Shown: piece by piece, positions 1 through 64,000 of the stretch
Layout: each line of letters begins with the position of its first letter
Numbering within the stretch: position 1 is the first letter of the stretch
Sequence record: OR062943.1
Direction: 5' to 3' (one strand)
Source: Escherichia phage 241Ecol014PP
DNA length: 64,000 nt
Translations under genes and position numbers: made by a program
The notes under the pieces: generated by a model
The model's database searches: none
What the model was told of the DNA's origin: nothing
The model's input: only the letters and a program-made list of their open reading frames with translations

Positions 1-252
1 GCCAAAGGTGGTTCGACATCTAAAAAGAAAAAGAAAAACCCGAGAGAGGATGTTGGCCTTACTGTAACCACATGCCTTAACGGAGCTATCCTCCCAGAGT
101 CCACTATTTATCTTAAAAGCAAGCAATATACAGGCTTCTATAAGGTGATCACGGTGCATCATAAGGGCACCATAGAAGGTGGTGACTACACTACAGAGCT
201 TGGCCTTGGGGAAACAGTGGGTGGAGTTGTTGACAAAACTGAGGAGGTATAA
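1..252 (+). CDS. 3' end of an upstream structural gene, truncated by window edge
   Basis: Frame 1 is open from position 1 to TAA at 250-252; stop overlaps ATG of next gene; tail ...KVITVHHKGTIEGGDYTTEL...; function not assignable. Confidence 0.4.
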   Translation, partial: AKGGSTSKKKKKNPREDVGLTVTTCLNGAILPESTIYLKSKQYTGFYKVITVHHKGTIEGGDYTTELGLGETVGGVVDKTEEV

Positions 253-929
253 TGGCAATAAATAGGAAAGATGCTGCTGTAAGATCCTTTATAGAAAAAA
301 TAATGAGGGACTACCACACCAGTATCAGGGCCAGAGTTGTCAGTGTAGACTACAGTATCCCTTCTGCAGCCGTGCAGCCAATAGCTGAAACCACGTTTGA
401 TGACGGAGATGTGGAGAGATACCCTCTTATCTATGACGTTCCAATTCAGGTGATGTCTGCAAACAGCGGAAAGGCAAGGTTAACACTCCCTATTAAGGCT
501 GGAGATGTTGTAGGATTGCAGTTTTCAGAGAGAAATGAAAACAATAACGACGATCAACAAACTCACGGCCTGTTTCCAGGGTGGGCAATCACCTCTGTTC
601 ATTCAGACTCAAACGCCTTACAGATCGATCCTGATAACGTAGAGTTATGGAATGATAGGGTTTATTTTAAACTGACACCTTCTGGCGATTTTGAGCTTCA
701 AACACCTGGTGGGACATTACGGTGCGACAGCAGCGGGGAGTTTTCTTTCACTAACGGGTCTGCCAATTTGCGAGCTGCTGTGGATGGGAATATCAGAATG
801 AATGGTGCTACAATAGACCCATCTGGTAGAATTATAACTGCTGCTGGCGTGGATTTGGATTCATTCTATGCAGAATATAAAGGTCATACCCACTCTTGCC
901 CTGATGGCGAGACAAGTGGACCGCACTAA
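252..929 (+). CDS. baseplate central spike-like protein (gpV/gp138-like)
   Basis: 225 aa; RBS GAGGAGG upstream; N-terminal region ARVVSVDYS...GDVVGLQF resembles spike OB domains; C-terminal His-rich tip GHTHSCPDGETSGPH. Confidence 0.4.
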   Translation: MAINRKDAAVRSFIEKIMRDYHTSIRARVVSVDYSIPSAAVQPIAETTFDDGDVERYPLIYDVPIQVMSANSGKARLTLPIKAGDVVGLQFSERNENNNDDQQTHGLFPGWAITSVHSDSNALQIDPDNVELWNDRVYFKLTPSGDFELQTPGGTLRCDSSGEFSFTNGSANLRAAVDGNIRMNGATIDPSGRIITAAGVDLDSFYAEYKGHTHSCPDGETSGPH

Positions 930-941
930 TAGAGGGCTTTC

Positions 942-1658
942 ATGGCTACGCTTTATAGTGATATATTGATGGACCCACAGACAGGCGATTTGGCGATAGA
1001 CAAAGGTCTTGAGTTGATAGATTCAAACCAGGTAAGTCTGCGCCAGCGCTTGTGGATGAGGTTTAATACGTGGAAGGGGAGCTGGTACTTTGACGAACTG
1101 TTTGGCTTCCCTTATATGGACTTTCTCAGTAAGAAGGTCATGAAGACTGTTCTTGATAACAAGATCATGGAAGTGGCAAGACAAGAGCCGGATGTGCTAA
1201 ACATCATAAACTTCCAGTCTACCATGGACCGAAGATCGAGAACATACCAAGCGTTCTTTGAGGTTGTTACCAAAGAGAACGAGATTGTAAGGCTGGCTTT
1301 CGTAGGTCTTGATCAGTTCACCTACCCACAACCTGATTCTGGGACAACCTCTCTCTGTGATGATGAGGGTTGGATTAAGTGGGCTAATAAACTGTACTAC
1401 CTGATCAACTTCAGATTACCTAGAACCGGAGATGCCACATGGTGGAACCAGTATGCTGGTCCTGAGATGGAAAACCCGATCCCTGTAGGCTCTCTGTTGA
1501 CTCAGGATAAAGATCTGCTGATGACTGAGGCAGAACAAACCATTAACCGCAATACCTGGACGCTTGCTCCAGATGAGCGCGAATACTCTGGTGTTATTGC
1601 TACCTCCAATGATGAGGCTATTGCCAACCAGTCTGGTCGTGCTATTGATGTTAACTAA
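942..1658 (+). CDS. baseplate wedge-like protein (gp25/gpW-like or related)
   Basis: 238 aa; N-terminus ...SLRQRLWMRFNTWKGSWYFDELFGFPYMDF resembles baseplate wedge families; position after spike gene. Confidence 0.35.
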   Translation: MATLYSDILMDPQTGDLAIDKGLELIDSNQVSLRQRLWMRFNTWKGSWYFDELFGFPYMDFLSKKVMKTVLDNKIMEVARQEPDVLNIINFQSTMDRRSRTYQAFFEVVTKENEIVRLAFVGLDQFTYPQPDSGTTSLCDDEGWIKWANKLYYLINFRLPRTGDATWWNQYAGPEMENPIPVGSLLTQDKDLLMTEAEQTINRNTWTLAPDEREYSGVIATSNDEAIANQSGRAIDVN

Positions 1659-1667
1659 GGAGAAATC

Positions 1668-2336
1668 ATGGCTGTAGCTTATCCTACAATACCAATTCCA
1701 GATCTTGAAGATGCAGAAACAGTCCTGAGTGATGACTTCTTGGTTGTCAACCAGACTGATGGGACAAGAAAGGCTAAGATTGACGATGTTGTCAACGATC
1801 TTAGTATTACTAAGATAGTCTATTTCACAGAGGGTGGTTATCTTAAGAGCAAGAAGGACTTTGCTTATGACCCAGAGACTAAGCGCTACTACACGTGGAA
1901 CGGGGATTATCCTAAAATAATCCTACCAGACTCCACTGTAGAGGGTGCTGGGGGCGTGTCTGCAAATGCCTGGTCTGTTTTTGGTGAGCTTGCTGCAACT
2001 TCTTCTGGCAGAATAGTTGATTACGGATCTATCGGTGGTCAGCTTGATATGGATCTTGAAGTTGCGGATACCTTTAAGGTTCGACTAACTTCAAATACCA
2101 CAATCTCTTTTGAAAATCAAACAGAAGGTCTTGAAGGGGTGGAGAGAACTATAACCGTATGCATTACTCAGACCTCTGGCGGCAACAAAGTCTATTGGCC
2201 TGGTAATGTTAAATGGTCCTACGGAAGAGATCCTATCCTAACATTTACAGCTGGTGCAACAGATATTTTCAAGTTGGAAACCTACGACAACGGGTTAACT
2301 TGGTACGGGGCACTGATTATCGCAGGAGCTATCTAA
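1668..2336 (+). CDS. tail fibre/adaptor protein sharing N-terminal anchor domain with the 4971 fibre
   Basis: 222 aa; N-terminal ~80 aa (DDFLVVNQTDGTRKAKIDDVV...FTEGGYLK...DFAY) aligns with N-terminus of ORF 4971-8771. Confidence 0.45.
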   Translation: MAVAYPTIPIPDLEDAETVLSDDFLVVNQTDGTRKAKIDDVVNDLSITKIVYFTEGGYLKSKKDFAYDPETKRYYTWNGDYPKIILPDSTVEGAGGVSANAWSVFGELAATSSGRIVDYGSIGGQLDMDLEVADTFKVRLTSNTTISFENQTEGLEGVERTITVCITQTSGGNKVYWPGNVKWSYGRDPILTFTAGATDIFKLETYDNGLTWYGALIIAGAI

Positions 2337-2337
2337 G

Positions 2338-4935
2338 ATGCGTATTCAACATAACATTGATAACGTATTTCAGATGATTGAGGGGCACAGGAAGTGCCTC
2401 GATAACAACACAGGTATTACCAACACCCCTACACAAAATAAGCTAGTAAACCCTGATGGTCTTATAGCTGCAGGGTGGGCAGGTAATAAGATAAATAATG
2501 ATTGGGCAATGCATGAGTCCCAAGCTGTGTTGATTCTGGGATACATTGAAGCATACAGGGCATCGAAAAGCGATTTCTATCTGGATAGGGCAAAAGATGC
2601 TTGGGAAGCTTACAATAGTCATCTTCTTGGTGCATATGCTGTAGAAAGTAAAATGCAAAGATTGTCCCACTACCCTCTATCCACAGACGGGGTTCCATCA
2701 CATGGTGGGTTTAAAGATGTGGTGGTGTCTTTTACCAATGGTAGAGGAAAAATCCCAGCTGGATCTCCGACATGGGGGGAATACCTGGACAAGGCATTCC
2801 AAGCGTATAACGGTGTGTTAGGAAGAAACACTGTAGACTCTGATGTTTACGGTGGCACAGATGCTAACCCAGATTGGACAACATCCGGATTAAGTTGGTG
2901 GGTTGAGTGGTACATAGCATGGGATGGTAACCGCTATTGGGCTAACGGTAGCATAGCCGACAGTGGTCATACGTCTGTAGAGTTCGGCACAATCCAATTA
3001 CAAGATAAGGGTGTTACAGGCAGCCACAAGGTGACCTATTGTGTAAGATTACCTCAAGAGCAGGGTGGATCGGTGATACCTGCAGGATCCCCTGTAATTG
3101 TAAATCCTATAAACGTGGTTGCAGATAATCAAGCCCCGGAGTTGGACGGGGAAGAGATGTGGTGTGACGCTTGTTATCAACTCTACACCTTGACAGGTGA
3201 GGAAAAGTATTACACCGCGTTTGAACAGTCTTACAACAAGTTGCTTAATTTCAGTGATATAAACGCCTACGACAAACTGTTTAGAAAGACCACGTTGATT
3301 AAGGCACCGTTCACAGATGGTACTTGTCTTGTTGCAGGAACAGTTCCTGTCATGAGCAGGGACAGTGACGGGTATATCAATTTTAGAATGAACGCACGCC
3401 AGCCTTGCGAAATAATTCAAAAAGGGACTACATACAAAATAGGCAGAGATGCTGAAATTGTTATGAATTTCGGAGGAGAAGGTGTTCTGTTCCAGCCGCA
3501 TTTCATCCTTAATGATGGCAACAATAACAAAAAACAGTACAGGATAGGTGTCCCTTTTGGAGGTGCAGAGGTAACAGAAATAGTTGCCAAGGTTACTGAT
3601 TTCGTAGAGGTAGTTGGTAAAGACGGTAATCCGTATCTCTTACCTAAAGAGGAAAACATTGCCGTAAGCGGTGGTGCTAGTGTTAGTATGCAGTATGATA
3701 CCGACATTTACAACCACTCTGACAACTTCACCCGTTGTAATATAGCAAGAGGTAAAGTAACTTTCAATTTTGGAAGAGAGATTTCTTTAAACTCAGTAAC
3801 TTATCGATCAGATGATGAGATGGTAAGGGTCAAATTTCTTGACAAAGACAGGTGGTTATGGTATGCTGATCTATATGCCACTAATGGACAATGGATAACA
3901 GAAACTCTTACTCTAGGAGATTTCAAACTAGATCCGACACAGCCTCATCACACCGAAGAAGAGATTAAACCTTTCTTTGCTAATCCTAAGGGGCTCACCT
4001 CTGTAGATTTCAGCCTAAGCGACAGGCAGATAGGTAATGGCTTGTTTGATCTGTATTGCGTCAACACACTGCCGCAATTTTATATTGCAGATAGGGATGC
4101 TTATCTAATCTGGTTTAGCGTATGGATGGCAAGCAAGACAGAATCAACCGCTAAGGTTGGCGATTGCTATGTCAGAAACTACAAGCAAGGTGCATACAGG
4201 CACACACCCGGTGTGTTCCCTGCCGGAAAGGTGATAGATAAGGAAAACTATCTCTTGGAGGAAAGGCCAAATTGGCCCTACCCTGGCATGCAATACCCAG
4301 CAGTCTACTGCATGGGTGCAGAAAACATAGATCGCCATAGATTGTCAAATACAATAGGCTTTCTGTATGACGCTCAAGTCTGGTATAACAATACATTTAA
4401 GACAGAAGGTCCAGTTGCCTCGCGTTATGTATGGCAGAGAGGCAATGAAGGGTTGACTGGTTGGTGGGAGATGGTAGATAACTCTAAACTACAGTCAAGA
4501 TCTTTTGTTGCTGCGTGCCGCACAATATATGAGCTCAAGAAACATAAAGAACCTGTTGATGAAAGACTATTCCTGTTCTGCCAGAAATGGGCATGGTTCC
4601 TCAACAGATTCCAGTCATCTCATTCAGGAAATCTGCCTACAGACTTTAACACCTCTGGGGGATACTCTTATCAAGACAGAGGGGACAGGATGTGGGTGGT
4701 AGGTGAATGGCTTGCAGGTTGCTGCTGGCTAGGTCTGTGCGGGTATTCAGAGACAATACCTCAAATAGATATTGTTGTAGAAGCCTGTGTGAAGCTACTG
4801 CAAAAGCACCACTTCATTAATGGGGATAATATTTTAAACGGCTGCTGGGCAGTTTCTGATCCGGTTGGCTATCACTCTGGCGAAATCCTTCGCGGTCTGG
4901 GCCTTTATGCTCAATACCGTGGATTGTACCTTTAA
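2338..4935 (+). CDS. large tail-associated protein, possible glycoside hydrolase/depolymerase
   Basis: 865 aa, Trp/Tyr-rich; ATG 2 nt after upstream stop; enzymatic assignment speculative. Confidence 0.35.
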   Translation: MRIQHNIDNVFQMIEGHRKCLDNNTGITNTPTQNKLVNPDGLIAAGWAGNKINNDWAMHESQAVLILGYIEAYRASKSDFYLDRAKDAWEAYNSHLLGAYAVESKMQRLSHYPLSTDGVPSHGGFKDVVVSFTNGRGKIPAGSPTWGEYLDKAFQAYNGVLGRNTVDSDVYGGTDANPDWTTSGLSWWVEWYIAWDGNRYWANGSIADSGHTSVEFGTIQLQDKGVTGSHKVTYCVRLPQEQGGSVIPAGSPVIVNPINVVADNQAPELDGEEMWCDACYQLYTLTGEEKYYTAFEQSYNKLLNFSDINAYDKLFRKTTLIKAPFTDGTCLVAGTVPVMSRDSDGYINFRMNARQPCEIIQKGTTYKIGRDAEIVMNFGGEGVLFQPHFILNDGNNNKKQYRIGVPFGGAEVTEIVAKVTDFVEVVGKDGNPYLLPKEENIAVSGGASVSMQYDTDIYNHSDNFTRCNIARGKVTFNFGREISLNSVTYRSDDEMVRVKFLDKDRWLWYADLYATNGQWITETLTLGDFKLDPTQPHHTEEEIKPFFANPKGLTSVDFSLSDRQIGNGLFDLYCVNTLPQFYIADRDAYLIWFSVWMASKTESTAKVGDCYVRNYKQGAYRHTPGVFPAGKVIDKENYLLEERPNWPYPGMQYPAVYCMGAENIDRHRLSNTIGFLYDAQVWYNNTFKTEGPVASRYVWQRGNEGLTGWWEMVDNSKLQSRSFVAACRTIYELKKHKEPVDERLFLFCQKWAWFLNRFQSSHSGNLPTDFNTSGGYSYQDRGDRMWVVGEWLAGCCWLGLCGYSETIPQIDIVVEACVKLLQKHHFINGDNILNGCWAVSDPVGYHSGEILRGLGLYAQYRGLYL

Positions 4936-4938
4936 CAT

Positions 4939-4960
4939 AGGGGGCTGTTTGCCCCCTTTC
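4939..4960 (+). terminator. stem-loop GGGGGC-tgttt-GCCCCC with short T run; weak terminator or RNA processing hairpin
   Basis: 7-bp GC stem immediately after stop of ORF 2338-4935, followed by TTTC then RBS AGGAG of next gene. Confidence 0.3.
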
Positions 4961-4970
4961 AGGAGAAAGA

Positions 4971-7900
4971 ATGGCTGATATTAAAGTTGTCAGAATTGAA
5001 TCTCTTCCTGCCACTACCGCAGTGACAGAGGATGATTACCTGGTTGTTCAGCAACCAGACCTGACCCGTCGTGTAAAAATTGGCGATGTTGTCCATGTGG
5101 ATGGGACTGTTTCTCATGTAATCTCCTTTAAGGAAGGTGGTAAGTTAAACGGCCCAATGGATTTTGCCTACTTCGAAGAGGAAGACCTCTACCTGCGTTG
5201 GAAAGGCGAATTTCCCCACACTGTTCCTGCACTATCTTCACCGTACTCCGATGGTGGGATTACTGACGCTGCATGGATGGTATATACAGATCCGTCCTTA
5301 AGGGAGGAGCTGGAATCTACCATTGGCGCATCTATGATCATGACAGCCGAAGGGCAGTCTGTCCAGGATGTAATGGATGTTACTGTTCAGACAGCTAACG
5401 ATGCTAAAGCACTTGCACAGCGTGTAGATTTTGGTACAGTGCACACCGTAGGCGATGTTATTCACCTTGATAACTTTGTTGGCCCTGCAGTTATTGAAGA
5501 GGGAAGAACCACCAACTACCCTTCTGTAGCAGCTGGTGAAAAATTTCTGAACGGTGTGGTATCTCGCCGTGATACTACAACTGTTGATGGTATTTTCCGT
5601 GGCGCTACCACCGGAGCCATGTACACCATTGCAGTAACCAACGGTGTAGCAACAACGAAAAGAATAGCACTTCGTGATGAATTTAAACGCCTAGAGGCAA
5701 ACAACCCAACAAGAACAGTTATCCGTGCTGGAGATGATTTAAATACGGCAGGGTACTTGCAGCTTGATGCAACAGGCCGTTGGGGTATGTGGAACCAACA
5801 AACAGCTTCGTGGCAACCTCTTGCTATAGAGCAAGGCGGCACAGGGGCTAGAGATGCCGCTGGAGTCCGTATCAATATCGGTGCTTTCTATAAGCAACGT
5901 GCAGCCCTTGAGCCAAATTTCCATATCAATAACTTGACTGGTAATCAGGATGGTGTATACTACCAGCCGATGACTGCTTATGCAACTGAGGCAAATGGTT
6001 ACCCTGCAGGTTCTGGTGCTGGTCACTTGATTGTTTGGCAGAACAATGCTAACGGCGGTACAGGTTGTCGTCAGGAATACTACCCATTCTCTAACGTAGA
6101 TGTTTGGTATTTGAGAACCTATCAGGCCAACACAAATCAGTGGACTGCATGGCAGCCGATGGTTAGACCTCGTAACGATAATACCTTTAGATCGCACATC
6201 GGTCTTGGGCCTAGAAATACCCCTACCTTCGGGCACATTTACCTGTCTCAAAGTTCTGCTGATGTTAAGTCAGCCTCGGGTATTGTTAACGGGGACAAAT
6301 ACAGCGCTGACGGTGTCCTTGAGCATGGATATAGGATCTATTCTGAGGTAAGAAACGACAATAAGGCTTGGTTGACAATCCACCTGCACAAAGGTGCAAA
6401 AGGATCTGAAACTCATAAATATTTAGGTTTCCGCGAAGACGGCGTATTAGACTGCCCTAAATATATGCAGGTTGGGGATCTTACTGGTCAGCTGACAAAC
6501 TGGGGACTTGGAGAATGGATTCGTAGTTCAGGAGCAGAAAGAGGCTTCTGGGGGTCCAAGAAAGCCGCCAAGATGGTTATCTGGGATGGTGGGATGGACG
6601 AATCCGGTAACGGCACTCTGGAATGGGGTGTTTATAACAACCGGAAGGCCAAGTGGGAACCTCTACCTCAAGCCGCAGGTGGCACTGGGGCTACAACTTT
6701 AGCAGATGCTCAGAATCTGTTCAAAGTTCCTATAGCAGCAGGTGTAAAAGACTTCTTAACACTGCCAAGAACCGCAGGGATGGAAGATGGGAAATACTAC
6801 CCAATCATCGTTAGAACAGATCCGTATTACTCCCCTGCGACAGGTGCAGATATTACTATAGTCACCAGGTCTTCATATGGAGATGACCCTATGAACTGTG
6901 CCACCCTGCAGTGTCACTATAGAACTGGCGGCTGGTCGGACAGGGGAGACTCTTTCTACGGGGTAGTAAATTTCTACCAGAATGAAAAAGCACTTCTTGG
7001 GATGGTTGCTCCAACAAGGGGTAAACAAGAGTATGTTGCTTTCTATGCAGAGGCTCGTGCTTTCCCTGTCAGCATATACGCAAGTAGAAATGTTGTCGAA
7101 GTGTTTACCAGAGAGCAAGATTATCAAGTCGGCTCTGTAACAAACAATCAGGATGGGGTTAAGTTCGTTGCACCTCTTCAATCAGCAGATTTGAATCTTG
7201 CTATTCTTGGAGATAACAACACCAATACCAGACCTATTGTTGACTTCAAAGGTACTTCAGGATTCTACACTGGTGGCGGCACACAGTGGCACTATATAGG
7301 TTCTGCTGAACGCTATGCTGTGATGAGCAAAATGAATATGCCAAAAGTCGAGCTATGGGCAGACGGTCTTGACTATTTGTGCTACGGCAGTCCTAGAAAG
7401 GCGTTATTCTCTAATGCAGGATTCCAGTGTGCATCGGAAGGAACAGAGGATCTGATCAACAACACCTTTACCTCTAAATGTGGTAATGGTGCAAGACTGC
7501 AAGGCCAGGCAGAGTTCAGATCTACTCCGGAAGCTGGTCAAGTTATCGTTCGCGATGTTGTAGGTACAGCTCATAAGTTCTACAATTTCAACAAAGACGG
7601 CACATTTTTCCCTCCTGGGGGCTATGTTTGCCAGACAGGTGCTGACTGGAACAATCAGTTTGGTAATACAAACCCCTCCAAGATAATGGCTGGCAATGTC
7701 AACGGGCCGGAAGGTTCGATGGTTGTTGGCGGGGTGTCTGTAGCATTTTCTGGGAACTATGCTTTCCAAATGGCTGGCCGCCTTGATCAGTTATACACCA
7801 GATCTATCGAGGGTGGTAACCATAGAGCGTGGAACAAGGTCATACAACACAGAGGGCAAGGTCTGGGGATTAATGACCTTAACGACTACAAAGGGGATAG

Positions 7901-8771
7901 GGAAGGTTTTTATCATCAGGAGGCCAATGCTCAAGCCACACCCGATAGAAACTACCCATGCTCCCGGGCAGGTACGCTTATCGTGTACAGGAACTACGCC
8001 AATGTTCCAGAGAGTTGCGTACAGGAGTATATATCATATCTTGGGGAAAAATTCCTGCGTTATGGAACAACAATAGGTAGTGTTTTCACATGGGGACCTT
8101 GGCAGCAGCTTGGTGGTAAGGGAATTACTCTTAAAACCGCAGGTTCCAATCTTGACCCAGAGTTCATGATACATACAGGTGGTGGGACCGATGTTACCAA
8201 CACTTCCAACATGCCTTCTAATACAGGCAGAATGTACTACTGGGGTAATGGCGCAGACAGGAAGAACGTGCTTGAGTTTCAGATAAACGACAACGCTACA
8301 TCTGCCAGTTGGGTATGGCATTGTGGTGCTAAGACAGATGAGGCCAAGTCAAGGTACTTTGCTGTCAACGGCGTAGTAGAGTGCACCGCTGTCAGCCAGA
8401 GCTCTGACCGTGACCTGAAGGATAACATAGAGGTTATTCCTAACGCGTTGGAAGCTATCCGTAAGATGAAAGGCTATACCTACACTCTAAAAGAGAATGG
8501 TATGCCTCACGCGGGGGTAATTGCTCAAGAGGTTATGGAAGCATTACCTGAAGCGGTTGGTTCTTTCGTGAAAAGGAAAGAGGTTCCTGGTCCTACTCAA
8601 GATGGTATTCCTCTGATGACCGAGGAAAGATTCTATAATGTTGACTATGCGGCTGTAACAGGATTGCTTGTTCAGGTTTGCAGAGAACAAGATGATAAAA
8701 TAACCGCCCTTGAGGAGCAGGTTAAAAAATTGACAGAGGTTGTTACTGGGTTGCAAGAGAAACTGAAGTAA
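4971..8771 (+). CDS. long tail fibre protein with C-terminal peptidase-S74-type intramolecular chaperone domain
   Basis: 1266 aa; RBS AGGAG; N-terminal anchor shared with ORF 1668; C-terminus SSDRDLKDNIEVIP...YTYTLKENG...AQEVMEALPEAV...LEEQVKKL matches autoproteolytic chaperone domain of endosialidase/T5 pb1-type fibres. Confidence 0.8.
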   Translation: MADIKVVRIESLPATTAVTEDDYLVVQQPDLTRRVKIGDVVHVDGTVSHVISFKEGGKLNGPMDFAYFEEEDLYLRWKGEFPHTVPALSSPYSDGGITDAAWMVYTDPSLREELESTIGASMIMTAEGQSVQDVMDVTVQTANDAKALAQRVDFGTVHTVGDVIHLDNFVGPAVIEEGRTTNYPSVAAGEKFLNGVVSRRDTTTVDGIFRGATTGAMYTIAVTNGVATTKRIALRDEFKRLEANNPTRTVIRAGDDLNTAGYLQLDATGRWGMWNQQTASWQPLAIEQGGTGARDAAGVRINIGAFYKQRAALEPNFHINNLTGNQDGVYYQPMTAYATEANGYPAGSGAGHLIVWQNNANGGTGCRQEYYPFSNVDVWYLRTYQANTNQWTAWQPMVRPRNDNTFRSHIGLGPRNTPTFGHIYLSQSSADVKSASGIVNGDKYSADGVLEHGYRIYSEVRNDNKAWLTIHLHKGAKGSETHKYLGFREDGVLDCPKYMQVGDLTGQLTNWGLGEWIRSSGAERGFWGSKKAAKMVIWDGGMDESGNGTLEWGVYNNRKAKWEPLPQAAGGTGATTLADAQNLFKVPIAAGVKDFLTLPRTAGMEDGKYYPIIVRTDPYYSPATGADITIVTRSSYGDDPMNCATLQCHYRTGGWSDRGDSFYGVVNFYQNEKALLGMVAPTRGKQEYVAFYAEARAFPVSIYASRNVVEVFTREQDYQVGSVTNNQDGVKFVAPLQSADLNLAILGDNNTNTRPIVDFKGTSGFYTGGGTQWHYIGSAERYAVMSKMNMPKVELWADGLDYLCYGSPRKALFSNAGFQCASEGTEDLINNTFTSKCGNGARLQGQAEFRSTPEAGQVIVRDVVGTAHKFYNFNKDGTFFPPGGYVCQTGADWNNQFGNTNPSKIMAGNVNGPEGSMVVGGVSVAFSGNYAFQMAGRLDQLYTRSIEGGNHRAWNKVIQHRGQGLGINDLNDYKGDREGFYHQEANAQATPDRNYPCSRAGTLIVYRNYANVPESCVQEYISYLGEKFLRYGTTIGSVFTWGPWQQLGGKGITLKTAGSNLDPEFMIHTGGGTDVTNTSNMPSNTGRMYYWGNGADRKNVLEFQINDNATSASWVWHCGAKTDEAKSRYFAVNGVVECTAVSQSSDRDLKDNIEVIPNALEAIRKMKGYTYTLKENGMPHAGVIAQEVMEALPEAVGSFVKRKEVPGPTQDGIPLMTEERFYNVDYAAVTGLLVQVCREQDDKITALEEQVKKLTEVVTGLQEKLK
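8394..8768 (+). other. intramolecular chaperone (S74-like) domain of the tail fibre
   Basis: Conserved S-D-x-D-x-K motif block and C-terminal coiled coil within ORF 4971-8771. Confidence 0.65.
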
Positions 8772-8778
8772 CTGTTTT

Positions 8779-8806
8779 GCCCTCGCTTCGGCGGGGGCTT
8801 TTTGTT
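8779..8806 (+). terminator. rho-independent terminator (UUCG tetraloop hairpin + T tract)
   Basis: GCCCTCGC-ttcg-GCGGGGGC followed by TTTTTGTTTG, 8 nt after stop of fibre gene. Confidence 0.7.
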
Positions 8807-8810
8807 TGTA

Positions 8811-8839
8811 TTGCGTATTAACTCAAAATCTGGTAAAAT
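8811..8839 (+). promoter_or_regulatory. sigma70-like promoter TTGCGT-N17-TAAAAT with TGn extended -10
   Basis: TTGCGT 8811-8816, 17-nt spacer ending in TGG, TAAAAT 8834-8839; sits between terminator and ORF 8871. Confidence 0.5.
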
Positions 8840-8870
8840 AGCTATCATGATTGTTTAACCTGGAGGCACA

Positions 8871-9461
8871 ATGTTTTTATGGGAAAGGCCTAGATACCTT
8901 CCAGATATCAGATTGGAGCTGCTGGCAGATATTGTTACGTTTAAAAGTCCGTTTACAGGTAAAACGCAAAAAGTAACCTATGCCACACCTAACTGGAAAG
9001 GCACTTTGACGGTTTCCAATATCAGCGAGTCACAGTTGCTAGAGCTTAAGAGCTTTGTTGATCAGGTGTATAAAGATGGAAACATCTTTCTTATTAAAAC
9101 TTACGGTCACTCAGTAACAGCTAATGAGCCAATCGCCCTTGGGCCTACTGGTAACGACGATTTTTTGAAGACGGTTGGGTGGGAGCCAAACAGAGACATA
9201 GCCAGAGCTGGGGATAAAATATCTGTCAATGATGAATTGAAAGTGGTAACAGCTCCAGTGCGTAGCGATGGTGTTGGGTCTGCTGTTATAAGCATATCTC
9301 CAAGACTTAGAAAACCTATTGCCGCAGGGGACACTATGAAGATAATAACTCAATCCCCGAAGGGTAGGTTTCATATCAGAGATATTTATAAAATTAAGCA
9401 AAAAGTCGATGCTATGCAAAAAGGTGATAATATAGTTATCAACTTCTTTGAGGATTTCTAA
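8871..9461 (+). CDS. minor tail protein (lambda gpM-like N-terminal region)
   Basis: 196 aa; RBS TGGAGG; segment WKGTLTVSNISESQLLELKSFVDQ resembles lambda M from memory. Confidence 0.35.
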   Translation: MFLWERPRYLPDIRLELLADIVTFKSPFTGKTQKVTYATPNWKGTLTVSNISESQLLELKSFVDQVYKDGNIFLIKTYGHSVTANEPIALGPTGNDDFLKTVGWEPNRDIARAGDKISVNDELKVVTAPVRSDGVGSAVISISPRLRKPIAAGDTMKIITQSPKGRFHIRDIYKIKQKVDAMQKGDNIVINFFEDF

Positions 9462-9462
9462 G

Positions 9463-10014
9463 ATGATCAGAGCGCCATTAGATAATTTATTTCTTGAAAA
9501 GCTGGAGCTTGATGGTGTTGAGATCTTAATTGCTGCAAAGCTGGAGCTACCGACAGGAACTGTCAGGGTGTGCTCAGGCACTGGTGTTGTAGTAATTGAG
9601 GGGCAACATTTTATAGGGATAGGTGGATCAGCAACGTTAACTGCTGTGTCTGAGAAAGATGCCACCAACTTCGGATCTGTGGTAGCGACATTGAACGGGT
9701 TTGATCCTAAGTATGTGGGTGATCTTCTGAAGACGGAGTATTCTGGTTGTCGTGCCGCGTTGTACATTACCGCTATGGAGAATGGCTTGCCTGTTACAAC
9801 TAATGGCTTGTTTGACGGACTTATAACAGATATGGCTATTCAGACAGGTGAGAATAGTGCTTTGTCCATATCAATCTCTTCCATCTTCAACAGTTGGTTA
9901 AGAGGTTTTCCTTATCGGTACACGGAGGAAAGTCACAGCTCAAGAAACGATAATGACAGATTTTTTAAATATGTGGATCAGGTGGCGAGCCGCCCGATCA
10001 TTTGGGAGGTTTAA
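9463..10014 (+). CDS. minor tail protein, function unknown
   Basis: ORF-track start 9448 is TTG; ATG at 9463 lies 1 nt after upstream stop; 183 aa; position between gpM-like and gpK-like genes. Confidence 0.4.
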   Translation: MIRAPLDNLFLEKLELDGVEILIAAKLELPTGTVRVCSGTGVVVIEGQHFIGIGGSATLTAVSEKDATNFGSVVATLNGFDPKYVGDLLKTEYSGCRAALYITAMENGLPVTTNGLFDGLITDMAIQTGENSALSISISSIFNSWLRGFPYRYTEESHSSRNDNDRFFKYVDQVASRPIIWEV

Positions 10015-10439
10015 TGAGCACACATCCTCGTCTAGTGGACTGGCAAGAAAGATTGTGGAAAGTATTTGACGAAGAGGCCACCATACCTTTTGAATGGGGA
10101 TTTCACGATTGTTGCACCTTTGCAGCCAAGTGTGTTGATGCCCAATACGGAACAGATTTTCTTTCTAACTTCGAAGGAACGTATAAAACAGAGTTGGAAA
10201 GCAAAAGATGGTGCATGCTTCATTTCAAAACCACACACCTGCCTACTATTTTTGATTTCTTTATGACTCGACTGGATACTCCTAAACAGGTTCAGCGTGG
10301 AGATATTGTCATTTTCGAAGGTCTGAACGGGCTCACCGCTGGTGTGTTCTGGAACAACCAGATTTGGGCTAAAGGTGATAAAGGGGTCTTTATGTTCGAC
10401 ATGAAAGATTCTATCGTTGTTGATGTCTGGAGGTATTAA
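10014..10439 (+). CDS. gpK-like NlpC/P60-fold tail protein
   Basis: ATG 10014 overlaps upstream stop (TAATG), RBS GGGAGG; FHDCCTF (Cys motif) and QRGDIVIF blocks align with lambda K C-terminal domain; second catalytic His not evident. Confidence 0.5.
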   Translation: MSTHPRLVDWQERLWKVFDEEATIPFEWGFHDCCTFAAKCVDAQYGTDFLSNFEGTYKTELESKRWCMLHFKTTHLPTIFDFFMTRLDTPKQVQRGDIVIFEGLNGLTAGVFWNNQIWAKGDKGVFMFDMKDSIVVDVWRY

Positions 10440-13400
10440 TGCCAATTGCAATGATTGATAACATCGTTGCTTCTGCAAGATCTTCAAGTTATGACTGGAA
10501 CGCATCCAAGGCAGCTCTGGCTGACAGCCTGAACACTGTTACCACCAGAACTCTGGATAAGATTTTTGAGGGCAACAAATCTTACAGAAGTCAGCAAGAT
10601 AGACAAAAGCTTCTCAGATCTTCTGCTGCACCTTGCTCTGTAGTGTATGGGAAGACACGCACATCCGGATTGCTTGCGTTTTTGGAGCAGGATAGCGACA
10701 GAACCCTCCATTGTGCTATTGTTCTTGCTAATCATCCTCTGGAAGGTATAGAAGACATACTCATCGACGGTAATCCTATTTCCTCGTATGGAGATCTGGT
10801 ATCGTGGGAGCTACATAACGACAGAAAAACATCTGATCCTTTCATGGGTACACACTGCCCATCATGGTCACCTGACATGATAGGTAGAGGGATTAGTTGG
10901 CTACGTGCCAGTTTCAAGTTTGACCCTAACAAGTTTCCTTTTGGGTTGCCAAACGTTACACTCGTTAAGGTTGGTAAAAAATGCTATGATCCTCGTATCA
11001 GTAAAGAGGTGTACACCAATAACGCAGCCTTGGTGATCCTAGACTATTTAAGAACGTACCTTAAATGTCCTGACGAAACCATCAACTGGGAGTCCTTTAA
11101 GGAGGCTGCCAACATATGCGACGAAGCGGTAAAAAACGCTGACGGAACCAGTGAGCGACGTTACACCATTAACGGTGAGTTCGACATGGATGAGGCTCCA
11201 GCAAGTATTATGGCAGAAATGTTGAAAGCTTGTGGTGCAGATCTCAGTTATGTAGCTGGTAAGTATGGTTTGCTGGTTGGTGCATACTATGGCCCGGCAA
11301 CAATGACACTGAGTGAGGACTGTGTCTGCGGTGAGGTCAAGATCTATCCGGAAGCCTCGTTTGACAAAAGATCCAACACAATAACTGGCAGATTCACTAG
11401 TCCGACCAAAGGGTATTCTGAAACAGATTTTCCATCAGTGTTTGTCCCAGAGTGGATAGAGAAGGATGGAGAAAGAAAGATAATCGATATAGACTATCGC
11501 TTTGTTACCAGCCCTTATCAAGCTCAGCGTGTTTCTGCAATCTTCTTAAGACGTGCTAGAGCTGGCAGGATTATTGAAGTCACCTGCAATATGCGAGGTT
11601 TTAAATTTAAGCCTGGTCGTTATGTTACAATGGACCTCCCAAGTATTGGTATAGTGGGCCAAGAAATGAGGGTTCTTGAATGGGAGTTCACCAAAAAGGG
11701 CGGTGTCAAGGTAAAACTTCGTCAAGATGCTAAAGAGTGGAATGATGCCACAGGGCAACTTCCGGATTCCGGTGATGTAGATATTCCGATATCCCCGTCC
11801 GGTGTAGCTCAGCCGCAAAACTTCAGATACTCCGTTCTCCAAGCTGGGGAAGTAACTCACGGTGTTTTGGCTTGGGACAACGTTGGGACTTACGCTCAAA
11901 ATATTGTGCAAGTAAGAAAGAACGGAGAGATTGTTTGGACAGCACAGACAGTTGAGCAGTTTGTCAGAGTAGAAGGTTTGACCAAAGGGTCATACACAGC
12001 AACCGTGGTTGCAACATCTTATAAAGGTGGTGTATCTCCAGAAGCGTACTGTGAGTTTAACATTCAGGCACCTGAAGCTCCGGTTTCTGTAGAGGTTAAG
12101 CAAGGATACTTTGCTATCACCTTGATTCCGCATAGTAGGGATTTAGCAAGTGTTAGCACCCAGTATGACTTTTGGACATCTGGTATGACAAGGTTGCCCG
12201 ACACCAGTGATGCAACCGTTACTTCAAACGCCACCCGTATGGGTGTTGGTTCAACTTGGACATCTGAAGGCCTGCAGAACGATAAGGTTTATTATTGGTA
12301 TATTCGAACCACAAACGCTTTTGGTAGTTCTCAGTTTGTAGAATGCGCTGCACGTTGCTACACCTCTATTGAGGATTTGATGCCTCAGATAGATGCTGAA
12401 TTCAAAAAGACAGAAACTTATAAAGAGTTGATGAGCACTTTGGATTCCTCTATTGAAGAGGTTGAAAATCGTGTCACAGAACTTAACAGGTACATGGATG
12501 GTAGGGTAGATGAAGCGTTCCAGCAACTTGGGGACAGAATAGGTGCGGTAGTTACAGAAACAACTCAGAAGTTTGAAGATGTCAATGGTAACATTACAGC
12601 GCTGGATAGGAAACTTGTTGCTGCACAGAACAAGTTCACCAACGATCTGAACACTGAAAGTGGAAGATTGGCATCCCTGATTGAGACAACCAATAAAGCA
12701 ACTACTGATCTTCTGAACAAAAAGACAGAGGCTTTAGATGAGAAATTGGTTGCCGCCAAAGGTGAGCTGGTAGAGCAGATAGAGGGAGTTGAGAGCGGGT
12801 ATTTAGCCGGAGATAAAACTCTGGATGGTAAGATCAATACCCAGAGAACAGAACTTGACGCAAGCATCTTGAGCACTAACCAGGCCACTGTGGATCTTTT
12901 GAACAGGACATCTGAAACTCTGGATCAAAAGATCAGTCAGACAAACGCGACGGTATCTAAAAACTATACCACCCTGGATGGCAAGATAACCACCGCAAAA
13001 ACTGACCTCAACACCTTGATTGCCAATACCAACAAGACCACCACTGACTTGTTGAATCAGAAAACATCTGCACTGTCAGAGCAAATAACTTCTGCACGTG
13101 GGGAGATCTCTACCAACAAGCAAGCGATTGATGCTTTGGATGGAAAACTGACCTCCACAAAAACAGCGCTGGATGCTACAATTTCCGATACCAACAAGGC
13201 CACTGTGGACCTTATCAACGGCACAGCGTCAGCTATTCGTCAAGAACTTGCTGTTGCTAAGCAGGAGATCATTGATGATGTTGGAGATGTGTCCGAGATC
13301 AGGGCTGCAGTAGCTACAACATCTAAGGCTGTGACCGACTTAGAGGGTAAAGTAAATGCTCAGTGGGGCACAAAAATACAGGTAGACTCCGCAGGGAATA

Positions 13401-14278
13401 AATATGTTGCAGGTATCCAGTTGGGGATGGAAGGGTCTGGGGGCCAAGTTCAATCCTACTTCATGGTTAGTGCAAACAATTTTGCGGTATACAACCCCGG
13501 CAATGGAACAGCAACCCTTGCTTTCGCAATCAAGAACAACCAAGCATTCTTGAAAGACGCTTTTATAGAGAATGGCACGATCTCCTCTGCCAAGATCGCA
13601 CAAGAAATTTCGTCAAACAACTACGATGGCAACGGGTACCATAAATACGGTTGGTATATTAACAAGAACGGGCACGCCCAATTTATGGATGTGTGGGTGA
13701 AAGGCAACATCAACGCTAGTTCTGGTAACTTCACAGGGGCAGTTAACGCCACTAGTGGTACCTTCCGTGGAGATGTTTATGCCAATAATGGTAGCTTCAG
13801 GGGCACCATAGATGCAACCGGAGGTACCTTCCGTGGGCGTGTAGAAGCTTCTGTTATTCGTGCCAACCAGTTTGAAGGTGCAATTGTTGCACACAGGACT
13901 TACGGGGATTGTGCACCAGTATACAACTCCCGGCAGAGGGTTTGCCGTTGGAGGTGGAGATACGTAGATAACGTTTCAGGTCAGGGTAAGAACGTAACAT
14001 TCTTCTTTAAACTGAACGGTACTCGTGCCAACTCCCAACTAAATGCGTGGATAGCTGGTCATCAACTCCTTGCTGGCAAGAAGTACGGAAACGACAACGA
14101 TGGCATGTGTGCAGTTGGGATAACAGGTCTAGGTGAACAAACTATAGACATTATTATTGAAATCTACACCCCGTGGTCAACGTCAAACGTGACAGGTATT
14201 ACAATATCCTGTCCTACTGTGGTTGTTAGTCGTTCTAACTCCAGCTTCCAGGGACCTTGGAACGAGTCTCACGACTAA
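10439..14278 (+). CDS. lambda gpJ-like tip attachment / central tail fibre protein with inserted coiled-coil repeat stalk
   Basis: 1279 aa; blocks QGYFAITLIPH, YYWYIRTTNAFGSSQFVE, KYVAGIQLGMEG...NNFAVYNPGNG...NNQAFLKDAFI match lambda J from memory; FN3-like region; C-terminal GxFxG repeats. Confidence 0.75.
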   Translation: MPIAMIDNIVASARSSSYDWNASKAALADSLNTVTTRTLDKIFEGNKSYRSQQDRQKLLRSSAAPCSVVYGKTRTSGLLAFLEQDSDRTLHCAIVLANHPLEGIEDILIDGNPISSYGDLVSWELHNDRKTSDPFMGTHCPSWSPDMIGRGISWLRASFKFDPNKFPFGLPNVTLVKVGKKCYDPRISKEVYTNNAALVILDYLRTYLKCPDETINWESFKEAANICDEAVKNADGTSERRYTINGEFDMDEAPASIMAEMLKACGADLSYVAGKYGLLVGAYYGPATMTLSEDCVCGEVKIYPEASFDKRSNTITGRFTSPTKGYSETDFPSVFVPEWIEKDGERKIIDIDYRFVTSPYQAQRVSAIFLRRARAGRIIEVTCNMRGFKFKPGRYVTMDLPSIGIVGQEMRVLEWEFTKKGGVKVKLRQDAKEWNDATGQLPDSGDVDIPISPSGVAQPQNFRYSVLQAGEVTHGVLAWDNVGTYAQNIVQVRKNGEIVWTAQTVEQFVRVEGLTKGSYTATVVATSYKGGVSPEAYCEFNIQAPEAPVSVEVKQGYFAITLIPHSRDLASVSTQYDFWTSGMTRLPDTSDATVTSNATRMGVGSTWTSEGLQNDKVYYWYIRTTNAFGSSQFVECAARCYTSIEDLMPQIDAEFKKTETYKELMSTLDSSIEEVENRVTELNRYMDGRVDEAFQQLGDRIGAVVTETTQKFEDVNGNITALDRKLVAAQNKFTNDLNTESGRLASLIETTNKATTDLLNKKTEALDEKLVAAKGELVEQIEGVESGYLAGDKTLDGKINTQRTELDASILSTNQATVDLLNRTSETLDQKISQTNATVSKNYTTLDGKITTAKTDLNTLIANTNKTTTDLLNQKTSALSEQITSARGEISTNKQAIDALDGKLTSTKTALDATISDTNKATVDLINGTASAIRQELAVAKQEIIDDVGDVSEIRAAVATTSKAVTDLEGKVNAQWGTKIQVDSAGNKYVAGIQLGMEGSGGQVQSYFMVSANNFAVYNPGNGTATLAFAIKNNQAFLKDAFIENGTISSAKIAQEISSNNYDGNGYHKYGWYINKNGHAQFMDVWVKGNINASSGNFTGAVNATSGTFRGDVYANNGSFRGTIDATGGTFRGRVEASVIRANQFEGAIVAHRTYGDCAPVYNSRQRVCRWRWRYVDNVSGQGKNVTFFFKLNGTRANSQLNAWIAGHQLLAGKKYGNDNDGMCAVGITGLGEQTIDIIIEIYTPWSTSNVTGITISCPTVVVSRSNSSFQGPWNESHD
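12600..13290 (+). repeat. in-frame tandem repeats (~45-aa heptad-like units, 4-5 copies) inside the gpJ-like gene
   Basis: Repeated peptide units L(D/N)x(L/I)IxxTNKxTTDLLNxKTxxL...; corresponding nucleotide repeats are visibly similar. Confidence 0.6.
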
Positions 14279-14286
14279 CCTTTAAA

Positions 14287-14312
14287 GCCCCGCTTCGGCG
14301 GGGTTTATTTTT
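14287..14312 (+). terminator. rho-independent terminator (UUCG tetraloop)
   Basis: CCCCGC-ttcg-GCGGGG followed by TTTATTTTTAT, 9 nt after stop at 14278. Confidence 0.7.
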
Positions 14313-14321
14313 ATGCTCAGA

Positions 14322-14350
14322 TTGACTATTGTTACAAAATTTGGTAAAAT
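14322..14350 (+). promoter_or_regulatory. sigma70-like promoter TTGACT-N17-TAAAAT with TGn extended -10
   Basis: TTGACT 14322-14327, spacer 17 ending TGG, TAAAAT 14345-14350; upstream of ORF 14384. Confidence 0.5.
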
Positions 14351-14383
14351 ACCTTGTAGAGATTTTCATACCGGAGGAGTGAC

Positions 14384-15874
14384 GTGGCTAAGTATGGATT
14401 GACAGAGGCTGGTTTCGTTATACCAACCCTAAATGACCTAATCGTTGAAACTAAGCAAAGCCTGATCCGTGCTTTTGGCGAAAACTTCAACGTACAGAGT
14501 AACTCCGTTGCAGATAAGCTGACCACTATCTTCAACGAGCGAGAGTATCAACTTATTCTTATGGCAGCATCTGTATACGCATCACAGACGCTGTATGGGG
14601 CAGAAGGTATTTACCTAGATGAGCTTCTTGGAAGACAGGGTATTTACCGAAGAGGCCGTTCTAAATCATCAGGTACCTGCCAGTTGACAATCAACACAAC
14701 TGTGCCGTACAATATGATTTATGATTCCAAAACTTATACGCTGGACAGTGGCAACTTTGTTCTTAGTAATGATGTGCAAGTAGCAGGGAATCTTATTGCT
14801 CACAGAATAAATGCTCCAGACCTAAGGATTGGGAAATACAACTTCCAAATTACCAACCAAACAGACGGAAGTATCAAAACAAAAAGCCTGGTTTTAACAG
14901 ATAAGTCTCTGGACTCTTCTGATTTGCCAAGCTTTTACGGAGAGATTAAGCAATTCATTGTCGATAATACAACCCTGTTGAACGACGATTTGATTCAGAT
15001 CGATATGTTGACAGGAACGTTGTGGATAGGGTACAATTCGAATCTTGATCAAGTTGGGCTTAACAGCAGGGTAGATTTCAGAGTATCCCCGATTGTAGGG
15101 GAAAGAACTATCACACTGGATGTTATCGCTAACGAGGCTGGTGAGCTGTCAAGAGAGGCAGAAACCGTGACAACAATGTCACCTACTCCCAGTGGATTCA
15201 TCAAGCTTACCAACCGAGAAAGATTCAATGAGGGCAGGGATGTTGAGAAAGACTCAGAGTATCGCTTAAGAGCTTCCAGCACAAAACAGTTAACATCTAA
15301 GGCTACCCGTCCTGCAATCCTTAGCGCTGTAAGCGAGGTGAAAGGTGTTGAGAAAGTGAGAGTGTTCTCCAACAACACCGATAAAACTGATGCTAAAGGT
15401 ATACCTCCTTACAAGTTCCAAGTGGTTGTGTTTGGTGGTGCAACGGAGGACATTTGCCAAGCACTTTACCAAACTATAGCCTGTACGAACAGGACTTATG
15501 GTAATATTTTCTACGATGTAACTACATCTGACGGTCAAACTGAAAGAATTTATTACTCCAAGGCAAATACCTACCGCCTAGATGTAAGAATTACCTACTC
15601 CGGTGCCGCACTTTCCACAACAGAAAAAGATGCCATTGTAGAGGCTCTTTTGCAGGTTGTTAACGGACTGGATGTTGCAGATACGTTGTATAATATCCAA
15701 TTGGTCGGTGCTGCATCTGCTGCTGTGTCAATAGGCAGATTTAATAGACTGGTAATTCAAGTTAAGCCAGTAGGAGCTTCTGATGAAGCTTACACTACAA
15801 ACGATATTGTTGCGAACATGACCGAGGTGTTTGACCTCGACGAAAGTAATATAACTTTCCAACAAACTATTTAA
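14384..15874 (+). CDS. baseplate J-like protein
   Basis: 496 aa; GTG start with RBS GGAGGAG; N-terminal block ...YGAEGIYLDELLGRQGIYRRG... resembles P2 gpJ/baseplate_J from memory; gene order J-I-(x)-H-G-like. Confidence 0.45.
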   Translation: MAKYGLTEAGFVIPTLNDLIVETKQSLIRAFGENFNVQSNSVADKLTTIFNEREYQLILMAASVYASQTLYGAEGIYLDELLGRQGIYRRGRSKSSGTCQLTINTTVPYNMIYDSKTYTLDSGNFVLSNDVQVAGNLIAHRINAPDLRIGKYNFQITNQTDGSIKTKSLVLTDKSLDSSDLPSFYGEIKQFIVDNTTLLNDDLIQIDMLTGTLWIGYNSNLDQVGLNSRVDFRVSPIVGERTITLDVIANEAGELSREAETVTTMSPTPSGFIKLTNRERFNEGRDVEKDSEYRLRASSTKQLTSKATRPAILSAVSEVKGVEKVRVFSNNTDKTDAKGIPPYKFQVVVFGGATEDICQALYQTIACTNRTYGNIFYDVTTSDGQTERIYYSKANTYRLDVRITYSGAALSTTEKDAIVEALLQVVNGLDVADTLYNIQLVGAASAAVSIGRFNRLVIQVKPVGASDEAYTTNDIVANMTEVFDLDESNITFQQTI

Positions 15875-15885
15875 GGCGGCGAGAT

Positions 15886-16572
15886 ATGGCAGAGATTAAG
15901 TCGGATGTTAACCACATCCACACTCTGCCAGATTTTGTTCAGGGGGGTCTTGACTACCTACCTGGAGATTTTCTGGCTGAGAAGGTTAATTTAGTCACAT
16001 TCTTAACCGTATACCTTAAAAGGTTGGAGGATGTTGATAAGATGCTGGTAGGTTTGGCTGAAGGAAGATTGCTTAACAATGCCAGCGGAAGATACCTTGA
16101 CGAAGTTGGTAATCAACTTGGTATTCTTAGGAATGGACTTTCAGATGCTGATTTTCGTGCCACACTAATTATTCAGCAGGCCGCAGCATCAAGGGGCGGG
16201 ACTCGCGAAGATGTCATCTCCACCTTGCGACAATTGTTCGGAAGAGACAATTTCGATACGTGGAAAGGAGACAACTTCAGGTTTGACATAAATATTAGAA
16301 AAACTTGCTTTGACATATTGCAGTCTATCGATCAGATCTTAGATATGCTACCATTGCCTTGTCATTTGCGTCTTACAGAATCGCAAGGGCAAGCTTTTGG
16401 TTTTGAAGGGGACTCTACAGCTCTGGGCTTCGGATCAGTGTGGGAAGAAAACCAATTCGGAGTTGGTGGGCTGGCTACTTTGCTGTATGTTCCTGACGTA
16501 AGACCTGATTGGGACACCACAACCATTTATTGTGAAAGTATTACAGTAAACGCAACTAGACAGGAGGGTTAA
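15886..16572 (+). CDS. baseplate/tail protein (possible gpI/DUF2313-like)
   Basis: 228 aa; RBS GGCGGCGAG region; position directly after J-like gene; weak motif similarity only. Confidence 0.3.
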   Translation: MAEIKSDVNHIHTLPDFVQGGLDYLPGDFLAEKVNLVTFLTVYLKRLEDVDKMLVGLAEGRLLNNASGRYLDEVGNQLGILRNGLSDADFRATLIIQQAAASRGGTREDVISTLRQLFGRDNFDTWKGDNFRFDINIRKTCFDILQSIDQILDMLPLPCHLRLTESQGQAFGFEGDSTALGFGSVWEENQFGVGGLATLLYVPDVRPDWDTTTIYCESITVNATRQEG

Positions 16573-18644
16573 TGGCAACAGCTGTTTTTAAACCTTACCG
16601 TGATTACTCTACAATGGCTGCACAGTTTCATTACCGAACAGTTCAGGATACTGCCGTTCCTGGTAGAGATTATAATCATGTTGAGGGCGATGTAACTATC
16701 CCAATTGGGGCAACCAGTATTGAGATCCCCGTGGAAATTGTTGACAAATTACCCAACAGGTTGCCAAGAAGCTTCTTTATGGAGTTTTCATCAAAATCTC
16801 AAGGGGTAATGATTGGAACACAAAGGGCGAAATGTACAATAGTTTCAGATGAGAATCTCGACAGGATATCTTGGGATACTGTTGAGGAGAGAATGTTCCA
16901 CCCAAGATATTGGGTTACAACTACTCAGCAGACTGAAAGTACCTGTATTGTTGCAGATAACAACTGTTGTATTAACCGTTTAGTGTCAAGAACATATGGA
17001 GGTATGGCTGGGTGCATTTGGGAAACAGTTGACAAGTATGACCATTTCGGCATTGGGTTTGATGATCATTATGAGATGAGAAACACCAAGCTATGGTTCA
17101 GAATGTCAATAACCAACGCCAGCAACTTCTCCACTCCTGAAAAGATGATTATGACTGTAGACCTTGTTGATGGCACAATCATCTATGTTCCTTTAGCTCA
17201 ATATGCTGTCAGCATCTCAGAGGATAAGAATGTTGCAGAAATTCATATTGATTTTGAGGACTGCGTCGGGATGGACCAGAACAACAACATGATGGGTGTT
17301 GATCCTCGGCAGGTGAGAAGGATTTTAATACCACTTATGCCTAAAGACTGGGTAAGTAACAGCACAGACCCGAGAACGGAAAACGTAGAGTGTGAGTTGC
17401 GCCTAGATCTGCTTCAGCCAGACACAGGCTGGAAAATGATGCAACTTAATAATATCCAGGTGAAAGAACACGACGTTGGAATCTGCACAGCATATGACGA
17501 TATGTGGAACGTATCCCCTTTAAGGGTGTTGAACAATATCAAACGTCTGGGCTATACCGGAACCATAAACCATTATGTTGGTATGAGTCATTATTATGAC
17601 TACACATGGTCAGGAACCCAATGGTCTATAAACAAAACAGGAGCGCTAAACGCTGCAGCTTATAAATGGCATGATGATTTTATGTACAATGCCAAACGAC
17701 ATAACTTCGACGTTATGCAATCTGTAAGTTTTGAGCTTTTCAGTGATGCCTGCCCGTTGGAATGGACCCAAAGAGACTGGAACGATAACTACGCTAAAAC
17801 AGGGTATACACCTTGTAGTTACCTCCTGTCTCCAACCATTGAAGAGGGTATGAATTTTCTTACTGCAGTATTTAAGAATTTTGCATCAGCCGCTATGAGA
17901 AACAATCTGCCAGTGATTATGCAGGTTGGTGAACCATGGTGGTGGTACAATACCGATACTCGTAGACCTTGTATTTATGATTACCCTACAAAGCAGGCGT
18001 TTTATGATGAGACAGGTGAGTATGCATTAGATATTGGGACTATTGACGATCCTAAAACTGGCGGTGTTTACGATAAGTATGTAGCATTTTGTCGTGGTAA
18101 GCTTGGCGCTCGTATTGCAGCTATTTCAAAGGCAATAAAGGCACACGCTGCATCAGCTCAGATGACAGCTTTGCTGTTTTTCCCAACCATCATGGAAACC
18201 GAGCTTACACAAAAGCTGAACCTTGCTGACCAATATAAAAAGGAAGCAGGTGCTCTTGATTTCTTCTGTACCGAGTGCTACGATTGGGTGATGCAGGGAG
18301 GTATTGAAAAGGCAAAAGAGTCTGTAAACATACCTATCGTTAAGTTAGGCTGGCAACCGTCTGAAATACAATACCTTGCAGGGTTCGTTCCTAGTAAAGA
18401 GCTTGCTCCGGTATATGGCTACGACCCAACTAGGAATTACCAAGAATTTTTATGGAGATGTATTTGCGGAAACATGGCAACTATAGAGTATAGATACCCT
18501 GAGGTAAAACAGTATGTGTGGGCATACCCGCAAGTAATGTCTGACAGCATCACTGTTACCGCTAGAGATTCTACCGTGCTTCATATGGGGCAGGTTGCTC
18601 TGAAAGGGTATGTAGAAGATGTTGTCCCGCCAGACTTCTCATAA
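16572..18644 (+). CDS. structural protein with N-terminal Calx-beta-like domain, possible tail-associated hydrolase
   Basis: 690 aa; N-terminus TAVPGRDYNHVEGDVTIPIGATSIEIPVEIVDK...CTIVSDENLD fits Calx-beta pattern; remainder Trp-rich. Confidence 0.35.
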   Translation: MATAVFKPYRDYSTMAAQFHYRTVQDTAVPGRDYNHVEGDVTIPIGATSIEIPVEIVDKLPNRLPRSFFMEFSSKSQGVMIGTQRAKCTIVSDENLDRISWDTVEERMFHPRYWVTTTQQTESTCIVADNNCCINRLVSRTYGGMAGCIWETVDKYDHFGIGFDDHYEMRNTKLWFRMSITNASNFSTPEKMIMTVDLVDGTIIYVPLAQYAVSISEDKNVAEIHIDFEDCVGMDQNNNMMGVDPRQVRRILIPLMPKDWVSNSTDPRTENVECELRLDLLQPDTGWKMMQLNNIQVKEHDVGICTAYDDMWNVSPLRVLNNIKRLGYTGTINHYVGMSHYYDYTWSGTQWSINKTGALNAAAYKWHDDFMYNAKRHNFDVMQSVSFELFSDACPLEWTQRDWNDNYAKTGYTPCSYLLSPTIEEGMNFLTAVFKNFASAAMRNNLPVIMQVGEPWWWYNTDTRRPCIYDYPTKQAFYDETGEYALDIGTIDDPKTGGVYDKYVAFCRGKLGARIAAISKAIKAHAASAQMTALLFFPTIMETELTQKLNLADQYKKEAGALDFFCTECYDWVMQGGIEKAKESVNIPIVKLGWQPSEIQYLAGFVPSKELAPVYGYDPTRNYQEFLWRCICGNMATIEYRYPEVKQYVWAYPQVMSDSITVTARDSTVLHMGQVALKGYVEDVVPPDFS

Positions 18645-18656
18645 TCAGGAGATAAA

Positions 18657-19697
18657 ATGTCAAAACCTAGTTTTCCATTAGAGATTTGGGCAGAGGAGGA
18701 TCAGGTTCTGCCTAACACCCACAGACAGAACAGGCTACGCCCGATTGATGATTTGTGGAGAAAAGGTTGGGATCTTGGTCAAAAGCCCTCATGTGAAGAA
18801 CTTAACTATATTTTCAATATGCTCGGGACTTGGGCAAAATACATTGCTGACGAGCAGATCCCCGCTCAAGAAGGCCGTTATCTGGTACGTGATAATAACT
18901 TGAGTGATCTTTTGAACATTCCTGTTGCCCGTAGAAACCTTGGGATTATTACTAAGGAAGAGGCAGACGCCAGGTATGTAAAAGTTACAGGTGATACAAT
19001 GACAGGCCCACTGGGTTTGCAACGTATCAACTTTAAAGCTGCCGAGACAGATAAGGCTTGGATAGAGACAACTATTGGCCCAGATAAGACAACTCTCGAC
19101 TTTGGGTTAAGTGATAATATTGGGTCGTTTGATGATGGTGGCACATCTACAATAGATGCGTTTCGTTGGAGATTCCAGCCAACTCAGCCGGATATTAATC
19201 CAGAGTTCACTTTGATGTACCTTAACGCGATCACGGCTAACCGTGCGCTGTTGAAAGTGGTCGGCAATGTTGAAGTTGTCGATAACATGAGGTGCAATAA
19301 CCTTACTATCAGCAATACAGCAACATTCACCAACTGTAATGTGGCTAGTCAGTTGACGGCTGGGTCAGTATATGTTAATGGTGGTGCAAGTTGTGACAGT
19401 ATGGTTGTAAGAAGCCAGCACTGTGTTGTAGGTAACAGAAATGTGGTTCGCTCTGTGAACGGAGTGACGGCTAACGGTAACGGTGATGTAACGATCACTA
19501 TCCCGCAGACGGGTGTGCAAGACATCAGAATCGGTGCAAGACTTGTGGACGGCGTTTCTGAATCTCCAATCCGCAACGGCTACGTTGTCACAGGCTGGCA
19601 TTTCGGTGACAAAAAAGAGATGCGTGGTTCAACTTACTGGGCAGGACCTTTACAAAAACTTGTAAATGGTCAATGGATCACTGTTAATTATGCATAG
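18657..19697 (+). CDS. side tail fibre protein (P2 gpH / lambda Stf-like C-terminus)
   Basis: 346 aa; C-terminus ...GPLQKLVNGQWITVNYA resembles P2 gpH end (...QKYINGTWYNV...) from memory; followed by Tfa-like gene. Confidence 0.65.
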   Translation: MSKPSFPLEIWAEEDQVLPNTHRQNRLRPIDDLWRKGWDLGQKPSCEELNYIFNMLGTWAKYIADEQIPAQEGRYLVRDNNLSDLLNIPVARRNLGIITKEEADARYVKVTGDTMTGPLGLQRINFKAAETDKAWIETTIGPDKTTLDFGLSDNIGSFDDGGTSTIDAFRWRFQPTQPDINPEFTLMYLNAITANRALLKVVGNVEVVDNMRCNNLTISNTATFTNCNVASQLTAGSVYVNGGASCDSMVVRSQHCVVGNRNVVRSVNGVTANGNGDVTITIPQTGVQDIRIGARLVDGVSESPIRNGYVVTGWHFGDKKEMRGSTYWAGPLQKLVNGQWITVNYA

Positions 19698-19711
19698 ATC
19701 GGAGGACTAGC

Positions 19712-20296
19712 ATGAAAATACTTCAAGAGTTTAAACTTTACCAACCGGGATCTGGCGAATACCACGCCAACAAGGAAACCAAAGAGCTGACCCCTCAAGA
19801 GGTCGAGGATTACACCGCATACACTGGGTATTTTTTACGTAATGATGATGGTGATTGGTATGTGCAGTCACGAACATTACGACAAGAAAATCCAGGGTGT
19901 ATCTTCCTACTTGTTGACGAGAAGGGAATTCTTAAGACATCTACAGAAGAACCTGATGCCTTATGGCCTGCTCCAGGTCTTCGTGTGGTTATCGCCAAAA
20001 AAGAAGAGGTACCAGAAAACATTATGCTTCACCACGACGATTTGCGTTTAGTTGGTGATGAATTTGTCACAGACAATGAATTCTTTGTTCAACAGGCAGA
20101 GGGTGTCATAGAGACAGAACTTGCTTGGGCTACTGCTAGAATTGGTGCCTATCAAGACATGATTGACCTTGAATATGATCTTACTGATGACCAGAAACGT
20201 AACATCAGAGATTTGAAAATGTACAGGGTAAAACTTCTTGAAATAGATACATCTAAAGCCCCTGACATTTTCTTCCCGGAGCGACCTACCCTCTAA
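19712..20296 (+). CDS. tail fibre assembly chaperone (Tfa-like)
   Basis: 194 aa; C-terminal ...DLKMYRVKLLEIDTSKAPDIFFPERP resembles Tfa C-terminal motif; downstream of fibre gene. Confidence 0.6.
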   Translation: MKILQEFKLYQPGSGEYHANKETKELTPQEVEDYTAYTGYFLRNDDGDWYVQSRTLRQENPGCIFLLVDEKGILKTSTEEPDALWPAPGLRVVIAKKEEVPENIMLHHDDLRLVGDEFVTDNEFFVQQAEGVIETELAWATARIGAYQDMIDLEYDLTDDQKRNIRDLKMYRVKLLEIDTSKAPDIFFPERPTL

Positions 20297-20307
20297 GAGG
20301 AGGTGTT

Positions 20308-20622
20308 GTGGAGTTGGATTTGGCGGCATTGTACGGTATCTGCATGGGTACCGTTGTCCCGATCTGTGTATGGGCTTTCAACCAGTGGCACACCAAATGG
20401 AAAGGCATTTCCAAGAGGTTGGAAGAGCTGGAGAAAGACCTCATCTTAGTGAAAAACAGTATGGTTACAAAAGATAAACTTGATTCCGTTATAGAGACCC
20501 GGTTAAGCAAGCTAGAGGCCGATATTAACGACCTTAAGCAGGATGTCAGGACAGATGTCTCCGGCATCAGAGCCGATGTACAAAAGATTTTGCACATGCT
20601 CGTAGAGCATAGTAAAAGGTAA
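20308..20622 (+). CDS. small membrane-anchored coiled-coil protein
   Basis: 104 aa; GTG start with RBS GAGGAGG; N-terminal hydrophobic helix LYGICMGTVVPICVWAF then heptad-rich region. Confidence 0.4.
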   Translation: MELDLAALYGICMGTVVPICVWAFNQWHTKWKGISKRLEELEKDLILVKNSMVTKDKLDSVIETRLSKLEADINDLKQDVRTDVSGIRADVQKILHMLVEHSKR

Positions 20623-20632
20623 ACAAAGGTCA

Positions 20633-20664
20633 GAACGGAAAGGACTCCGTTCTTGCATTTTGTT
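20633..20664 (+). terminator. stem-loop GAACGG-N8-CCGTTC followed by T-rich run
   Basis: 6-bp stem, 8-nt loop, then TTGCATTTTGTT. Confidence 0.4.
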
Positions 20665-20681
20665 CCCTAAAGTGTTAAAAT
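20653..20681 (+). promoter_or_regulatory. sigma70-like promoter TTGCAT-N17-TAAAAT
   Basis: TTGCAT 20653-20658, 17-nt spacer, TAAAAT 20676-20681; upstream of ORF 20709. Confidence 0.45.
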
Positions 20682-20708
20682 AGTCCTAAGGAATTTTCTC
20701 AGGAGAAC

Positions 20709-21755
20709 GTGATGACTAAACCAGTTATCCCTCTTGATATTTGGGCCAATCAGGATGTTGTGCTTGAAAATACGGGAGAGTTGAATAAGTCTCAACCAAA
20801 AAAAGAAGAGAGATTGAAAGGTTGGGATATGACACAAAGAGTGGCATGTGAAGTTGTTAACTTTGAACTTCACATGCTTTCTGCGTGGTTAAAGCATTTA
20901 ACAGAAGATGTTGTCCCAGGATGGGATAATAGATTCTTAAGGGTCACTAATAATCTAGCAGACGTTCCAGACAAAGCTGCTGCACGTCAAGTTCTCAATG
21001 TATACTCGCCTGAAGAAATGGACGATCTGTATGTTGACAAGTCTGGAGACATAATGACTCAGACTCAAACTTTAGGCCTTCAAAGAATCGAGTTTGCATC
21101 TGCGTCAACAGACAATGCGGCAATATATACCACCATAACTCCAGACAAGACGACGATGGACTTCTGGATTATGGACAACATCGGTGGTGCTGACGGCACA
21201 GACCTTGATGATCCTTCTCACCAAATAGACGGGTTCCGTTGGAGATTTCAACCTTCTGGTGGGCAGCCTGTGTTTTCGGCTATGAAGCTCAATGCTATAA
21301 CTGCCAACCGTGCAAGACTGGCTATCCAAGGAAATCTTGAATGCAACGATGCAAAAAGTTCCTCTGCAAATGCCAATGCGGTCACGATACCAAGAGCCAC
21401 TGTTAACGGACAACAATCCTGCGGAAGCGCTCAAATAGGTGGAAGAGTTGATTGTAACGATGAAACCGTTAGAGGCCAATATGCAACCGTTGGTGGAAGA
21501 AACGTGGTCCGCAGGGTAAACGGTAACAGCGCAGACGGTAGTGGTAACCTTACTGTCCCTATGCCCAGTAGAGGGGTTGACGATGTAAGGATAGCGAACC
21601 GTTTCAAAACCACCTACAGAGAGTCAAGAGTCTACCCTGGACATGTGATGTGCTCTGGTAACTACGCTTATAAACACCCTTATCAAGGTGATTACTGGAC
21701 AGGTGCTATCCAAAAACTTGTAAACGGTCAATGGATCACTATATCTTATGCTTAA
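20709..21755 (+). CDS. second side tail fibre protein (gpH/Stf-like), paralog of 18657-19697
   Basis: 348 aa; N-terminus PLDIWANQDVVLEN and C-terminus TGAIQKLVNGQWITISYA parallel ORF 18657; central region diverged. Confidence 0.65.
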   Translation: MMTKPVIPLDIWANQDVVLENTGELNKSQPKKEERLKGWDMTQRVACEVVNFELHMLSAWLKHLTEDVVPGWDNRFLRVTNNLADVPDKAAARQVLNVYSPEEMDDLYVDKSGDIMTQTQTLGLQRIEFASASTDNAAIYTTITPDKTTMDFWIMDNIGGADGTDLDDPSHQIDGFRWRFQPSGGQPVFSAMKLNAITANRARLAIQGNLECNDAKSSSANANAVTIPRATVNGQQSCGSAQIGGRVDCNDETVRGQYATVGGRNVVRRVNGNSADGSGNLTVPMPSRGVDDVRIANRFKTTYRESRVYPGHVMCSGNYAYKHPYQGDYWTGAIQKLVNGQWITISYA

Positions 21756-21766
21756 AAAGAGGGTAA

Positions 21767-22033
21767 ATGAAACTAACTCAGTTTTTATGGGGACTGGTTG
21801 CGGCATCTGATGACCCTACGAAAGTATCCCAATCTAAGCTATGGTCGAACATAGGCATGGCGGTGATGACTGGGGTGTTTATTCATATGGGGTATAATGA
21901 TACGCTTCCTGAATGGTATGCGTGGATATATGCACCTTCAGTAGCCTGCCCCCAGCTTATTAGCAAATTCATCTCGCTCCGGTGGGGTTGCCAGCACCCT
22001 GACCACGTTAAAAACGAAGAGCAAAAAGCTTAA
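21767..22033 (+). CDS. small hydrophobic protein, function unknown
   Basis: 88 aa; two hydrophobic segments. Confidence 0.35.
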   Translation: MKLTQFLWGLVAASDDPTKVSQSKLWSNIGMAVMTGVFIHMGYNDTLPEWYAWIYAPSVACPQLISKFISLRWGCQHPDHVKNEEQKA

Positions 22034-22042
22034 GGAGAAATC

Positions 22043-23788
22043 ATGGCGCAAGACATGACAAGCTTCGAGCAGGCGGTAGATCAAGTAATTGTTGATTCTG
22101 AACGTTTGCACTTGATTGTCAACGGTAACGCTGTGGATGAAGTTGTCGTAGAGGATGGGACCACTATCCCTACGGTACGAAAAGCCATGCTTGACACCCT
22201 TTATTTTAAAACGCCACCAATCCCTTGGGCGTATGGTGCATCCACAACAGTTTTTAACCAGTTGTATGAGTTTAAAGGGGATACAGGCACTCAGTGGTGG
22301 TACGCCCCAGCAGCATCAAAATCTAACCCGGTTAGAATGCCAGCAGATCCTTCACAATCTCCAAACTGGAGATTATACACCGACTCTGCAGTAATGGCAA
22401 AATACTACGCAAAACTTAACAGCCCAAGGTTCGAAGGTGACCCGCGAGTACCTACACCTCCAATGGACGATAAGTCAGAGTCCATAGCAAACACAGAGTT
22501 TGTTGTTGACTATGTTGATAGCATATTTAAAGCCATGGAGGGGATGAAAGTTACTGTAGGATCTTTGGTGGTAAAAGGTCTTACAGAACTCGCTAACACT
22601 ATAGTTGGTGGCACCCTTACCTTACATGGACCTGTTAATGGGGCAGATTCTACTGCACGCTTTAGGAATCTAATCCTCACGGCAAATACTTCTACACTTA
22701 CTTTTGCGTGGAGCGATCCTAAGCATGCAGACTGGAGAAGTACAGAGCTGCAACCTCATGAAGTGTCCACCCACAGGGTTATAGCTGACACTATAACTTC
22801 TGGGAAACCAGTGGCTAATAATAACGATGTGCATTTTGATGGTCTGGGTAATAACTTTTTTGACTACGTGTACATTCGTGGTAATGCCATGAAGGCAGCA
22901 ACCGAGCCGACATTGCAGGTCGATGGGACCGCCAGGGTTAAGAACCTTGAGGTGACAGGCACCGTTACAGGGATAACATACTCTGTCGATGGCACCATGA
23001 TCTACCCTAGCTATATTGAAAGCACGGGTGATGCATTGATAAATGGCGATTTGGAGGTTGGCGGATCTGTAGTTATTCGAGGTACAGCCTCTATCCAAAA
23101 CATAGCTCTGAATACCCTAAGAGTCAATGAGCGTGCAACTTTTGAAGGGGAAGGACTTACAGCCAACAAAGGTGTAATTACCGAGCTGACAACCACTACT
23201 TTAACTGCAACAACTGCAAACTCTGAAAACTGCAACGTTACCAGAAACTTGCAGGTAAATGGAGATGTTAGTTTAAACGCAGCAGGGACGGGCACCACCT
23301 ACCTTCACAACCTTGAAATATCCGGCACAGTGACTGGGTGGCTGCCAGACTTCTCTAATGTCAACTTTGTTTGTAATGGCATTAACTCCAGTGGCAAGAT
23401 AACCACCTCTCAAGAAATTGAGGCGGGTAAAACCATTACTGCCCCTACTTTCCACGCAGGAAAGGTAGATTTTGATTTAGAGGAGGTTGACGCGTCCAGT
23501 GGGACATGGACACCTAACGGGCAGGCCAGTATGTATGTTGTCCACGCGAAAGGGGATTTTACAATAGGACAATGGCCTGGGACATCAGCGGAAGATAAAC
23601 CTTATCCATTCACTGCAGTTATCTATGTCATTCAGGATGCTGTAGGTCACAACGTGACTTTGCACGATAAGTATGCTATCCTGTCGGCAACACCTGTTAT
23701 TAACAACAAGGCTAACAGTGTTACCTTGCTGCAATTAACGTATTGTGGTGTTGGTGATATTGTAGACGTAGTAATTGCACAACGTTAA
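22043..23788 (+). CDS. tail fibre/structural protein
   Basis: 581 aa; RBS AAGGAG; Thr/Asn/Gly-rich repetitive beta-like sequence typical of fibre shafts. Confidence 0.4.
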   Translation: MAQDMTSFEQAVDQVIVDSERLHLIVNGNAVDEVVVEDGTTIPTVRKAMLDTLYFKTPPIPWAYGASTTVFNQLYEFKGDTGTQWWYAPAASKSNPVRMPADPSQSPNWRLYTDSAVMAKYYAKLNSPRFEGDPRVPTPPMDDKSESIANTEFVVDYVDSIFKAMEGMKVTVGSLVVKGLTELANTIVGGTLTLHGPVNGADSTARFRNLILTANTSTLTFAWSDPKHADWRSTELQPHEVSTHRVIADTITSGKPVANNNDVHFDGLGNNFFDYVYIRGNAMKAATEPTLQVDGTARVKNLEVTGTVTGITYSVDGTMIYPSYIESTGDALINGDLEVGGSVVIRGTASIQNIALNTLRVNERATFEGEGLTANKGVITELTTTTLTATTANSENCNVTRNLQVNGDVSLNAAGTGTTYLHNLEISGTVTGWLPDFSNVNFVCNGINSSGKITTSQEIEAGKTITAPTFHAGKVDFDLEEVDASSGTWTPNGQASMYVVHAKGDFTIGQWPGTSAEDKPYPFTAVIYVIQDAVGHNVTLHDKYAILSATPVINNKANSVTLLQLTYCGVGDIVDVVIAQR

Positions 23789-23797
23789 TATATCTAA

Positions 23798-23822
23798 CCG
23801 CTCCTGACGGGGCGGTTTTCTT
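23798..23822 (+). terminator. rho-independent terminator
   Basis: CCGCTCC-tgac-GGGGCGG followed by TTTTCTT, 10 nt after stop. Confidence 0.65.
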
Positions 23823-23836
23823 ATCTGGAGAACACA

Positions 23837-26800
23837 ATGCTTCCAATCCCTTTGCTAAAACTTGGTCGTCATTTCCTCGATAAGAGGGGTGGAATTAAGG
23901 AACTTGCTGTTCTGTCATACCCAATAGACAACAGTGATGGTACAAGCAACACAGTATCCTATGTAAATAGCTTAGCTATACTTTTTGATGATGGTCAGCT
24001 TAATATTACTGGCTATAATAGGTTCGGAGAGTGTCGGACTGGAGATCTTGATACAATAAACTATCCTAATGAGGCTGCCTGGAACGTTGATCATGTGTGG
24101 AGAGCAGACCGTGCGTTTGTGATCCGAACTTTTGATAACCAGTTTTTCTACATCGGCTGCACTGCAGGGCTTATTGGGTCTGATGCTGCAGGCGGTAATG
24201 ATGTTTGTGTAAGAGAGTGGACACCTCTTCCTGAACAGATCGTTAAAGGGTTGCACCTTGACACCCACCCAGAGCGCCTTATTGAGGTGATGGGTGGTAT
24301 TAACAACACTGTCTGGGTTATTGCAGAGGCAGAAGGCACTGGCATACTTAACCTGTATGGATCTGGTAACAACACCTACGGATCTTTGCATGTAGATAAA
24401 AACCAGCATGCAACCCCTGTAAAGATTGGTGAGACATCGGAAAATCCTGAAACAGGCCCTTGGAAAAACCCAAGCATCAACTGTGAGGTGCATGACAACT
24501 CTGTTATTTTCGGTGGTCCTAGGGGTTTCTGGATTGCTGGATACGACTTTCTAAGAAATAACAGTAGAAACGACCTTGTTTGGCCTCCTGTGCAGATTAC
24601 TCGTAACGATTTGAGAGGCATTCCTGCAGATGAGGAGTGGAAAGGGTTTATGTGCGGTCCTAACGGGGCAATAATTGCCACACAGAGGATGCACACACCT
24701 AATGACCAGCAGCTTGTTAACGTATTCTACGGGCAAGACGTTTGGGGAGATGACACATGGCGTTCCTTAAATATCACCTACACCCATGAGGTGATAATGG
24801 CTCGTGGATACGGCACAAGTGGCATTTTCTTCAATAATGGCACTAAACAGTATCGTGGATTCTCTCGCAACTTGTGTAATGATATTGGTGCACAATCTGC
24901 AAACAATAGCCCTAGGGCTAATTTTATCCACTATCAGGCTCTTGCTACAGCTAAATATGTTGAGCAACGCCTGCCAGTTAGCTGGACAGAGAGTGTTTAT
25001 TTCCAAGGCATCCACAGGGAAGGTTTCTTAGGAACCTTTACTGTTGTTAATGGCAAACTTTGGTGGTCAGGCATCCCAAGGGGAAGTTTTGCAGGCTCTA
25101 ACAACCTGTTTGGCGGCAGACTTAATAGCCAGGGGTTCACAGAGGTTCCTGAGAATTGGTATAAAAATGTCCCGGTAGATAGTTGGGGTGTTGATGATAT
25201 TTTCGACGTTAACGGTGTTAGCAGCGTTAGCAATATTTACATTGGTGACACGGTCAAGATGAAATTGAAGCCTCAGCCAGAGGGGGCTACGTTCATTATT
25301 GACAAGATTGAACTGGTAAATGCTGCAGGCACGGTTGTTACAGATGCAAATTACCAATTCTCCACCAACTGGAACCACGGCGGGGCCAACGAAGTTGTTG
25401 TTACCCAATATAACAGAAATGTTAACAGACGTGGACTGTACTCTGTAAAAATAACCTATCATGACAAACATGGCACAGGCAGAACCCACACAACAAGGAC
25501 TTTGAACTGGAACACTATCGTCCCAGCGTACCCGTCTGATGGTAAATGGCATACTGTCGGTAGAAACAAACAGTTCCATGTTAATGATACTGTATACTTT
25601 GGGCTGAATGCGGCTCAGCCTGCAGTAGAAGGGGATACATCGTATATGGTCAGACTCCACAGAATGGATGCTGGATCAGTAACTTATGATGTTACCCAAG
25701 AGATTTATAATCAGCGACGAAATACCTATGATAACTTGGTGCAGACACAGGCCTTATGGGAGTTCAACCCAAACGGCAGAGGTGGTAAAATGTTGCAGGT
25801 CAATGAACAAAACGGGACATCGTTGACTGTCCATGAACATCCAAATCCTTGGCCTGATCCTGGAAAACCTAACTCTGGTGCTCGTACACTGAAAATTGTT
25901 AGCCATGATGCAGGATATTTCGGAATACGCTGGGAAGCCACAGTAAGATATGCCGACGGGACAACAAACAATATAGGGATCACCCTTGGTGGCACTAGTG
26001 AGGATAACTCACTGAAAATTGCCTACACCCCTAGAGGCATCTCTATTGACAATATGGATGTTGTTCGCAACGGTTACGGCGATGTGAATGTCAAAGTTAC
26101 TCTTGGCGAACATCTTGGTGGGGAAAGGATCATCATGTATGCCTTTGATCATGATCCGCGCACCAATGGGACTTATGCAAATCAGGCATGGAGTTATCTG
26201 ATAAATGCACCTGAGCCGAATACTAAAGAGTTCTACTACGGTATGAAGCGAGATGTGTGCAAGAAAACAGGAACACATGACTGGATTGCTATCTGCGTTA
26301 AAGATGAGCGCACAGCTTGGGATGAGCCTGTTAACAGATGGTTCATAGGTATTCCTACCAGAAGTGATAAGTATGTCGCAGAATATATTGTATGCATGGG
26401 CGGTACCAACCTAAACATGTGTTGGAACGAAGATGTAAACAAATACTCTGATTATGACTATATGAGGGATTACTCTTGTAATTTGTGGTTTAACCAAACT
26501 ACAGGTTACCCTCCGCGTCAGGCAAGGGTAAATCCTGCAATCTTTACAGATACGCAGGTTTTCTTGACAAAACAGGCCAACGAGGTCCAGACCTTCAAGA
26601 ACAAATACGACCCTAATAAGTGGTTCTATAACTGCTATGGGGCATTTTTCTGGGGACCTGGAGAATTACCTGGTGGTGGCTCTTGTTTTGAGGCTGCAAC
26701 TTACGCCAGTGACAGATTTATGGGCCAGGTCAAGAAATACAAGATAATTCCAGGGCCTGAAACTTTAGGCAACGCTGTCGACCCCTATATCATCATGAGT

Positions 26801-29473
26801 GATCTAAGATCGAACATGGATGGAACATCCATATCTATGCAAGTTCCGGTAACAAACGGATACAAGCGTGTTGTGATGATCATTAAGTGCGATCTGATAG
26901 GTAAGCAAGTTCTTGCAGAGAACGGAACTTCCACCCACCTATTTGAGACTGCTCTGCACTATCAGTTTGCTGATTCACCTTTTGCAGGGGATAAGAGAAT
27001 ATCTGACACAGACGCTGTGCGATGCAAGAAATTTATGCTAGGTGGTGGGTGGTGGTGGTATGAATTTGACTTAACAGACAAATTCACCGACACGTCTAAA
27101 GTAGTGACGGGGCTTCGTCTAGACCTTGGCGAAAACATGCACAAAAGTGTTTGTGATGGCACCTACGGTGACCCAACAATCTACTTAAAGTATGTCTCTT
27201 TTGAGCACCCAGAGGATGTTGTTTATGGTCCAAAACTGAGACTGTTTGGCAATTGGATTGCTAAAGACAGGGTAGGTATGGGCAAGAAGGTAAGAGGCTT
27301 CTTAATGGATGCCGGTACAGAGGACATGCTAGTCAATGCAGTGTGGCCTGAATTACCTGGGACTCAGTGGAACAACTCAGCCAAATCTATAAACTGGTTC
27401 AATATCCACAGGGCTATGTGGACAACCAACTGTTACCTGTGGAAAGAGCTGAATGACGGCGCTTTCGGGTTCACAGGCGGCAGAAGAATGGCAATCATTT
27501 GCTGGACAACGTTGCAAAGATGTTATGACCATGACTACGAGATTGGAGGTAGGGCATGGAAAAATATTAGGGATAGAATCATAACCAACTTTGCAGATCC
27601 TAACGGTGGTGGAGCGTATGGCTTCGACTGCAGCAGGCTCATCCATTTGAACGGATCCTCTGCCTACAAGAAAGAAGGTTACTCTGGGTCTATGATAGAA
27701 TGGGGCCTGGTGAAAGATGCTCGCGTGCTGATGGGTCAACAACTTGCTGCTGCAATAGGTCCTAATGCAGTGCAATCTGTTAAACCTGCGTGGTTTGATA
27801 TCCCATTGTGGTCATCCGGTACACCAGGAACTGCTGCAATCAACCCTACCACGGGGGATCTGGAAATCTCTTGGGAGGACTTGAAGCAGGTTGGAGGCTG
27901 GGATAAAACAGGGTATCAGGTCCAGTGGTGGAGGGCTGATGGATCTTTAGCCGCTGATGAGTTTGTTAAGGACAATTTCTACACCATGTCCTCTGCAAAA
28001 GCACAGCAATTATTTGGTCAGGCCACTCCGTCAACGATCACCATGTCTATGTGCTGTAAAGACAACAGGACTGGAGCTTTGGGGCCAAGGGTTGCTAAGG
28101 TTTTCTCAGGTATTAAATGGAATCTCCCTGTTCAAAGTGTTTCATGGAAGCAAATAGGTGATAACAAGCTGCTGGTTACCCCTGCCTGTCAGTTCAACGC
28201 AACTCTTAACGTTGATCCTGCTGTTGCGGCAAACTCAGCTAAAGCTTCTGACTTCTCTGTGTCTAACACTGCTATGGCAGATGTGAGGAAGATTGACACA
28301 CTGAACGCCAGAATTACCTGTAAAAACACTTATGGCACATTCCAAATCATCAACAACTTCACAGATGCTGATTCTAAGGTAGTAAGGACAGCAAGCCAGA
28401 CTCTGAGTTTAGGGACTCTAGCCTATGCGGCCATGATCACCGAACAGTCGGCAACACTCCAAGGAGGCGGTGTAGGCAAGTCCATTGCAACACCTGTGTG
28501 GAAGCCGAATGAGTGGGTTGTGTTTGATTTGACTGTGGACTTCTCCAGTGATAATAACTGGACATGGGTAAGGAATTGTTTGTCACAGTTGATGGGCGGT
28601 CCAAGCTCCATTAGCGATAGTCACGACTCTACTGACCCGAGCGTGTTCCAGGTGGGTAAAACTCACCCAGAGACTGGAGAAACGTTGCCTGACAGGAAGT
28701 ATGCTTTGGTTTGCATCTCTTACGGGAAGGCAGATGTCACCTTCTCAGGGACACACACTTATAACGGAACCTACAACTTCTCAAGGAAGTATAGTCTCAA
28801 AGCAGGGAACATTGTAGACGAGGTTGGTGTGCTGTATAATCCAGGTAACGGCATAGGGATTGTGGGTGGTAAACTGCAGATGCAGGAACCTTCTATTACC
28901 CCTTCCAACGTATCCGGTATTAGAAAGACTTGGGAAAGTAGTAATACCAACATTGCAACAGTGGATGCTGCCACAGGGCTGGTAACATTTAAAGCTACTG
29001 GGAATGTCACCATAAAGTTTGTAGTTACTGATGATGCAGGGCGCAAAACGTCTTCAACATCTTTTACTGTCAAACAGATGGCACCACAGTGGAGAATGTG
29101 GATAGGTACAGCAACAAACGGGGCATACCCTAATCCGGCAGGTACTTCTGGTATGAAGACTTTCTCTACAAGCAAACCGATGGAGTACGGCAGCGGTCCT
29201 AAGGTAGGGCAGATGGTGTACTTTGGTGCGTATATTCCTGAAATTATAGGGCTTCCTAGAAGTCAGCTTCAGTTGCTGTTTGGGGCTGGTGTTGACGATC
29301 TTGCCACTTTCGGGTATAGCGACAACATCGAGGCTGCAAGGAGTTCAGGATGGGTAGGGTTCAGAATGGAGTCTGGAAAGGAAGGCAGGATTCTAGGGAC
29401 AGCCTCTATAGGTGTTATGTTCCCTGGTGACCAGCAGTATCGTCTAGAAGCCTACGCAACCTTTTCTCGTTAA
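23837..29473 (+). CDS. giant adhesin/tail fibre-like protein with C-terminal bacterial Ig-like (Big_2-like) domain
   Basis: 1878 aa; RBS GGAG; segment SGIRKTWESSNTNIATVDAATGLVTFKATGNVTIKFVVTDDAGRKTSSTSFTV fits Big_2 pattern. Confidence 0.5.
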   Translation: MLPIPLLKLGRHFLDKRGGIKELAVLSYPIDNSDGTSNTVSYVNSLAILFDDGQLNITGYNRFGECRTGDLDTINYPNEAAWNVDHVWRADRAFVIRTFDNQFFYIGCTAGLIGSDAAGGNDVCVREWTPLPEQIVKGLHLDTHPERLIEVMGGINNTVWVIAEAEGTGILNLYGSGNNTYGSLHVDKNQHATPVKIGETSENPETGPWKNPSINCEVHDNSVIFGGPRGFWIAGYDFLRNNSRNDLVWPPVQITRNDLRGIPADEEWKGFMCGPNGAIIATQRMHTPNDQQLVNVFYGQDVWGDDTWRSLNITYTHEVIMARGYGTSGIFFNNGTKQYRGFSRNLCNDIGAQSANNSPRANFIHYQALATAKYVEQRLPVSWTESVYFQGIHREGFLGTFTVVNGKLWWSGIPRGSFAGSNNLFGGRLNSQGFTEVPENWYKNVPVDSWGVDDIFDVNGVSSVSNIYIGDTVKMKLKPQPEGATFIIDKIELVNAAGTVVTDANYQFSTNWNHGGANEVVVTQYNRNVNRRGLYSVKITYHDKHGTGRTHTTRTLNWNTIVPAYPSDGKWHTVGRNKQFHVNDTVYFGLNAAQPAVEGDTSYMVRLHRMDAGSVTYDVTQEIYNQRRNTYDNLVQTQALWEFNPNGRGGKMLQVNEQNGTSLTVHEHPNPWPDPGKPNSGARTLKIVSHDAGYFGIRWEATVRYADGTTNNIGITLGGTSEDNSLKIAYTPRGISIDNMDVVRNGYGDVNVKVTLGEHLGGERIIMYAFDHDPRTNGTYANQAWSYLINAPEPNTKEFYYGMKRDVCKKTGTHDWIAICVKDERTAWDEPVNRWFIGIPTRSDKYVAEYIVCMGGTNLNMCWNEDVNKYSDYDYMRDYSCNLWFNQTTGYPPRQARVNPAIFTDTQVFLTKQANEVQTFKNKYDPNKWFYNCYGAFFWGPGELPGGGSCFEAATYASDRFMGQVKKYKIIPGPETLGNAVDPYIIMSDLRSNMDGTSISMQVPVTNGYKRVVMIIKCDLIGKQVLAENGTSTHLFETALHYQFADSPFAGDKRISDTDAVRCKKFMLGGGWWWYEFDLTDKFTDTSKVVTGLRLDLGENMHKSVCDGTYGDPTIYLKYVSFEHPEDVVYGPKLRLFGNWIAKDRVGMGKKVRGFLMDAGTEDMLVNAVWPELPGTQWNNSAKSINWFNIHRAMWTTNCYLWKELNDGAFGFTGGRRMAIICWTTLQRCYDHDYEIGGRAWKNIRDRIITNFADPNGGGAYGFDCSRLIHLNGSSAYKKEGYSGSMIEWGLVKDARVLMGQQLAAAIGPNAVQSVKPAWFDIPLWSSGTPGTAAINPTTGDLEISWEDLKQVGGWDKTGYQVQWWRADGSLAADEFVKDNFYTMSSAKAQQLFGQATPSTITMSMCCKDNRTGALGPRVAKVFSGIKWNLPVQSVSWKQIGDNKLLVTPACQFNATLNVDPAVAANSAKASDFSVSNTAMADVRKIDTLNARITCKNTYGTFQIINNFTDADSKVVRTASQTLSLGTLAYAAMITEQSATLQGGGVGKSIATPVWKPNEWVVFDLTVDFSSDNNWTWVRNCLSQLMGGPSSISDSHDSTDPSVFQVGKTHPETGETLPDRKYALVCISYGKADVTFSGTHTYNGTYNFSRKYSLKAGNIVDEVGVLYNPGNGIGIVGGKLQMQEPSITPSNVSGIRKTWESSNTNIATVDAATGLVTFKATGNVTIKFVVTDDAGRKTSSTSFTVKQMAPQWRMWIGTATNGAYPNPAGTSGMKTFSTSKPMEYGSGPKVGQMVYFGAYIPEIIGLPRSQLQLLFGAGVDDLATFGYSDNIEAARSSGWVGFRMESGKEGRILGTASIGVMFPGDQQYRLEAYATFSR

Positions 29474-29482
29474 CAAGGGGGT

Positions 29483-29518
29483 AAATAAAAAAGGGGCCGT
29501 TTGGCCCCTTTCTTTTTA
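29483..29518. terminator. bidirectional rho-independent terminator between converging transcription units
   Basis: AAATAAAAAAGGGGCC-gttt-GGCCCCTTTCTTTTTAT: A tract, 8-bp stem, T tract; + gene ends 29473, - gene ends 29522. Confidence 0.75.
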
Positions 29519-29521
29519 TAG

Positions 29522-29722
29522 TTAGTAATACTCCCAACATGCCCCATCTTCAGACGGCTTGACGCGCTTACCTTTATGGTCAACATAGGTATAGCCACAA
29601 CCTTCACAAATAACAGGTGCTGCATAGCCTTCCTTCCACTGATCCTCAGTGATCAGACCTTCCAAATCTTTGCAGTCAAAGCCAAACAACTCTTCAGAAC
29701 AGTCTTTACAAAAATCAGCCAT
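29522..29722 (-). CDS. small zinc-ribbon-like protein
   Basis: 66 aa; Cys pairs CKDC ... CEGCGY. Confidence 0.45.
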   Translation of the reverse strand: MADFCKDCSEELFGFDCKDLEGLITEDQWKEGYAAPVICEGCGYTYVDHKGKRVKPSEDGACWEYY

Positions 29723-29791
29723 CTCTATCAGTCTCCATATTTAACCAATCTATATTACATATTGCCGAAGAAACAGTATTTCATTTCATCA

Positions 29792-30010
29792 TCACAGATC
29801 TCCAACAACTTCCCAAATACCCCAGTGAGCATCTATATCCTTGATAAAGTATCTTTCTCCACGGTTTGTCCACACACCTATCCCAACTTTACCATCTATC
29901 CCATTGTATACATCTGCCTCATACTCTTTGCCCGGTGTAAAGTGTACACCCATCATAAGGGCTGTTATTCCATTAGGATTTTTAAATTTAACAAATTTTA
30001 CTTTGCTCAT
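29792..30010 (-). CDS. hypothetical protein
   Basis: 72 aa ORF in co-oriented leftward operon. Confidence 0.4.
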   Translation of the reverse strand: MSKVKFVKFKNPNGITALMMGVHFTPGKEYEADVYNGIDGKVGIGVWTNRGERYFIKDIDAHWGIWEVVGDL

Positions 30011-30011
30011 A

Positions 30012-30341
30012 TTACTTAATCCTTGCAGTTACAGTAGCGCTATACCCCATGTAGTTATGAGACATAAAGAATGTAAGCCCTTTAAGTTCAGGATTCTTTC
30101 TAAGAAATCGTTTCAATTTTCGAATGCAATTAACACCATGATCATAGTTTGAGAAATTAAATTTAATACCCTGCTCCATCATAGTGCACACTTCTTCATG
30201 GGTATGCCATTGTCTATCGTGGTCACAAAACCAGTAACCAATACCTTCTTTTTCTTGGATATGCAATCCCCAAAATACTTTATGCATTGGATATTTTGGT
30301 TTTCTACCATGATAATGTAGTTTAATATTCACATGTGCCAT
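30012..30341 (-). CDS. hypothetical protein
   Basis: 109 aa; His/Cys-containing; RBS GGAG upstream on minus strand. Confidence 0.45.
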   Translation of the reverse strand: MAHVNIKLHYHGRKPKYPMHKVFWGLHIQEKEGIGYWFCDHDRQWHTHEEVCTMMEQGIKFNFSNYDHGVNCIRKLKRFLRKNPELKGLTFFMSHNYMGYSATVTARIK

Positions 30342-30377
30342 TTTTTTTTGTTACTCCGTTCTGTATCTGTGATAATG

Positions 30378-30407
30378 AGAATAGCAAACTGGGGTGTGTG
30401 CTGTCAA
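30378..30407 (-). promoter_or_regulatory. possible internal promoter TTGACA-N18-TATTCT (minus strand)
   Basis: Reverse complement of 30402-30407 is TTGACA; -10-like TATTCT at 30378-30383. Confidence 0.25.
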
Positions 30408-30512
30408 CAACATTTTTAAGCGTTTTGGGGAAGTTTTTTGAAAGGTGGGTGTAATCACAAGAGAGGGTGGAGTTATTGAAGGCACAGGCCTCTTTTGAGG
30501 CCTTAAAATCGA

Positions 30513-30893
30513 TTATGACACTTTGACGTAGCGCTCTGACAGAGCTGGAAAGCCAAAAGCAGTACCTATACTACCGTATGCTACCCACCATTGAAGTTCA
30601 TCGTGACACCATTTTCCGATCAGGAAGGTGCTGGGGTAGCGGGTCAGTATTTTGGCATAAGCTTTAGGGTCTGCATCTTCTGGGATAATGATACTTGGAA
30701 CATCTTTGTTATGGCCACAGCAGCAGTTTAGAGTTTTCAATCCTGCCGCCCATAGACTCATGATAGGCTTAGCCATGCACTTATCAAGGCACACACGTTT
30801 TTTGCCGTCACGGAGCTTTTTAGGCACATCAACGATAACATTTTGATGCTTGGCACCTTTCACTTTCCAATTATAGGATTTACACTTGCACAT
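30513..30893 (-). CDS. cysteine-rich protein, probable metal-binding, function unknown
   Basis: 126 aa; CKCK, CLDKC, NCCCGH, WCHDE motifs. Confidence 0.45.
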   Translation of the reverse strand: MCKCKSYNWKVKGAKHQNVIVDVPKKLRDGKKRVCLDKCMAKPIMSLWAAGLKTLNCCCGHNKDVPSIIIPEDADPKAYAKILTRYPSTFLIGKWCHDELQWWVAYGSIGTAFGFPALSERYVKVS

Positions 30894-30923
30894 TTAATCA
30901 GTCTCCATCTAGAAAGTAATACT

Positions 30924-31094
30924 TTACTTAAAATCTTTGTCACCTATTACGATTGCACGAATCCACTCATTGTGATGTTCAATGGCGGTAAGGTGTAACA
31001 TAATGCAGTGATTGTCATTACCAAACACGGTGCGGTAAGCTTTAGCAGCACCATGATATAACTTCCACATCAGGTAATGATATCTTCGCCTCAT
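30924..31094 (-). CDS. possible small ORF (56 aa) below ORF-track threshold
   Basis: ATG with GGAG 8 nt upstream on minus strand, fills gap between 30893 and 31100; hand-translated, not verified. Confidence 0.25.
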   Translation of the reverse strand: MRRRYHYLMWKLYHGAAKAYRTVFGNDNHCIMLHLTAIEHHNEWIRAIVIGDKDFK

Positions 31095-31099
31095 GGCTC

Positions 31100-31564
31100 T
31101 TACTCCGGTTCAGGATCTGGGTAATCTTCAATAATAAAGGGCCATCCGTTCCGCTTAGCCTCAGACTTATACTCGATCTCCTTCATTGCAAACTCTAACT
31201 GATTCTTAGCCGGAATACATGCCGGAGAATCATCAATCCAGATATCTGGGTAGATATCAAACTGCGCCAGATAGGCTGCCTTCTGAACACCACCAGTATA
31301 AAACACACCAACATCGAGCTCCTTGCGCCAATACTCAATGTCTACATTGTCTTGAGTAATGAATCGGAAAGTTACAAGGTAGACTGTCCACCCCTCATTC
31401 TTTAGATCCCTGATCAGGCGGGAGAAGATGAAAGGGCTCGCATTAAACGTTCCATCAAAGTCAATGGCAATGATGTGCGTGCCGTGGCGAGTCTCATATG
31501 GATTGCTAGTGGTAAGATTGCTGTAGTTAAAAGGAACTTCTTCCCCGCAGTAGCTGTAGTCCAT
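31100..31564 (-). CDS. HAD-superfamily 5'(3')-deoxyribonucleotidase-like phosphatase
   Basis: Start taken as ATG at 31564 (track GTG at 31570), 2 nt after upstream stop; motif I IAIDFDGTF and motif IV IWIDDSP. Confidence 0.55.
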   Translation of the reverse strand: MDYSYCGEEVPFNYSNLTTSNPYETRHGTHIIAIDFDGTFNASPFIFSRLIRDLKNEGWTVYLVTFRFITQDNVDIEYWRKELDVGVFYTGGVQKAAYLAQFDIYPDIWIDDSPACIPAKNQLEFAMKEIEYKSEAKRNGWPFIIEDYPDPEPE

Positions 31565-31566
31565 AT

Positions 31567-31842
31567 TCACACCTTCTCGTTGATAAATTTACGGGCGGTT
31601 TGGTGAGTTGTTTCTGCTGTCTTCAGAATGATATTAATTTTATTGTCAAGATCATTCATCTCTGCAGTTAATTCAGGAATCTCTCCGGCATGCATAGTGA
31701 AATCATACATAGACATTCCCAGAATCTCATTGATGCGGCGGTTGCATTCTGCAGCACGCTGGTTCATTTTCCAAGCTAACACCAAAGCCTCCTGCGTAGC
31801 CTCTAGTGCAAAATCTAATACGTCGGCCTCTTCTTTCGTCAT
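31567..31842 (-). CDS. hypothetical protein
   Basis: 91 aa, helical/charged. Confidence 0.4.
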   Translation of the reverse strand: MTKEEADVLDFALEATQEALVLAWKMNQRAAECNRRINEILGMSMYDFTMHAGEIPELTAEMNDLDNKINIILKTAETTHQTARKFINEKV

Positions 31843-31899
31843 GTCAGTCTCTCCTGTTGTATTGTTGGTAGGTGTATGAATACCTTATAACTCACCTTT

Positions 31900-32466
31900 T
31901 TATTCAAACTGCAATAGTAAATCCACCACCGCGCTAGGTCTGTCAACAAATTCCCCTGGCCCACATGCCCATAAAGGGTATCCGTCTACATACCGCCAAA
32001 TCCAACCTGCAGTGTGGAGTTCGAGCAGGGCAGTACCGTCCTTGCTGTCAACCACTCTTTCCCACAGTGTTGGGCAGCGAAGCTTGAGAATCGGATCACC
32101 TCCCTTATACCCATCCATGTAGATACCCATTGCAAAGTTCAGCATCATCTTTTTGTGCACCGATCTCTTACTGAGGGTGCTCATCACTTCCTCTTTGTGA
32201 ATGTTTGTAAGCCTCTCCTTGGCTACCCGCAGATCGTTGCAACCATTGTTCAGCAGATCTTCCAGACACTTGATCCGAAGGTCGTGAATGTCTTTGTCGT
32301 GTACCGTTGGCACAGGGTCGTAGCGGTATAGCACTGTTGATACAAGGTTGCTCGGGTGTGGGTCTGACAGCAACCCATAACCCCAATACTCTTCTGTATC
32401 TGAAAGGACAAGACACCCAATGTCTCTGTCAAGCTTTCCTGTGTTGTAAGCCACATTGACCGCCAT
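31900..32466 (-). CDS. hypothetical protein
   Basis: 188 aa ORF in operon. Confidence 0.45.
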   Translation of the reverse strand: MAVNVAYNTGKLDRDIGCLVLSDTEEYWGYGLLSDPHPSNLVSTVLYRYDPVPTVHDKDIHDLRIKCLEDLLNNGCNDLRVAKERLTNIHKEEVMSTLSKRSVHKKMMLNFAMGIYMDGYKGGDPILKLRCPTLWERVVDSKDGTALLELHTAGWIWRYVDGYPLWACGPGEFVDRPSAVVDLLLQFE

Positions 32467-32468
32467 GA

Positions 32469-32714
32469 CTATAGCTCCACTAGCAAAGTGCTTTCAAAGT
32501 GCCGTTCATGCAGACCGTTGTAAGGAACCACTTCTACAACGCCATCACGGACATATGAGGCCATCATGGTGGTATAATCTCCAAACGGGTTGGTATTGTC
32601 ACTAACCACAACCACCTTCTGCCCTTCCTTGGCAGAGTGCCAAATAGATCTGCACTTCATCAGGTGTTCGAGAGCTCCAGGTAAAATTTTGTTACGTTCT
32701 TTACGGGTCTTCAT
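32469..32714 (-). CDS. hypothetical protein
   Basis: 81 aa; 4-nt overlap with upstream gene. Confidence 0.4.
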   Translation of the reverse strand: MKTRKERNKILPGALEHLMKCRSIWHSAKEGQKVVVVSDNTNPFGDYTTMMASYVRDGVVEVVPYNGLHERHFESTLLVEL

Positions 32715-33160
32715 AACAGATATAGCTCCTTATGAAAGTGGTCTTTTAATTTCTCACTGAGAAACTTCTTGATACCTTCCTCTAAAGTGTTTTCGATGTA
32801 GTCCAGCTTAACTGCTTCGATGGACATATCATAGATCGCCAGCTCTAAGCTGTCAAGTCCCATCATAGCATGAACCATAAGATTTTCATCTTCAGATACA
32901 TTTAGGGGACTTCCTATAACATCTGGAGGCAGAATAGTTTCCCAATTATTCTGGGTGGTAGTTCTCCCTCCCTCTACTTTACGGCGCAGTTCGAATGTGT
33001 TCTTAGTGTAGAACACTTCATAAGAAACGATACGACTGTCGCTCTCATAATAAACGAAGTTCAGGTAGGAGCCTAGCCGCAGTCGGCAAACTTCCACCCC
33101 AAACCATTGTTTCTTATAAGAATTCAGGCTAATGCTGTCGCATTCACGTTTGCTCAACAC
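32711..33160 (-). CDS. hypothetical protein
   Basis: 149 aa. Confidence 0.4.
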   Translation of the reverse strand: MLSKRECDSISLNSYKKQWFGVEVCRLRLGSYLNFVYYESDSRIVSYEVFYTKNTFELRRKVEGGRTTTQNNWETILPPDVIGSPLNVSEDENLMVHAMMGLDSLELAIYDMSIEAVKLDYIENTLEEGIKKFLSEKLKDHFHKELYLL

Positions 33161-33176
33161 GGCTCTCTCCTTTTTG

Positions 33177-33410
33177 TTAATCTTCGTAAATCAGGATTTC
33201 TGCTTTAGGTTTTCGTGCTTTCAGGTCCAGCTCTATCCAGTGCACCATAGCTGTTTCAAGAAAAACAGCTTGGATGCATCCGTCCTCAGCGTGCCCCACC
33301 AACATAACAAGATCTTCACCTTCGTCATCTGCATCACGAACATACAGAATCTCTCCAGATTCAAAGTCTTTCACAACCTGATTGTTGGATAATTTACGAA
33401 TTTTTGCCAT
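33177..33410 (-). CDS. small protein, member of dispersed small paralog family
   Basis: 77 aa; FESGEILYVRDADDEGEDLVMLVGHAEDG matches F-x-x-G-x-x-Y/V...D-(D/E)-x-G family motif. Confidence 0.45.
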   Translation of the reverse strand: MAKIRKLSNNQVVKDFESGEILYVRDADDEGEDLVMLVGHAEDGCIQAVFLETAMVHWIELDLKARKPKAEILIYED

Positions 33411-33411
33411 A

Positions 33412-33675
33412 TCAGAAACCCTCTAAAAAGCTCTTGTAGAAAACAATCTCAGTATCAACACCAGTAACGATCTTGTCGTTCCTGATTTCATCCGTAAGGT
33501 AGGTGTCAAAACGCAGAACCTGTGTGGTATTGTCACACATCCACTCAGCTGTGACCATAGCGAAAATCTTAGCATCTTCATTATCTGGTGTGAATGTTAC
33601 CACCTCGCCGCATTTAAACTTTTCGATGGGTTGAGTGTTAGCTTTCGGTTCTGCAATGGTGATTTTCGTGGTCAT
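33412..33675 (-). CDS. small protein, member of dispersed small paralog family
   Basis: 87 aa; FKCGEVVTFTPDNEDAKIFAMV. Confidence 0.45.
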   Translation of the reverse strand: MTTKITIAEPKANTQPIEKFKCGEVVTFTPDNEDAKIFAMVTAEWMCDNTTQVLRFDTYLTDEIRNDKIVTGVDTEIVFYKSFLEGF

Positions 33676-33935
33676 TACTCTTCCTCCATAGTTTCACCAA
33701 ATACTTCGATACGAGCATCGAGCTCGGTTGCTTTCAGCTCTCCAACAAAATCTTTTAGTTCTTTCTCGTCCAGATCGTAAGCCCACACACAAGAGGAACA
33801 TGCAGATTTCACAATCAGCAGCGTAGATACACGGCCTGACTCTGTGATCATGCTCACAATGGTTCCCACAGGGAACGTGTTGATAGCTTTTTTTTTAACT
33901 GGGCGTTCAGATTTGATTACTACTTCTGTTGCCAT
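33675..33935 (-). CDS. small protein, member of dispersed small paralog family
   Basis: 86 aa; FPVGTIVSMITESGRVSTLLIV. Confidence 0.45.
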   Translation of the reverse strand: MATEVVIKSERPVKKKAINTFPVGTIVSMITESGRVSTLLIVKSACSSCVWAYDLDEKELKDFVGELKATELDARIEVFGETMEEE

Positions 33936-33950
33936 AAATAACGTCCTCTC

Positions 33951-35411
33951 TTACTTGGCGTACTCGATTAATTCCACAGTTTTCCCAAAGCTAGGGATAT
34001 AATTTTTATTATACCCTTCAGTGAGAACCCATAAAGTATCGTACTTTTTCCACTTATTGTCAACAGCCTTTTGTTCAAAGTTATGCTCAAAGTATAGGTC
34101 GGTCAGGACGATGACATCTTTTGCATTCGGTATGTTGGCATCCAGATACTCGAACACGCAAGCAGCTGTTGTGCCCCATGTTGAGTGGACCTCATAGTTG
34201 ATCATCTCATCTATGTTACCGCGAGTGTATACTTTGACCTCTCCAACCTCGGTTGACCAACAGAACATCGTAACCTTAAACTCTTTATACAGATTGCACA
34301 ATCCGGTGATTTCATTGAACATTTTCTTTAAAGTTCTTTGAGATATCGAGCCAGAAACGTCTAAAGCTACAACAATATCTATAGTGTTTTCAGGATTACG
34401 ACCGGGAACAATAACGTGCTGGTTCTTGTTTATAGCCCCAACTTTTCGCATTGTGCTGGTCAAAGAACCAGATCGGCGACCAGGTTTTCTGTAGGTCAGT
34501 TCAGCCTTTCGTTTAGACAACATGCGTTGCTTAATAATGTCTATATAGTTGATTACAGGCTTACCTCTGTTCTTGACAAACTCACGCACCGCCTCAGGGC
34601 AACGACCTCCGGAAGCTTGCATTGCTGCCTCCAGCATGTCACCAGAGTCCTGCATGGCCTGATCTTTATCAGATTGGCTGATTACAGGTTGTGGCTGATC
34701 ATATCCCAGAGCCTTTCCAAGATCATCACTGGTGCCACCGTTCCCACTCATGTGATCATCGGTTTGTCGCTTATCCCCTTGAGAGTTCTCACCTTTACCG
34801 CTCTTACTTTTACCGTTATTCTGATCTCTTTGCTTATCAAGAACTGCATAGACGTTCTCAGCAATCCACCCATGAAACTTCATGTCGCAGTAGCAGCTGG
34901 CTAAGAAGCCAAAAGGCTTACCTTTCACAAACGTAGTGCTTTTCCCCTTCGGGAAGAAAACACAAGGGGGCTTGCTAAAGTCAACCACAAGACCTGTGTT
35001 GATAACGTGATCACAAGCAATATTGAACAGTTCCGGCTCAAAGCTTTTGCCACGGACCAGGTGATCACAGATAATATGCCCCACCTCATGTGACAGAAGG
35101 AAAGCCACCTCTTTCACAGATTTGGGGGAATAGAAAACTTCAGCCATCTCAAACTGCTCGCCAGTTAGAGAGGCCTTAAGAATAGCCTTGCGTTCATCAG
35201 CCAACCCCATAATGAACTCAGGACTGTAATAGATGCGTTTATGGTCGGTTGCCATGGTGGAGCACCATGTGTGGTTTTCTACGAACTGTAACCCTGACAG
35301 CAGTGTGCCATAAAACGGCAGCTTTTCAAGGAGATACATACGTGCAGCCTGTAACATTCTCAGGGCATCATCTTTCTGTGAGGCAATGATTTCTGAACTT
35401 CTGCTATCCAT
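33951..35411 (-). CDS. putative metallopeptidase (HExxH) + von Willebrand factor A domain protein (MoxR/CobS-partner type)
   Basis: Start taken as ATG at 35411 (GGAG 5 nt upstream; track start 35432 lies in a hairpin); HEVGHIICDH motif; VWA-like VVALDVSGSISQ... Confidence 0.6.
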   Translation of the reverse strand: MDSRSSEIIASQKDDALRMLQAARMYLLEKLPFYGTLLSGLQFVENHTWCSTMATDHKRIYYSPEFIMGLADERKAILKASLTGEQFEMAEVFYSPKSVKEVAFLLSHEVGHIICDHLVRGKSFEPELFNIACDHVINTGLVVDFSKPPCVFFPKGKSTTFVKGKPFGFLASCYCDMKFHGWIAENVYAVLDKQRDQNNGKSKSGKGENSQGDKRQTDDHMSGNGGTSDDLGKALGYDQPQPVISQSDKDQAMQDSGDMLEAAMQASGGRCPEAVREFVKNRGKPVINYIDIIKQRMLSKRKAELTYRKPGRRSGSLTSTMRKVGAINKNQHVIVPGRNPENTIDIVVALDVSGSISQRTLKKMFNEITGLCNLYKEFKVTMFCWSTEVGEVKVYTRGNIDEMINYEVHSTWGTTAACVFEYLDANIPNAKDVIVLTDLYFEHNFEQKAVDNKWKKYDTLWVLTEGYNKNYIPSFGKTVELIEYAK

Positions 35412-35424
35412 TAAAACTCCAGAA

Positions 35425-35442
35425 GGGGCCATTGGCCCCTGT
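35425..35442 (-). terminator. intergenic GC hairpin, possible weak terminator/processing site
   Basis: GGGGCC-attg-GGCCCC; near-identical to stem of terminator at 29483-29518; flanking T run weak on minus strand. Confidence 0.3.
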
Positions 35443-35444
35443 TA

Positions 35445-36422
35445 TTATTTAACGTGTTTGAAAATACCTGCCAACTCGGTCATTGTCATGCGGGTGGTCT
35501 TCATAAGATCTGTCATAGCTTTCTCCATAATTGGGGATACTACCATAAAGTTTCCTTTAGTGAAACCTTTATTCCAGTCGGTCACTAACAGGGGTTTAAG
35601 TCCAGCTCCGAGACGTTCACCAGTTAAAGCACAGCATTTGCGAATATACAAACTCTTAAATTGGCTGAACGACAGATCAACCTTCATACCTGCATCGTAG
35701 AACGTTTGACAATAGAAAGTGTAAGCCTTAGCAACCTCAACATCATCAGGCAGTGCAGGAACCTCTTCTGCAATCTCCTCTTCGACCTCCTGAGGCTCTT
35801 TTTCCTCTTCAGAGTTCTGTTCTTCAATTTCTTCTGTCACAGTTTCGTTTACGATGTCTGAAATGTGTTTGTTGGCTGCACGATCAGCCATGAAATTTTT
35901 AAAGTCCTGCATTGGTGACATATCTTCTTCCTCTTCGTCAAAAAGTGCTAGTTTATCTTCTTCTGTCCCGTATTGCAAGATGAAATCTTCAAAAGTATAA
36001 TCACCTTTCAATTTCTCCATACGCTCTTCGCTCAGGTGGAGCATCATCTGCTGGACAATTTTTCGATCAGTTTCGTCTTTAATCAAGACTGCAGTCTTTT
36101 TATCTACCAGACAGTCCTTCAGAGCGTTGCACCTCAACCCTACCACACAACAATTATCAATTGCGTAAGGACCTTCATCATCTATCCGCTCCAGAGATGG
36201 GTAGAAAGGATTTCCCAGTCCGTTTTCATCTGTGTGCGTGTCGAAAGGTATAAGGGTATAGTCGCATACCCCTTCTCCTAAAAGTTTTTTACCAAATAGG
36301 AGGTATTCTTCCCACGACAGTTCGAACTCTATATCTCGTTTCCGTGCATTATTCTTTTTGCGTCTATATTTTTTGAGCAGGCGCTCTAACTCTTCTGTTG
36401 TATAATATTTTTCAAGATTCAT
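35445..36422 (-). CDS. protein with two degenerate HNH-like repeats separated by an acidic linker
   Basis: Start uncertain (36422 ATG downstream of predicted promoter, or 36485/36488); repeats ...SLERIDDEGPYAIDNCCVVGLRCNALK and CALTGERL...LLVTDWNKGFTKGNFMVV...K; Glu-rich linker. Confidence 0.45.
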   Translation of the reverse strand: MNLEKYYTTEELERLLKKYRRKKNNARKRDIEFELSWEEYLLFGKKLLGEGVCDYTLIPFDTHTDENGLGNPFYPSLERIDDEGPYAIDNCCVVGLRCNALKDCLVDKKTAVLIKDETDRKIVQQMMLHLSEERMEKLKGDYTFEDFILQYGTEEDKLALFDEEEEDMSPMQDFKNFMADRAANKHISDIVNETVTEEIEEQNSEEEKEPQEVEEEIAEEVPALPDDVEVAKAYTFYCQTFYDAGMKVDLSFSQFKSLYIRKCCALTGERLGAGLKPLLVTDWNKGFTKGNFMVVSPIMEKAMTDLMKTTRMTMTELAGIFKHVK

Positions 36423-36453
36423 GAGTTGTCTCTCGTGCTCTGTAAGTGAAGAA

Positions 36454-36482
36454 ATCGTATCAATTGTCTCAACAGATGTCAA
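36454..36482 (-). promoter_or_regulatory. leftward promoter TTGACA-N17-TACGAT
   Basis: Minus-strand TTGACA = revcomp of 36477-36482; TACGAT = revcomp of 36454-36459. Confidence 0.45.
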
Positions 36483-36495
36483 CATCAAGAACGTG

Positions 36496-36524
36496 TTGAC
36501 TTTACTCTAAATCTCCGATATAGT
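36496..36524 (+). promoter_or_regulatory. rightward promoter TTGACT-N17-TATAGT
   Basis: TTGACT 36496-36501, spacer 17, TATAGT 36519-36524; 40 nt upstream of ORF 36565. Confidence 0.6.
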
Positions 36525-36564
36525 GCACCCATTCGAAAGAAAACCAACATAGGAGCACTCACTC

Positions 36565-37464
36565 ATGGCAAATCTTAACAGTTTTAGTACTCGGTGGCAA
36601 CAGGATATAACAACCAATCTCTCGGCTGGAGACATTCTTTCTGCAATTTACGAGGCTTTAGATGCTAAAGCTACTTCAAAAGCGGTTTGTACCAACCCCC
36701 TAATCCCTGTAGTGATGAAGGTGATTGAGCGTAGATTGGTATCTGGGTCTGATAAGTGGACATATTTAGATAATGAAGGACACACCTATTCCAATGGGTA
36801 TGTCGATATAAAAGTAGAATACGCGGTATCATACCGCCGGAGCGGTTCTGTAACTTTCAACTTCTCTGGAGGTTTTCGATCTCTGGCTACCTCACCTTTT
36901 GTTTCCTCAGAGGAGAAGTATGAGCTGCCATTTCTTTGGATGATGGCTAACGCGACAGGAAAAACCCCCGTTAGCATCCGAGTAGAATACAACTACAACG
37001 GATCTAGTAAGATCTATGCCGAAAGTGTCTCAGCAAGTTTTTATTTTGTGATGGGGGATGGAATCCTCAAACATATAAAGATGTGTGATATGCATGATGT
37101 TATAAATGAAGTGACTGATAAGAATGTTCTAGTGAAAGACCTCAACAATTTTTATACACCCGGAGACTATTACGTCAGCCGTCCACTGTGCATCTTTAAT
37201 GCCGCACATCCTCTAGGTGAGTATTTGATCGCCAATAGCGATATTGCCAATAACCGCTTCGAGGTAGCAAGAGTTCAGAATGAGGTATTGACATCTTGTA
37301 AGAGCGGTGATAAGTTTACCGAAGAAGAGATGGGTGTTTTAGAAATGATGGGATATAAGTGTAGCCTTTGGGTAGATGAGGTGTTCAATGATTGCATCTA
37401 TGGACAGGATATTTACCCATTAAAGAAGTATACTGATTCCAGTTTAATTTACGCGGAGATTTGA
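36565..37464 (+). CDS. hypothetical protein (first gene of rightward operon)
   Basis: 299 aa; RBS AGGAG. Confidence 0.5.
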   Translation: MANLNSFSTRWQQDITTNLSAGDILSAIYEALDAKATSKAVCTNPLIPVVMKVIERRLVSGSDKWTYLDNEGHTYSNGYVDIKVEYAVSYRRSGSVTFNFSGGFRSLATSPFVSSEEKYELPFLWMMANATGKTPVSIRVEYNYNGSSKIYAESVSASFYFVMGDGILKHIKMCDMHDVINEVTDKNVLVKDLNNFYTPGDYYVSRPLCIFNAAHPLGEYLIANSDIANNRFEVARVQNEVLTSCKSGDKFTEEEMGVLEMMGYKCSLWVDEVFNDCIYGQDIYPLKKYTDSSLIYAEI

Positions 37465-37739
37465 CTATGATGAAGTCATGTGGTAGTGTATATTATGTTG
37501 GTGAGAATGTTCAGGCAGATAGTGTGTGGAAATCCATTAAGTCCACCACCGATGATGCCTTTCTGAGCGGGTTATGTTTTCCCAGCCCAGGGGACACTCT
37601 CCCTTACCCTGGAGATTTTGTTGTCAACAAGATGGACGGTTATACCGTGTGCCTGATGGTTGAAAAAATCTTTTTAGACACTAGACACAATCACCGTCTT
37701 GTGTTAAAATTTCAAGAATGTAAAATGACAATTGCCTAA
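37461..37739 (+). CDS. hypothetical protein
   Basis: 92 aa; ATGA overlap with upstream gene. Confidence 0.4.
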   Translation: MTMMKSCGSVYYVGENVQADSVWKSIKSTTDDAFLSGLCFPSPGDTLPYPGDFVVNKMDGYTVCLMVEKIFLDTRHNHRLVLKFQECKMTIA

Positions 37740-37752
37740 GGAGACCTTGCCG

Positions 37753-38109
37753 ATGTCTAAAGTTACTTATCGTGCAGCTATTTACTGCAATGAACACCCA
37801 ATCAATAATGATGGTCACTGCCTTTTTAAAGAAAATCAATTGGGCTGTATTGTCCTCCCTGATGAAGGGGAAGGTTATCTGATTGCATTGACAGGGTTTG
37901 AACCTGAGGCTCTGGAAGCCAATCTGGACTACCTGGTAGAAGAGGGTGCTGCAGACCTGGTTGCCAATGGCCTCTCCATAAGCCTTGACGAAGTGGAGCG
38001 CTTCATGGGTAATTACCGTGTAGTGCGTGAGTTTACTATCGAGGTTGAAACTCCAGAGTGGGGCAGCCCTGAAACTAATGTCGAAGAAAAAGAAGAGGAG
38101 GTAGAATAA
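37753..38109 (+). CDS. acidic small protein
   Basis: ATG 37753 with RBS AAGGAG 37738-37743 (track TTG start 37732 less likely); Glu/Asp-rich C-terminus EEKEEEVE. Confidence 0.4.
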   Translation: MSKVTYRAAIYCNEHPINNDGHCLFKENQLGCIVLPDEGEGYLIALTGFEPEALEANLDYLVEEGAADLVANGLSISLDEVERFMGNYRVVREFTIEVETPEWGSPETNVEEKEEEVE

Positions 38110-38366
38110 TGAAAGTGCAGATCTTGACTAATGCCGAGAAGATGTTTATTGAAGATACACCTTTTGAAGCTGGTGAGCTACAGTTCGTTTATTTTGTTGA
38201 CTTAGATAAGGTGTTTCCTGCACTGAATCTAGGTTTTGATGAAGTTCCTCATAAGGTTTTGTGCCAAGTTGTTCGTGCCTTAGCGGCAGAGGGGGAGTTC
38301 CGCACCCTTCAAGATGTCCAGACCTACGGGTACCTTGAACTACAACGAGAAGAAGAGGTGGACTGA
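38109..38366 (+). CDS. acidic small protein
   Basis: 85 aa; overlapping stop/start; ends REEEVD. Confidence 0.4.
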   Translation: MKVQILTNAEKMFIEDTPFEAGELQFVYFVDLDKVFPALNLGFDEVPHKVLCQVVRALAAEGEFRTLQDVQTYGYLELQREEEVD

Positions 38367-38368
38367 TA

Positions 38369-38749
38369 ATGGCTCAGTGGAAGACAACAGTTGACCTTCA
38401 TGATCAGTGGTTAGGACGCATCACTGAAGACGGGAAGCTAGTGGAGTGGGACAATAAGCATGTTAGCGAGTTGGCAAGTATTGTGGCTGGTAAGTTACGC
38501 TCCAAGTTCCCTGAACAACTGGATCCTGATAGTTCAAAGTTCGATCCTGAGTTGGAGGATGTTGTATACTACTTCGATACCGTGGATGACTACGATGCGT
38601 GGTTTGCAGCACGGGAGCTTTACCCACAAGGCTCTGCTATGCGCCAGATGGAAGAAGATTATCCTCCGTGTGAGCAATTCAATAGTGCAATGACTTGCCT
38701 CTATGATTGGGCAGATAAGAACCTTGTCTGGATTCGGACTGCATTTTAG
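38369..38749 (+). CDS. hypothetical protein
   Basis: 126 aa. Confidence 0.45.
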   Translation: MAQWKTTVDLHDQWLGRITEDGKLVEWDNKHVSELASIVAGKLRSKFPEQLDPDSSKFDPELEDVVYYFDTVDDYDAWFAARELYPQGSAMRQMEEDYPPCEQFNSAMTCLYDWADKNLVWIRTAF

Positions 38750-38793
38750 TGGGCAGGAATGGCGGCAAGGATGCTGCTTAAGGAGTAGTAGAG

Positions 38794-39063
38794 ATGTTAT
38801 ACCAGCAATATGAACTTCGTGCAGAAAAAGAGTTAAATTTTGACAAAGATATTCACAGATATTATTATGGGAAAGTTAGAGGGCAAGCAAGAAAGTGTAC
38901 TCCAACACTCTTTTATGCCAGCAGACGACTAGCGCCAGAAGAGGCAACAGCAGAAAGGGTTGCGTTCAACTGGAAAGTCACGTATGATATTGACAGATCC
39001 GATGTGATATCTGTTTTGGAAAACTTTGAAAACACTTACACACAAGTAGAGGACTTTTACTAA
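38794..39063 (+). CDS. hypothetical protein
   Basis: 89 aa; RBS AAGGAG. Confidence 0.4.
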   Translation: MLYQQYELRAEKELNFDKDIHRYYYGKVRGQARKCTPTLFYASRRLAPEEATAERVAFNWKVTYDIDRSDVISVLENFENTYTQVEDFY

Positions 39064-40247
39064 TGTCAAGAAACGTATTCGAAAGTGGTCAAATCACTGT
39101 CCGTGAGTTGCCAGCTATTATTCAGTTTGCCCAACGTCATAGCCGATCTGTCCTAATTTTGGGACCAATGGGTGTGGGTAAAAGCCAGGTGATGAAGCAG
39201 ATCGCTGATAATATGTTCGGTGAGCGAGATGACAACCTTATTGACGTGCGACTGTCAGATAAAGATCCTGCCGACTTATCTGGGCTACCTATCCCTGTAG
39301 AAGCGGATGGAACTACACGTACAGTGTTTGCAATTCCAGAATTTTGGCCTGCGGATCCTGACTGGAGCGGAATTATCTTTCTGGATGAGCTCACTCATGC
39401 AGATAACTACCTGCAAAAGGTTGCAATGCAAATTATGCTTGACCACAAGTGCGGCACCTATGCATTCCCTAAGGGTTCTGTTTTTGTGGCTGCGGGTAAC
39501 CGTTCTACAGATGGTGCGGTTCTTTCGGCGCTCGAAGCCCCTCTGGCTAACCGTTTTATCATTGTAGAGGTTACAAGCAATGCAGAGGTGTTTATTGAGG
39601 ACTACGCATTCCTTAATGGGGTGCATTCCTCTGTAATTGGATATTTGAAAAGAGTTCCCTCAGCTATCGATAATTATGAGGCCATGGCTGAGATTAATTG
39701 TCCATCTTTTGCCACACCGCGATCTTGGGTTGCTGCATCTGATATCTTGCACGATTTTGACAGCGGTATTATTTCTGACGCTATGGCCCGTGTTCTTCTG
39801 CAAGGTGCTATTGGTCACACTGCAGCGGTAGAGATCTGGACCTACCACACCAAGAAGCGCAACTTACCGGAAATTGGTCGGATTATGGCAGGGGGTTGCA
39901 AAGAATACGTCGGTCCTAAACAGCCAGACATCTTGTGGATTCTTGGATCTGAAGGTTGTATCGCTATTCGTAATATGATGGAAAATGCAAGTATCTCAGA
40001 CGAAGATCTTGTCAGCTGCGTGGCAAACTTCCTTGATTTCCTTTGGGAAAACTTCAAGGACGAGAACCGAGATTTTGTATTCTCAGTCTTTATGGCGATG
40101 ATGAAACCTAATGCCTTAGGAAATGCCTTGCTTATCGGTAAAGGGCGTGACAAGATCGTTGCTCAACTGATCAAAGCGTATCCAAACCTGATGAAGATTG
40201 TAAAAGAGTTTGGTGAAGAGTTTAGCGCCATTTTAGCTAAAGCTTGA
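39063..40247 (+). CDS. MoxR/CobS-like AAA+ ATPase (AAA_5 type)
   Basis: 394 aa; Walker A LILGPMGVGKSQ, Walker B IIFLDELTHA. Confidence 0.75.
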   Translation: MSRNVFESGQITVRELPAIIQFAQRHSRSVLILGPMGVGKSQVMKQIADNMFGERDDNLIDVRLSDKDPADLSGLPIPVEADGTTRTVFAIPEFWPADPDWSGIIFLDELTHADNYLQKVAMQIMLDHKCGTYAFPKGSVFVAAGNRSTDGAVLSALEAPLANRFIIVEVTSNAEVFIEDYAFLNGVHSSVIGYLKRVPSAIDNYEAMAEINCPSFATPRSWVAASDILHDFDSGIISDAMARVLLQGAIGHTAAVEIWTYHTKKRNLPEIGRIMAGGCKEYVGPKQPDILWILGSEGCIAIRNMMENASISDEDLVSCVANFLDFLWENFKDENRDFVFSVFMAMMKPNALGNALLIGKGRDKIVAQLIKAYPNLMKIVKEFGEEFSAILAKA

Positions 40248-40256
40248 GGAGGTTGT

Positions 40257-40637
40257 ATGGCTAAAGTAGGTAAGCGGGGAAACTACTTGGTAGTATTGAC
40301 CGAGGAGCCGGAGAAGGAGTACGAATGCAGCTCCACTTGCGTGATCGATATCCGAGAAAAAGATGTAGATGAAATCTGGTTTGAAATATTAGACGCTTGC
40401 GACAGCAGTGATTATTTCTTCATCTATGTCAACGATAAGGCTGGGTTCTTCCATGACGACGGAGAGTTGCCATATGAAATCTATGAACTTGTAGAGGCTT
40501 GCCATCGTGGAGATGCAGAGTTGTTTGGCCTACGGCTGAAAAGTGGTAAATTCTTCTATCAAGATGAGTGCATGAATCTTCATAACTTTGTAGAGGGAAC
40601 TTGCAACGATGGAGAGATTTTGGCACACTACGATTAA
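40257..40637 (+). CDS. hypothetical protein
   Basis: 126 aa; RBS GGAGG. Confidence 0.45.
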   Translation: MAKVGKRGNYLVVLTEEPEKEYECSSTCVIDIREKDVDEIWFEILDACDSSDYFFIYVNDKAGFFHDDGELPYEIYELVEACHRGDAELFGLRLKSGKFFYQDECMNLHNFVEGTCNDGEILAHYD

Positions 40638-40649
40638 TTTCTAAGACAC

Positions 40650-40676
40650 CCCCGCTTCGGCGGGGATTTTCTATTT
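40650..40676 (+). terminator. rho-independent terminator (UUCG tetraloop)
   Basis: CCCCGC-ttcg-GCGGGG then ATTTTCTATTT. Confidence 0.7.
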
Positions 40677-40685
40677 GGAGTTATT

Positions 40686-41186
40686 GTGAAAATTAAGATC
40701 TTTGCTATTATTTTGAGCGCATTTTTATCGCTGCCTGTTGTTGCAGCACCAAAACAAAAAGTATATCATACTTGCAAGCCCTCAGATACTAAGGAAAACA
40801 TTCTGGCATGCAATATCTACAGGGAAGCTAGAGGAGATGGCACGATGGGTATGCTGGCATCTGGGTTTGCCACACTGAACAGGAAATCCCACCCTAAATA
40901 CCCAGACACTATAAGAAAGATTGTCTACCAACCTAACCAATTTTCGTGGACAAACCACGGCAAAACTTTTAAGGTGACAGAAAAAGATTCATGGGATCAC
41001 GCTAAAAGTCTTGCAAAGATGCTTCTAAAGGTTTATAATAACAACCATGTTGCATACATGGCTATGGATATAACAGGTGGAGCAACACACTACCATACAA
41101 CCAAAGTACGACCGAAATGGGCAAAAAAGATGCAGAGGACAGCTCAATTCGGGAACCATATCTACTACAAGGAGCGCAATAAATGA
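40686..41186 (+). CDS. secreted cell-wall hydrolase, SleB/Hydrolase_2-like (candidate endolysin)
   Basis: 166 aa; GTG start with GGAG; N-terminal signal-like KIFAIILSAFLSLPVVAAP; motifs YREARGDG, NQFSW, ATHYH. Confidence 0.65.
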   Translation: MKIKIFAIILSAFLSLPVVAAPKQKVYHTCKPSDTKENILACNIYREARGDGTMGMLASGFATLNRKSHPKYPDTIRKIVYQPNQFSWTNHGKTFKVTEKDSWDHAKSLAKMLLKVYNNNHVAYMAMDITGGATHYHTTKVRPKWAKKMQRTAQFGNHIYYKERNK

Positions 41187-43165
41187 TTGTAAACAGTAAT
41201 GAAACTAAAGCAGTGCTAACCGGAAATATGGAGGTCACCAGGGGCTCAATTTCTCTGAACAAAGAGACTTTTGGGCTAATCATTAAAGGGATTTACGAAG
41301 ATAAGGTGCTGGCAAGCTGCCGTGAACCAATCTTCAATGCTGTAGACTCCCATGTTGAGTCTGGACGGGGTGATGTACCGATCATCATTCACTCCCCTAC
41401 AGACCTTGAACCATACTTCTTTGTGCAGGACGTTGGATTGGGCATGTCAGAAGAGATGGTCCGCAACACGTTCATGAACCTTGGAGAGTCAACCAAGCGC
41501 AACAGCAACGCTCTGGTAGGTAATAAAGGTGTTGGTTCAAAGGCTCCGTTCAGCATGGTGGACACTTTCGATGTTATCAGTGTGCACAATGGTGTTGAAA
41601 GCACATATCTATTGTTCTTGGATCAGGGTATCCCAAACGTTACCAAGATCCGCGAGCGGAAGACTAAAGAGCACAACGGGGTAAAAGTTCAGTTTCATGT
41701 TAAGAAAGAGCATGTCCTGAAATATCGCACTGCTATTGCATCGTGCTTACGCTACGCGAAGTTTCCGTTCACCGTCACCGATCCCATGACCAGTAAGATG
41801 CTGGAAGGTGACAAGGTTGAGGCGCAGTATCAATACGAGAAAGATGGTTGGAAAATGACCATCCTGAAAGGTTATACCAGCTCTGACGAGAGTCGCGTGG
41901 TAATGGGTCACCAACCTTACCGCTCCAAGTTCCTGGAAACATTAACCGATTATCCTGCGATCTGTGTAGAAATCCCTATCGGGGATTGCAATATTAACCC
42001 TGGGCGCGAATGGACCATAGAGGGTCACGACGATGGTGGATTCCAAGAGCGTTTGGAGGCTTTTGTCAAAGAAGGTATCCGTCTTCGTGGGGCAGAAGTT
42101 GTTGCAGAACTGGAGACGGCAAAAACCTCCGCAGAAGCACGTGAAATGATGAAGAATAGTGGAGTGTTCGGACACATCTTCGGCAAAAACTTTATGTGGA
42201 ACCGTTGGGAAGAAACAGGGCTTGGCGACTTAGGCGATTGTGAAATTTTCGCTGGCGGCTTAAATAAAGGCCGCATAGGCTATGCTCGTTACGGAAAGTC
42301 GGAGTTCTTACGGGGGGTCTACTTAGTATTTAACGACGGAGACGGCAAATATAACCGAAATAAGTGTAACTACTTAAGCGAGATCACCGGACGCAACGTT
42401 TTCTATTGCCGTAACACGGATCTGGTGGAAGAGTTTAAAGAAGCGGCACACCACCCGTTCTTTGCAGATACGGTCAAATTGTTATCAGAGCTCCCTCGCC
42501 GACCTGTAAAGAAAGGTGAAACAAAAACTCACTATGAGCCAGGGTATTGGGTTAAAAAACTTGAGAAAGACGGTTACTTCCGTCGTGAGCGTATTACTAA
42601 GGCAGAGTTCAAGAAGATTAAGCACTGCATTCCTTATGAGGGTGATATCCAACGTGGAAGTTGTTGGCTGGGACAGCTAAGTAACATCTACCAGCAAAAT
42701 TATGACCGTGTGCGTGCGGCACTCCAGATTCCTGAAGGGGAAGATCTGTACCTGGTATCAGAATCTCGTCTGCTTTGGACTGATCCTGATTGCCAGTATG
42801 TTACAGAGAAGAATGTGGAACATTTGTTGAAAGAGGATGCTTGGAAATTCTTACTAACTCGCGCAGCAAATGAAACTTCATATGACAGCCTGTATAGACA
42901 ATTAGGGAAAATTATCCCCATGCAAGATTTTGGAAATTATCAGCCACATTTCCACAAGTGGGAAGGTAACACCACGTGGAAGCACAGTGAGCTAAATCAT
43001 CGTGCCAAAATCTTAATCGCCAACCGAGTCAAGTGCGGGAAGGCCTATATTGCAAGATTGGAAAAGAAATACCCACTTTTGAAGCATGTAGGCTTGAAAT
43101 ATTGGGACACCCCTGCTATGATTGAATACCGTGAACTGATTGACACAAAGAATAACACCAACTAA
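41183..43165 (+). CDS. rIIA: rIIA-like protein with GHKL/HATPase_c fold
   Basis: 660 aa; N-terminus MIVNSNETKAVLTG resembles T4 rIIA start; Bergerat motifs FNAVDSH, VQDVGLGMS, GNKGVGSKAPFS. Confidence 0.7.
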   Translation: MIVNSNETKAVLTGNMEVTRGSISLNKETFGLIIKGIYEDKVLASCREPIFNAVDSHVESGRGDVPIIIHSPTDLEPYFFVQDVGLGMSEEMVRNTFMNLGESTKRNSNALVGNKGVGSKAPFSMVDTFDVISVHNGVESTYLLFLDQGIPNVTKIRERKTKEHNGVKVQFHVKKEHVLKYRTAIASCLRYAKFPFTVTDPMTSKMLEGDKVEAQYQYEKDGWKMTILKGYTSSDESRVVMGHQPYRSKFLETLTDYPAICVEIPIGDCNINPGREWTIEGHDDGGFQERLEAFVKEGIRLRGAEVVAELETAKTSAEAREMMKNSGVFGHIFGKNFMWNRWEETGLGDLGDCEIFAGGLNKGRIGYARYGKSEFLRGVYLVFNDGDGKYNRNKCNYLSEITGRNVFYCRNTDLVEEFKEAAHHPFFADTVKLLSELPRRPVKKGETKTHYEPGYWVKKLEKDGYFRRERITKAEFKKIKHCIPYEGDIQRGSCWLGQLSNIYQQNYDRVRAALQIPEGEDLYLVSESRLLWTDPDCQYVTEKNVEHLLKEDAWKFLLTRAANETSYDSLYRQLGKIIPMQDFGNYQPHFHKWEGNTTWKHSELNHRAKILIANRVKCGKAYIARLEKKYPLLKHVGLKYWDTPAMIEYRELIDTKNNTN

Positions 43166-43175
43166 GGAGACCAAG

Positions 43176-44381
43176 ATGATTTTCATCTACGAACATTTCA
43201 AAACTCGTAAAGAAGCACGCGACCGCCGTGCAGAACTTGAGAGGAAGGGTTTCACATGTGCCATTGAGAAAGGTAACACAACCTGGACACTGGCAGTGGG
43301 TGCCCCAGAGGTGTTCGATCCTGACCGTGACAGCGTCTGCTACACCCGTGAGGATTTTGAAACCCGTGAAGAGGCCCGTTTATTCCGCTATGGACTGGAA
43401 GACAACGGTAAGTACGCCATGATCTTAGACTTAGGTGAGGGTTCCGTTAAACGTTGGGGTGTGGTATACCCACTGTGTGTTGTTCACGGTGTGGGGTTCA
43501 CTGGGGTGGCAATCAAGTCAGAAGAACCTTTAGTAGAAGTCAAAGATCCGGTGCTGGAGGTGGTGAGCAGTGTGTCTCAGCAACAGACTCGAAGCATCGA
43601 GCCTTTAGTGGTTATTTGCGGGGAACTCCTCCAGATCACCTGCAACGAAGGCATTTTTGAAATTCGCCGCAGTGAAAGTGAGGAAGTTTACCAGAAAGTC
43701 TTCGACCATATCTCTGTTCAGGAATATGACGAGGCAATTGGTGAAATCCTTGTCTGGTTGGAACGCAAGAATGAGTTCACCACACTTGCAGACAACCTGA
43801 TCATGAAGGATGGTAAGCTCTACTACTACGGTGTAGAGATGCGATCCACCATTGCAAAGAAAATTGAGAAAGATTATGCAGACGGAACACTGGATGACCG
43901 CTATGTGAAATTCTTAGTTCGCCTGCTACGCAATCCTTCTGCAAAATCTGTAAACATGCTCTACGATTTTATGCAGGCCAATGATATTCAGATTGCAGAA
44001 GATGGTCGAATCATTTGCTACAAAGGGGTTCAGTTTAACGGAAGCAAGTGGGTGGACTGGCACAGTGGTAAAGTTCCACAATACCAGGGTGCTTTTGTAT
44101 CCATGCCTCGTAACTTTGTAGAGGATGATCCGGAAGCTGCGTGCTCCTATGGCTTACACTGCGCCAGCAAAGAGTATGCAAAGAGCTACGGTACTGTAAT
44201 GACTGTCATGGTTGATCCTGCAGATGTGGTTAGTGTGCCATACCAACACAATAGCGCCAAGTGCCGTGCATGCCGATATGAGATTGTGGTAGCTCCGGAA
44301 GCACGCAAGGACGGAGACCCGATTGAATACGTGGTTGACCGAGACGGCAACACTATCGACATTCTTTACGAGGAGGCGTAA
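43176..44381 (+). CDS. rIIB: rIIB-like protein
   Basis: ATG 43176 with RBS AAGGAG (track start 43140 overlaps rIIA); C-terminal blocks LYDFMQANDIQIAEDGRIICYKGV, CSYGLHCASKEY, DVVSVPYQHNSAKCRACRYEIV match T4 rIIB from memory. Confidence 0.6.
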   Translation: MIFIYEHFKTRKEARDRRAELERKGFTCAIEKGNTTWTLAVGAPEVFDPDRDSVCYTREDFETREEARLFRYGLEDNGKYAMILDLGEGSVKRWGVVYPLCVVHGVGFTGVAIKSEEPLVEVKDPVLEVVSSVSQQQTRSIEPLVVICGELLQITCNEGIFEIRRSESEEVYQKVFDHISVQEYDEAIGEILVWLERKNEFTTLADNLIMKDGKLYYYGVEMRSTIAKKIEKDYADGTLDDRYVKFLVRLLRNPSAKSVNMLYDFMQANDIQIAEDGRIICYKGVQFNGSKWVDWHSGKVPQYQGAFVSMPRNFVEDDPEAACSYGLHCASKEYAKSYGTVMTVMVDPADVVSVPYQHNSAKCRACRYEIVVAPEARKDGDPIEYVVDRDGNTIDILYEEA

Positions 44382-45751
44382 TGGAAAAAGGGCAGTATGA
44401 TGTAGGCACAGATGCTGCCCTCGTTGCAATCATGAGCGGTGAGAATGTCTTCGTTTCAGGACCTGCAGGTTGTGGGAAGACGTACCTCATCAACATGATC
44501 CAGTCAATGTATGGGGACTCTTGCATAACGGTTGCCCCGACAGGGGTAGCCGCTTTAAACGTTAATGGAGCAACAGCACACCGAACCTTCGATCTTGCAG
44601 CAGGTGTGAGCATGGAGTCAGACTGGACCGCAATAAGGGCAAAAACAGCAAAGCCTTTGAAAAGCAAGGCATTTACCATCCTAATTATCGATGAAATCTC
44701 TATGATCCGTGCTGATAAGTTTATAGAGATGGATAGGAAACTTCGCTTCCTTCGAAAAAATGACAAACCTTTCGGAGGCATACAGGTCATATTGTTTGGC
44801 GATTTTTACCAGGCACCTCCTGTTGTCTCTTCTATGGAGAAGGAGGCCTACTTCAACTTCTACCATACAGACCTGTGTTGCTATACCGAATCTTGGAAAG
44901 AGCTTGACCTCCACAACATAGCCCTAATAGATCAGTTCCGACAGGAGTCTATTCGATTTGCCACAATGCTCAACTGTGTTCGTGAGGGTCGTCGCATAAA
45001 AGAGGTTGTAGCAGAGCTTAATGCTCGCTGTTACAAAGGTGGTGTACCAACAGACGCTCTCACAATTTGCGCCACCAACAAACAAGCAGAGGAAGTGAAC
45101 AGAAGGTTCTATGATGCCATCAACGCCCCAGAGAAGGTATACACTGGTGAAATGAAGGGTAAGTTTCCCTCCACCCTGCCAGTTGAGCAGGAGATGAAGT
45201 TGAAAATTGGCATGAAAGTTATGATAACCGCCAACGATGTTGACCCGACGCACAAAGTACCTTATTATGTTAACGGAACACGTGCCACAATTGTTAAATT
45301 TAAGAACAAGGCGGTGGTGGTAGAGCTTGAAGATGGAACACAGGTTGACATAGAGCAGAGGTTATGGGAGAATAACGAGTATAAGCCATCTCAGAGATAC
45401 AACATTGCAGAAAGGAAGATGGAGAAGTTTATAGAGAGGGTAGTGATTGGGTCATACAAGCAACTTCCTCTGAAATCTGGGTACGCCGTAACATCTCATA
45501 AAAGTCAAGGACTTACGCTAGATTGTTACAACCTAGACCTTGGAAAGAACGGAGCTTTCTCTCCTGGGATGACATATGTCGCTTTGAGTAGAGTTAAGAC
45601 AATACAAGGAATAAACTTGTTGCGTCCACTAAGAGAAGTTGACATTATTGTTGACCCGCGAGTCGTAGAGTTTTACAATACAACATTCCCTGACTTAGAC
45701 AAAATTGTCAGGAAAGATTTTGAAACCAGAGCCGAAGAGGGGGACGTATGA
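44381..45751 (+). CDS. Dda/Pif1/RecD-family SF1 helicase
   Basis: 456 aa; Walker A GPAGCGKTY; C-terminal YAVTSHKSQGLTLD. Confidence 0.75.
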   Translation: MEKGQYDVGTDAALVAIMSGENVFVSGPAGCGKTYLINMIQSMYGDSCITVAPTGVAALNVNGATAHRTFDLAAGVSMESDWTAIRAKTAKPLKSKAFTILIIDEISMIRADKFIEMDRKLRFLRKNDKPFGGIQVILFGDFYQAPPVVSSMEKEAYFNFYHTDLCCYTESWKELDLHNIALIDQFRQESIRFATMLNCVREGRRIKEVVAELNARCYKGGVPTDALTICATNKQAEEVNRRFYDAINAPEKVYTGEMKGKFPSTLPVEQEMKLKIGMKVMITANDVDPTHKVPYYVNGTRATIVKFKNKAVVVELEDGTQVDIEQRLWENNEYKPSQRYNIAERKMEKFIERVVIGSYKQLPLKSGYAVTSHKSQGLTLDCYNLDLGKNGAFSPGMTYVALSRVKTIQGINLLRPLREVDIIVDPRVVEFYNTTFPDLDKIVRKDFETRAEEGDV

Positions 45752-46089
45752 GTTTGTGGAGAAATATAGTTAACTACGTGTGTGGCAATCCAACTCCTGA
45801 AGAGAAGGATGTTGTGATTCACGATTTTACTAAAAGATCTCGTGAAAAAGATCTACTGCTAACAAAGGTGACTGATAAAGATCCTGCAGTAGGGGACTGG
45901 GCAGGTTTTGCGTTCACATCGGACAAATACACCTTTAACAAAGGTGACTACCTTGTTGTGGATTTTAACGAGGACATCGAGGGTGCTGAACCTTACTATC
46001 AGACCCTTATCGTTGCAGGGTGTGTTAATCTCTCTGCAGGTGTGCACAGTTTGATTCTTTTTGAGCTTGACTCTGAAGACCTCCAGTAG
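45748..46089 (+). CDS. hypothetical protein
   Basis: 113 aa; overlapping stop/start. Confidence 0.4.
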   Translation: MSLWRNIVNYVCGNPTPEEKDVVIHDFTKRSREKDLLLTKVTDKDPAVGDWAGFAFTSDKYTFNKGDYLVVDFNEDIEGAEPYYQTLIVAGCVNLSAGVHSLILFELDSEDLQ

Positions 46090-46106
46090 TAAGATGTGAG
46101 TATAAA

Positions 46107-46124
46107 GGGGAGGCACTCCTCCCC
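46107..46124 (+). other. intergenic GC stem-loop without downstream T tract
   Basis: GGGGAGG-cact-CCTCCCC between ORFs 45748-46089 and 46150-46452. Confidence 0.3.
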
Positions 46125-46149
46125 ACAAAAACTAAGGAAGCACTGAACG

Positions 46150-46452
46150 ATGAAACGTTATAAACCATACACTTTTGAAATCGATTTCGAACTTGACGAT
46201 ATGTTCACTGTAGAAGCTCAGGCAGTTGTCCAGTTGCCAGACCCGGAGTGCCGTGATTCTGATGTTGACTATTACGGATTTAGACAAATTACCGATGTGC
46301 ATGTTTACCACAACGGTGAAGAGGTGGACTTCCACAAACTGCCAAACGATATGCGCCACTCAATTTACAAACGTGCAGCCCGTGAACTAGAGTCCTATCT
46401 GGATGCAGCGACGACAGCAGCTGCATTTGCTGAAGAAGTGGGAGGTTTCTGA
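46150..46452 (+). CDS. hypothetical protein
   Basis: 100 aa; RBS AAGGAAG. Confidence 0.4.
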   Translation: MKRYKPYTFEIDFELDDMFTVEAQAVVQLPDPECRDSDVDYYGFRQITDVHVYHNGEEVDFHKLPNDMRHSIYKRAARELESYLDAATTAAAFAEEVGGF

Positions 46453-46847
46453 TGATTACAGGTGTGAAGGTTATCCAATACCACTTAACCAAATTGGAAG
46501 ATGCTGAAAAAGAGCTTGCAGAAGTTCTGAATAGTGGATATACTTTGCTATCATGCGCCTGCTCAGACACCTACGTTGTGTGGACACTTATCCGGAAGGA
46601 AGAGCCTGCAGGGATCTTGGTGCCAAACCATAAGATTATTAGTGAGGTGGATGACTACTCTCAGGACGGACTGCCGGAAGTATGGGAAGTATGGGAAGGT
46701 GGTGAAAATCCTGCACCAGGTAAGTGGGTAAAATACAAACTACGTAGCGGTGCACAGTACGCTGACTACTCTGATGACCTAGACTGGAGTCATTCTTCAC
46801 CAGGATCATCTGCAAGTTCATATGATATCATAGCTTTTCAGGAATAA
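46452..46847 (+). CDS. hypothetical protein
   Basis: 131 aa. Confidence 0.4.
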   Translation: MITGVKVIQYHLTKLEDAEKELAEVLNSGYTLLSCACSDTYVVWTLIRKEEPAGILVPNHKIISEVDDYSQDGLPEVWEVWEGGENPAPGKWVKYKLRSGAQYADYSDDLDWSHSSPGSSASSYDIIAFQE

Positions 46848-46859
46848 GGAGAAGAAGGT

Positions 46860-47342
46860 ATGTCAGATTTTATGTGGAAAGTAGGTTACGCAACCCCTGA
46901 AATGTGTGAGGCTTGCTTTGTTAAAATAGGCCGCGAGGATATCGACAAAGTGATCCTTAAGTTTCGTGATGTGGCTGTGATCGGCAACCGAGTGCTTAAG
47001 CACTTAAAGAATCTGAAGCTCACCAAAAAGAAGTTCTTCGGACTTTTCGAAGAGAAGGTTGATGCTTGGACTCATTGCATTCAGGAAGCCAAATCTCACT
47101 ACAGTGCCATCGTTACTCCAGAACGGGTAGCAAAGATGGAAGGATTCATCAACAGCACAGAATTTGAGTGCCTAAAGGCTGCCCTTGATAGCTATCCAAA
47201 GTGCCTCAAACACCTTGACAAGTATGCAGAAAAGGATGGTGAAATGTATCTCACCCTGGACGCATATTATGAGATGCAAGAAATTTTAAATTTAGATTTG
47301 ACATTGGTATCCACCGAGTATACAATAGGTATCCGGGTTTAA
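46860..47342 (+). CDS. hypothetical protein
   Basis: 160 aa; RBS GGAGAAGAAGG. Confidence 0.45.
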   Translation: MSDFMWKVGYATPEMCEACFVKIGREDIDKVILKFRDVAVIGNRVLKHLKNLKLTKKKFFGLFEEKVDAWTHCIQEAKSHYSAIVTPERVAKMEGFINSTEFECLKAALDSYPKCLKHLDKYAEKDGEMYLTLDAYYEMQEILNLDLTLVSTEYTIGIRV

Positions 47343-47348
47343 CACTAG

Positions 47349-47376
47349 GCCCTGCCCGAAAGGGTGGGGCTTTTTG
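47349..47376 (+). terminator. rho-independent terminator (GAAA tetraloop); identical hairpin recurs at 59993
   Basis: GCCCTGCCC-gaaa-GGGTGGGGC then TTTTTGCATT. Confidence 0.7.
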
Positions 47377-47393
47377 CATTAGGAGACAGCAAA

Positions 47394-48158
47394 TTGAAAT
47401 TTATCTACAAAGAACACTACCACAAAGGTGTTGTGTGGAGTCTATTTGACGGATCTGGTGGTGCAGTCATTGACTGGGCAAAAGCTGGGTACCTGTGCCT
47501 GTGCTTTAATGCAGAAGGTGCTGATCACGGCAGTTATGCAGAGGTGATAACCGATCATCACAACATTCACTATGTGGATTATTGGATTGACCCATGGTTC
47601 CCTCAGGAAACTTTTTGCATGTACCCAGCTCCAGACTTTATTCTTGCATTTCCTCCGTGCACGCATTTAGCGGTATCGGGTGCTGCACATTTTAAGAAAA
47701 AGCTGGCTAAGGACCCCATGATCCAAATTAATGCTGTAAAGGATGCTCGGGTTGCGGAAGAGCTGGGAGAGATTTACGATTGCCCGTGGCATGTAGAGAA
47801 TCCTGTTGGTGTTATGTCCACACTGTGGCGCAAACCTGATTACCGTTTTCATCCTTCTGACTATGGCGGGTATTTACCGGAGGATGATGTAAACCCCTGG
47901 TTTCCTGAATTTATAGCTCCACGTGATGCCTATCCAAAAATAACTTGCGGCTGGATAGGTAATGGATTTATAATCCCGGCCACAAAACCTGTCCCGCAAA
48001 TAGTTGACGCGGTTAGTGGGTATTCAATGCAACACGCCAAGCTGGGTGGAAAGAGTGCAAGAACGAAGATGATTCGAAGCCTCACACCACGTGGCTGGGC
48101 AAAAGCCGTATTCTTAGCAAACGAGCCTGCAGTAAGGAGCAGAATTAATGGGAAGTAA
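47394..48158 (+). CDS. DNA (cytosine-5)-methyltransferase-like protein
   Basis: Start taken as TTG 47394 with RBS AGGAGA (track GTG 47364 lies inside terminator stem); motif I LFDGSGG, motif IV FPPCTHLAVSG, motif VI-like HVENPVG. Confidence 0.5.
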   Translation: MKFIYKEHYHKGVVWSLFDGSGGAVIDWAKAGYLCLCFNAEGADHGSYAEVITDHHNIHYVDYWIDPWFPQETFCMYPAPDFILAFPPCTHLAVSGAAHFKKKLAKDPMIQINAVKDARVAEELGEIYDCPWHVENPVGVMSTLWRKPDYRFHPSDYGGYLPEDDVNPWFPEFIAPRDAYPKITCGWIGNGFIIPATKPVPQIVDAVSGYSMQHAKLGGKSARTKMIRSLTPRGWAKAVFLANEPAVRSRINGK

Positions 48159-50226
48159 ATTTATGGCATCTGCATACAACCGTTTCGGTGAGCCAAACCC
48201 GGTTGCAACAAGATACAAAAGTGGGGGTAGTATGAAACGAGACTATCGTGATGAAAAAGAGGTTGAAACTGTAGAGACTGTTTTAGAAAATACTAAAATT
48301 GTCCCTGTCCCACAACAAAATATCGGTCTGATGGCTGCACAATATTTTGGTGTGCGATCAGCATTGTCCCAAGAAGACGGTGTGACAGTCACTGCAACAT
48401 ATTTCCCATATTACGACCGCTACGGGAATCTGTCCGGTTTCAAAAAGCGTGACTGGACTAAGCCGAAAGAGCAGAAAGGACACTGGTCTGTAGTAGGCAT
48501 CGTAAAGGCCAACTCCCAGATGTTTGGTCAAAAGTTGTGTGCATCTTCCAACAACCGTAAGCAGATTAACGTTTGTGAGGGGGAAGGCGATGTTATTGCA
48601 GCATGGCAGGCTGCATATCAGATACAGGTAAAAGGGATTCTCACCAACGCTAAAGCTCCGGCAAAGGTGAAGCAGTGGGCTAAAGAGGTCCAGGACGGGA
48701 TCGACGCAGTTATCAACGGTGGTGATCTGGCAGGAAAACCCTGCCTGCCTTTTGTTGGAATTAACTGTGGATGTGCAAACGCAGTAGATACTTTTGCAAA
48801 CAATGAGAAGTTTATCCGTAGCTATGGAACAGTTGTGCTGGCAATGGATAACGATGCAGCTAACGAGGTAGAAAAGCAAAAACACGTCATTAAAGGTGTT
48901 GAGGCAACTCACAATATCGCAGCATTTTTGATGGCTGATAACGTTTACCACGTAGAATATCCCGGTGAGGTAAACGATCCTGACGGTGTAAAAGATATCC
49001 GTGACATGCTGAAGGCTAAAAAGCTAGAAGATATTGTCAACATGTTCCGGCATCCTGTTAAATATGTACCTGATGCTGTGTCGGATTTAGAAGACTTCTC
49101 TATCGAGTCTTTGCGGAAAAAGACTTCCAACGGGGTGGATATCAGCGCAGAGTTCCCAAAACTGCAAAAAATGCTAAAAGGCTTGCACAAAGGGACACTC
49201 GTAATGCTTACAGGTCCATCGGGGGGCGGTAAAACAACTATAGCTAAAAAACTGGAACACTGTATTGCAAGATACCTAATGGACCCAACATGCCCGAAGG
49301 CTGATGACTACGAGGAGGATGATCGTCTATGCATGATCCATCTTGAGGAGGACCCAGAGGAAGCAATTAACTCCTTGTATGCAAACCAGTTGGGGTTCGA
49401 TGTTAAAGAGTTTGTTGAAGATCCTAGCCGGTTTTTAACTGATCAGGAACACGCAGAGATTCACCAATCATGGGCAAAAGCCGGAAAAATCAAAGTGTTC
49501 AAACATTTCGGGTCTATTCCGGTGGACGAGTTGATTACCAAGCTTAAGCAAATGGTTTGCCTGTACCATTGCCGTTATATTGTGCTGGATCACCTGTCCA
49601 TGGTAATTTCAGGGCTTAATGTTAAGGATGAGCGAAAAGAACTGGACATGGCTATGACCCAACTGGCTGCGTTTTGTAAGCAGTTTAATGTGTTTATCTT
49701 GGTGATCGCTCACCTCAAACGTACAGAGATTGTGCCCCCTAAGGACAAGGATGGTAACCCGTTACCTTTCTGGTATCCTGTGCGAAAAGAGAATTTGCGA
49801 GGATCGGCTGGGCTTGAGCAGTTGAGTTGGGTAGTCATAGGTGTCGAGGCCGAAGAAATGGTGGATCGTTCTCGTGGGCGTGTCCGTCTGGTAAGTCTTA
49901 AAAACCGTCCAGCAAAAACTTTAGGTATTGCTGACACTTTAGTTATGGACCCGCACACAGGTAAGTTCCATGATGCCAGTAATTGGTACTGGGACAAAGA
50001 AATGCAGATGTTTACAGACGGAGAAGGTGGGGAGGTTGTTTGGAGACCTCAGGCTATGTTTGAGGATCAGGAGCATGCAGTTGTAGAAACACCTGTTGGC
50101 AAGGTTGTGGCTGATAAGGTTGTAACTTCTACTGTTAAACCTGTTGACACGCAGGAAGACCTCCAGTACGATGATCCATCCTCTGACCCTGTCCCTGGTT
50201 TTGAGGATGATGAAACGCCTTTTTAA
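48148..50226 (+). CDS. primase-helicase (T7 gp4-like; toprim + DnaB-family helicase)
   Basis: 692 aa; RBS AAGGAG; toprim-like CEGEGD; Walker A GPSGGGKTT. Confidence 0.75.
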   Translation: MGSKFMASAYNRFGEPNPVATRYKSGGSMKRDYRDEKEVETVETVLENTKIVPVPQQNIGLMAAQYFGVRSALSQEDGVTVTATYFPYYDRYGNLSGFKKRDWTKPKEQKGHWSVVGIVKANSQMFGQKLCASSNNRKQINVCEGEGDVIAAWQAAYQIQVKGILTNAKAPAKVKQWAKEVQDGIDAVINGGDLAGKPCLPFVGINCGCANAVDTFANNEKFIRSYGTVVLAMDNDAANEVEKQKHVIKGVEATHNIAAFLMADNVYHVEYPGEVNDPDGVKDIRDMLKAKKLEDIVNMFRHPVKYVPDAVSDLEDFSIESLRKKTSNGVDISAEFPKLQKMLKGLHKGTLVMLTGPSGGGKTTIAKKLEHCIARYLMDPTCPKADDYEEDDRLCMIHLEEDPEEAINSLYANQLGFDVKEFVEDPSRFLTDQEHAEIHQSWAKAGKIKVFKHFGSIPVDELITKLKQMVCLYHCRYIVLDHLSMVISGLNVKDERKELDMAMTQLAAFCKQFNVFILVIAHLKRTEIVPPKDKDGNPLPFWYPVRKENLRGSAGLEQLSWVVIGVEAEEMVDRSRGRVRLVSLKNRPAKTLGIADTLVMDPHTGKFHDASNWYWDKEMQMFTDGEGGEVVWRPQAMFEDQEHAVVETPVGKVVADKVVTSTVKPVDTQEDLQYDDPSSDPVPGFEDDETPF

Positions 50227-50284
50227 TGTTTAACCAAGAGTGGGAGGGGTAGTACAACCGCCTCCCCTTTAAGGAGAACACTTT

Positions 50285-53200
50285 ATGAGCATGTATAGCT
50301 TCGATTTTGAGGCCTCCGGGCTTTTGGAAGACCCAGATCTTTATTACCACTGCGGCCTGTTTAAAGAGCTGAATAAGAACCGTTTTATGCTGTTCCTCCC
50401 TCTAAATGACCGCACACACTACTCCGAGGAGGATATAGAGAAGGCTAAGAACTTCATTCTGGCAAAGAAAACTCTTTATAAAGATTTTGAAGTTCGCATA
50501 GCAGATTTTTCGGAGTTGGAAGGTTGGCTTACAGGCAATTCCGACTGGTCACCAACAGCTTTGAACTGCCATAACTGCTACAGTTATGACTTTATGCTGA
50601 TGGAGAAATTATCCGGTATTCATTTTGATATGTTCCGTGATCCTAAATGCATGGGTACTATCAACGATCACCAGGTTAACCTGTTCGATACGTTGGCGAT
50701 GAGCCGAATCTTGTGGCCTGATCGCCCTTTACCAAAAGGTTGTCCGGACTCTGTATTCAACCCGGTTACTAAGAAAATGCAGCCTGTTGGTGCCCACGGC
50801 CTTATGGCATGGGGCTACGCCCTTGGTAACCAGAAAGTTCAAATTGATGACTGGCGTGATCTTCCGTTGTGGAAGTATGTGGATCGTGTATTCGAGGACG
50901 TTATCATCCAGGAGCTGCTCTGGAAAGAGCTGGTAGCGGAATCAAAAGGTGTATTCTACGGCAAATCTGACATGCAGAACTTTATGTACGATCCTGCCAA
51001 AGAGAAGCCGAAAGGGTTCAAGAAGATCACCTGGAAGAACGCATTACGCCGGGGTATGCTGCAGCACTTCCTGATGGAGCTGCAGGCCCGTCAGGGTGTA
51101 TACTTCGACATAGATGGAGCTATTGCTTTACGTGACCGTTGCGATGCGTGGATGAAAGAGATCGCTGATCGTGTTGAACCTCAACTTCCTTTAAAAGAGT
51201 TGTCAATGTCTCAGCGGCCCAAGTTCCCTGAAAAGCCGTTTAACCAAGATGGGACAATCTCCAATAATGGTTGGAAATGGTTAAAAGATAAGCTTGGCTA
51301 TCCTGTGGACATGAGTGCTTTAGAGTTCAAAGCCCCGCCTAAGCGAGCATTTACCTCCACAGGAGATGTCAGCAAGATGGGGATAAAATGGTGTGAAGAG
51401 ATGGGCTGCAAAGACCCCGATAAGATGGCTGATTTCTTGAGAGGCTATATTAAGGGCACTTCCACACCACACCCTTTACCTAAAGAGCTGATGGATCAGG
51501 CGATAAGTGATCTACAGCAGAAGCGAATGCCGGACTGCAAGATACCTATGAAAATCAGCAATCAGGACGACATTAAGCGATACCTGATCAGTGCTGGTTG
51601 GCTTCCGACAATGTGGAGAACTAAGGATGTAACTAAAGACAGCAAGAAGAAAGCTCTACCTGATGCAGATGTTGATGCACGAGTATATGCATATATGGAC
51701 GAGCTTTTAGAGTCAGAGTATTGTGATCTGATTATCAACTTCTGGAACAAAACTGATGCTAAGTTCCAGACAACCGTGCACAAGTTCCGAAGCTTTCCTA
51801 ACTCCGAAAGGATTAAAAAGGAAGTGTTCGGGAAAATACGTAGAAAAGCCAGAGCACTTATTACTTCTCCGCAGCTGAAAGATACGTTTGGACACCTATG
51901 CCCAAATCTTGAAAAATTGAACGGAGAGATGGCTAAAGATATCGTCTTGTGGTTATCATTGCGAAACCGCAGATCGGTCCTTGATCCAATCAAGGAGGAT
52001 AAGGTTGATACTGGTCTTCTTAATCACCCACGTTTGAAGATTGACCATAAGCTTCCTGCTAAAAGTTCTGGGTTAACAAACACTTCCCGACAGAAACACA
52101 GTATTTGTGCAAACATGCCTAAACCATCTCCTAAAGTGGTTATGGGTAAAGAGATGCGTAGTCTGTGGGGTGTTCCTCCAGGATACTTTGAGATCGGTAT
52201 TGACGGGTCCAACTTAGAGCAGCTTATCGGGGCTTGGGGTGCCTTTGAGTTCGACAACGGCCTGTATTATGATGTTGTAAGTAACGGCGATGCACACTGT
52301 TATTCAGGAGATACACAAATTCTCACGGAGAAAGGGTGGGTGAGGTTTGAAGATCTTGATCCGGGAACACAAGTGTTCCAGTACGATCACAACACCTCGT
52401 CGATGAACCTTGTTACTCCATTAAATTACGTTAAGCGTAGTTATTGTGGGGATATGTATCATTTCCACAACAGCAGTGTGGATTTTATGGTTACAGATCA
52501 ACACAGGATGCTGACCGTGGATCACAGAAGCAATAAATTGTTTGAAGATTTGGCAAAAGACCTGAAAGCAGGTAAAGGGTCTAATTCAGGAAGAAGGTTT
52601 ATCCATGCGGCAGAGTTTTATGGGAATACAACCTTATCTCCTGCCCAGATTAATTTGCTTATTGCTATTCACGATGATGGGCACTTGCATACAAATAAGG
52701 ACGGCAGCATCGTGTGCAGGATTCAGGTCGGGAAGGGCAGAAAAGTTGCAACGCTTTTAGATACTTTTTCTGCTCTAAGCCTTAGTTATGTAGAGCAGAG
52801 CGGGAAAACCACAAAAGGGGGCTTACTGGCGAGAAGGTTCCAATTCCACGTTCCGTCCTGGGTATTTGAGTTTTTGGACAGCAATAAGGATTTCACCTAC
52901 AACCTGATGGACCTTGATAAAGAATCTAAAAACCTGTTTATAGCTTCTTTATCTAACTGGGACGGATGGGTATCTTCCGAAGGTGGAAAAGTTGCCTACT
53001 ACTCTCAGTCCGAGTGCAGGAAGAAATCTGTAGAGGTTGTGTCTGCGCTGGCTACTCAGTGTGGTTTACGGAATAATACGGTGGCGATTCACAAAAAAGG
53101 TCGTTCCGTACAGCACAGAATCACGATTGGTAGCAAACAGAGAGCAGGGTTGCTGACACTATCTAAAGAGTCTGTCGAGGTGAGTGGTTCTTTGGTTTAT

Positions 53201-53677
53201 TGCGTTACCGTCCCTTCTGGAGCAATCATTGTGAGAAGGAATGGTAAAGTGGCAGTGTGCGGTAACTGTAATAACGCCAAAGCTTACTCTTCTGTAGCAG
53301 GCAAGGAGATTTCCCGTAACGATGGTAAGCCTGTCACGTATGGGGTTATGTACGGGGCACAAAAAGATAAAGTTGCAGATATGCTGGATATCTCCCCAGA
53401 GTTGGGGCAAAGGGTGATCGATGCACTTTGGGATGCCAACCCCGGTCTTAAGGGGCGCAAAGAGGATCTGGAGAAATTCTGGGAAGCAACAGGTAAGAAG
53501 TTTATCTACTCTTTTGATGGTCATGCTATCTGGACTCGATCTAAACACTCTTTACTTAATGCATACCAACAAAATGGTGGTGCATCGCTGTGTGACTTAG
53601 TTGGGATACTCATGCACCACCAAATGGTGAAGCGTGGGTGGTACGATGAAGGTGTTCGTCGTATTATTTATTACCAT
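50285..53677 (+). CDS. family A (T7-like) DNA polymerase, exon 1 (contains an in-frame intein)
   Basis: RBS AAGGAGAA; exo motif FDFEASG; motif A region IGIDGSNLEQL; after intein motif B KPVTYGVMYGA; ORF stops at 53683 before motif C, implying an intron. Confidence 0.8.
52298..53266 (+). mobile_element. intein (about 323 aa) with LAGLIDADG-type homing endonuclease domain, inserted between polymerase motifs A and B
   Basis: Begins CYSGDTQIL (block A) with MVTDQHRMLTVDH (block B, TxxH); ends ...VAVCGN followed by +1 Cys (CNNAKAY); internal LLIAIHDDGH and LFIASLSNWDGW motifs; host junction NGDAH/CNNAK parallels T7 NGDIHTKNQ. Confidence 0.7.
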
Positions 53678-53953
53678 AAATAACATTGTGGCTTCATAGA
53701 GTAATCTATGTCGAATAACCTCTTTAACTGCGGGAAGCCTAAACCTTATGGCAAGGTAATCCGCAACGAAGCGCTCAAAAGAGCGAACGCTCAGAGGCCA
53801 TTCCGAAAGGAAGTAGACCAGCAAGTGCGGTCGAAATGGGAGGATTCCTGTGGTTGCTTATCATAGGAATATGAGATGGTCCGATCCTACGTGAAAACGT
53901 ATGGCTATGCACGTAATGGTGCGGGGTAGCTTAACGACCTACCTGAACTATTG
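53678..53953 (+). mobile_element. ORF-less group I intron (276 nt) splitting the DNA polymerase gene just before motif C
   Basis: Exon 1 ends ...YYH (last nt U at 53677), exon 2 begins DEYQIQV at 53954 giving HDE motif C; intron last nt G at 53953; intron GUGG (53688-53691) can pair with exon CCAU (P1 with U.G); in-frame stops inside. Confidence 0.6.
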
Positions 53954-54307
53954 GATGAGTACCAAATTCAAGTCCCTGACACGCCTAAGTATAAGACTGT
54001 GTACACCTTCGACACAATTGAAGAACTGGAAGCATTTAAGGCAGAGCAGGAGGCCAAACTTCATGTGTTTGACGGTCATAAGTACAAAAAGGCACGCAAG
54101 GATGAGAACGGAAACGAAGTGGTTGACAGAGACGGAAACACGGTGTACGATCCTATCCTGAACGATGACGGAAAGCTTGAACTTATCTGGAGCCCTGTGG
54201 GTGAAATGGTGGTGCATTGCTTCTGGCAAGCTTCTAAAATGATGGGCGTCCCGTTCCAGATCACAGGTGAATACTTGTGTGGGGCTAATTGGGGTAGTTG
54301 CCATTGA
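53954..54307 (+). CDS. DNA polymerase exon 2 (motif C to C-terminal His)
   Basis: DEYQIQV...GEYLCGANWGSCH parallels T7 polymerase C-terminus HDEIQV...WAICH from memory. Confidence 0.7.
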   Translation, partial: DEYQIQVPDTPKYKTVYTFDTIEELEAFKAEQEAKLHVFDGHKYKKARKDENGNEVVDRDGNTVYDPILNDDGKLELIWSPVGEMVVHCFWQASKMMGVPFQITGEYLCGANWGSCH

Positions 54308-54327
54308 TCTGATAAGAGATATTTGCT

Positions 54328-54975
54328 ATGGAAGAATGGAGAAAACTGGTTGGCAGGGAGGCCAACTATGAAGTTAGCAGTAAAGGAAGGATTAAAAGGC
54401 TGTCTTACCTGAGGAAGTACAGTAACCAAACAGGTAAAGTTACTTTCAAAGCTGTCCCTGACAGGATTTTAAAAGGTAGCGTAGACAGTAGCGGTTACAT
54501 TCAAGTAAATGTAGATGGAAGATCGGAATTGCTTCACAGGTTAATTGCCGAGACCTTTCTAGAGCCTCCTTCAAAAGAGCTTGTAGAGGAATGTAAGGCA
54601 GCAGGGCTGGACTATGTGCCGATCAATCATAAAGACCATAACCGCCTAAACAATGCTGCTGACAACCTTGAATGGGCCTCGCCTTCAAAAAATGCACAAG
54701 ATGTGGACTACGACTACCATAAAACAAGAGGGGAAAGTTCATACTGTGCAAAACTTAAAGAGCGAGATGTTGACGAAATATTAAAGCTTTCCAAAACAGG
54801 TATGTCACAGCAAGCTATAGCAGATCTTTTCGGTGTTAATCAGATAACCATTTCCAATATCTTGACAGGTAGGAGTTGGGCATGGTACACTGGGATACCT
54901 AAAACCGCAAGGTGTAAAAACAAAAGGGGGAGATCCCCGAAAAGCATGTCTGAGCAAAATTTCTCTGTAAGCTGA
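54328..54975 (+). CDS. free-standing HNH homing endonuclease (NUMOD4-like N-terminus + HNH + C-terminal HTH)
   Basis: 215 aa; EEWRKLVGREANYEVSSKGRIKR; INHKDHNRLNNAADNLEWASPSKN; C-terminal MSQQAIADLFGVNQITISNIL. Confidence 0.75.
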   Translation: MEEWRKLVGREANYEVSSKGRIKRLSYLRKYSNQTGKVTFKAVPDRILKGSVDSSGYIQVNVDGRSELLHRLIAETFLEPPSKELVEECKAAGLDYVPINHKDHNRLNNAADNLEWASPSKNAQDVDYDYHKTRGESSYCAKLKERDVDEILKLSKTGMSQQAIADLFGVNQITISNILTGRSWAWYTGIPKTARCKNKRGRSPKSMSEQNFSVS

Positions 54976-55034
54976 TTGTCACTAATGTAAACTATCAACA
55001 CATGGAAGTGTTGTTGAGCAAAGAGGAGACTTTT

Positions 55035-55319
55035 ATGGTAGTAGAACCAACAAAAACATTTACATCTATGACTATCCCTGTTATTATGCAGGTGGAGTGT
55101 GTTCAGGTATCTCAAGTGTGGCCTGGCACCAAAATCCCAACAGGGCCTGATTTCTTTCAGGTTGGCAAAGTGTACAATGTCTGGAAGGCACCAGATTGTT
55201 ACCCTTTCATTAAAGATGACCGTGGGATGCTGTGGTATCTTGGAAATGATTTGACACTGCACCTTGGGAATGCTATTATTGCAGTATTCAGACTTAACAA
55301 GAAGGAGACCGATCAATGA
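55035..55319 (+). CDS. small protein, paralog-family member
   Basis: ATG 55035 with RBS AGAGGAG (track start 55002 less likely); FQVGKVYNVWKAPDCYPFIKDDRGMLWY. Confidence 0.4.
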   Translation: MVVEPTKTFTSMTIPVIMQVECVQVSQVWPGTKIPTGPDFFQVGKVYNVWKAPDCYPFIKDDRGMLWYLGNDLTLHLGNAIIAVFRLNKKETDQ

Positions 55320-55543
55320 CAACTTTGGTTAAAGCTACTTTTGTAGAAGAAAAGATGACAGACCTGTCCTTCTTTAAAGAAGGAAAGACCTACGAGGTTT
55401 ATTACGATAAAGATCGTGCAAACAAGATGATTAAAGACGAGGAAGGGATTGCCTGGTTTATCTCCCATCTGGCAAACGGTGAGTATCATATCTACGGAAC
55501 CACCCTGCTTGCCAAGTTTGTAGCTGTCGAAGAGGACCTATGA
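55316..55543 (+). CDS. small protein, paralog-family member
   Basis: 75 aa; FKEGKTYEVYYDKD...DEEGIAWF. Confidence 0.4.
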   Translation: MTTLVKATFVEEKMTDLSFFKEGKTYEVYYDKDRANKMIKDEEGIAWFISHLANGEYHIYGTTLLAKFVAVEEDL

Positions 55544-55734
55544 AAGTAAAGTATCTGGCTGAGGGCATGAGCAGGTATTTTACCCTTGGTGAAGAATATT
55601 GGCCCTTTACAAACAACGGTGATGTCTACGTGAAAGATAATTTCGGCACGCCGTGGTTTCTGCACTCTAATGGGCTGGGATACTCCATTTACTGCGGTGC
55701 AGTGAACAACACAACTCTTGCAGAGTTCGTTTAG
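55540..55734 (+). CDS. small protein, paralog-family member
   Basis: 64 aa; FTLGEEYWPFTNNGDVYVKDNFGTPWF. Confidence 0.4.
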   Translation: MKVKYLAEGMSRYFTLGEEYWPFTNNGDVYVKDNFGTPWFLHSNGLGYSIYCGAVNNTTLAEFV

Positions 55735-55744
55735 AGGAGGTAGG

Positions 55745-56116
55745 ATGTTAGTAAAAGGTACCCACACAGTCAAACAACGTATTGAAGTTGAGATTGATGA
55801 TTGTGAGCTGAAGCATATTTTACGGTCATGCTCCAACGTTTTGCTCCTTAGTATTCTTCAGGAGCGAGCGGAGAACGAGTTCTTAAATGCACTGGCAGGC
55901 CGTCCTGGTGACTTCTGTGTGCGTAAGCGTGGTGACAACAAGTCATGGCTGTGGGAAATCGATGCCGACTGGGATTACCACAAAAATGAGGGTATAGATG
56001 AGCCTATTCGTGAACTGACGGACAAAGAGGTTCAGATGTACAATGAAGTTTGTCAGTGGGCAAAAAGTCAACAAACTTATCTTGATCCTTGGTGGATGAT
56101 CGAAAATAGTCGTTGA
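55745..56116 (+). CDS. hypothetical protein
   Basis: ATG 55745 with RBS AGAGGAGG (track start 55718). Confidence 0.45.
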   Translation: MLVKGTHTVKQRIEVEIDDCELKHILRSCSNVLLLSILQERAENEFLNALAGRPGDFCVRKRGDNKSWLWEIDADWDYHKNEGIDEPIRELTDKEVQMYNEVCQWAKSQQTYLDPWWMIENSR

Positions 56117-56141
56117 CAGGAAGTAAGATTAGATATAAGAT
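56113..56141 (+). promoter_or_regulatory. sigma70-like promoter TTGACA-N17-TAAGAT
   Basis: TTGACA 56113-56118; -10 candidates TAAGAT 56136-56141 or TATAAG 56134-56139. Confidence 0.5.
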
Positions 56142-56192
56142 GCTTCACACAAACAGAGCGTTGATTGTTTAACACTTAAGGAGACCGCTAAG

Positions 56193-56447
56193 ATGAAAAT
56201 CATGTTGAAACCAGAGTGCGTTGCAAATGACCGAGCTTTTAAAGATTGCACGCTTGGTGCTATTTATGAAGCCGAGTTTTGTGATAACCCTCTGGTAAAA
56301 GCTCTCCTGGAAGAGGGTGCCCCTTTATCTCAAGAAGAGATTGATGAACTGGAAAACTCAGCCCAGTGCCTTACCTTTAAAGATGATGAAGGAGATTCTG
56401 TCTGGTGCACCGTTAACGAAGTGGTTTTTGTAAAACCTGAACATTAA
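56193..56447 (+). CDS. small acidic protein, paralog of 56511-56771
   Basis: 84 aa; KPECVANDRAFKDCT...DDEGDSVWCT. Confidence 0.45.
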   Translation: MKIMLKPECVANDRAFKDCTLGAIYEAEFCDNPLVKALLEEGAPLSQEEIDELENSAQCLTFKDDEGDSVWCTVNEVVFVKPEH

Positions 56448-56450
56448 TAC

Positions 56451-56479
56451 TTGACAAGAAAGATGGGACCTATTATAAT
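56451..56479 (+). promoter_or_regulatory. perfect-consensus sigma70 promoter TTGACA-N17-TATAAT
   Basis: TTGACA 56451-56456, spacer 17 nt, TATAAT 56474-56479. Confidence 0.7.
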
Positions 56480-56510
56480 GGCCCTATCAAAACGAAAGGG
56501 GACCACAGTA

Positions 56511-56771
56511 ATGACCAAACAATATCAACGAATTAAAGCCAAGGTTAAGCCAGACTATCTGGAGAAGGACTCTGCTTTTCGGGACTGCACAGCCGACAAA
56601 GTTTACACAGGAGCTGTCCTGTTGAACGATAAACTTGAAGTAGATGTGCTGGGTAAAGAGGCCGTTATCGAGGATGACAACGGTGACTGTGTTTTCTGCA
56701 CCACACGGGAGCTGGAAGTCTTAGAATACTTCGGTGAAATCTTCAACTCCTTAGACGACGAGGAAGCGTGA
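56511..56771 (+). CDS. small acidic protein, paralog of 56193-56447
   Basis: Start moved to ATG 56511 because track start 56451 coincides with promoter; KPDYLEKDSAFRDCT...EDDNGDCVFCT. Confidence 0.45.
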   Translation: MTKQYQRIKAKVKPDYLEKDSAFRDCTADKVYTGAVLLNDKLEVDVLGKEAVIEDDNGDCVFCTTRELEVLEYFGEIFNSLDDEEA

Positions 56772-57160
56772 TGAAAAATATTTGGGATATTGATATCTTT
56801 GAAGCCTCTAAGCTTGACGGTGCTGATGGAGTTATTATGGTGTCTGATGGCAAGGCAACACTAACTTCTGGAGATATCATCTATGCCTTGGACGAGCTGG
56901 CGCTTCTGAAATCTACCGGTAACACTTTAGAGGAGCGTCTTCAAGGCTTCGCCTTCAAAGAAGGCACAAATACCGCCATGATGTGCACCACACGGACAGT
57001 TCAGGTTGGTAACGGTGTCTATATGATCATTGCTGTGTGTCCTAAATTCAGCAACGTCAATAAAGATGATGCTGACGCTGTCAACGATGGGGTTGTTCTC
57101 TTCGTGGGTGACGCTATGGCAGATCTGATGAATGCAGGAGAAGCAGCAAATGAAGACTGA
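56768..57160 (+). CDS. hypothetical protein
   Basis: 130 aa; ATGA overlap. Confidence 0.45.
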   Translation: MMKNIWDIDIFEASKLDGADGVIMVSDGKATLTSGDIIYALDELALLKSTGNTLEERLQGFAFKEGTNTAMMCTTRTVQVGNGVYMIIAVCPKFSNVNKDDADAVNDGVVLFVGDAMADLMNAGEAANED

Positions 57161-57452
57161 AAACATCACCCCAGCAGGGTTTTTAAAAGTATACCGTGAA
57201 CTGCTATATACTACAGAGGACAGTGTTCTAGAGTATCCAGAATATCTTTTGCTGTATAAGTATCTGCAGGAGGCTGGTGAAAATCTGCCAGTTAGTGCAG
57301 AAGGTGGTCCGAACTGGATATACAGCGCATGGAGAAAGGTTGACATTCTCCCAGATCCAGGTAAAGATATGGTAGTTTGGCAGCTTATCAACAACATCGG
57401 GATTCCAATCTTTGATGAAGCTGTTAAAATCTATTTTGAACTTGACGATTAA
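57132..57452 (+). CDS. hypothetical protein
   Basis: 106 aa. Confidence 0.4.
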   Translation: MQEKQQMKTENITPAGFLKVYRELLYTTEDSVLEYPEYLLLYKYLQEAGENLPVSAEGGPNWIYSAWRKVDILPDPGKDMVVWQLINNIGIPIFDEAVKIYFELDD

Positions 57453-57469
57453 TATCAGGAGACCTTAAG

Positions 57470-57715
57470 ATGACTGAAGTAGTTGCTCGCGCAGGACAGA
57501 AAGTACGTTGTGTTGAAGTAGGTTTTGGTGGCAAAGGGTGTCAAAACTTGACTCAAGGTAAGGAATACGCTGTTATTTCTGGTGGTGGCGACGAAAGTAT
57601 TGTGTTCGAGGGCCACATCCTGGATGCTGAAAACTTTGAAATCTTTGACGACGATGGGGATCCGATCACCTGCCTGCTGGACGGGAATTGGGGAACTTTC
57701 GAAGTGATTGGCTAA
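57470..57715 (+). CDS. small protein, paralog-family member
   Basis: 81 aa; RBS AGGAGA; LTQGKEYAVISGGGDESIVFEGH...DDDGD. Confidence 0.4.
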   Translation: MTEVVARAGQKVRCVEVGFGGKGCQNLTQGKEYAVISGGGDESIVFEGHILDAENFEIFDDDGDPITCLLDGNWGTFEVIG

Positions 57716-57725
57716 CAAATACCTA

Positions 57726-57754
57726 TTGTAATTTACAGAAGGGGATGCTAAAAT
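57726..57754 (+). promoter_or_regulatory. promoter-like TTGTAA-N17-TAAAAT
   Basis: Upstream of ORF 57799. Confidence 0.4.
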
Positions 57755-57798
57755 AGTGTCTCCTTCTATGTTGTTCAAATAAAATCGGAGATTCCATA

Positions 57799-58164
57799 AT
57801 GGAACAAATGAACGATCAAGCGTCGGTTGCGATGAACGAGCAAGAACAACCTCAAGAATTTTTCTTAGGGTTAAGTAAAGATCAAGTGTCTCTTTTGCTA
57901 GTGCTTTCTTCTTTCATGGGAAGACTTCAGGAGCTCACACAACAGCCGGAGGCTGAACAATTATTTCAGGCTCTGCGTGAAGAAGAAAAATATCGTCGTT
58001 TGGACTATGCCTTAGGTTGGGTAGCTCAACAACGAGATATGCTGATGGCCCTCTCTGGGACCACAAGTTTTGCAATGGGCCTGTTGGCTCAAGTTCAGGA
58101 CAAATTAATTCAAGCAGGGTTTGCACACACGGCAAACACTAACGAAGAACAAGGAGACAAATAA
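57799..58164 (+). CDS. hypothetical helical protein
   Basis: 121 aa; RBS GGAG. Confidence 0.45.
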   Translation: MEQMNDQASVAMNEQEQPQEFFLGLSKDQVSLLLVLSSFMGRLQELTQQPEAEQLFQALREEEKYRRLDYALGWVAQQRDMLMALSGTTSFAMGLLAQVQDKLIQAGFAHTANTNEEQGDK

Positions 58165-59390
58165 TGAGCGTTATTCAACAATTCGCTAACCCGATGAATC
58201 CGCGTGAAACTGTTTTACTGGCTCACGGCATGATTAAACGCGTCAGCATCAAGCCTATCAAAGGTGCTGATCCTACAACAGGTATTAAAACCACTGTGTG
58301 GCAAGGTAAGAAAATTGAGTCCAGCCACACCATCTCTTTACTGATTTCTGAACTGGATTCCTCTGATAACCTGCTTCAAGGTGGTGAAGAAGTCTGGATC
58401 AGCATGGGTGATAAACTGCTTAAACCGGGTCATCAAGACTCTGTCTCTGTTAAAATTGATGACAAGTGGGAAACCGTAACACCGGGATGGATCGTAAATA
58501 TTCCTTTGAAGGCAAACGAGCATAACGGTAAGACCTATTACAAAGGCTCACTGGCTAAGATGGTCAAGCTGGGTGCAGGAGAGGCTCCAGCAGCGACTCA
58601 GCAGCAAAAACAGCAACAAGGTGCACAATCACAAGGCCAGAAGCAGAAACCTCAGCAGAATGCCAATCAGGACGTTTTACGCATCTACGGTGATGTGACT
58701 CAGATTGTTGGCAACGTGGTTACTGTTAATGACCACAAGATTGGCGAAGGTGCTATGGTTGTCACTGATGAGCAGCTTAAAGACCTGGTGGTGGGTGGTC
58801 GTGTTGCCGCCATTGTTGACAAAGACACCGGAAACATTATCAGTGGTTTCAAAGCCTATCCACCTAAGGCAGAGAACGGCACTCAAGGCTCTGGTGGCAA
58901 GCGTAAATCATCTTACGACCCTATCGGTGTGGAAACGGGGCATAGCATCAATGCGTTGCAGATCATCCTGGATCGCGGGTTTAAGGTAGACGACCCACTG
59001 GGCGTGGCTAAAACACTGCACGTAGTCACCATTGAGCTTAAGAAAGAGTATGCTCAAGCCACCAACCGAACTGAAGATGAAGTAGGTGCCAGTGTCGGTA
59101 ATGCGGTGTTGAACGCTTGTCGCCGTATTGACAAGAAAACGAAAGTTGATGATTTTGCAGCGGCAATTACTGCAGAAGCAAAAGATGTCTTGACTAATCT
59201 GGCTGAACCGTTGTACGATTGGATCAAGAACGGTGCTGGGTCAACCGACCATCAAGAACCTCAGGCTGCCAAACAGGAAGCAGCTCCACAGCAAAACACT
59301 GTAGACGCTCCTCCTGTAAATGATGAGGGAGATGACCCGATGGATCAGAATCCAGCACAGTATGAGTTCGATGACTCGATCCCTTTCTGA
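58164..59390 (+). CDS. protein with SSB-like Gln/Gly-rich linker and acidic C-terminal tip (...EFDDSIPF); possible single-stranded DNA-binding protein or SSB-tail mimic
   Basis: 408 aa; RBS AAGGAG; C-terminus DDPMDQNPAQYEFDDSIPF parallels E. coli SSB ...DFDDDIPF; poly-Q linker; N-terminal OB fold not recognisable by eye. Confidence 0.5.
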   Translation: MSVIQQFANPMNPRETVLLAHGMIKRVSIKPIKGADPTTGIKTTVWQGKKIESSHTISLLISELDSSDNLLQGGEEVWISMGDKLLKPGHQDSVSVKIDDKWETVTPGWIVNIPLKANEHNGKTYYKGSLAKMVKLGAGEAPAATQQQKQQQGAQSQGQKQKPQQNANQDVLRIYGDVTQIVGNVVTVNDHKIGEGAMVVTDEQLKDLVVGGRVAAIVDKDTGNIISGFKAYPPKAENGTQGSGGKRKSSYDPIGVETGHSINALQIILDRGFKVDDPLGVAKTLHVVTIELKKEYAQATNRTEDEVGASVGNAVLNACRRIDKKTKVDDFAAAITAEAKDVLTNLAEPLYDWIKNGAGSTDHQEPQAAKQEAAPQQNTVDAPPVNDEGDDPMDQNPAQYEFDDSIPF

Positions 59391-59398
59391 GGTCAGTT

Positions 59399-59977
59399 AT
59401 GAAATGCAAACGTTGTGGAGAGGACAAGGAGGCCTCCGACTTCTACACCAGTAACAAATCAACGTGCAAAGAGTGTTGCAAGAAGGCCAGCAGGGAGGCT
59501 GACCAATTTGCTAAAGACTCTTCAGAAAAAGGTGTAATACGCGTGCTGTACAAGTCTCAAAAGTGCAACAGCAAGCAAAGAGGTCACCCTCCTCCGACTT
59601 ACACCAAAAAAGAGTTTAAGGAGTGGCTATACCTGAACGGTTACAAAGAGTTGTATGATCAGTGGGTAGCCAGCGGATACGACAAAAGGAAAAAGCCTTC
59701 TTGTGACAGGATAGATGATTTCAAAGGGTACTCTTTTGATAATATCCGTTTAACGACTTGGGGAGAAAATAAAGACAAGCAGACAGAAGATATTCTGTTA
59801 CATAGAAGCACCAGCGGTAGACGGTGCAAAAATGTAAGGAGGTTGGACATGAATGGTAACGTTCTTAAAGAATGGGTATCCCACAACTCTTGTAGCAGAG
59901 AAACCGGAATATATATTGGTTACTACATTCATGAAAAAATTCCAGCTCCAGATGGATACTTCTATGAATACTTTTAG
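59399..59977 (+). CDS. putative HNH-family endonuclease-like protein with N-terminal zinc finger
   Basis: 192 aa; CKRCGEDK...CKECC; degenerate HNH block SCDRIDDFKGYSFDNIRLTTWGEN. Confidence 0.4.
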   Translation: MKCKRCGEDKEASDFYTSNKSTCKECCKKASREADQFAKDSSEKGVIRVLYKSQKCNSKQRGHPPPTYTKKEFKEWLYLNGYKELYDQWVASGYDKRKKPSCDRIDDFKGYSFDNIRLTTWGENKDKQTEDILLHRSTSGRRCKNVRRLDMNGNVLKEWVSHNSCSRETGIYIGYYIHEKIPAPDGYFYEYF

Positions 59978-59992
59978 CACCTAACTGACATA

Positions 59993-60020
59993 GCCCTGCC
60001 CGAAAGGGTGGGGCATTTTT
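59993..60020 (+). terminator. rho-independent terminator; 22-nt hairpin identical to 47349-47370
   Basis: GCCCTGCCC-gaaa-GGGTGGGGC then ATTTTTGTAT. Confidence 0.7.
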
Positions 60021-60039
60021 GTATAAGGAGATCTGAAAA

Positions 60040-60456
60040 ATGACATTAGAAGATATCATTGTTAAGCCTGAGAACTATGACCAATACAACCTGTCAACTC
60101 AATCTGTAGACCTCGGATGCGCCACAGTCAGTGCATGGCTGGTTAACGGAAAAGAGCTTGACGAGTGCCTGGAAGCACACATGTCGGTGAATAAATTCCT
60201 TGATGAAAATACCCACTGGCTAGAGGGTGCAGGAGTATATGCTTCATGGTTGGAGAGTATGGGATTCAACTACCAATCTGAAGAGGGGTGGTGGAGCTAT
60301 TTAGCTATCTGCCCAGAGACGCTGCAATGCTTCATGAAATATTCTGAAGATTTGGAGTACCGGGCGGTGGTTGATAGTGCTATTGCCCGTTATAGCCGTA
60401 AACCTTTTTCCCACGACATTAAAACTGTGGAAGAATTTGTTGAAGTTTTCTGTTGA
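60040..60456 (+). CDS. hypothetical protein
   Basis: 138 aa; RBS AAGGAGA. Confidence 0.45.
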   Translation: MTLEDIIVKPENYDQYNLSTQSVDLGCATVSAWLVNGKELDECLEAHMSVNKFLDENTHWLEGAGVYASWLESMGFNYQSEEGWWSYLAICPETLQCFMKYSEDLEYRAVVDSAIARYSRKPFSHDIKTVEEFVEVFC

Positions 60457-60481
60457 CACAGGTTGAAAGGTGTGCAATTAT
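60453..60481 (+). promoter_or_regulatory. promoter-like TTGACA with weak -10 (AATTAT)
   Basis: TTGACA 60453-60458 overlapping stop of upstream gene. Confidence 0.35.
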
Positions 60482-60505
60482 AACTTCATAGAACGGGAGG
60501 ACGTG

Positions 60506-60532
60506 ATGAACGAAGAAAACTGGGATGTATAA
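60506..60532 (+). other. 8-codon mini-ORF (MNEENWDV) with its own RBS in the leader of ORF 60553
   Basis: GGGAGG 5 nt upstream of ATG 60506; stop 20 nt before next start. Confidence 0.2.
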
Positions 60533-60552
60533 CTAACAGGAGGCCACTGCCC

Positions 60553-60750
60553 ATGATTTATCGAATCCGTGTAAGAGAAGATGCACCAGGCTGTTACTTT
60601 GACTGGCGTGGGTGGTGGTTTCTCCACCCGATGGATGGACTCACAGATAGAATGCTGGATGCTGCCCTTTATACAGATACCGATATAGAATATAATCTCT
60701 ATCTGAAGGACGGTATAGATAACGGCCTATTTGAAGCAATTCCTGTGTAA
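60553..60750 (+). CDS. hypothetical small protein
   Basis: 65 aa; RBS AGGAGG. Confidence 0.4.
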   Translation: MIYRIRVREDAPGCYFDWRGWWFLHPMDGLTDRMLDAALYTDTDIEYNLYLKDGIDNGLFEAIPV

Positions 60751-60818
60751 GAGACTGTGATAGCTATGTTTTATGATCTTCCTGTAGCGCCACCACCTGT
60801 TGAACCCGGAGAACTAAG

Positions 60819-61244
60819 ATGATCTATGAAATGCCAAAACTGATTCGTGACGATGCCCAAAACGCTCACACCATTATTATGGGCAAACGCATGGATATTA
60901 TTTGTCATAAAGATTTCTGGGAAGGAAGTTACTTCACAGAGTATTTTGGTAAACTGGACAATGGTCTGCTGATCCAGTTCTACACCGATGCGGAAAACAA
61001 CATTCCCTGGGAGTTCGAAACTGAAGATGTCAATAAACTTTTCACCTTCCTCGGTATTAAGGTTAAGGCCAAGTTTGAAGAAGGTGAGTGCGACGATTGT
61101 GGATTTTATGAGGTAACAGATTTCTACCTTCCTAGCGGTAAGAACCTTTACTATGAAAGCCACTTCGGTAACTCCAATATGCCACAGTGCTGGACTGAGT
61201 TTTTTGAAATTGCGGAAGAGGAGCTGGCTTACCGTGATTATTGA
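60819..61244 (+). CDS. hypothetical protein translationally coupled to downstream macrodomain gene
   Basis: 141 aa; RBS CCGGAG; 3' end overlaps predicted macrodomain start by 11 nt. Confidence 0.45.
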   Translation: MIYEMPKLIRDDAQNAHTIIMGKRMDIICHKDFWEGSYFTEYFGKLDNGLLIQFYTDAENNIPWEFETEDVNKLFTFLGIKVKAKFEEGECDDCGFYEVTDFYLPSGKNLYYESHFGNSNMPQCWTEFFEIAEEELAYRDY

Positions 61245-61692
61245 TACTGTAGAGGGAGATTTAATCTCCCTTTTTAAGAGCGGTGCTGGTCACCTGATCC
61301 ACGGTTGTAACTGCTTCCACACAATGGGCAAGGGTATAGCAAAACAGATTGCCCGTGAGTTTCCTCAAGCACTGTCAGCCGACAAAGAGACTAGATACGG
61401 TTGCCTAAGTAAACTGGGTGCGTTCTCCCGATGGGAGCACTTATCTCCGATAGGTATTGTCTACGGAATCAATCTATATACCCAGTTCTACCCAGGACCT
61501 AATGCTGAGTATTTCTCAATCCTGAAAGGCTTTGAGCTAGTCAATGAAGTATTCAGCGGATCGACTTTACCATTCTACATCCCTAAGATCGGGTGCGGCA
61601 TAGGCGGTTTGAAGTGGGAACACGTAGAGGACGTTATTAACCTTGCCACTTTCGACATAGATATTGTCGTGGTGGAGTACAAAAAGTGTTGA
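61234..61692 (+). CDS. macrodomain protein (TARG1/OARD1-like, ADP-ribose processing)
   Basis: Start uncertain (GTG 61234 with RBS AAGAGGAG; track start 61153 would overlap upstream gene); GDLISLF...AGHLIHGCNCFHTMGKGIAKQIAREFP resembles TARG1-type macrodomain. Confidence 0.55.
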   Translation: MIIDTVEGDLISLFKSGAGHLIHGCNCFHTMGKGIAKQIAREFPQALSADKETRYGCLSKLGAFSRWEHLSPIGIVYGINLYTQFYPGPNAEYFSILKGFELVNEVFSGSTLPFYIPKIGCGIGGLKWEHVEDVINLATFDIDIVVVEYKKC

Positions 61693-61717
61693 CGACCATC
61701 TTCTGAGGTGATATAGT
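61689..61717 (+). promoter_or_regulatory. sigma70-like promoter TTGACG-N17-TATAGT
   Basis: TTGACG 61689-61694, spacer 17, TATAGT 61712-61717. Confidence 0.55.
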
Positions 61718-61746
61718 TTCCACGACAACTAAGAGAGGAGAGCACT

Positions 61747-61917
61747 GTGGAGACTAAAATCTTAATTCTTGCTGTGGTAGATACAACCGAAGGAGCTATA
61801 TTCGAATCTGCAGGAGGGTATTTCTACCTACCATACGGAAAAAGAACTTCCGAGCCAAGTAAAGATTCAATCCTCAAAGTGTTCCCGTGTGCTTTCTGGC
61901 TGGAGATTTTGGTATAA
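61747..61917 (+). CDS. possible small ORF (56 aa) below ORF-track threshold
   Basis: GTG with RBS AGAGAGGAG; METKILILAVVDTTEGAIFESAGG...; hand-translated. Confidence 0.25.
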   Translation: METKILILAVVDTTEGAIFESAGGYFYLPYGKRTSEPSKDSILKVFPCAFWLEILV

Positions 61918-61943
61918 GATTGCAGAGGATTTGGGAGAGAATT

Positions 61944-62138
61944 ATGAGAAACAAGAAAGAACTTTACTCCGGTGAGTGGATCAACGATCAACAGGTGGGA
62001 GAGGTAACCTGCTTCCGATGTTTTACCAGGTACAATCTTAAAACTGCACCAAAAAGTGTTCCAAAGACTGACGGTTACTACATAAAAGAACCTCATTGCC
62101 CAAAATGTAAATGCCGATTGTACTGGAGCAATCTATAA
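61944..62138 (+). CDS. small zinc-ribbon protein
   Basis: ATG 61944 with RBS GGAGAGA; CFRC ... CPKCKC. Confidence 0.4.
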   Translation: MRNKKELYSGEWINDQQVGEVTCFRCFTRYNLKTAPKSVPKTDGYYIKEPHCPKCKCRLYWSNL

Positions 62139-62142
62139 GAGG

Positions 62143-62170
62143 TTGACATCTGAAAACTGCAGTGTATAGT
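62143..62170 (+). promoter_or_regulatory. sigma70-like promoter TTGACA-N16-TATAGT
   Basis: TTGACA 62143-62148, TATAGT 62165-62170. Confidence 0.55.
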
Positions 62171-62201
62171 ATACGCATAAACTAACAGAGAGCGATGTAT
62201 T

Positions 62202-62393
62202 ATGGTAATTTTTAACCGGGATGGTATCATAGTTAGACAGCACCCGTTCCTTGAATACTATCAAATTGAGCAATGGTGCTACGGGGATTGCAGTCACTCC
62301 TATGGGCAAAGTTGGGGATATCGTACAGTTTTTGAATCAACAGACCTTGACAAAGTAAGACAGAAAGTTTTAGAACTTATTAACAACAAGTGA
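62202..62393 (+). CDS. hypothetical small protein
   Basis: 63 aa. Confidence 0.35.
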   Translation: MVIFNRDGIIVRQHPFLEYYQIEQWCYGDCSHSYGQSWGYRTVFESTDLDKVRQKVLELINNK

Positions 62394-62402
62394 GTATGAT
62401 AT

Positions 62403-62735
62403 ATGGTAACATTAGAAAGACGTAAAGCTATCGCCGCCACACTGGCAGACATCTTTTGGGATTGCAACTTAAAAGATACCCGAAATTGTGGCGCATCTGT
62501 AGATGTATTATTCCCACGGCCCACCATTGTTGCAATGGGAAACCTGTTAAACGTAGTGTACGGAGCATGGGACAAAGAAGGTGGATTCTATGTCTGGCAA
62601 CCTGACTACGGAGCCTGGAAAGAGGTAAGGGGTGCGGATGACTTTGGGCCTACAGTTGCTAAGATGGATGGCTGGCAAATTTATGTTGGAAACGACATGG
62701 AACTGAAAGGCGAAATTGTTTACTGGTTACCTTAA
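62403..62735 (+). CDS. hypothetical protein
   Basis: 110 aa. Confidence 0.4.
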   Translation: MVTLERRKAIAATLADIFWDCNLKDTRNCGASVDVLFPRPTIVAMGNLLNVVYGAWDKEGGFYVWQPDYGAWKEVRGADDFGPTVAKMDGWQIYVGNDMELKGEIVYWLP

Positions 62736-62755
62736 GAAAGTGCAGGAGATAAAGC

Positions 62756-63001
62756 ATGAACAAAGAATGGACATTAGTAGACGGCGTTAAAAACATGCCT
62801 CTCGGAAAGTATATCGTAGCCATGACGGATGAGAATGGCAATGTGGATTTCGGAGCTTGCGAGGTTGTTCTTGCAGGATCTGGTAACTACGTGGACAAAA
62901 CTGGGATAATTAACGGTCAGTTCTACTTTGATCACAACCCTGTTGTAGCGTATATGGCTATGCCAGAGTTCAAGCTACCAAAGGAGTGCGCTAATGTTTA
63001 A
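62756..63001 (+). CDS. small protein, paralog-family member
   Basis: 81 aa; RBS AGGAGA; MPLGKYIVAMTDENGNVDFG. Confidence 0.4.
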   Translation: MNKEWTLVDGVKNMPLGKYIVAMTDENGNVDFGACEVVLAGSGNYVDKTGIINGQFYFDHNPVVAYMAMPEFKLPKECANV

Positions 63002-63191
63002 GCTAAAATCCGCATGGAACATTGCTGTAGGAGATGAGATCCGCATCCCAGGCGGGAAGACCATTATGAAGATATCTCGTATTGAGTACGAAGGTGACCG
63101 TGTATTCCACATCTTTGCAGAAGATGGTCGAGAAATTTATGTGCAGGCAGGCTCTCACATCTATATCCGTAAGAAAGGAGATGACAAATGA
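62994..63191 (+). CDS. small protein, paralog-family member
   Basis: 65 aa; IAVGDEIRIPGGKTIMKISRIEYEGDRVFHIFAEDGREIYV. Confidence 0.4.
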   Translation: MFKLKSAWNIAVGDEIRIPGGKTIMKISRIEYEGDRVFHIFAEDGREIYVQAGSHIYIRKKGDDK

Positions 63192-63514
63192 CAGAGATCA
63201 TCATTTCAACTGCAGGGTATGTATTCCTGACAATCCTTGCGCTGACTATTTTGGTGGTGGTATATGGGATTGTTATTCTCCCTATTCTTGAGACAATTAG
63301 TTTGTGTCGGTGTTGGAGAAAGGCTTACGGTCCACAGCCGTGGAAGGACTGGCCCCACCTGGTGCACATAGCGTTCTCTTATGCCTACGATCACTCTAGC
63401 AGTGCATGCATAACCGGATACCACGCCCACAATTGGAGATGGGAAGGGTTGAGGAAGTGGAATGTTACAAAGACTATACCTCTGCGCATGTACAAAGGAA
63501 AAAGGAGGGATTGA
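63188..63514 (+). CDS. small membrane protein
   Basis: 108 aa; N-terminal hydrophobic helices YVFLTILALTILVVVYGIVILPIL. Confidence 0.4.
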   Translation: MTEIIISTAGYVFLTILALTILVVVYGIVILPILETISLCRCWRKAYGPQPWKDWPHLVHIAFSYAYDHSSSACITGYHAHNWRWEGLRKWNVTKTIPLRMYKGKRRD

Positions 63515-64000
63515 TGGGAATACCTGTTAAAGACAGAAAAATATGTGGTCGTGGAGTAAACGATTTAAAAGACAAAGTCCCAATGTACCAATCTGTTAAT
63601 GGTAAGAGAGTACCAGAACCTCACTATGCTACATGGAAAGCATTATTCCAGAGGTGCTACGGCGATAACTCAAAGTACCATACAGGTTGTGAAGTTGTAG
63701 AAGATTGGTGGTTGTTCTCAGAATTCTGGAAATGGATGGATACACAAGAGTGGAAAAGAAACGCTAAGAAGTTCACTCTTGACAAAGATCTGAAAATCCC
63801 CGGAAACAGAATATACTCCCCAGAAACATGTATGTTTGCTCCACCACAAATAAACACCTTATTTGGCATAAGACAGGCAGCACGAGGGGATTTACCTTTG
63901 GGTGTGACACTTAGAAAAGATGTAAACAAGTACCTCGTGCATTGTCATCAAGATGGAAAAATTGTTCATGGTGGTCATTTCGCTGATCCGCAGATAGCAC
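63514..64000 (+). CDS. 5' part of an HNH/AP2-type endonuclease-like gene, truncated by window end
   Basis: ATG 63514 with RBS AGGAGG; hand-translated frame stays open to 64000; LDKDLKIPGNRIYSPETC (degenerate HNH_3-like) and LPLGVTLRKDVNKYLVHCHQDGKIVHGGHF (AP2-like). Confidence 0.4.
   Translation, partial: MGIPVKDRKICGRGVNDLKDKVPMYQSVNGKRVPEPHYATWKALFQRCYGDNSKYHTGCEVVEDWWLFSEFWKWMDTQEWKRNAKKFTLDKDLKIPGNRIYSPETCMFAPPQINTLFGIRQAARGDLPLGVTLRKDVNKYLVHCHQDGKIVHGGHFADPQIA

Follow-up and report, generated by a model that had tools for sequence, protein, structure and literature searches.

Baseplate and tail-fibre genes of a Vequintavirus coliphage, with a siphovirus-type tail-tip cassette among them

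The block and its contractile-tail core

The window analysed here is a 64,000-nucleotide stretch of Escherichia phage 241Ecol014PP (OR062943.1), of which positions 1–29473 are taken up by baseplate and fibre genes, all in one block on the + strand. Nucleotide identity to magaca, rV5_ev147, slur16 and JohannBauhin was 96–97% over 100% of 25 kb, and coverage of at least 80% was found in 70 Vequintavirus (rV5-like) coliphage records. The block was collinear gene for gene with Bas53 (JohannBauhin); gene set and order were identical in rV5, magaca, slur16 and Bas53, and protein lengths equalled those of rV5 gp27, gp30, gp33, gp37, gp41 and gp43. A lack of collinearity with Vequintavirus genomes was excluded by gene order and the 96–97% nucleotide identity. 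Compared with rV5-like relatives, the differences were allelic only (J coiled coil, 1266-aa fibre and probably the 1878-aa protein). We conclude that the block is the baseplate/tail-fibre module of an E. coli myophage of the rV5-like genus Vequintavirus, whose adsorption apparatus is already known and published (PMC3606486, PMC8594841, PMC12143355); this 'nanosized Swiss-army-knife' has been described from 2012–13, with partial cryo-EM. All ORFs named in the initial annotation were present on the + strand at the positions given there, and nearly all of its calls were upheld by profile, structure and homology searches. The core genes are as follows.

1..252, + strand: 3' end of the baseplate hub gene, truncated by the window start (collinear with bas53_0021 'baseplate hub protein' of JohannBauhin)
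252..929, + strand: central spike of gp138 type with C-terminal H-T-H metal-binding tip, rV5 gp45 position (Pfam Gp138_N)
942..1658, + strand: sheath initiator, T4 gp25-like (PHROG 120 baseplate wedge subunit, E 1e-20)
14384..15874, + strand: baseplate wedge subunit, Baseplate_J family, rV5 gp36 (Pfam PF04865, PHROG 6)
15886..16572, + strand: second wedge/baseplate subunit at the position of P2 gpI / Mu gp48 (PHROG 4056 baseplate protein)

The spike matched the phiTE puncturing protein (9CUY_Y, E 4e-62) and phi92 gp138 (3PQI, E 3e-18). Its C-terminal end is ...GHTHSCPDGETSGPH, and its HTH aligned with the HTH of both structures, bearing out the H-x-H tip proposed earlier. A Pfam scan of the sheath-initiator product itself gave no match, and its homologs in L007–L010 carried a precomputed PF10934 Sheath_initiator match. 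The Baseplate_J call was likewise sound (36.7 bits against a cutoff of 21.1); this wedge protein was 51% identical to phiTE_234, and its neighbour was syntenic with the 'baseplate protein' genes phiTE_235, SSE121 gp041 and phAPEC8 gp092. Together, the hub, the sheath initiator, the two wedge subunits and the gp138-type spike with its iron tip make up the conserved core.

Anchored proteins and fibres

Between the sheath-initiator and wedge genes lies a slot that holds no gene in phiTE, three in Seunavirus and seven here (comparison with phiTE, SSE121 and phAPEC8). Three of its genes and those beyond the wedges are listed below.

1668..2336, + strand: 222-aa fibre protein with N-terminal Tail_spike_N anchor, rV5 gp43 (Pfam PF18668, 41 bits)
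2338..4935, + strand: 865-aa (alpha/alpha)6-barrel glycosidase-like protein with beta-sandwich inserts, rV5 gp42 / phi92 gp141
4971..8771, + strand: 1266-aa fibre with N-terminal Tail_spike_N anchor and C-terminal Peptidase_S74 intramolecular chaperone, rV5 gp41 (Pfam)
16572..18644, + strand: 690-aa fibre with Calx-beta, N4 gp65-type NCTSP N-terminal and TIM-barrel domains, phi92 gp142 homolog
18657..19697, + strand: short tail fibre 1, rV5 gp33 (PDB profile matches)
19712..20296, + strand: tail fibre assembly chaperone, Caudo_TAP, Mu gpU / P2 gpG type (Pfam PF02413, 46 bits; PHROG 136)
20308..20622, + strand: 104-aa conserved protein (PHROG 5345 only)
20709..21755, + strand: short tail fibre 2, rV5 gp30 (PHROG 4465)
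21767..22033, + strand: 88-aa predicted membrane protein (PHROG 1322; syntenic with 'membrane protein' genes of SSE121 and phiTE)
22043..23788, + strand: 581-aa fibre, homolog of the phiTE long tail fibre (PDB 9CUY_g, E 1.4e-77, aa 8–325)
23837..29473, + strand: 1878-aa giant fibre/adhesin candidate, rV5 gp27, allelically variable (Pfam Big_2, aa 1682–1733)

The products of ORFs 1668 and 4971 both matched Tail_spike_N (PF18668), and aa 8–105 of the former were 38% identical to aa 7–105 of the latter over 99 aa (E 3e-18). The shared N-terminal domain noted initially is thus real, at ~99 aa somewhat longer than the ~80 aa claimed. The S74 chaperone call for the 1266-aa fibre also held (Peptidase_S74, 60.8 bits); this fibre is allelically variable, with 94.8% amino acid identity and a dN/dS of 0.09 relative to the Bas58 allele. 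The same anchor is found on the colanidase of the sister genus Seunavirus. Similarly, CBA120 (TSP1–4) and G7C (gp63.1/gp66) carry Tail_spike_N (PF18668) at the N-terminus of two different proteins, whose distal parts are swapped between genera. The anchor in common with the Seunavirus colanidase supports module exchange on a common dock across genera. Of the earlier proposal of interchangeable fibres this part stands; within one virion, the 222-aa and 1266-aa proteins most likely coexist and do not alternate. Both would dock through the common anchor onto a scaffold that probably includes the 865-aa protein, a candidate glycan-degrading scaffold whose predicted model is of moderate confidence (pLDDT 64). 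We keep this docking role at probable at most because a T4-gp10-like docking domain was not found in the 865-aa protein. Unlike CBA120 and G7C, no T4 gp10-like docking domains were detected here, and the intervening protein has an (alpha/alpha)6-barrel fold into which beta-sandwiches are inserted. For rV5, gp43 has been reported in the virion by mass spectrometry (PMC3606486).

Distal to the wedges, the 690-aa fibre scored 270 bits with Pfam TIM-barrel_NCTSP, and the literature on NGR-binding proteins lies behind its assignment (bioRxiv 10.64898/2026.04.02.716166, PMC8594841). By analogy with its relatives, this N4-gp65-like fibre may recognise an NGR/ECA-dependent glycan as primary receptor. 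The two short fibres are full-length paralogs (43.5% identity), and the Caudo_TAP chaperone gene sits between their genes. In short fibre 1, aa 1–108 resembled the phiTE short tail fibre (9CUY_c, E 1e-19) and aa 286–343 the Mu fibre S (5YVQ, E 1.7e-6). The initial description of gpH-like fibres was right as to fibres, for which Mu gpS / phiTE STF-like is the better name; profile searches, the check set beforehand, reassigned neither these nor the J-like protein to unrelated families. To judge from relatives and literature, the Mu-S-like short fibres may use the LPS outer core as terminal receptor. For the phiTE long tail fibre, a 'rip-cord' contact has been described in which the N-terminal helix bundle touches the sheath initiator (PMC11972413), and its 581-aa homolog could similarly link receptor binding to the sheath initiator. 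The 1878-aa protein had been read as a Big_2 adhesin, and Big_2 was recovered at 35.3 bits as a single domain; its aa 45–184 resembled the RCC1-like N-terminus of SSE121 gp048 (31%, E 7e-11). Mass-spectrometric evidence for its homolog rV5 gp27 is poor. In all, nine fibre-type proteins were counted in the block, and therefore the initial figure of at least six candidate receptor-binding proteins holds.

The tail-tip cassette

The remaining genes of the slot and their flanking signals are listed here.

8779..8798, + strand: terminator-like hairpin with TTCG loop and T run, followed by an extended -10 TGGTAAAAT
8871..9461, + strand: distal tail protein (Dit), siphovirus type, rV5 gp40 position (PHROG 1302 'distal tail protein', E 2e-50)
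9463..10014, + strand: 183-aa tail-tip protein, lambda gpL position (PHROG 2048)
10014..10439, + strand: DUF6950 protein, NlpC/P60 fold, equivalent of the gpK C-terminal half (Pfam DUF6950, 115 bits)
10439..14278, + strand: 1279-aa J-like central-fibre protein, rV5 gp37 (Pfam, PDB lambda gpJ, PHROG 31)
14285..14306, + strand: terminator-like hairpin with TTCG loop and T run, followed by TTGACT-17-TAAAAT with TG

This cassette (8871–14278) is collinear with the Queuovirinae tail tip. The four genes occur in the same order after the tape measure position in Nonagvirus ESCO3 and Seuratvirus CAjan (31–45% identity), with identities to ESCO3 of 31% for Dit, 38% for the 183-aa protein (its 'minor tail component'), 42% for the DUF6950 protein and 45% for the J-like protein across 85% of its length; likeness to the lambda, T1 and T5 tail tips is more distant. 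Of the lambda-like gpM/gpK/gpJ tip in the initial annotation, gpJ stands (8IYK, E 1.6e-28; Phage_Tail_Tip 132 bits and Ig_J_second 106 bits, two Pfam domains in common with lambda gpJ), although the protein scores 154 bits against the 1950 cutoff of NCBIfam lambda_TipJ. The supposed gpM is not of the lambda gpM family; it is a Dit of T5 pb9 type, for which a Pfam scan gave no match and a profile built from 65 homologs found DT57C Dit (8HQZ_H, E 3e-4) and T5 pb9 (E 0.07). For gpK, the NlpC/P60 half alone is present, unlike lambda gpK with its MPN/JAB half; the model (AF2, pLDDT 80) matched MepS in Foldseek (8XUP, E 2e-4, probability 1.0). The L-position protein has no cysteine cluster (two Cys only); its homologs outside Vequintavirus were in 29–85 kb siphoviruses only, and its likely start is ATG 9463 with GAGGA upstream. 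TAATG start/stop overlaps lie at both ends of the DUF6950 gene. Unlike siphovirus tail tips, the cassette lies inside a contractile-tail baseplate operon.

The two hairpins, which flank the cassette, are the two best + strand terminator matches in positions 1–20000, and by these terminator-like and promoter-like signals the cassette appears to form its own transcription unit. Purifying selection on the cassette is strong: dN/dS was 0–0.05 in the three small genes (~0 in Dit) and 0.19 in J, values similar to those of core baseplate genes. Every reading frame of the cassette was intact in 117 genomes, as it was in divergent metagenomic relatives. Allelic differences in J were limited to the coiled coil (80-aa length difference from Bas58), with the hub region ~99% conserved. 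Among the large myophages sampled, the cassette was found in Vequintavirus only, and it was missing from Seunavirus, Certrevirus and Phapecoctavirus, whose baseplates are similar in other respects. None of the published experiments or maps puts the J-like protein or its three partners on a Vequintavirus virion: Bas49/Bas54 cryo-EM shows only three fibres near the baseplate, and in the rV5 proteomics gp37 is covered to 4.2%, by one or two convincing peptides, while gp38–40 are not among the proteins named as found in the text of that paper (PMC3606486). We propose that the cassette was captured from a Queuovirinae-like siphovirus and would build one further J-type fibre, with a stalk length that varies by allele and a constant hub and tip.

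A mosaic module and how it may be assembled

By gene and domain content, the module is a mosaic. Its contractile-tail core, with a gp138-type spike, a sheath initiator and a Baseplate_J wedge, is joined by parts of other phage kinds: CBA120/G7C-kind Tail_spike_N-anchored proteins, a deacetylase fibre resembling N4 gp65, short fibres resembling Mu S and the siphovirus tip cassette. Domain calls from several phage kinds within one module agree with the mosaic adsorption apparatus proposed initially. In phi92 and phAPEC8 (Stephanstirmvirinae), the core (spike, sheath initiator, wedges) and the slot are alike, and both the 865-aa and the 690-aa protein as well as the Mu-like short fibre have homologs, whereas an endosialidase and a colanidase are present there, the Dit/J cassette is not, and the wedge protein is only 32% identical. 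For phiTE (Certrevirus, PDB 9CUY), the spike and the N-termini of the short and long fibres are clear homologs, but no gene occupies its sheath initiator-wedge slot, and its fibres number two or three versus nine here.

We put the probability that a Vequintavirus module, a multi-fibre mechanism and a captured cassette together describe the block at about 0.85. How the cassette products are arranged is less settled. There is a serious, somewhat less than even, chance that the four proteins form an entire tip complex of siphovirus type, with a Dit ring, the gpL-position protein and a J trimer, seated as a unit on the contractile baseplate; the virion would then be a sipho/myo hybrid distally, and J not a simple lateral fibre. 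The retention of four collinear genes, with translational coupling and strong purifying selection, the near-invariant J hub, and a Dit that would be unnecessary were J merely a fibre all point that way; against it, the cassette lacks genes for a tape measure, a tube and a gpI-like protein, the hub and gp138-type spike already occupy the tail axis, and density of this sort has not been reported for Bas49/Bas54. In lambda, gpK acts in assembly and is absent from the virion, and keeping all cassette genes is therefore not proof that all their proteins are in the particle. That the cassette persists as a leftover of evolution or as a selfish passenger, without an adsorption role, is very improbable. 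Its absence from similar baseplates and from the maps would fit, but the idea is largely refuted by the core-like dN/dS values, and the intact frames, the cassette's own promoter-like and terminator-like signals and a gp37 peptide in rV5 virions also speak against it.

We also consider it unlikely that the fibres are alternatives, with a mixed population of virions bearing different subsets (e.g. one dock taken by either the 222-aa or the 1266-aa protein), as the identical anchor domain on two proteins and the smaller number of cryo-EM-resolved fibres than fibre genes might suggest. Seunavirus keeps a short anchor protein and a long anchor-bearing enzyme with the scaffold gene between them, and this conserved pair suggests that both are needed together. 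Moreover, gp41, gp42 and gp43 were jointly detected by mass spectrometry in rV5, and in phi92 three sets of fibres are present at six-fold occupancy; three co-expressed fibre sets have been described along with receptor genetics (PMC8594841, PMC7229145). The tail-tip cassette 8871–14278 is the least explained portion of an otherwise known module. In the joint reading preferred here, the core would bear several fibre sets simultaneously, so that one virion may cope with several surface glycans.

Genome context and core baseplate genes

About 20 genes fill nucleotides 1-29473, all on the + strand and without interruption. The first 25 kb is 96–97% identical at the nucleotide level, over 100% of the query, to phages magaca, rV5_ev147/ev156, phiWec191, slur16 and JohannBauhin (BASEL Bas53); 131 records match this region, and 70 of the 131 cover at least 80% of it. 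The annotated Bas53 locus is collinear with 1-29473 gene for gene. Because of this identity and the gene-for-gene match, we conclude from sequence comparison that the source phage is a Vequintavirus (rV5-like) myophage and that 1-29473 is its baseplate and tail-fibre module, beginning within the hub gene. The initial annotation had read the block as a mosaic adsorption apparatus with at least six candidate receptor-binding proteins; we confirm the observation and support its interpretation, but the apparatus is not new. That rV5-like and phi92-like phages carry many kinds of fibre is textbook knowledge for the group (PMC3606486, PMC8594841, PMC13450770). For Bas49 and Bas54 nine fibre genes were counted, and cryo-EM shows three fibres: the short one, one of the 581-aa type and one of an S74 type (PMC12143355). 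The main thing confirmed by the finding is that an adsorption module of this complexity can be recognised from sequence alone. The established part of our account comprises domain make-up, protein identities, synteny, selection and transcription signals. The genes discussed here are as follows.

252-929, + strand, spike
942-1658, + strand, sheath initiator
from 1668, + strand, 222-aa anchor-bearing protein
2338-4935, + strand, 865-aa protein
4971-8771, + strand, 1266-aa S74 fibre
from 8871, + strand, Dit-like protein (start of the cassette, 8871-14278)
from 9463, + strand, 183-aa protein
from 10014, + strand, DUF6950 protein with a predicted NlpC/P60 fold
10439-14278, + strand, J-like protein (end of the cassette)
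14384-15874, + strand, baseplate wedge
15886-16572, + strand, putative wedge partner
16572-18644, + strand, 690-aa fibre
from 18657, + strand, short fibre
19712-20296, + strand, Caudo_TAP chaperone
from 20709, + strand, short fibre
22043-23788, + strand, 581-aa fibre
23837-29473, + strand, 1878-aa candidate adhesin

Several side observations concern the region as a whole. Eighteen public records that match 1-25000 carry the name 'Campylobacter phage', with C. jejuni as host. They are 96–99% identical to these E. coli phages, and the host labels look doubtful. Directly after the fibre module (29500-36500), genes turn to the − strand and the GC skew flips sign. No tRNA genes were found across the whole 64-kb window, and Tandem Repeats Finder detected no DNA repeats in 1-30000.

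The core baseplate genes are of myophage type. The spike carries Pfam Gp138_N (38.3 bits) and matches the puncturing protein of the Certrevirus phiTE (9CUY_Y, E = 4e-62) and phi92 gp138 (3PQI, E = 2.7e-18), its C-terminal HTH aligning with the HTH of both. The tip histidines of phi92 gp138 hold an iron ion (PMC13450770). The H-x-H-tipped spike proposed initially is borne out by Gp138_N and the alignment with the 3PQI motif, with a predicted metal site. ORF 14384-15874 scores above the gathering threshold for Baseplate_J (PF04865, 36.7 bits, cutoff 21.1; PHROG 6, E = 7e-45), in agreement with the P2-like baseplate J call (P2 gpJ/T4 gp6 wedge family). The next gene is a 'putative tail terminator protein' in the BASEL annotation; its position and PHROG 4056 point to a baseplate wedge partner. 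The sheath initiator had no Pfam match at E up to 10.

Fibres and the Tail_spike_N docking domain

The N-termini of ORFs 1668 and 4971 are 38% identical (aa 8-105 and 7-105, E = 3e-18), and both contain Tail_spike_N (PF18668), as was claimed of a shared N-terminal domain. CBA120 TSP1 and G7C gp66 gave this anchor domain its name. All-against-all BLAST gave no third copy in the module. The Seunavirus SSE121 likewise has the domain in gp037 and gp039, and it repeats the three-gene arrangement: an anchor protein (224 aa) comes first, the 865-aa protein has its homolog (929 aa) next, and a colanidase of 712 aa ends the set. The colanidase shares 37% identity with ORF 4971 over its residues 1-133 (1-134 in ORF 4971), and the remainder is unrelated. 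Since only the N-terminus is shared, these alignments show the Tail_spike_N anchor to be a docking module that moves between proteins, its distal partners having been exchanged. The suggestion of interchangeable fibres on a common dock stands accordingly, the same anchor bearing a colanidase in SSE121 and an S74 fibre here. The C-terminus of ORF 4971 does contain Peptidase_S74 (PF13884, 60.8 bits, cutoff 22, aa 1145-1196), as expected of the S74 fibre, and its chaperone role is predicted. Conservation of the short and the long anchor-bearing protein as a pair makes it probable that a single virion carries both together. In this phage and in SSE121, two fibre or spike proteins bear a Tail_spike_N anchor, as in the branched tailspike system of CBA120 and G7C.

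The 865-aa protein, encoded between the anchor-bearing proteins, may be part of a scaffold common to both. This protein had no meaningful match in a single-sequence PDB search or with a 3-sequence family profile, and T4 gp10-like docking domains were not found in it by PDB sequence, profile or fold searches. Its AF2 model reached a pLDDT of only 64 because the alignment was shallow, the homolog search giving six or seven proteins per query. Its fold matches were to barrels of glycosidases and to CBM-like sandwiches, with gp10 not among them; the depolymerase initially listed as possible thus gains a modelled glycoside hydrolase-type catalytic fold, with putative enzyme activity. All these genes lie in the interval between the sheath initiator and the wedge gene, a slot whose contents differ by genome. 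It is empty in phiTE, where the wedge gene directly follows the sheath initiator, and it holds three genes in SSE121 and seven in this phage; in phAPEC8 four fibre-type genes, among them those for an endosialidase and an N4-gp65-like protein, precede a small gene for a membrane protein. By this comparison of gene content, the slot is the place where fibre genes accumulate in this phage group.

The remaining fibre genes follow the wedge genes. ORFs 18657 and 20709 encode paralogous short fibres (43.5% identity) with no Pfam match at E up to 10. The N-terminus of ORF 18657 matches the phiTE short fibre and its C-terminal aa 286-343 match Mu S (5YVQ, E = 1.7e-6); a Caudo_TAP chaperone gene (46 bits) lies directly 3' of it, between the paralogs. 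The adjoining chaperone gene and the match to Mu S, the member compared, place these among P2 gpH/Mu gpS-type fibres, in line with the gpH-like call. The chaperone gene has a dN/dS of 0.54 against Bas58, another Vequintavirus, a value resting on a handful of substitutions because dS is only 0.008. The 690-aa protein has an N4 gp65-type NCTSP TIM-barrel (270.3 bits) and an N-terminal domain (48.3 bits) in Pfam; the NCTSP domain has been assigned to NGR glycan binding in Vequintavirus and phi92-like phages (2026 preprint, bioRxiv 10.64898/2026.04.02.716166). By analogy with their relatives, the 690-aa fibre and the short fibres may act in receptor binding. Homology links the 581-aa protein to the long fibre of phiTE (9CUY_g, E = 1.4e-77), whose N-terminal helices touch the sheath initiator (PMC11972413), and such relatives suggest that it could serve as a trigger. 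The 1878-aa protein, initially called a Big_2 adhesin, does contain Big_2, in one domain only, and is a candidate adhesin. The equivalent locus of Seunavirus and phAPEC8 encodes much shorter proteins, of 604 and 891 aa, that begin with an RCC1-like propeller, and aa 45-184 here resemble that beginning; for the middle, ~1400 residues, no family was detected. Mass spectrometry of rV5 gives its counterpart there, gp27, weak support (PMC3606486). The J-like protein and the Big_2 region alone received an NCBIfam name.

A siphovirus-type cassette within the module

The four genes in 8871-14278 are collinear with the genes 3' of the tape measure gene in the Nonagvirus vB_EcoS_ESCO3.

Cassette proteins and their ESCO3 counterparts (protein; counterpart; identity)
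Dit-like protein; distal tail protein; 31%
183-aa protein; 'minor tail component'; 38%
DUF6950 protein; 145-aa protein; 42%
J-like protein; J-type fibre; 45% over 85% of length

The three small proteins gave nothing meaningful in single-sequence PDB searches. For the Dit-like protein a full HMMER search returned 352 relatives, all ~200 aa, and a profile of 65 homologs matched DT57C Dit (8HQZ_H, E = 3.4e-4, aa 31-174) and T5 pb9 (E = 0.07); the protein belongs to PHROG 1302 (E = 2e-50). Its initial assignment to the lambda gpM family was abandoned: neither the protein nor the 65 homologs had a Phage_min_tail or other Pfam match at E up to 10, and solved Dit proteins were matched instead. The 183-aa protein takes the position of lambda gpL and T1 gp36, has two cysteines only and gave no Pfam match at E up to 10. 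In the phage collection it was found at 95% identity or more in 117 Vequintavirus records; its other matches do not exceed 40% identity, and those listed come from siphoviruses, with genomes of 29-85 kb. For the DUF6950 protein (141 aa; AF2 pLDDT 79.7, pTM 0.77), Foldseek matched the model to MepS (8XUP, E = 1.8e-4, probability 1.0, TM 0.55-0.6) and also to LytE and RipD. Of the gpK call, the NlpC/P60 fold is upheld as a prediction, but the N-terminal MPN/JAB domain is absent, all 141 aa being covered by DUF6950 with no further Pfam match. Cys33 and Cys34 are invariant and no His is invariant, in a small alignment of five sequences.

The J-like protein has Ig_J_second (106.1 bits, cutoff 27) and Phage_Tail_Tip (132.4 bits, cutoff 22), matches lambda gpJ (8IYK_J, E = 1.6e-28) and falls in PHROG 31, 'central tail fiber J'. 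These matches sustain the lambda-like gpJ call, but not full-length equivalence, the NCBIfam lambda_TipJ score of 153.9 bits (best stretch aa 497-722) lying below the cutoff of 1950. Profile searches moved neither the J-like nor the gpH-like calls to unrelated families. By tblastn, aa 48-1270 align with ESCO3 J (45%) and aa 49-532 with a 'baseplate hub protein' of Klebsiella phage VLCpiS6a (43.5%), so that by sequence its predicted N-terminal hub region is homologous to siphovirus central-fibre or hub proteins. In contrast to lambda gpJ, the gene is accompanied by no tape measure or gpI-like gene, and the cassette sits between a fibre gene and a wedge gene of a myophage. The J-like protein is almost identical to the Bas58 allele over residues 1-660 and 961-1279; divergence, including an 80-residue length difference, is confined to the coiled coil (aa 660-960, window 12400-13320). 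The coiled coil has four or five ~50-aa repeats with the motif TN(K/Q)xTxDL(L/I)N at aa 751, 813, 864, 918 and 961, seen at the protein level only, with none at the DNA level. The variable part is therefore the stalk, not the tip. BASEL lists the gene among three variable 'distal' fibre genes (PMC8594841). [quoted passage not shown] In rV5 mass spectrometry its counterpart, gp37, has weak support at 4.2% coverage (PMC3606486), and an O177 phage paper titled 'proteomics' contains no mass spectrometry.

Of the + strand terminator-like hairpins in 1-20000, the two best flank the cassette, and a TG-extended -10 element comes after each. The gaps 8772-8870 and 14279-14383 are similar, with a GC-rich hairpin, a TTCG loop, a T run and, ~35-45 nt later, TGGTAAAAT; both look like a repeated terminator-promoter unit. 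The last three genes overlap as TAATG, with stop/start at 10012-10016 and 10437-10441. Whereas a mechanical ORF list gives TTG starts (9448-10016, 10002-10441), the public annotation has ATG 9463 and ATG 10014, each with a Shine-Dalgarno-like sequence upstream. Against the Bas58 allele as sole reference, dN/dS is 0, 0.03 and 0.05 for the small cassette genes, 0.19 for the J-like gene and 0.01-0.03 for core baseplate genes. Divergent Vequintavirus-like relatives on metagenomic and E. coli assembly contigs (L007-L010) keep the cassette gene order, with identities to the window of 85% (Dit), 87% (183-aa protein), 80% (J) and 93% (wedge). Their NlpC/P60-fold protein (~10001-10426) is just 58-61% identical to the window copy, which suggests either faster evolution or allele replacement.

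What the cassette may build

The cassette may build an additional J-type fibre. With a probability that we put at roughly 0.4, Vequintavirus virions carry a working siphovirus tail tip (a Dit ring, an L-position protein, a J hub-and-fibre trimer and an NlpC/P60-fold assembly factor) grafted on a contractile-tail baseplate, with repeats gained or lost to adjust the length of the coiled-coil stalk and no change in hub or tip. The Dit-like and 183-aa proteins may be components of the particle, as in a full tip complex, or may act solely during assembly. In the literature collection searched, we found no discussion of a siphovirus origin of the cassette or of the four genes as a captured tip. Should the grafted-tip reading be true, such a hybrid distal end would have no precedent among known structures. 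The modest interest of the system comes from this unexplained cassette, and the sharper question for structural work is at which virion site the conserved, selected siphovirus tip cassette acts and what it binds. Because of the many fibres they carry, rV5-like phages are broad-host-range therapeutic candidates; locating the Tail_spike_N dock would help host-range engineering, since in Seunavirus this anchor is joined to a different enzyme.

Follow-up and report, generated by a model that had tools for sequence, protein, structure and literature searches.

Phage lambda gpJ carries, within its trimer, a three-helix bundle at the position of the stalk that we describe here (PMC10721106). In the myovirus rV5, the fibre protein gp37 (1279 aa) has been found in the virion proteome, and thin fibres of 70 nm have been seen by EM (PMC3606486). 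The ortholog bas54_0031 tolerates transposon insertions and is non-essential on E. coli K-12 (10.1101/2025.11.20.689424), and the fibre was not located in the cryo-EM of two Vequintavirus phages (PMC12143355). Among fibre classes defined by RBPseg, TC5 has a central-fibre-like beta-sandwich N-terminus followed by a predicted large coiled coil and, at the C-terminus, a beta helix. One of its members is from the Vequintavirinae, and we infer this to be the gene studied here; TC3/4/9 are J-like needles with coiled coils of varying length (PMC12143355). A large coiled coil and allelic variation are already in the published work; the repeat units, and alleles defined by their number, are absent from published descriptions of this gene, in which it is a 'tail fiber' or a 'lateral tail fiber protein with FN3 domain'.

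Results

Gene identity and genomic context

The window that we analyzed is a stretch of 64,000 nucleotides from Escherichia phage 241Ecol014PP (OR062943.1), in which an earlier note, made from the sequence alone, had described a lambda J-like tip protein carrying an inserted array of coiled-coil repeats, encoded by the following gene:

10439..14278, + strand: J-like fibre gene (open reading frame of 1279 aa; ortholog of rV5 gp37 and bas54_0031)

The encoded protein is the deposited 'tail fiber' of this phage (100% identity), the gene shows 96-97% nucleotide identity to Vequintavirus genomes, and the source phage is an rV5-like myovirus (Vequintavirus) whose genome encodes a sheath along with a baseplate hub and spike of its own. 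The gene product is an already catalogued tail fibre of the rV5 gp37 type. Three genes precede it in a module that is bracketed by terminators and late-promoter motifs predicted from sequence, one of them matching the rV5 motif TggTAaAAtA (PMC3606486):

8779..8798, + strand: intrinsic-terminator-like hairpin and T run that mark the upstream limit of the module (sequence)
8831..8840, + strand: TGGTAAAATA, which fits the late-promoter motif of rV5 and lies upstream of the module (sequence)
8871..9461, + strand: distal-tail-protein-like gene, 196 aa, first of the module (PHROG 1302, E 2e-50)
9463..10014, + strand: tail protein, gpL/hub-domain-I-like, 183 aa from ATG 9463 (PHROG 2048, E 4e-67)
10014..10439, + strand: DUF6950 protein, 141 aa, in the gpK position (Pfam PF22262, E 4.5e-33)
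14285..14306, + strand: intrinsic-terminator-like hairpin and T run directly 3' of the J-like gene (sequence)

Each of the four module genes has a homolog in phage 9g, and gene order is kept: the distal-tail-protein-like product is 31% identical to the 9g distal tail protein, the gpL-like protein, whose start agrees with annotated relatives, is 39% identical to 9g gp66, and the DUF6950 protein, whose gene has TAATG overlaps at both ends, is 44% identical to 9g gp67. The order of distal-tail, gpL-like and gpK-position genes before the J-like gene is that of the J family. The module does not adjoin the tape-measure gene, and the gene product does not serve as the one essential tip by which a non-contractile tube is closed, encoded downstream of the tape measure. 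The J-like protein is a sequence-family member of J and not its functional equivalent, and the earlier reading of a lambda-style tip fails: the phage is a myovirus that has its own hub and spike, and the ortholog of the gene, bas54_0031, is dispensable on K-12.

Domain layout

Outside the stalk, the protein is divided as follows:

10439..11914, + strand: N-terminal hub-type region, aa 1-492 (similarity to pb3, PHROG 31 and 9g J)
11915..12394, + strand: two Ig/FN3-like domains, aa 493-652 (Pfam; alignment to lambda J 666-844)
13307..13729, + strand: Phage_Tail_Tip (PF09327, formerly DUF1983), aa 957-1097 (Pfam E 1e-38)
13723..13855, + strand: four tandem 11-aa units (SGxFxGxVxAx) of beta-helix type, distal fibre (repeat search and protein sequence)
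13856..14275, + strand: C-terminal domain, aa ~1140-1279 (conserved across allele classes)

PHROG 31 'central tail fiber J' spans aa 143-1135 (E 4e-164), and aa 48-758 are 49% identical to the central tail fibre J of phage 9g. Within the hub-type region, aa 243-472 match residues 526-752 of the T5 baseplate hub protein pb3 (E 3e-4), and a Pfam scan of the protein gave no Phage-tail_3 match. Behind this region lie two consecutive Ig/FN3 domains, as in the J family: Ig_J at aa 493-545 (E 2.5e-5, just under the Pfam cutoff) and Ig_J_second at aa 547-652 (E 1e-30). The Phage_Tail_Tip domain, a further J-family feature, scores 132 bits vs a cutoff of 22 and aligns with lambda J 842-991. The helix that opens this domain is a degenerate sixth copy of the stalk repeat unit (TSKAVTDLEGKVNAQW). 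The distal 11-aa units have a 33-nt period and 71% identity. The C-terminal domain keeps 91-97% nucleotide identity across all allele classes, and a PDB sequence search with it returned no match. These domain matches, with those to lambda gpJ structures, bear out the J-like part of the earlier description.

A helical stalk built of five diverged units

Using phmmer against PDB, we aligned aa 497-678 with lambda J 666-844 and aa 955-1116 with lambda J 842-991. Because these alignments flank the gap, ~275 aa (679-954; nt ~12475-13300) have no lambda J counterpart, and the insert falls at a single point; the array is indeed absent from lambda J, as had been claimed, and a short three-helix bundle is found there (PMC10721106). 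The segment lies in the following feature:

12347..13366, + strand: predicted alpha-helical stalk, aa 637-976 (AlphaFold2, periodicity, weak coiled-coil similarity)

AlphaFold2, run on the single sequence as a monomer (pTM 0.24), predicts helix over aa 637-976 with a single 4-residue break at aa 788-791 (pLDDT about 70-86), and only one Pro occurs in 330 stalk residues. Hydrophobic residues recur every 3.65 residues (power 2.53, above all 300 shuffles), near the hendecad value of 11/3 = 3.67. The stalk also shows weak similarity to the coiled coil of the P22-type tail needle gp26 (4lin) and to YadA_stalk proteins. The long predicted helix and the periodicity are both features of a hendecad-type coiled coil, and the stalk is probably a trimeric one. 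Its trimeric state would follow that of lambda J, where the homologous position holds a three-helix bundle (PMC10721106), and the extended three-stranded geometry is one that we infer, because the AlphaFold2 model is single-sequence and monomeric.

The motif TN[KQ]xT[TV]DL starts at aa 751, 813, 864 and 918, with degenerate copies at ~706 and 961, giving spacings of 45/62/51/54/43 aa. BLOSUM62 autocorrelation of the protein at lags of 105, 113 and 51 exceeds all 200 shuffles, and a unit HMM finds five significant units in the window protein (i-E 9e-8 to 4e-22, with 5.5e-8 listed for unit 1):

12554..12688, + strand: repeat unit 1, aa 706-750, 45 aa, degenerate start motif (HMM aa 715-750, i-E 5.5e-8; alignment)
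12689..12874, + strand: repeat unit 2, aa 751-812, 62 aa (unit HMM i-E 1e-17)
12875..13027, + strand: repeat unit 3, aa 813-863, 51 aa (unit HMM i-E 9e-8)
13028..13189, + strand: repeat unit 4, aa 864-917, 54 aa (unit HMM i-E 3e-15)
13190..13318, + strand: repeat unit 5, aa 918-960, 43 aa (unit HMM i-E 4e-22)

The five units are diverged. Their core is 44 residues (4 x 11), expanded by internal insertions to units of 51, 54 and 62 aa, and the 18-aa insert of unit 2 contains the predicted helix break. The array is real, in an open reading frame whose bounds are exact, and since motif starts, autocorrelation and unit HMM agree, the earlier count of 4-5 copies of ~45 aa was right, as were its coordinates.

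Repetition at the DNA level

The earlier note had further proposed that nucleotide-level repetition would allow the copy number to change by recombination. TRF found no tandem repeat, and a repeat search returned a 67-nt element in 3 copies (61-70% identity). The units are pairwise 56-68% identical, so that adjacent units lack high nucleotide identity, and no exact repeat in the stalk region is longer than 13 nt. Nucleotide autocorrelation peaks at 153 and 315 nt, a level reached by 2/500 codon shuffles. Because codon choice at identical amino acids is close to expectation (the same codon in 42% vs 39% expected, i.e., synonymous sites are randomised), this periodicity comes from protein conservation. 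Of the proposed repetition, a residual periodicity is what stands; judged from the sequences, the DNA repeats are old and too diverged for ordinary homologous recombination.

We identified a recent copy-number change in 1 of about 115 Vequintavirus genomes. In O157 typing phage 14, a 315-nt in-frame deletion has removed exactly units 3 and 4, and the junction alignment places it at a single 13-nt microhomology, whose two copies in the window are:

12882..12894, + strand: first copy of the 13-nt direct repeat AGGCCACTGTGGA, at the left breakpoint of the deletion in typing phage 14
13197..13209, + strand: second copy of this direct repeat (AGGCCACTGTGGA), 315 nt downstream of the first, at the right breakpoint

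Allele classes and selection

The expectation that repeat number differs among relatives was borne out in part: related phages contain 3, 4, 5 or 7 units, but in all of the 120 closest relatives the protein measures 1279-1280 aa, and for that reason we see no ongoing copy-number flux. Variation sits instead between three discrete allele classes of 4, 5 or 7 units in about 115 Vequintavirus genomes, with proteins of 1199, 1279 and 1381 aa (about 43, 57 and 13 records), and all length differences are confined to the stalk. Across all 43 records with the 4-unit allele, its identity never falls below 99%. Between classes the flanks are 93-100% identical vs 49-86% for the stalk, which is the only part of the gene to have diverged. 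On these sequence comparisons, the length classes are old, discrete alleles.

A repeat acting like a contingency locus, with frequent recombination or slippage between units and fibre length varying within populations, is therefore an unlikely account of the array. It would fit the differences in copy number between genomes, the in-register loss of two units between direct repeats in one genome and the weak periodicity at 153 and 315 nt, but it is opposed by the low unit identity, short exact matches and negative TRF result, by randomised synonymous sites, by the constancy of length in close relatives and of the 4-unit allele, and by the rarity of recent change.

Within classes, stalk dN/dS is 0.01-0.02, a value as low as that of the hub domains, with 25-30 synonymous vs 1-2 non-synonymous changes. 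Such very strong purifying selection is somewhat unexpected for a mere spacer.

The stalk surface may do something beyond spacing. As an alternative reading, the array would serve mainly as a platform on which another fibre, an adhesin or a chaperone docks in a branched fibre, each allele matching a different partner. The constraint within classes despite large differences between them points this way, as does the fact that Vequintavirinae have many fibres whose order of attachment is unsettled (PMC8594841, PMC12143355). In 10 genomes, however, comparing the 30-kb fibre locus only, no other segment co-varies with the stalk allele and the three variable blocks assort independently, and we regard a docking platform as no more probable than a dynamic repeat.

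Discussion

Our preferred reading, which we consider probable, is that the gene encodes an accessory fibre of the rV5 gp37 type in which the neck has been expanded into a coiled-coil stalk whose length varies by discrete cassettes. Of the points on which this reading draws, we established directly the homology and repeat architecture, the helix prediction and the periodicity, the allele classes, the junction of the deletion and the purifying selection. The gene closes a self-contained unit (distal-tail-protein-like, gpL-like, DUF6950, J-like) homologous to the Queuovirinae tail-tip module, and the protein appears to keep the J/pb3 layout, in which a hub is followed by two Ig/FN3 domains, a helical neck, PF09327 and its beta-helix repeats, and a knob at the C-terminus. 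A short three-helix neck of the lambda type has probably grown through old tandem duplications of a unit of 44 residues (four hendecads), with later insertions of 7, 10 and 18 residues altering the unit lengths, to give a helix of ~340 residues. As a homotrimer, this would form a nearly straight three-stranded coiled coil of ~50 nm, presumably holding the conserved distal tip off the baseplate as a spacer that sets its reach. Cassettes with 4, 5 and 7 units would measure about 39, 50 and 66 nm and were probably exchanged by homologous recombination within the near-identical flanks, and rare microhomology-mediated deletions could remove whole units.

It is very improbable that the array is instead a set of amphipathic 11-mer helices of apolipoprotein type, binding lipid or membrane and not forming a rigid stalk. 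The 11/3 periodicity is common to apolipoprotein-type repeats, and there are weak sub-threshold Pfam Apolipoprotein matches (ApoLp-III only by the truncated 4-unit ortholog P0122), but these lie far under the gathering cutoffs, the segment sits exactly at the three-helix bundle of the lambda J trimer (PMC10721106), its best analogues by sequence are trimeric coiled coils, and the composition is Thr/Asn-rich, as in polar-core trimeric stalks. Equally improbable is an unconstrained linker, free to drift in sequence and length without functional consequence: between classes the stalk has diverged more than any other part of the gene, and the gene is dispensable on K-12 (10.1101/2025.11.20.689424), but the within-class dN/dS contradicts drift, and reading frame and periodicity are kept throughout.

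Among known systems, the expanded neck has analogues of several degrees. P22-type gp26 needles and YadA_stalk adhesins are trimeric polar-core rods with motifs such as ALDGRVTT and TLDGKITT; the similarity is at the level of motif and composition (E 3e-4, high bias), and the rest of the protein is not homologous. The rods of gp26 needles and YadA stalks vary in length between homologs. The RBPseg classes are structural, derived from predictions, and do not include repeat anatomy, allele classes or DNA-level history.

Lambda gpJ (PDB 8iyk, 8xcg and related) matches the window protein with E 1.6e-28 and has Ig/FN3 domains, helical neck, PF09327 and beta-helix repeats in identical order, but has a short three-helix bundle where the window protein has about 340 helical residues. 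In lambda, a siphovirus, gpJ forms the one tail tip, is essential, and binds LamB via a C-terminal domain unrelated to that of the window protein, which occurs in a myovirus and has an ortholog dispensable on K-12. The closest proteins outside Vequintavirus are those of Queuovirinae (9g gp68, Seuratvirus KS_S4), with 45-53% amino acid identity over aa 48-1124 and three preceding genes that are also homologous to those of our module, in the same order. There the module is a true tail tip, located after the tape-measure gene, and the J protein has a different C-terminal domain and a neck of ~100 aa with no significant copy of the 44-aa unit. The rV5 gp37 orthologs, including bas54_0031 of MaxBurger and bas52_0030 of RudolfGeigy, show no material difference from the window protein: they are 98.6-99% identical to it in amino acid sequence, share its length of 1279 aa and occupy an equal place within the tail-fibre locus.

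The J-like protein carries a long predicted coiled-coil stalk

The window derives from an rV5-like myovirus of the genus Vequintavirus, in which the J-like gene occupies 10439-14278 of the plus strand, both ends being exact in an ORF check. We observe that 116 phage records match this gene at 90-99% nucleotide identity, the best being Escherichia phage RudolfGeigy (96.8%), and that its 1279-aa product is 100% identical to the protein recorded as "tail fiber [Escherichia phage 241Ecol014PP]". The gene is the ortholog of rV5 gp37, a 1279-aa COG4733 protein found in the virion proteome (PMC3606486), and is annotated in BASEL phages as "lateral tail fiber protein with fibronectin type III domain". 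The protein falls in PHROG family 31, "central tail fiber J" (E 4e-164), with the following domains and repeats:

aa 493-545, Ig_J (Pfam)
aa 547-652, Ig_J_second (Pfam)
aa 957-1097, Phage_Tail_Tip, PF09327 (Pfam)
window 13723-13855, plus strand, short tandem repeat of four 11-aa units (SGNFTGAVNAT / SGTFRGDVYAN / NGSFRGTIDAT / GGTFRGRVEAS) with a 33-nt period and ~71% nucleotide identity, probably turns of a distal beta-helix

A search against solved structures aligned lambda gpJ 666-844 with aa 497-678 of the J-like protein, and gpJ 842-991 with aa 955-1116; ~275 residues are therefore inserted at one point of the lambda J sequence, as the earlier note had proposed. In lambda, this point holds a short three-helix bundle joining FNIII-2 and the central-fibre domain (PMC10721106). 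The C-terminal 163 aa had no sequence match in the PDB. Antisense ORFs of 87-157 aa also occur on the minus strand within the K-like and J-like genes (10032-10505, 12565-12888 and 13340-13894), and these are mechanical ORFs without supporting evidence.

The expectation of four to five copies of a ~45-aa helical unit in the insert was confirmed: a unit HMM found five significant copies with a 44-aa core, which insertions of 7, 10 and 18 aa lengthen to 51, 54 and 62 aa. The motif TN[KQ]xT[TV]DL occurs at aa 751, 813, 864 and 918 and in degenerate form near 706 and 961, and the BLOSUM autocorrelation of the insert has peaks above 200 of 200 shuffles. Single-sequence AlphaFold2 modeled the stalk as a single long helix (pTM 0.24) spanning aa 637-976, whose sole break (aa 788-791) lies within the 18-aa insert, and hydrophobic residues recur every 3.65 residues, a peak above 300 of 300 shuffles. 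This period is 11/3, the hendecad value, and 44 is 4 x 11. The stalk contains a single proline and many Thr, Asn, Leu and Ala residues; among solved structures, its nearest analogue in sequence is a trimeric coiled coil from a P22-type tail needle (4lin, E 3e-4). A search of 1.84 billion representative proteins with the five-unit profile gave strong matches only to the fibre's own family, with the weaker matches being generic trimeric coiled coils, mostly trimeric autotransporter stalks; the unit therefore has no wider repeat family.

As J proteins are trimeric, and as lambda has a three-helix bundle at the same position, we infer by analogy that the stalk is a three-stranded, nearly straight coiled coil. 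An alpha-helix rises ~1.5 Å per residue, at which the modeled stalk would be ~50 nm long. Thin 70-nm fibres are occasionally visible on rV5 virions (PMC3606486), a length compatible with the stalk plus distal domains, although this link is speculative. We class the feature as an expanded, modular coiled-coil neck of a known accessory fibre protein.

The stalk repeats are old at the DNA level

The earlier note had also suggested that the units repeat at the nucleotide level and so could change in number by recombination. A weak trace of nucleotide periodicity is present, in that autocorrelation at 153 and 315 nt exceeds that of codon shuffles (2 of 500 reach the observed value), but Tandem Repeats Finder, run on 10000-15000, found no repeat in the stalk. 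The units are only 56-68% identical to each other in DNA (23-50% in protein), and the same codon is used at identical amino acids in 42% of cases against 39% expected. Low unit identity, the absence of a Tandem Repeats Finder match and near-random codon sharing indicate that the duplications are old and that this DNA lends itself poorly to homologous recombination. With 13-14 nt as the longest exact repeat within the stalk of any allele, and with alleles that are themselves old, active repeat recombination was not borne out.

Stalk alleles differ in unit number among Vequintavirus genomes

The proposed differences in copy number among relatives do exist, although they are not seen in the best 120 matches in a large protein collection, all of which are 1279-1280 aa long and 99% identical. 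A tblastn search against phage genomes revealed a second group at ~83% identity with different lengths, and relatives fall into three classes.

Stalk allele classes of the J-like gene (class; protein length; significant units; helical region, measured from the FN3 end to AQWG; examples; records)
4-unit; 1199 aa; 4; 253 aa; phiWec193, LL12, HeinrichReichert/Bas58; about 43
5-unit (window type); 1279 aa; 5; 333 aa; rV5, RudolfGeigy, MaxBurger/Bas54; about 57
7-unit; 1381 aa; 7; 435 aa; VB-EcoM-WM, BP9, ECP32; about 13

All length differences between classes lie within the stalk, and the 7-unit allele has two additional 44-aa units perfectly in register. Between classes, the gene is 93-100% identical in DNA along its length except in the stalk (~12270-13400), which is 49-62% identical to that of the 4-unit class and 58-86% identical to that of the 7-unit class; conservation of the C-terminal tip extends to all classes. 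Within its own class, the window-type stalk shows 25-30 synonymous and 1-2 non-synonymous differences (dN/dS 0.01-0.02), a tight constraint on which we reject the reading of the stalk as a neutral linker or filler. Across the J-like gene, eighteen records labeled "Campylobacter phage" (GenBank MG065646-MG065682) share ~96% identity with rV5-like phages of E. coli; most give Campylobacter jejuni as host, a label that looks doubtful.

A further change in unit number is found in O157 typing phage 14 (KP869112), which has a window-type allele lacking exactly units 3 and 4 (315 nt, 105 aa) and encodes a 1174-aa protein (2002-5526 of the KP869112 locus extract). The junction falls in a 13-nt direct repeat (window 12882-12894 and 13197-13209), the only exact repeat of that length in the stalk and too short to collapse in k-mer assembly; we therefore take the deletion to be real and infer that it was microhomology-mediated. 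The common copy-number polymorphism consists of old cassettes, and copy-number change is real but rare.

Escherichia phage V18 (NC_041937, 2501-5244 of the locus extract) was considered as a natural stalk-less variant and set aside, since its J-like gene is split into ORFs of 691 and 178 aa and lacks the entire stalk along with most of the tail-tip domain, and since further fibre genes of this record are fragmented too; V18 represents a deletion mutant or else a poorly assembled genome.

The stalk varies independently of the other fibre genes

Comparison of the 30-kb fibre locus in ten genomes covering the three allele classes identified no segment co-varying with the stalk allele. The only variable blocks, which assort independently in these genomes, are:

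6000-8700, C-terminal part of the upstream fibre gene
12300-13500, stalk
24000-29400, 1878-aa Ig-like fibre gene

The BASEL paper marks the same three genes as varying between alleles (PMC8594841, legend to S5C). Among close relatives, the 1266-aa upstream fibre gene (4971-8771, with an S74-type chaperone at its end) is mosaic in its C-terminal two thirds and the 1878-aa gene (23837-29473) along much of its length, with identity in these two blocks ranging from 67% to 100% and some relatives' segments without any match. The locus also encodes the following protein, which is 42% identical to phi92 gp142 and is the fibre tied in the literature to ECA/NGR glycan recognition:

16572-18644, 690-aa protein with N4 gp65 non-contractile tail sheath N-terminal and TIM-barrel domains (PF23844, PF23845) and Calx-beta

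A siphovirus-type tail-tip module in a myovirus fibre locus

The J-like gene is the last of four, which are bracketed by terminator-like hairpins, each followed by the rV5 late-promoter motif TGGTAAAATA:

8779-8798, terminator-like hairpin
8831-8840, late-promoter motif, upstream of the module
8871-9461, distal-tail-protein-like gene (PHROG 1302)
9463-10014, gpL-like tail protein gene (PHROG 2048)
10014-10439, DUF6950 protein gene
10439-14278, plus strand, J-like gene
14285-14306, terminator-like hairpin
14342-14351, late-promoter motif, upstream of the next gene

The second, third and fourth genes are coupled by TAATG overlaps. The stretch 8779-14306 holds a complete siphovirus-type tail-tip gene set that, judged from sequence, makes up a separate transcription unit within the fibre locus of a myovirus. 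GC content, at 42-47% throughout, gave no sign of recent foreign origin. Transposon mapping in Bas54 (10.1101/2025.11.20.689424) counts bas54_0031 and bas54_0028, by locus tag the J-like and distal-tail-protein-like genes, with the fibre genes that are dispensable on E. coli K-12, and the window phage encodes a myovirus hub, spike and wedge of its own. The earlier idea of a lambda-style tail tip thus fails: the protein belongs to the J sequence family but is not such a tip. Overall, the original observation is confirmed and its interpretation supported in part.

One reading, which we offer tentatively and consider rather doubtful, is that the module (8871-14278) is a siphovirus tail-tip complex (distal tail protein, gpL-like, DUF6950 and J) captured by a myovirus and reused as a dispensable lateral fibre, with interchangeable coiled-coil cassettes of ~39, 50 and 66 nm tuning the reach of a conserved tip through surface glycans of differing thickness, so that the host-range variable would be stalk length and not tip sequence. 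If true, this would explain the ~70-nm thin rV5 fibres and one Vequintavirus fibre lacking assignment. Vequintavirinae have a broad host range and are studied for therapy and biocontrol, and their gene-to-fibre pairing is not yet settled (PMC8594841). Of the three variable fibre genes, the J-like gene differs between alleles solely in the length and sequence of its stalk, its tip being conserved, which corrects the assumption that its allelic variation marks a variable receptor-binding end; the 44-aa units and conserved flanks also offer natural in-register cut points for engineering fibre length, and fibre lengths ~12-15 nm apart are predicted in BASEL phages with different alleles.

The gene, the coiled coil and the allelic variation are already in the literature, and the gain is incremental and of low novelty. 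[quoted passage not shown] We found no published description of the 44-aa hendecad unit, the 3/4/5/7-unit series, the stalk-confined variation with a conserved tip or the microhomology deletion.

Phage phi92, a relative, shares the wedge and the N4-gp65-like fibre, but its tail locus has no homolog of any of the four module genes, so that the phi92 cryo-EM paper (PMC13450770) cannot place the J-like fibre. The closest relatives of the module are Queuovirinae siphoviruses: the tail-tip genes of siphovirus 9g encode homologs of all four proteins in the same order, at 31, 39, 44 and 49% identity, and the original rV5 annotation had already recorded similarity to tail genes of siphovirus PY54.

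Follow-up and report, generated by a model that had tools for sequence, protein, structure and literature searches.

Gene content and order of the locus

The window, i.e. the whole 64,000-nt stretch of DNA analysed here (Escherichia phage 241Ecol014PP, sequence record OR062943.1), derives from an rV5-like Vequintavirus and was 98-99% identical in nucleotide sequence to the phages Alma, naswa and rV5. Two ORFs, previously proposed as tail fibre genes from the letters alone (hereafter the sequence-only reading), were found at 18657-19697 and 20709/20712-21755 and are orthologous to rV5 gp33 and gp30, respectively. The locus carries the following features.

18657-19697, + strand: short tail fibre copy 1, orthologue of rV5 gp33, 346 aa (nucleotide identity, rV5/Bas48 annotation, phrog_4465)
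19712-20296, + strand: Tfa, tail fibre assembly chaperone, orthologue of rV5 gp32, 194 aa (PF02413, phrog_136)
20308-20622, + strand: gp31, 104 aa; N-terminal transmembrane segment, coiled coil (phrog_5345, unknown function)
20632-20682, + strand: intergenic hairpin (20632-20653), then a promoter-like element (putative late promoter P030 of rV5)
20712-21755, + strand: short tail fibre copy 2, orthologue of rV5 gp30, 347 aa (phrog_4465, 44% identity to copy 1)
21767-22033, + strand: 88-aa membrane protein, rV5 gp29 (phrog_1322)

Compared with rV5 and Bas48 CarlMeissner, the locus showed 98.4-98.5% nucleotide identity and the same gene order and lengths (346, 194 and 347 aa). The gp33, gp32 and gp30 genes of the window, whose equivalents in Bas48 are bas48_0035, bas48_0036 and bas48_0038, are thus the same genes, and the differences are strain-level substitutions alone. 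The order gp34-gp33-gp32(Tfa)-gp31-gp30-gp29-gp28 was identical in rV5, Bas48 and the window, and was also found in the diverged lineages L008, L011, L017-L020, L024 and L026. As called mechanically, the gp30 ORF begins with a GTG codon at 20709. The true start is likely the ATG at 20712, because a ribosome-binding site (AGGAG) lies at 20701-20705 and a 1044-nt ORF is found in all annotated relatives.

Only the ORF at 19712-20296 matched the family PF02413 (Caudo_TAP; E = 7.5e-12, residues 121-192), and its product, gp32, also matched phrog_136 and was 31% identical to phi92 gp148. A Caudo_TAP gene therefore lies directly downstream of copy 1 and not of copy 2, which is followed by the gene for the 88-aa membrane protein. 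These results bear out the sequence-only reading in placing a Tfa-like gene after the first fibre only and a small hydrophobic ORF after the second. A tblastn search located one Tfa place per Vequintavirus record among the records listed (overall, 245 places in 243 records). In Mu, the N-terminal domain of Tfa binds the fibre tip, the C-terminal domain trimerises, and the protein remains in the virion (PMC9608196).

The product of the next gene, gp31, is annotated in rV5 as "membrane protein, 1 TMD". It was 31-32% identical to 104-aa ORFs at the same position in SalP219 and KB57, and its gene is kept directly 3′ of the Tfa gene in Seunavirus and Mydovirus relatives. In phi92, gp149 occupies the same place and has a gp31-like build, without detectable sequence similarity. 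The gp31 gene was always found directly 3′ of the Tfa gene, and gp31 is a candidate for a fibre-specific partner.

The hairpin upstream of gp30 is terminator-like. The promoter-like element 5′ of gp30 is composed of TTGCAT (20653-20658), a 17-nt spacer and TGnTAAAAT (20673-20681), and corresponds to the putative P030. Among three diverged lineages, the hairpin stem varies by compensatory substitutions, and no change was seen in TTGCATTTT and TGYTAAAATA. The window holds more copies of the motif TGGTAAAATA than expected (17 matches vs 5.7).

Downstream of gp30, gp29 was 53% identical to an 89-aa ORF of SalP219, 51% identical to an ORF of KB57 and 35% identical to phi92 gp144. We rejected gp29 as a fibre-specific partner; its homologues adjoin other fibre genes or wedge genes in single-fibre phages. 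Because it is also present in one-fibre relatives, gp29 is regarded as a backbone gene and not as the partner of gp30.

Paralogy and domain architecture of the two fibres

The two fibres, gp33 and gp30, are true, old paralogues with the same architecture. BLASTP aligned them over their full length (44% identity, 59% positives, 356 columns, E = 1e-96), and both matched phrog_4465 end to end, gp33 with an E value of about 1e-172 (1e-172 to 9e-172; residues 1-346 on profile positions 1-342) and gp30 with 5e-166. This pairwise alignment overrides the objection that the two proteins might be similar in low-complexity stretches only, and the duplication of tail fibre genes seen by the sequence-only reading is real. 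No family was matched when both fibres were scanned against Pfam and NCBIfam. The paralogy was already described by Kropinski et al. (2013; PMC3606486), with 42.3% identity, together with Tfa and the late promoter P030 (their Table S4), and Maffei et al. (2021) described two paralogous short tail fibres and a chaperone homologous to Mu gpS/gpU. The gp33/gp30 pair with its shared gp32 is an already known feature, real but ordinary.

Identity between the paralogues in 30-aa windows was 50% in the first 30 aa and 53-70% in the centre (aa 106-197). The weakest windows were at aa 46-105 (27-37%), aa 198-248 (30-37%) and aa 279-323 (20-37%), and the last 30 aa again reached 57%. The best-conserved part is thus the centre (approximately aa 106-200), contrary to the earlier description of conserved ends and diverged centres. 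The shared C-terminal segment (QKLVNGQWIT..YA) that was part of this description is real: the last 63 nt of the two genes are 81-83% identical, compared with about 49% for the whole gene. Recombination junctions in the flanking DNA had been suggested as a check; neither these nor extended flanking homology were found beyond the gp33 and gp30 coding regions.

The approximate domains of gp33 are a wedge-docking domain (aa 1-78), a Mu-gpS-like shaft and a gpH/gpS-like tip (aa 286-346, nt 19512-19694). The architecture of gp30 is the same, with the tip at aa 287-347 (nt 21570-21752). The profile matches of gp33 in the PDB included 9cuy, 5yvq and 9zd7. The family profile matched the phiTE short tail fibre (9cuy) in the N-terminal residues 1-78 (E = 1.8e-27) and in the C-terminal region (E = 4.6e-8). 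It also matched Mu gpS (5yvq; E = 2.4e-11), with the tip stretch 279-350 on residues 438-503. As a single sequence, copy 1 matched 5yvq (E = 1.7e-6), whereas copy 2 alone did not. Foldseek with the AF2 model of gp33 returned Mu gpS (5yvq) as the sole significant fold match (E = 2.2e-7); this monomer model was poor (pLDDT 61, pTM 0.33, 26-sequence alignment), and the domain borders were not taken from it. Twelve docking residues are invariant and common to both paralogues (P4, P7, W11, A12, L18, N25, P29, G37, D39, E47, N50 and W59).

By hhalign, the last ~93 aa of P2 gpH aligned with the family tip (probability 96%, E = 2e-9), and no similarity was found between the fibres and lambda Stf (orf-314 part; probability 0.07, E = 0.69). 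The label "gpH/Stf-like" is therefore half right: the tip is gpH/gpS-like, but the likeness to Stf is absent. Nor are these side tail fibres, since they begin with a homologue of the phiTE wedge-docking domain and their phi92 homologue gp147 is located under the wedge.

Several known systems share parts of this module. In phi92, gp147, gp148 and gp149 stand in the common module order of wedge, baseplate protein, short fibre, Tfa and small TM/coiled-coil protein. The fibre gp147 is a full-length homologue (27% identity to copy 1 and 24% to copy 2), and its tip is of the copy-1 type. The phi92-like phages differ in having one such fibre, with a different coiled-coil-like shaft, and in the placement of gp144, the gp29 homologue, elsewhere in the locus. 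Mu gpS is homologous in the shaft repeats and the C-terminal tip, and its Caudo_TAP-type chaperone gene (gpU) lies directly downstream, but the N-terminal docking domain of the fibres studied here is of the phiTE/Vequintavirinae type. The end of P2 gpH aligns with the fibres, including the ...IQKxINGxWY... strand, and a Tfa gene (gpG) lies downstream, while the remainder of its 669 aa is unrelated to gp33 and gp30. The phiTE fibre (9cuy) has a homologous wedge-docking joint and C-terminal strand region; it is a 554-aa fibre with coiled coil and Ig-like domains, and its phage, which infects Pectobacterium, is flagellotropic. T4 gp12 is a functional analogue, being a trimer on the baseplate that attaches irreversibly to the LPS core, but its chaperone is gp57A and not Tfa. 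An HHpred similarity to T4 gp12 (1PDI) was reported previously (Kropinski 2013; PMC3606486). It was not reproduced in our PDB searches at E ≤ 1, where no T4 gp12 chain was among the matches of either protein or of the family profile.

Conservation of the pair and evolution of the tips

Both gp33 and gp30 were present in all of the ~115 Vequintavirus records, and the locus is nearly invariant. The dN/dS ratios (0.016 for gp33 and 0.039 for gp30) indicate strong purifying selection on both genes, with copy 2 evolving faster than copy 1. Allelic variation in either paralogue was not found by Maffei et al. As a new observation, gp30 stands where relatives carry a gene for a 157-aa membrane protein. 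Neighbor-joining trees, which were built on a simple distance and depended on sampling, are compatible with a duplication within Vequintavirus or with an older one: they gave 65% for the monophyly of copies 1 and 2 in one sampling and 8% in the other, where copy 1 grouped with Seunavirus at 87%.

The phi92-like phages (Justusliebigvirus/Phapecoctavirus) have one short tail fibre each, and its tip shared 59-61% identity with the tip of copy 1, compared with 34% for the tip of copy 2. The best match of the gp30 tip among phages outside Vequintavirus was 42%, and no donor was found among the phages searched. Against 1.84 billion representative proteins, the matches of the gp30 tip were confined to its own cluster, that of gp33 and copy 2 of a sister lineage (lineage C, see below). 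Within 115 genomes, the gp30 tip shows 94-100% conservation. The gp33 gene is the conservative one and, by synteny, the positionally ancestral one; it has kept an ancestral tip, whereas the gp30 tip appears only in Vequintavirus; this, too, is a new observation.

In the lineage of the window, the gp33 and gp30 tips share just 43% identity. They differ mainly in aa 286-330, a stretch in which the same-codon fraction is 0.00 and there is no gene conversion. In the terminal 16 codons, the same codon is used at 82% of the identical residues, compared with ~33% elsewhere (Fisher p = 0.0045, last 20 aa). The last 14 residues of the two proteins are nearly identical, and three silent substitutions are correlated between the two genes of a given genome.

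Lineage C is a sister metagenomic lineage. Its copies are 91-95% identical in the tip (L017, L024 and L026) vs 43-45% in the body, and the trees of tip and body are incongruent (100% bootstrap). The tips of lineage C are thus homogenised by gene conversion, which is a further new observation. The body (aa 1-285, docking domain included) is 43-45% identical between copies in every two-copy lineage, and the tip is diverged between copies in L008 as well as in the window. A chaperone common to both fibres would keep their extreme C-termini almost the same and could promote conversion between the tips. We tentatively suggest, as a scenario with less than an even chance, that the shared chaperone locks the tips within reach of inter-paralogue conversion. 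The tips of lineage C would be continually homogenised in this way, while the gp30 tip of the rV5 lineage would have escaped except for its last ~10 codons and gained a new, lineage-specific receptor surface. The result may be a virion with two terminal-receptor specificities for LPS core variants.

Probable role of the two fibres in adsorption

In phi92, gp147 was identified by cryo-EM as fibre III, located under the baseplate wedge, and was proposed as the irreversible binder (PMC13450770). The short tail fibre of phiTE points downward and binds wedge protein 1. A cryo-EM structure of an rV5-like baseplate was not found in the literature. The main text of Kropinski 2013 (PMC3606486) reports gp30, gp32 and gp33 in virions, but none of the three is listed in a mass spectrometry table of 19 proteins from the same source, and 0 of 11 of their predicted tryptic peptides searched for were present in it.

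The region is the short-tail-fibre locus of an rV5-like Vequintavirus. The explanation that we consider probable is that two wedge-mounted homotrimers served by one Tfa carry out irreversible adsorption to the LPS core, copy 2 probably recognising another or variant core epitope. Each of gp33 and gp30 would form a homotrimer, the folding of which would begin at the C-terminus and be aided by the single Tfa, gp32, as in Mu gpS/gpU. Both fibres would be mounted on the baseplate wedge and point down, equivalent to fibre III of phi92, and both may carry out the irreversible step of adsorption, at the outer core of the LPS. The most likely ligand of copy 1 is the first glucose of the outer core (GlcI), a sugar used by phi92-like phages too. 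In this lineage, copy 2 would probably bind a different or variant core epitope, so that more core types could trigger contraction. The idea of two alternative receptors for gp33 and gp30 was already raised by Kropinski et al. (2013). The terminal receptor on K-12 does not differ between two-fibre phages and those with one fibre (phi92-like). Infection was wholly abolished in waaG mutants (Maffei 2021), and therefore no independent second receptor is visible on K-12.

The same receptor genetics would also be expected if both fibres bound GlcI and had sub-functionalised by position. They would then occupy non-equivalent docking sites or differ in shaft geometry, forming two rings or alternating sets that serve avidity and triggering, not a wider receptor range. 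The lack of allelic variation in either paralogue (Maffei et al.) is consistent with this alternative, as is a body of constant divergence combined with a tip that is free to diverge or to be nearly identical. Since the tips of lineage C are nearly the same in both copies, the universally kept difference is the body with its docking part and not the tip, which fits "two positions" better than "two receptors". However, the tips in the window differ strongly in a stretch without gene conversion, and the conservation of the divergent gp30 tip throughout the 115 genomes suggests that a distinct surface is selected for. The invariant docking residues, being shared by both paralogues, also argue for the same kind of docking site. 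We regard division by position as rather unlikely.

In the sequence-only reading, a host-range cassette had been duplicated, so that one or the other of two gpH/Stf-type side tail fibres would be used. The presence of a Tfa gene and of two fibre genes encoding gpH-like tips does recall such systems, and Mu S/U vs S′/U′ is a precedent (PDB 8ju3, also matched in our profile search). In Mu, however, inversion of the G segment swaps two fibre/chaperone pairs, each with its own Tfa, while the genes here have a fixed orientation and one Tfa. Inverted repeats were not found on either side of the genes: the longest pair of arms measured 19 nt, had 79% complementarity and bore no relation to the gene borders. 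No invertase was seen among the ORFs examined at 14.4-29.5 kb, all of which match structural or small membrane proteins. Both fibre genes are on the + strand, in late units. There is thus no switchable or invertible cassette of the Mu G segment or P1 C segment type at this locus. The duplication is old (49% nucleotide identity), fixed in the ~115 records and under purifying selection, which does not suit a mobile element, and the N-terminus is a baseplate-wedge docking domain instead of a side-fibre attachment. This reading is largely refuted, and we consider it very improbable. Even less credible is the co-assembly of the paralogues into heterotrimers nucleated by the shared Tfa at their near-identical C-termini. 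The co-varying codons there and the similar tips of lineage C would agree with co-assembly, but shafts of ~44% identity with several indels are hard to fit into a regular trimeric shaft, the terminator-like hairpin and promoter-like element appear to separate the two genes, and the solved relatives are all homotrimers.

The feature is thus a rediscovered, annotated one, and the comparative results leave current understanding unchanged. Among coliphages with a broad host range, the rV5-like phages are some of the most often isolated, and they are candidates for use in therapy and biocontrol. The locus bears on the identity of the protein that contacts the LPS core irreversibly and on why this genus has two fibres where phi92-like phages have one. 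The conservative gp33 tip, the Vequintavirus-specific gp30 tip and the gene conversion of tips in the sister lineage provide handles for experiments on these questions.

Organization of the short tail fibre locus

Over the 5 kb around the fibre genes, the window matched more than 100 rV5-like phages (Vequintavirus), the best-matching of which, including rV5 itself, were 98.3-99.0% identical in nucleotide sequence. Gene names were taken from the annotated rV5 and Bas48 records.

Features of the fibre locus in the window (rV5 gene names)
18657-19697: gp33 (copy 1), annotated as 'tail fiber' or, in Bas48, 'short tail fiber protein'
19712-20296: gp32 (Tfa), annotated as tail fibre assembly protein
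20308-20622: gp31, no name in the annotated records
20632-20682: hairpin and promoter-like element in the gp31-gp30 spacer, corresponding to rV5 late promoter P030
20712-21755: gp30 (copy 2), annotated as a second 'short tail fiber protein'
21767-22033: gp29, annotated as membrane protein
22043-23788: gp28, no name in the annotated records
23837-29473: gp27, no name in the annotated records

Much of this is known. Kropinski et al. (2013; PMC3606486) reported that gp30 and gp33 of rV5 are 42.3% identical, compared them to T4 gp12, raised the possibility that they recognize two LPS chemotypes, and listed P030 upstream of gp30 (Table S4). Maffei et al. found that phi92-like phages and Phapecoctavirus have just one fibre copy, and saw no allelic variation of the fibres (PMC8594841). 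In a 2026 cryo-EM study, the phi92 orthologue gp147 ('fibre III') forms six trimers below the wedge protein gp145, with a proposed role in irreversible binding (PMC13450770). Since these papers already describe the fibres, our finding of paired fibres is a rediscovery. The main text of PMC3606486 states that virion proteomics detected gp30, gp32 and gp33. Contrary to this, all three are absent from its MS table (Additional file 5; 19 proteins), and none of 11 predicted tryptic peptides searched was found in that file.

The spacer hairpin showed compensatory stem substitutions across lineages, and the element that follows it (TTGCAT-17-TGnTAAAAT) was invariant in three diverged lineages. The late-promoter-like motif TGGTAAAATA occurred 17 times in the window with at most one mismatch (e.g. 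8831-8840, 14342-14351 and 20673-20682), against 5.7 expected from shuffles, and its exact copies were intergenic and upstream of structural genes. The gp33-gp32-gp31 and gp30-gp27 groups appear to be separate late units.

Upstream, the rV5 gp34 orthologue (16572-18644) carries Calx-beta domains and N4-gp65-like NCTSP N-terminal and TIM-barrel domains. It is a deacetylase-type fibre, a kind now associated with the NGR glycan as receptor, and in Vequintavirus it is an insertion that separates the baseplate gene from the short fibre gene. Downstream, negative GC skew at about 29-37 kb (29000-37000) suggests a minus-strand gene block, which fits the annotated minus-strand gp26-gp19 of rV5. About 16-21 GenBank records (MG0656xx) named 'Campylobacter phage', with C. 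jejuni as host, share about 98% identity with rV5-like coliphages (matches to 18000-23000); this host label looks doubtful.

Homology and origin of the two fibres

The sequence-only reading had proposed duplicated fibres with conserved ends, diverged centres and a single Tfa. The duplication was borne out: the two proteins aligned over their full length (44% identity, E 1e-96) and both matched PHROG 4465 end to end, so the homology is real and not limited to the ends. The proposed distribution of similarity was not: sliding-window identity was highest in the centre (aa 106-197, 53-70%), with troughs of 20-37% at aa 46-105, 198-248 and 279-323, and only the last ~16 residues were strikingly similar. 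The genes were about 49% identical at the DNA level and their flanks revealed neither homology nor recombination junctions, indicating an old duplication. Only one PF02413 gene, the Tfa, was present, and each Vequintavirus record listed likewise had one place (245 places in 243 records overall). The gene 3' of the second fibre does encode a small hydrophobic membrane protein (gp29, 88 aa).

By tblastn, about 115 Vequintavirus records had two fibre places per genome, and the other genera listed had one. In Seunavirus (SalP219, 4MG) and Mydovirus (KB57), the gene order is wedge, baseplate protein, fibre, Tfa, 104-aa protein, 157-aa polytopic membrane protein, ~89-aa membrane protein and gp28-like fibre. 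The 104-aa and ~89-aa genes are homologues of gp31 and gp29, and gp30 occupies the exact site of the 157-aa gene (PF26221, Phage_phiTE_239), which has no homologue in the window.

Positions of the 157-aa PF26221 gene in relatives' loci
L004: 5997-6470
L006: 5846-6319
L025: 5958-6431

The phi92 order is gp147-gp148-gp149, and because its gp29 homologue (gp144, 35% identical) precedes the wedge gene, gp29 is part of the backbone and not a partner of gp30. All relatives keep gp29 in their fibre locus. The protein has two stretches predicted to be hydrophobic, its C-terminus is charged, and its size and topology are holin-like. The 104-aa gp31, directly 3' of Tfa in Vequintavirus, Seunavirus and Mydovirus, combines a TM segment at its N-terminus with a coiled coil and could be a membrane-anchored assembly factor; phi92 gp149 shares this architecture and position, but sequence similarity was not detected.

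Copy 1 was equally close to single-copy Seunavirus fibres (46-51% identity) and to copy 2 (45%), and copy 2 had a long branch in the NJ tree. Both copies were under purifying selection (dN/dS 0.016 for copy 1, 0.039 for copy 2), with more replacements in copy 2 (78% identity to the metagenomic relative L008, against 87% for copy 1).

Fibre tips: divergence and gene conversion

The copy-1 tip (aa 287-343) was 59-61% identical to the single-fibre tips of Justusliebigvirus and Phapecoctavirus, and 57-59% to tips from 52-kb Salmonella myoviruses. For the copy-2 tip, no relatives above 42% identity were found outside Vequintavirus, and its sole matches among 1.84 billion representative proteins were to itself, the gp33 cluster and a single further paralogue cluster. 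In the window's lineage, the fibre tips have diverged.

Metagenomic relatives sharing the two-copy locus sorted into the rV5 lineage, L008 and a sister lineage termed lineage C (L011, L017-L020, L024 and L026). Within genomes, the bodies (aa 1-285) of the two copies were 43-45% identical in all lineages, and the tips 43% identical in the window and L008 versus 91-95% in lineage C.

Lineage-C fibre pairs compared
L017: 1427-2467 and 3501-4565
L024: 1913-2953 and 4001-5065
L026: 1921-2961 and 4001-5056

In simple NJ trees with bootstrap, bodies sorted by paralogue (all copy 1, 100%; lineage-C copies together, 0%), and lineage-C tips grouped together at 100%. Several tip substitutions co-varied between copies within sub-lineages, and DNA tracts at aa 301-315 (L026) and 301-330 (L017) showed 93-100% identity and 92-100% same-codon use. 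The tip pattern in lineage C reflects recurrent gene conversion between the paralogues. In the window this signature covers only the last ~10-16 codons (19652-19681 versus 21710-21739): same-codon use was 0.82 in the last ~16 codons and about 0.33 in the remainder (Fisher test on the last 20 aa, p 0.0045). Three synonymous changes also co-varied with L008. This comparative observation of gene conversion between fibre tips is new.

Fibre anatomy and the role of two copies

A family profile of 26 members matched two regions of the short tail fibre of phiTE (PDB 9cuy), namely the wedge-docking joint at the N-terminus (residues 1-78, E 1.8e-27) and the C-terminus. The match to Mu gpS (5yvq) covered shaft and tip (E 2.4e-11). 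The repeated motif NLaDv..aAR.NLg was shared with another short tail fibre (9zd7). P2 gpH had only its last ~93 residues in common with the family (hhalign probability 96%), and lambda Stf nothing. The AF2 monomer model was poor (pLDDT 61), and the sole significant fold match of this low-confidence model was the Mu fibre-chaperone complex. In Mu, the variable Tfa N-domain binds the fibre tip, the conserved C-domain trimerises, and Tfa stays on the virion (PMC9608196). In a comparison of the window with lineage C, Tfa was one of the most diverged genes (47%), chiefly in the fibre-binding N-domain.

The best-supported reading is of two co-encoded short tail fibres that would be mounted on the baseplate and matured by one Tfa; every mechanistic step that goes beyond homology is extrapolated from Mu, phiTE and phi92. 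By analogy, the ancestral-type copy-1 tip would most likely bind GlcI, the first outer-core glucose of LPS. A switchable host-range cassette, pseudogenisation and heterotrimers of the two were each judged unlikely. As the part that always differs between the copies is the body with its docking part, the main rival explanation is positional sub-functionalisation of two fibres with the same receptor, and the nearly identical lineage-C tips favour it. The lineage-C result weakens different receptors as a universal reason for keeping two copies.
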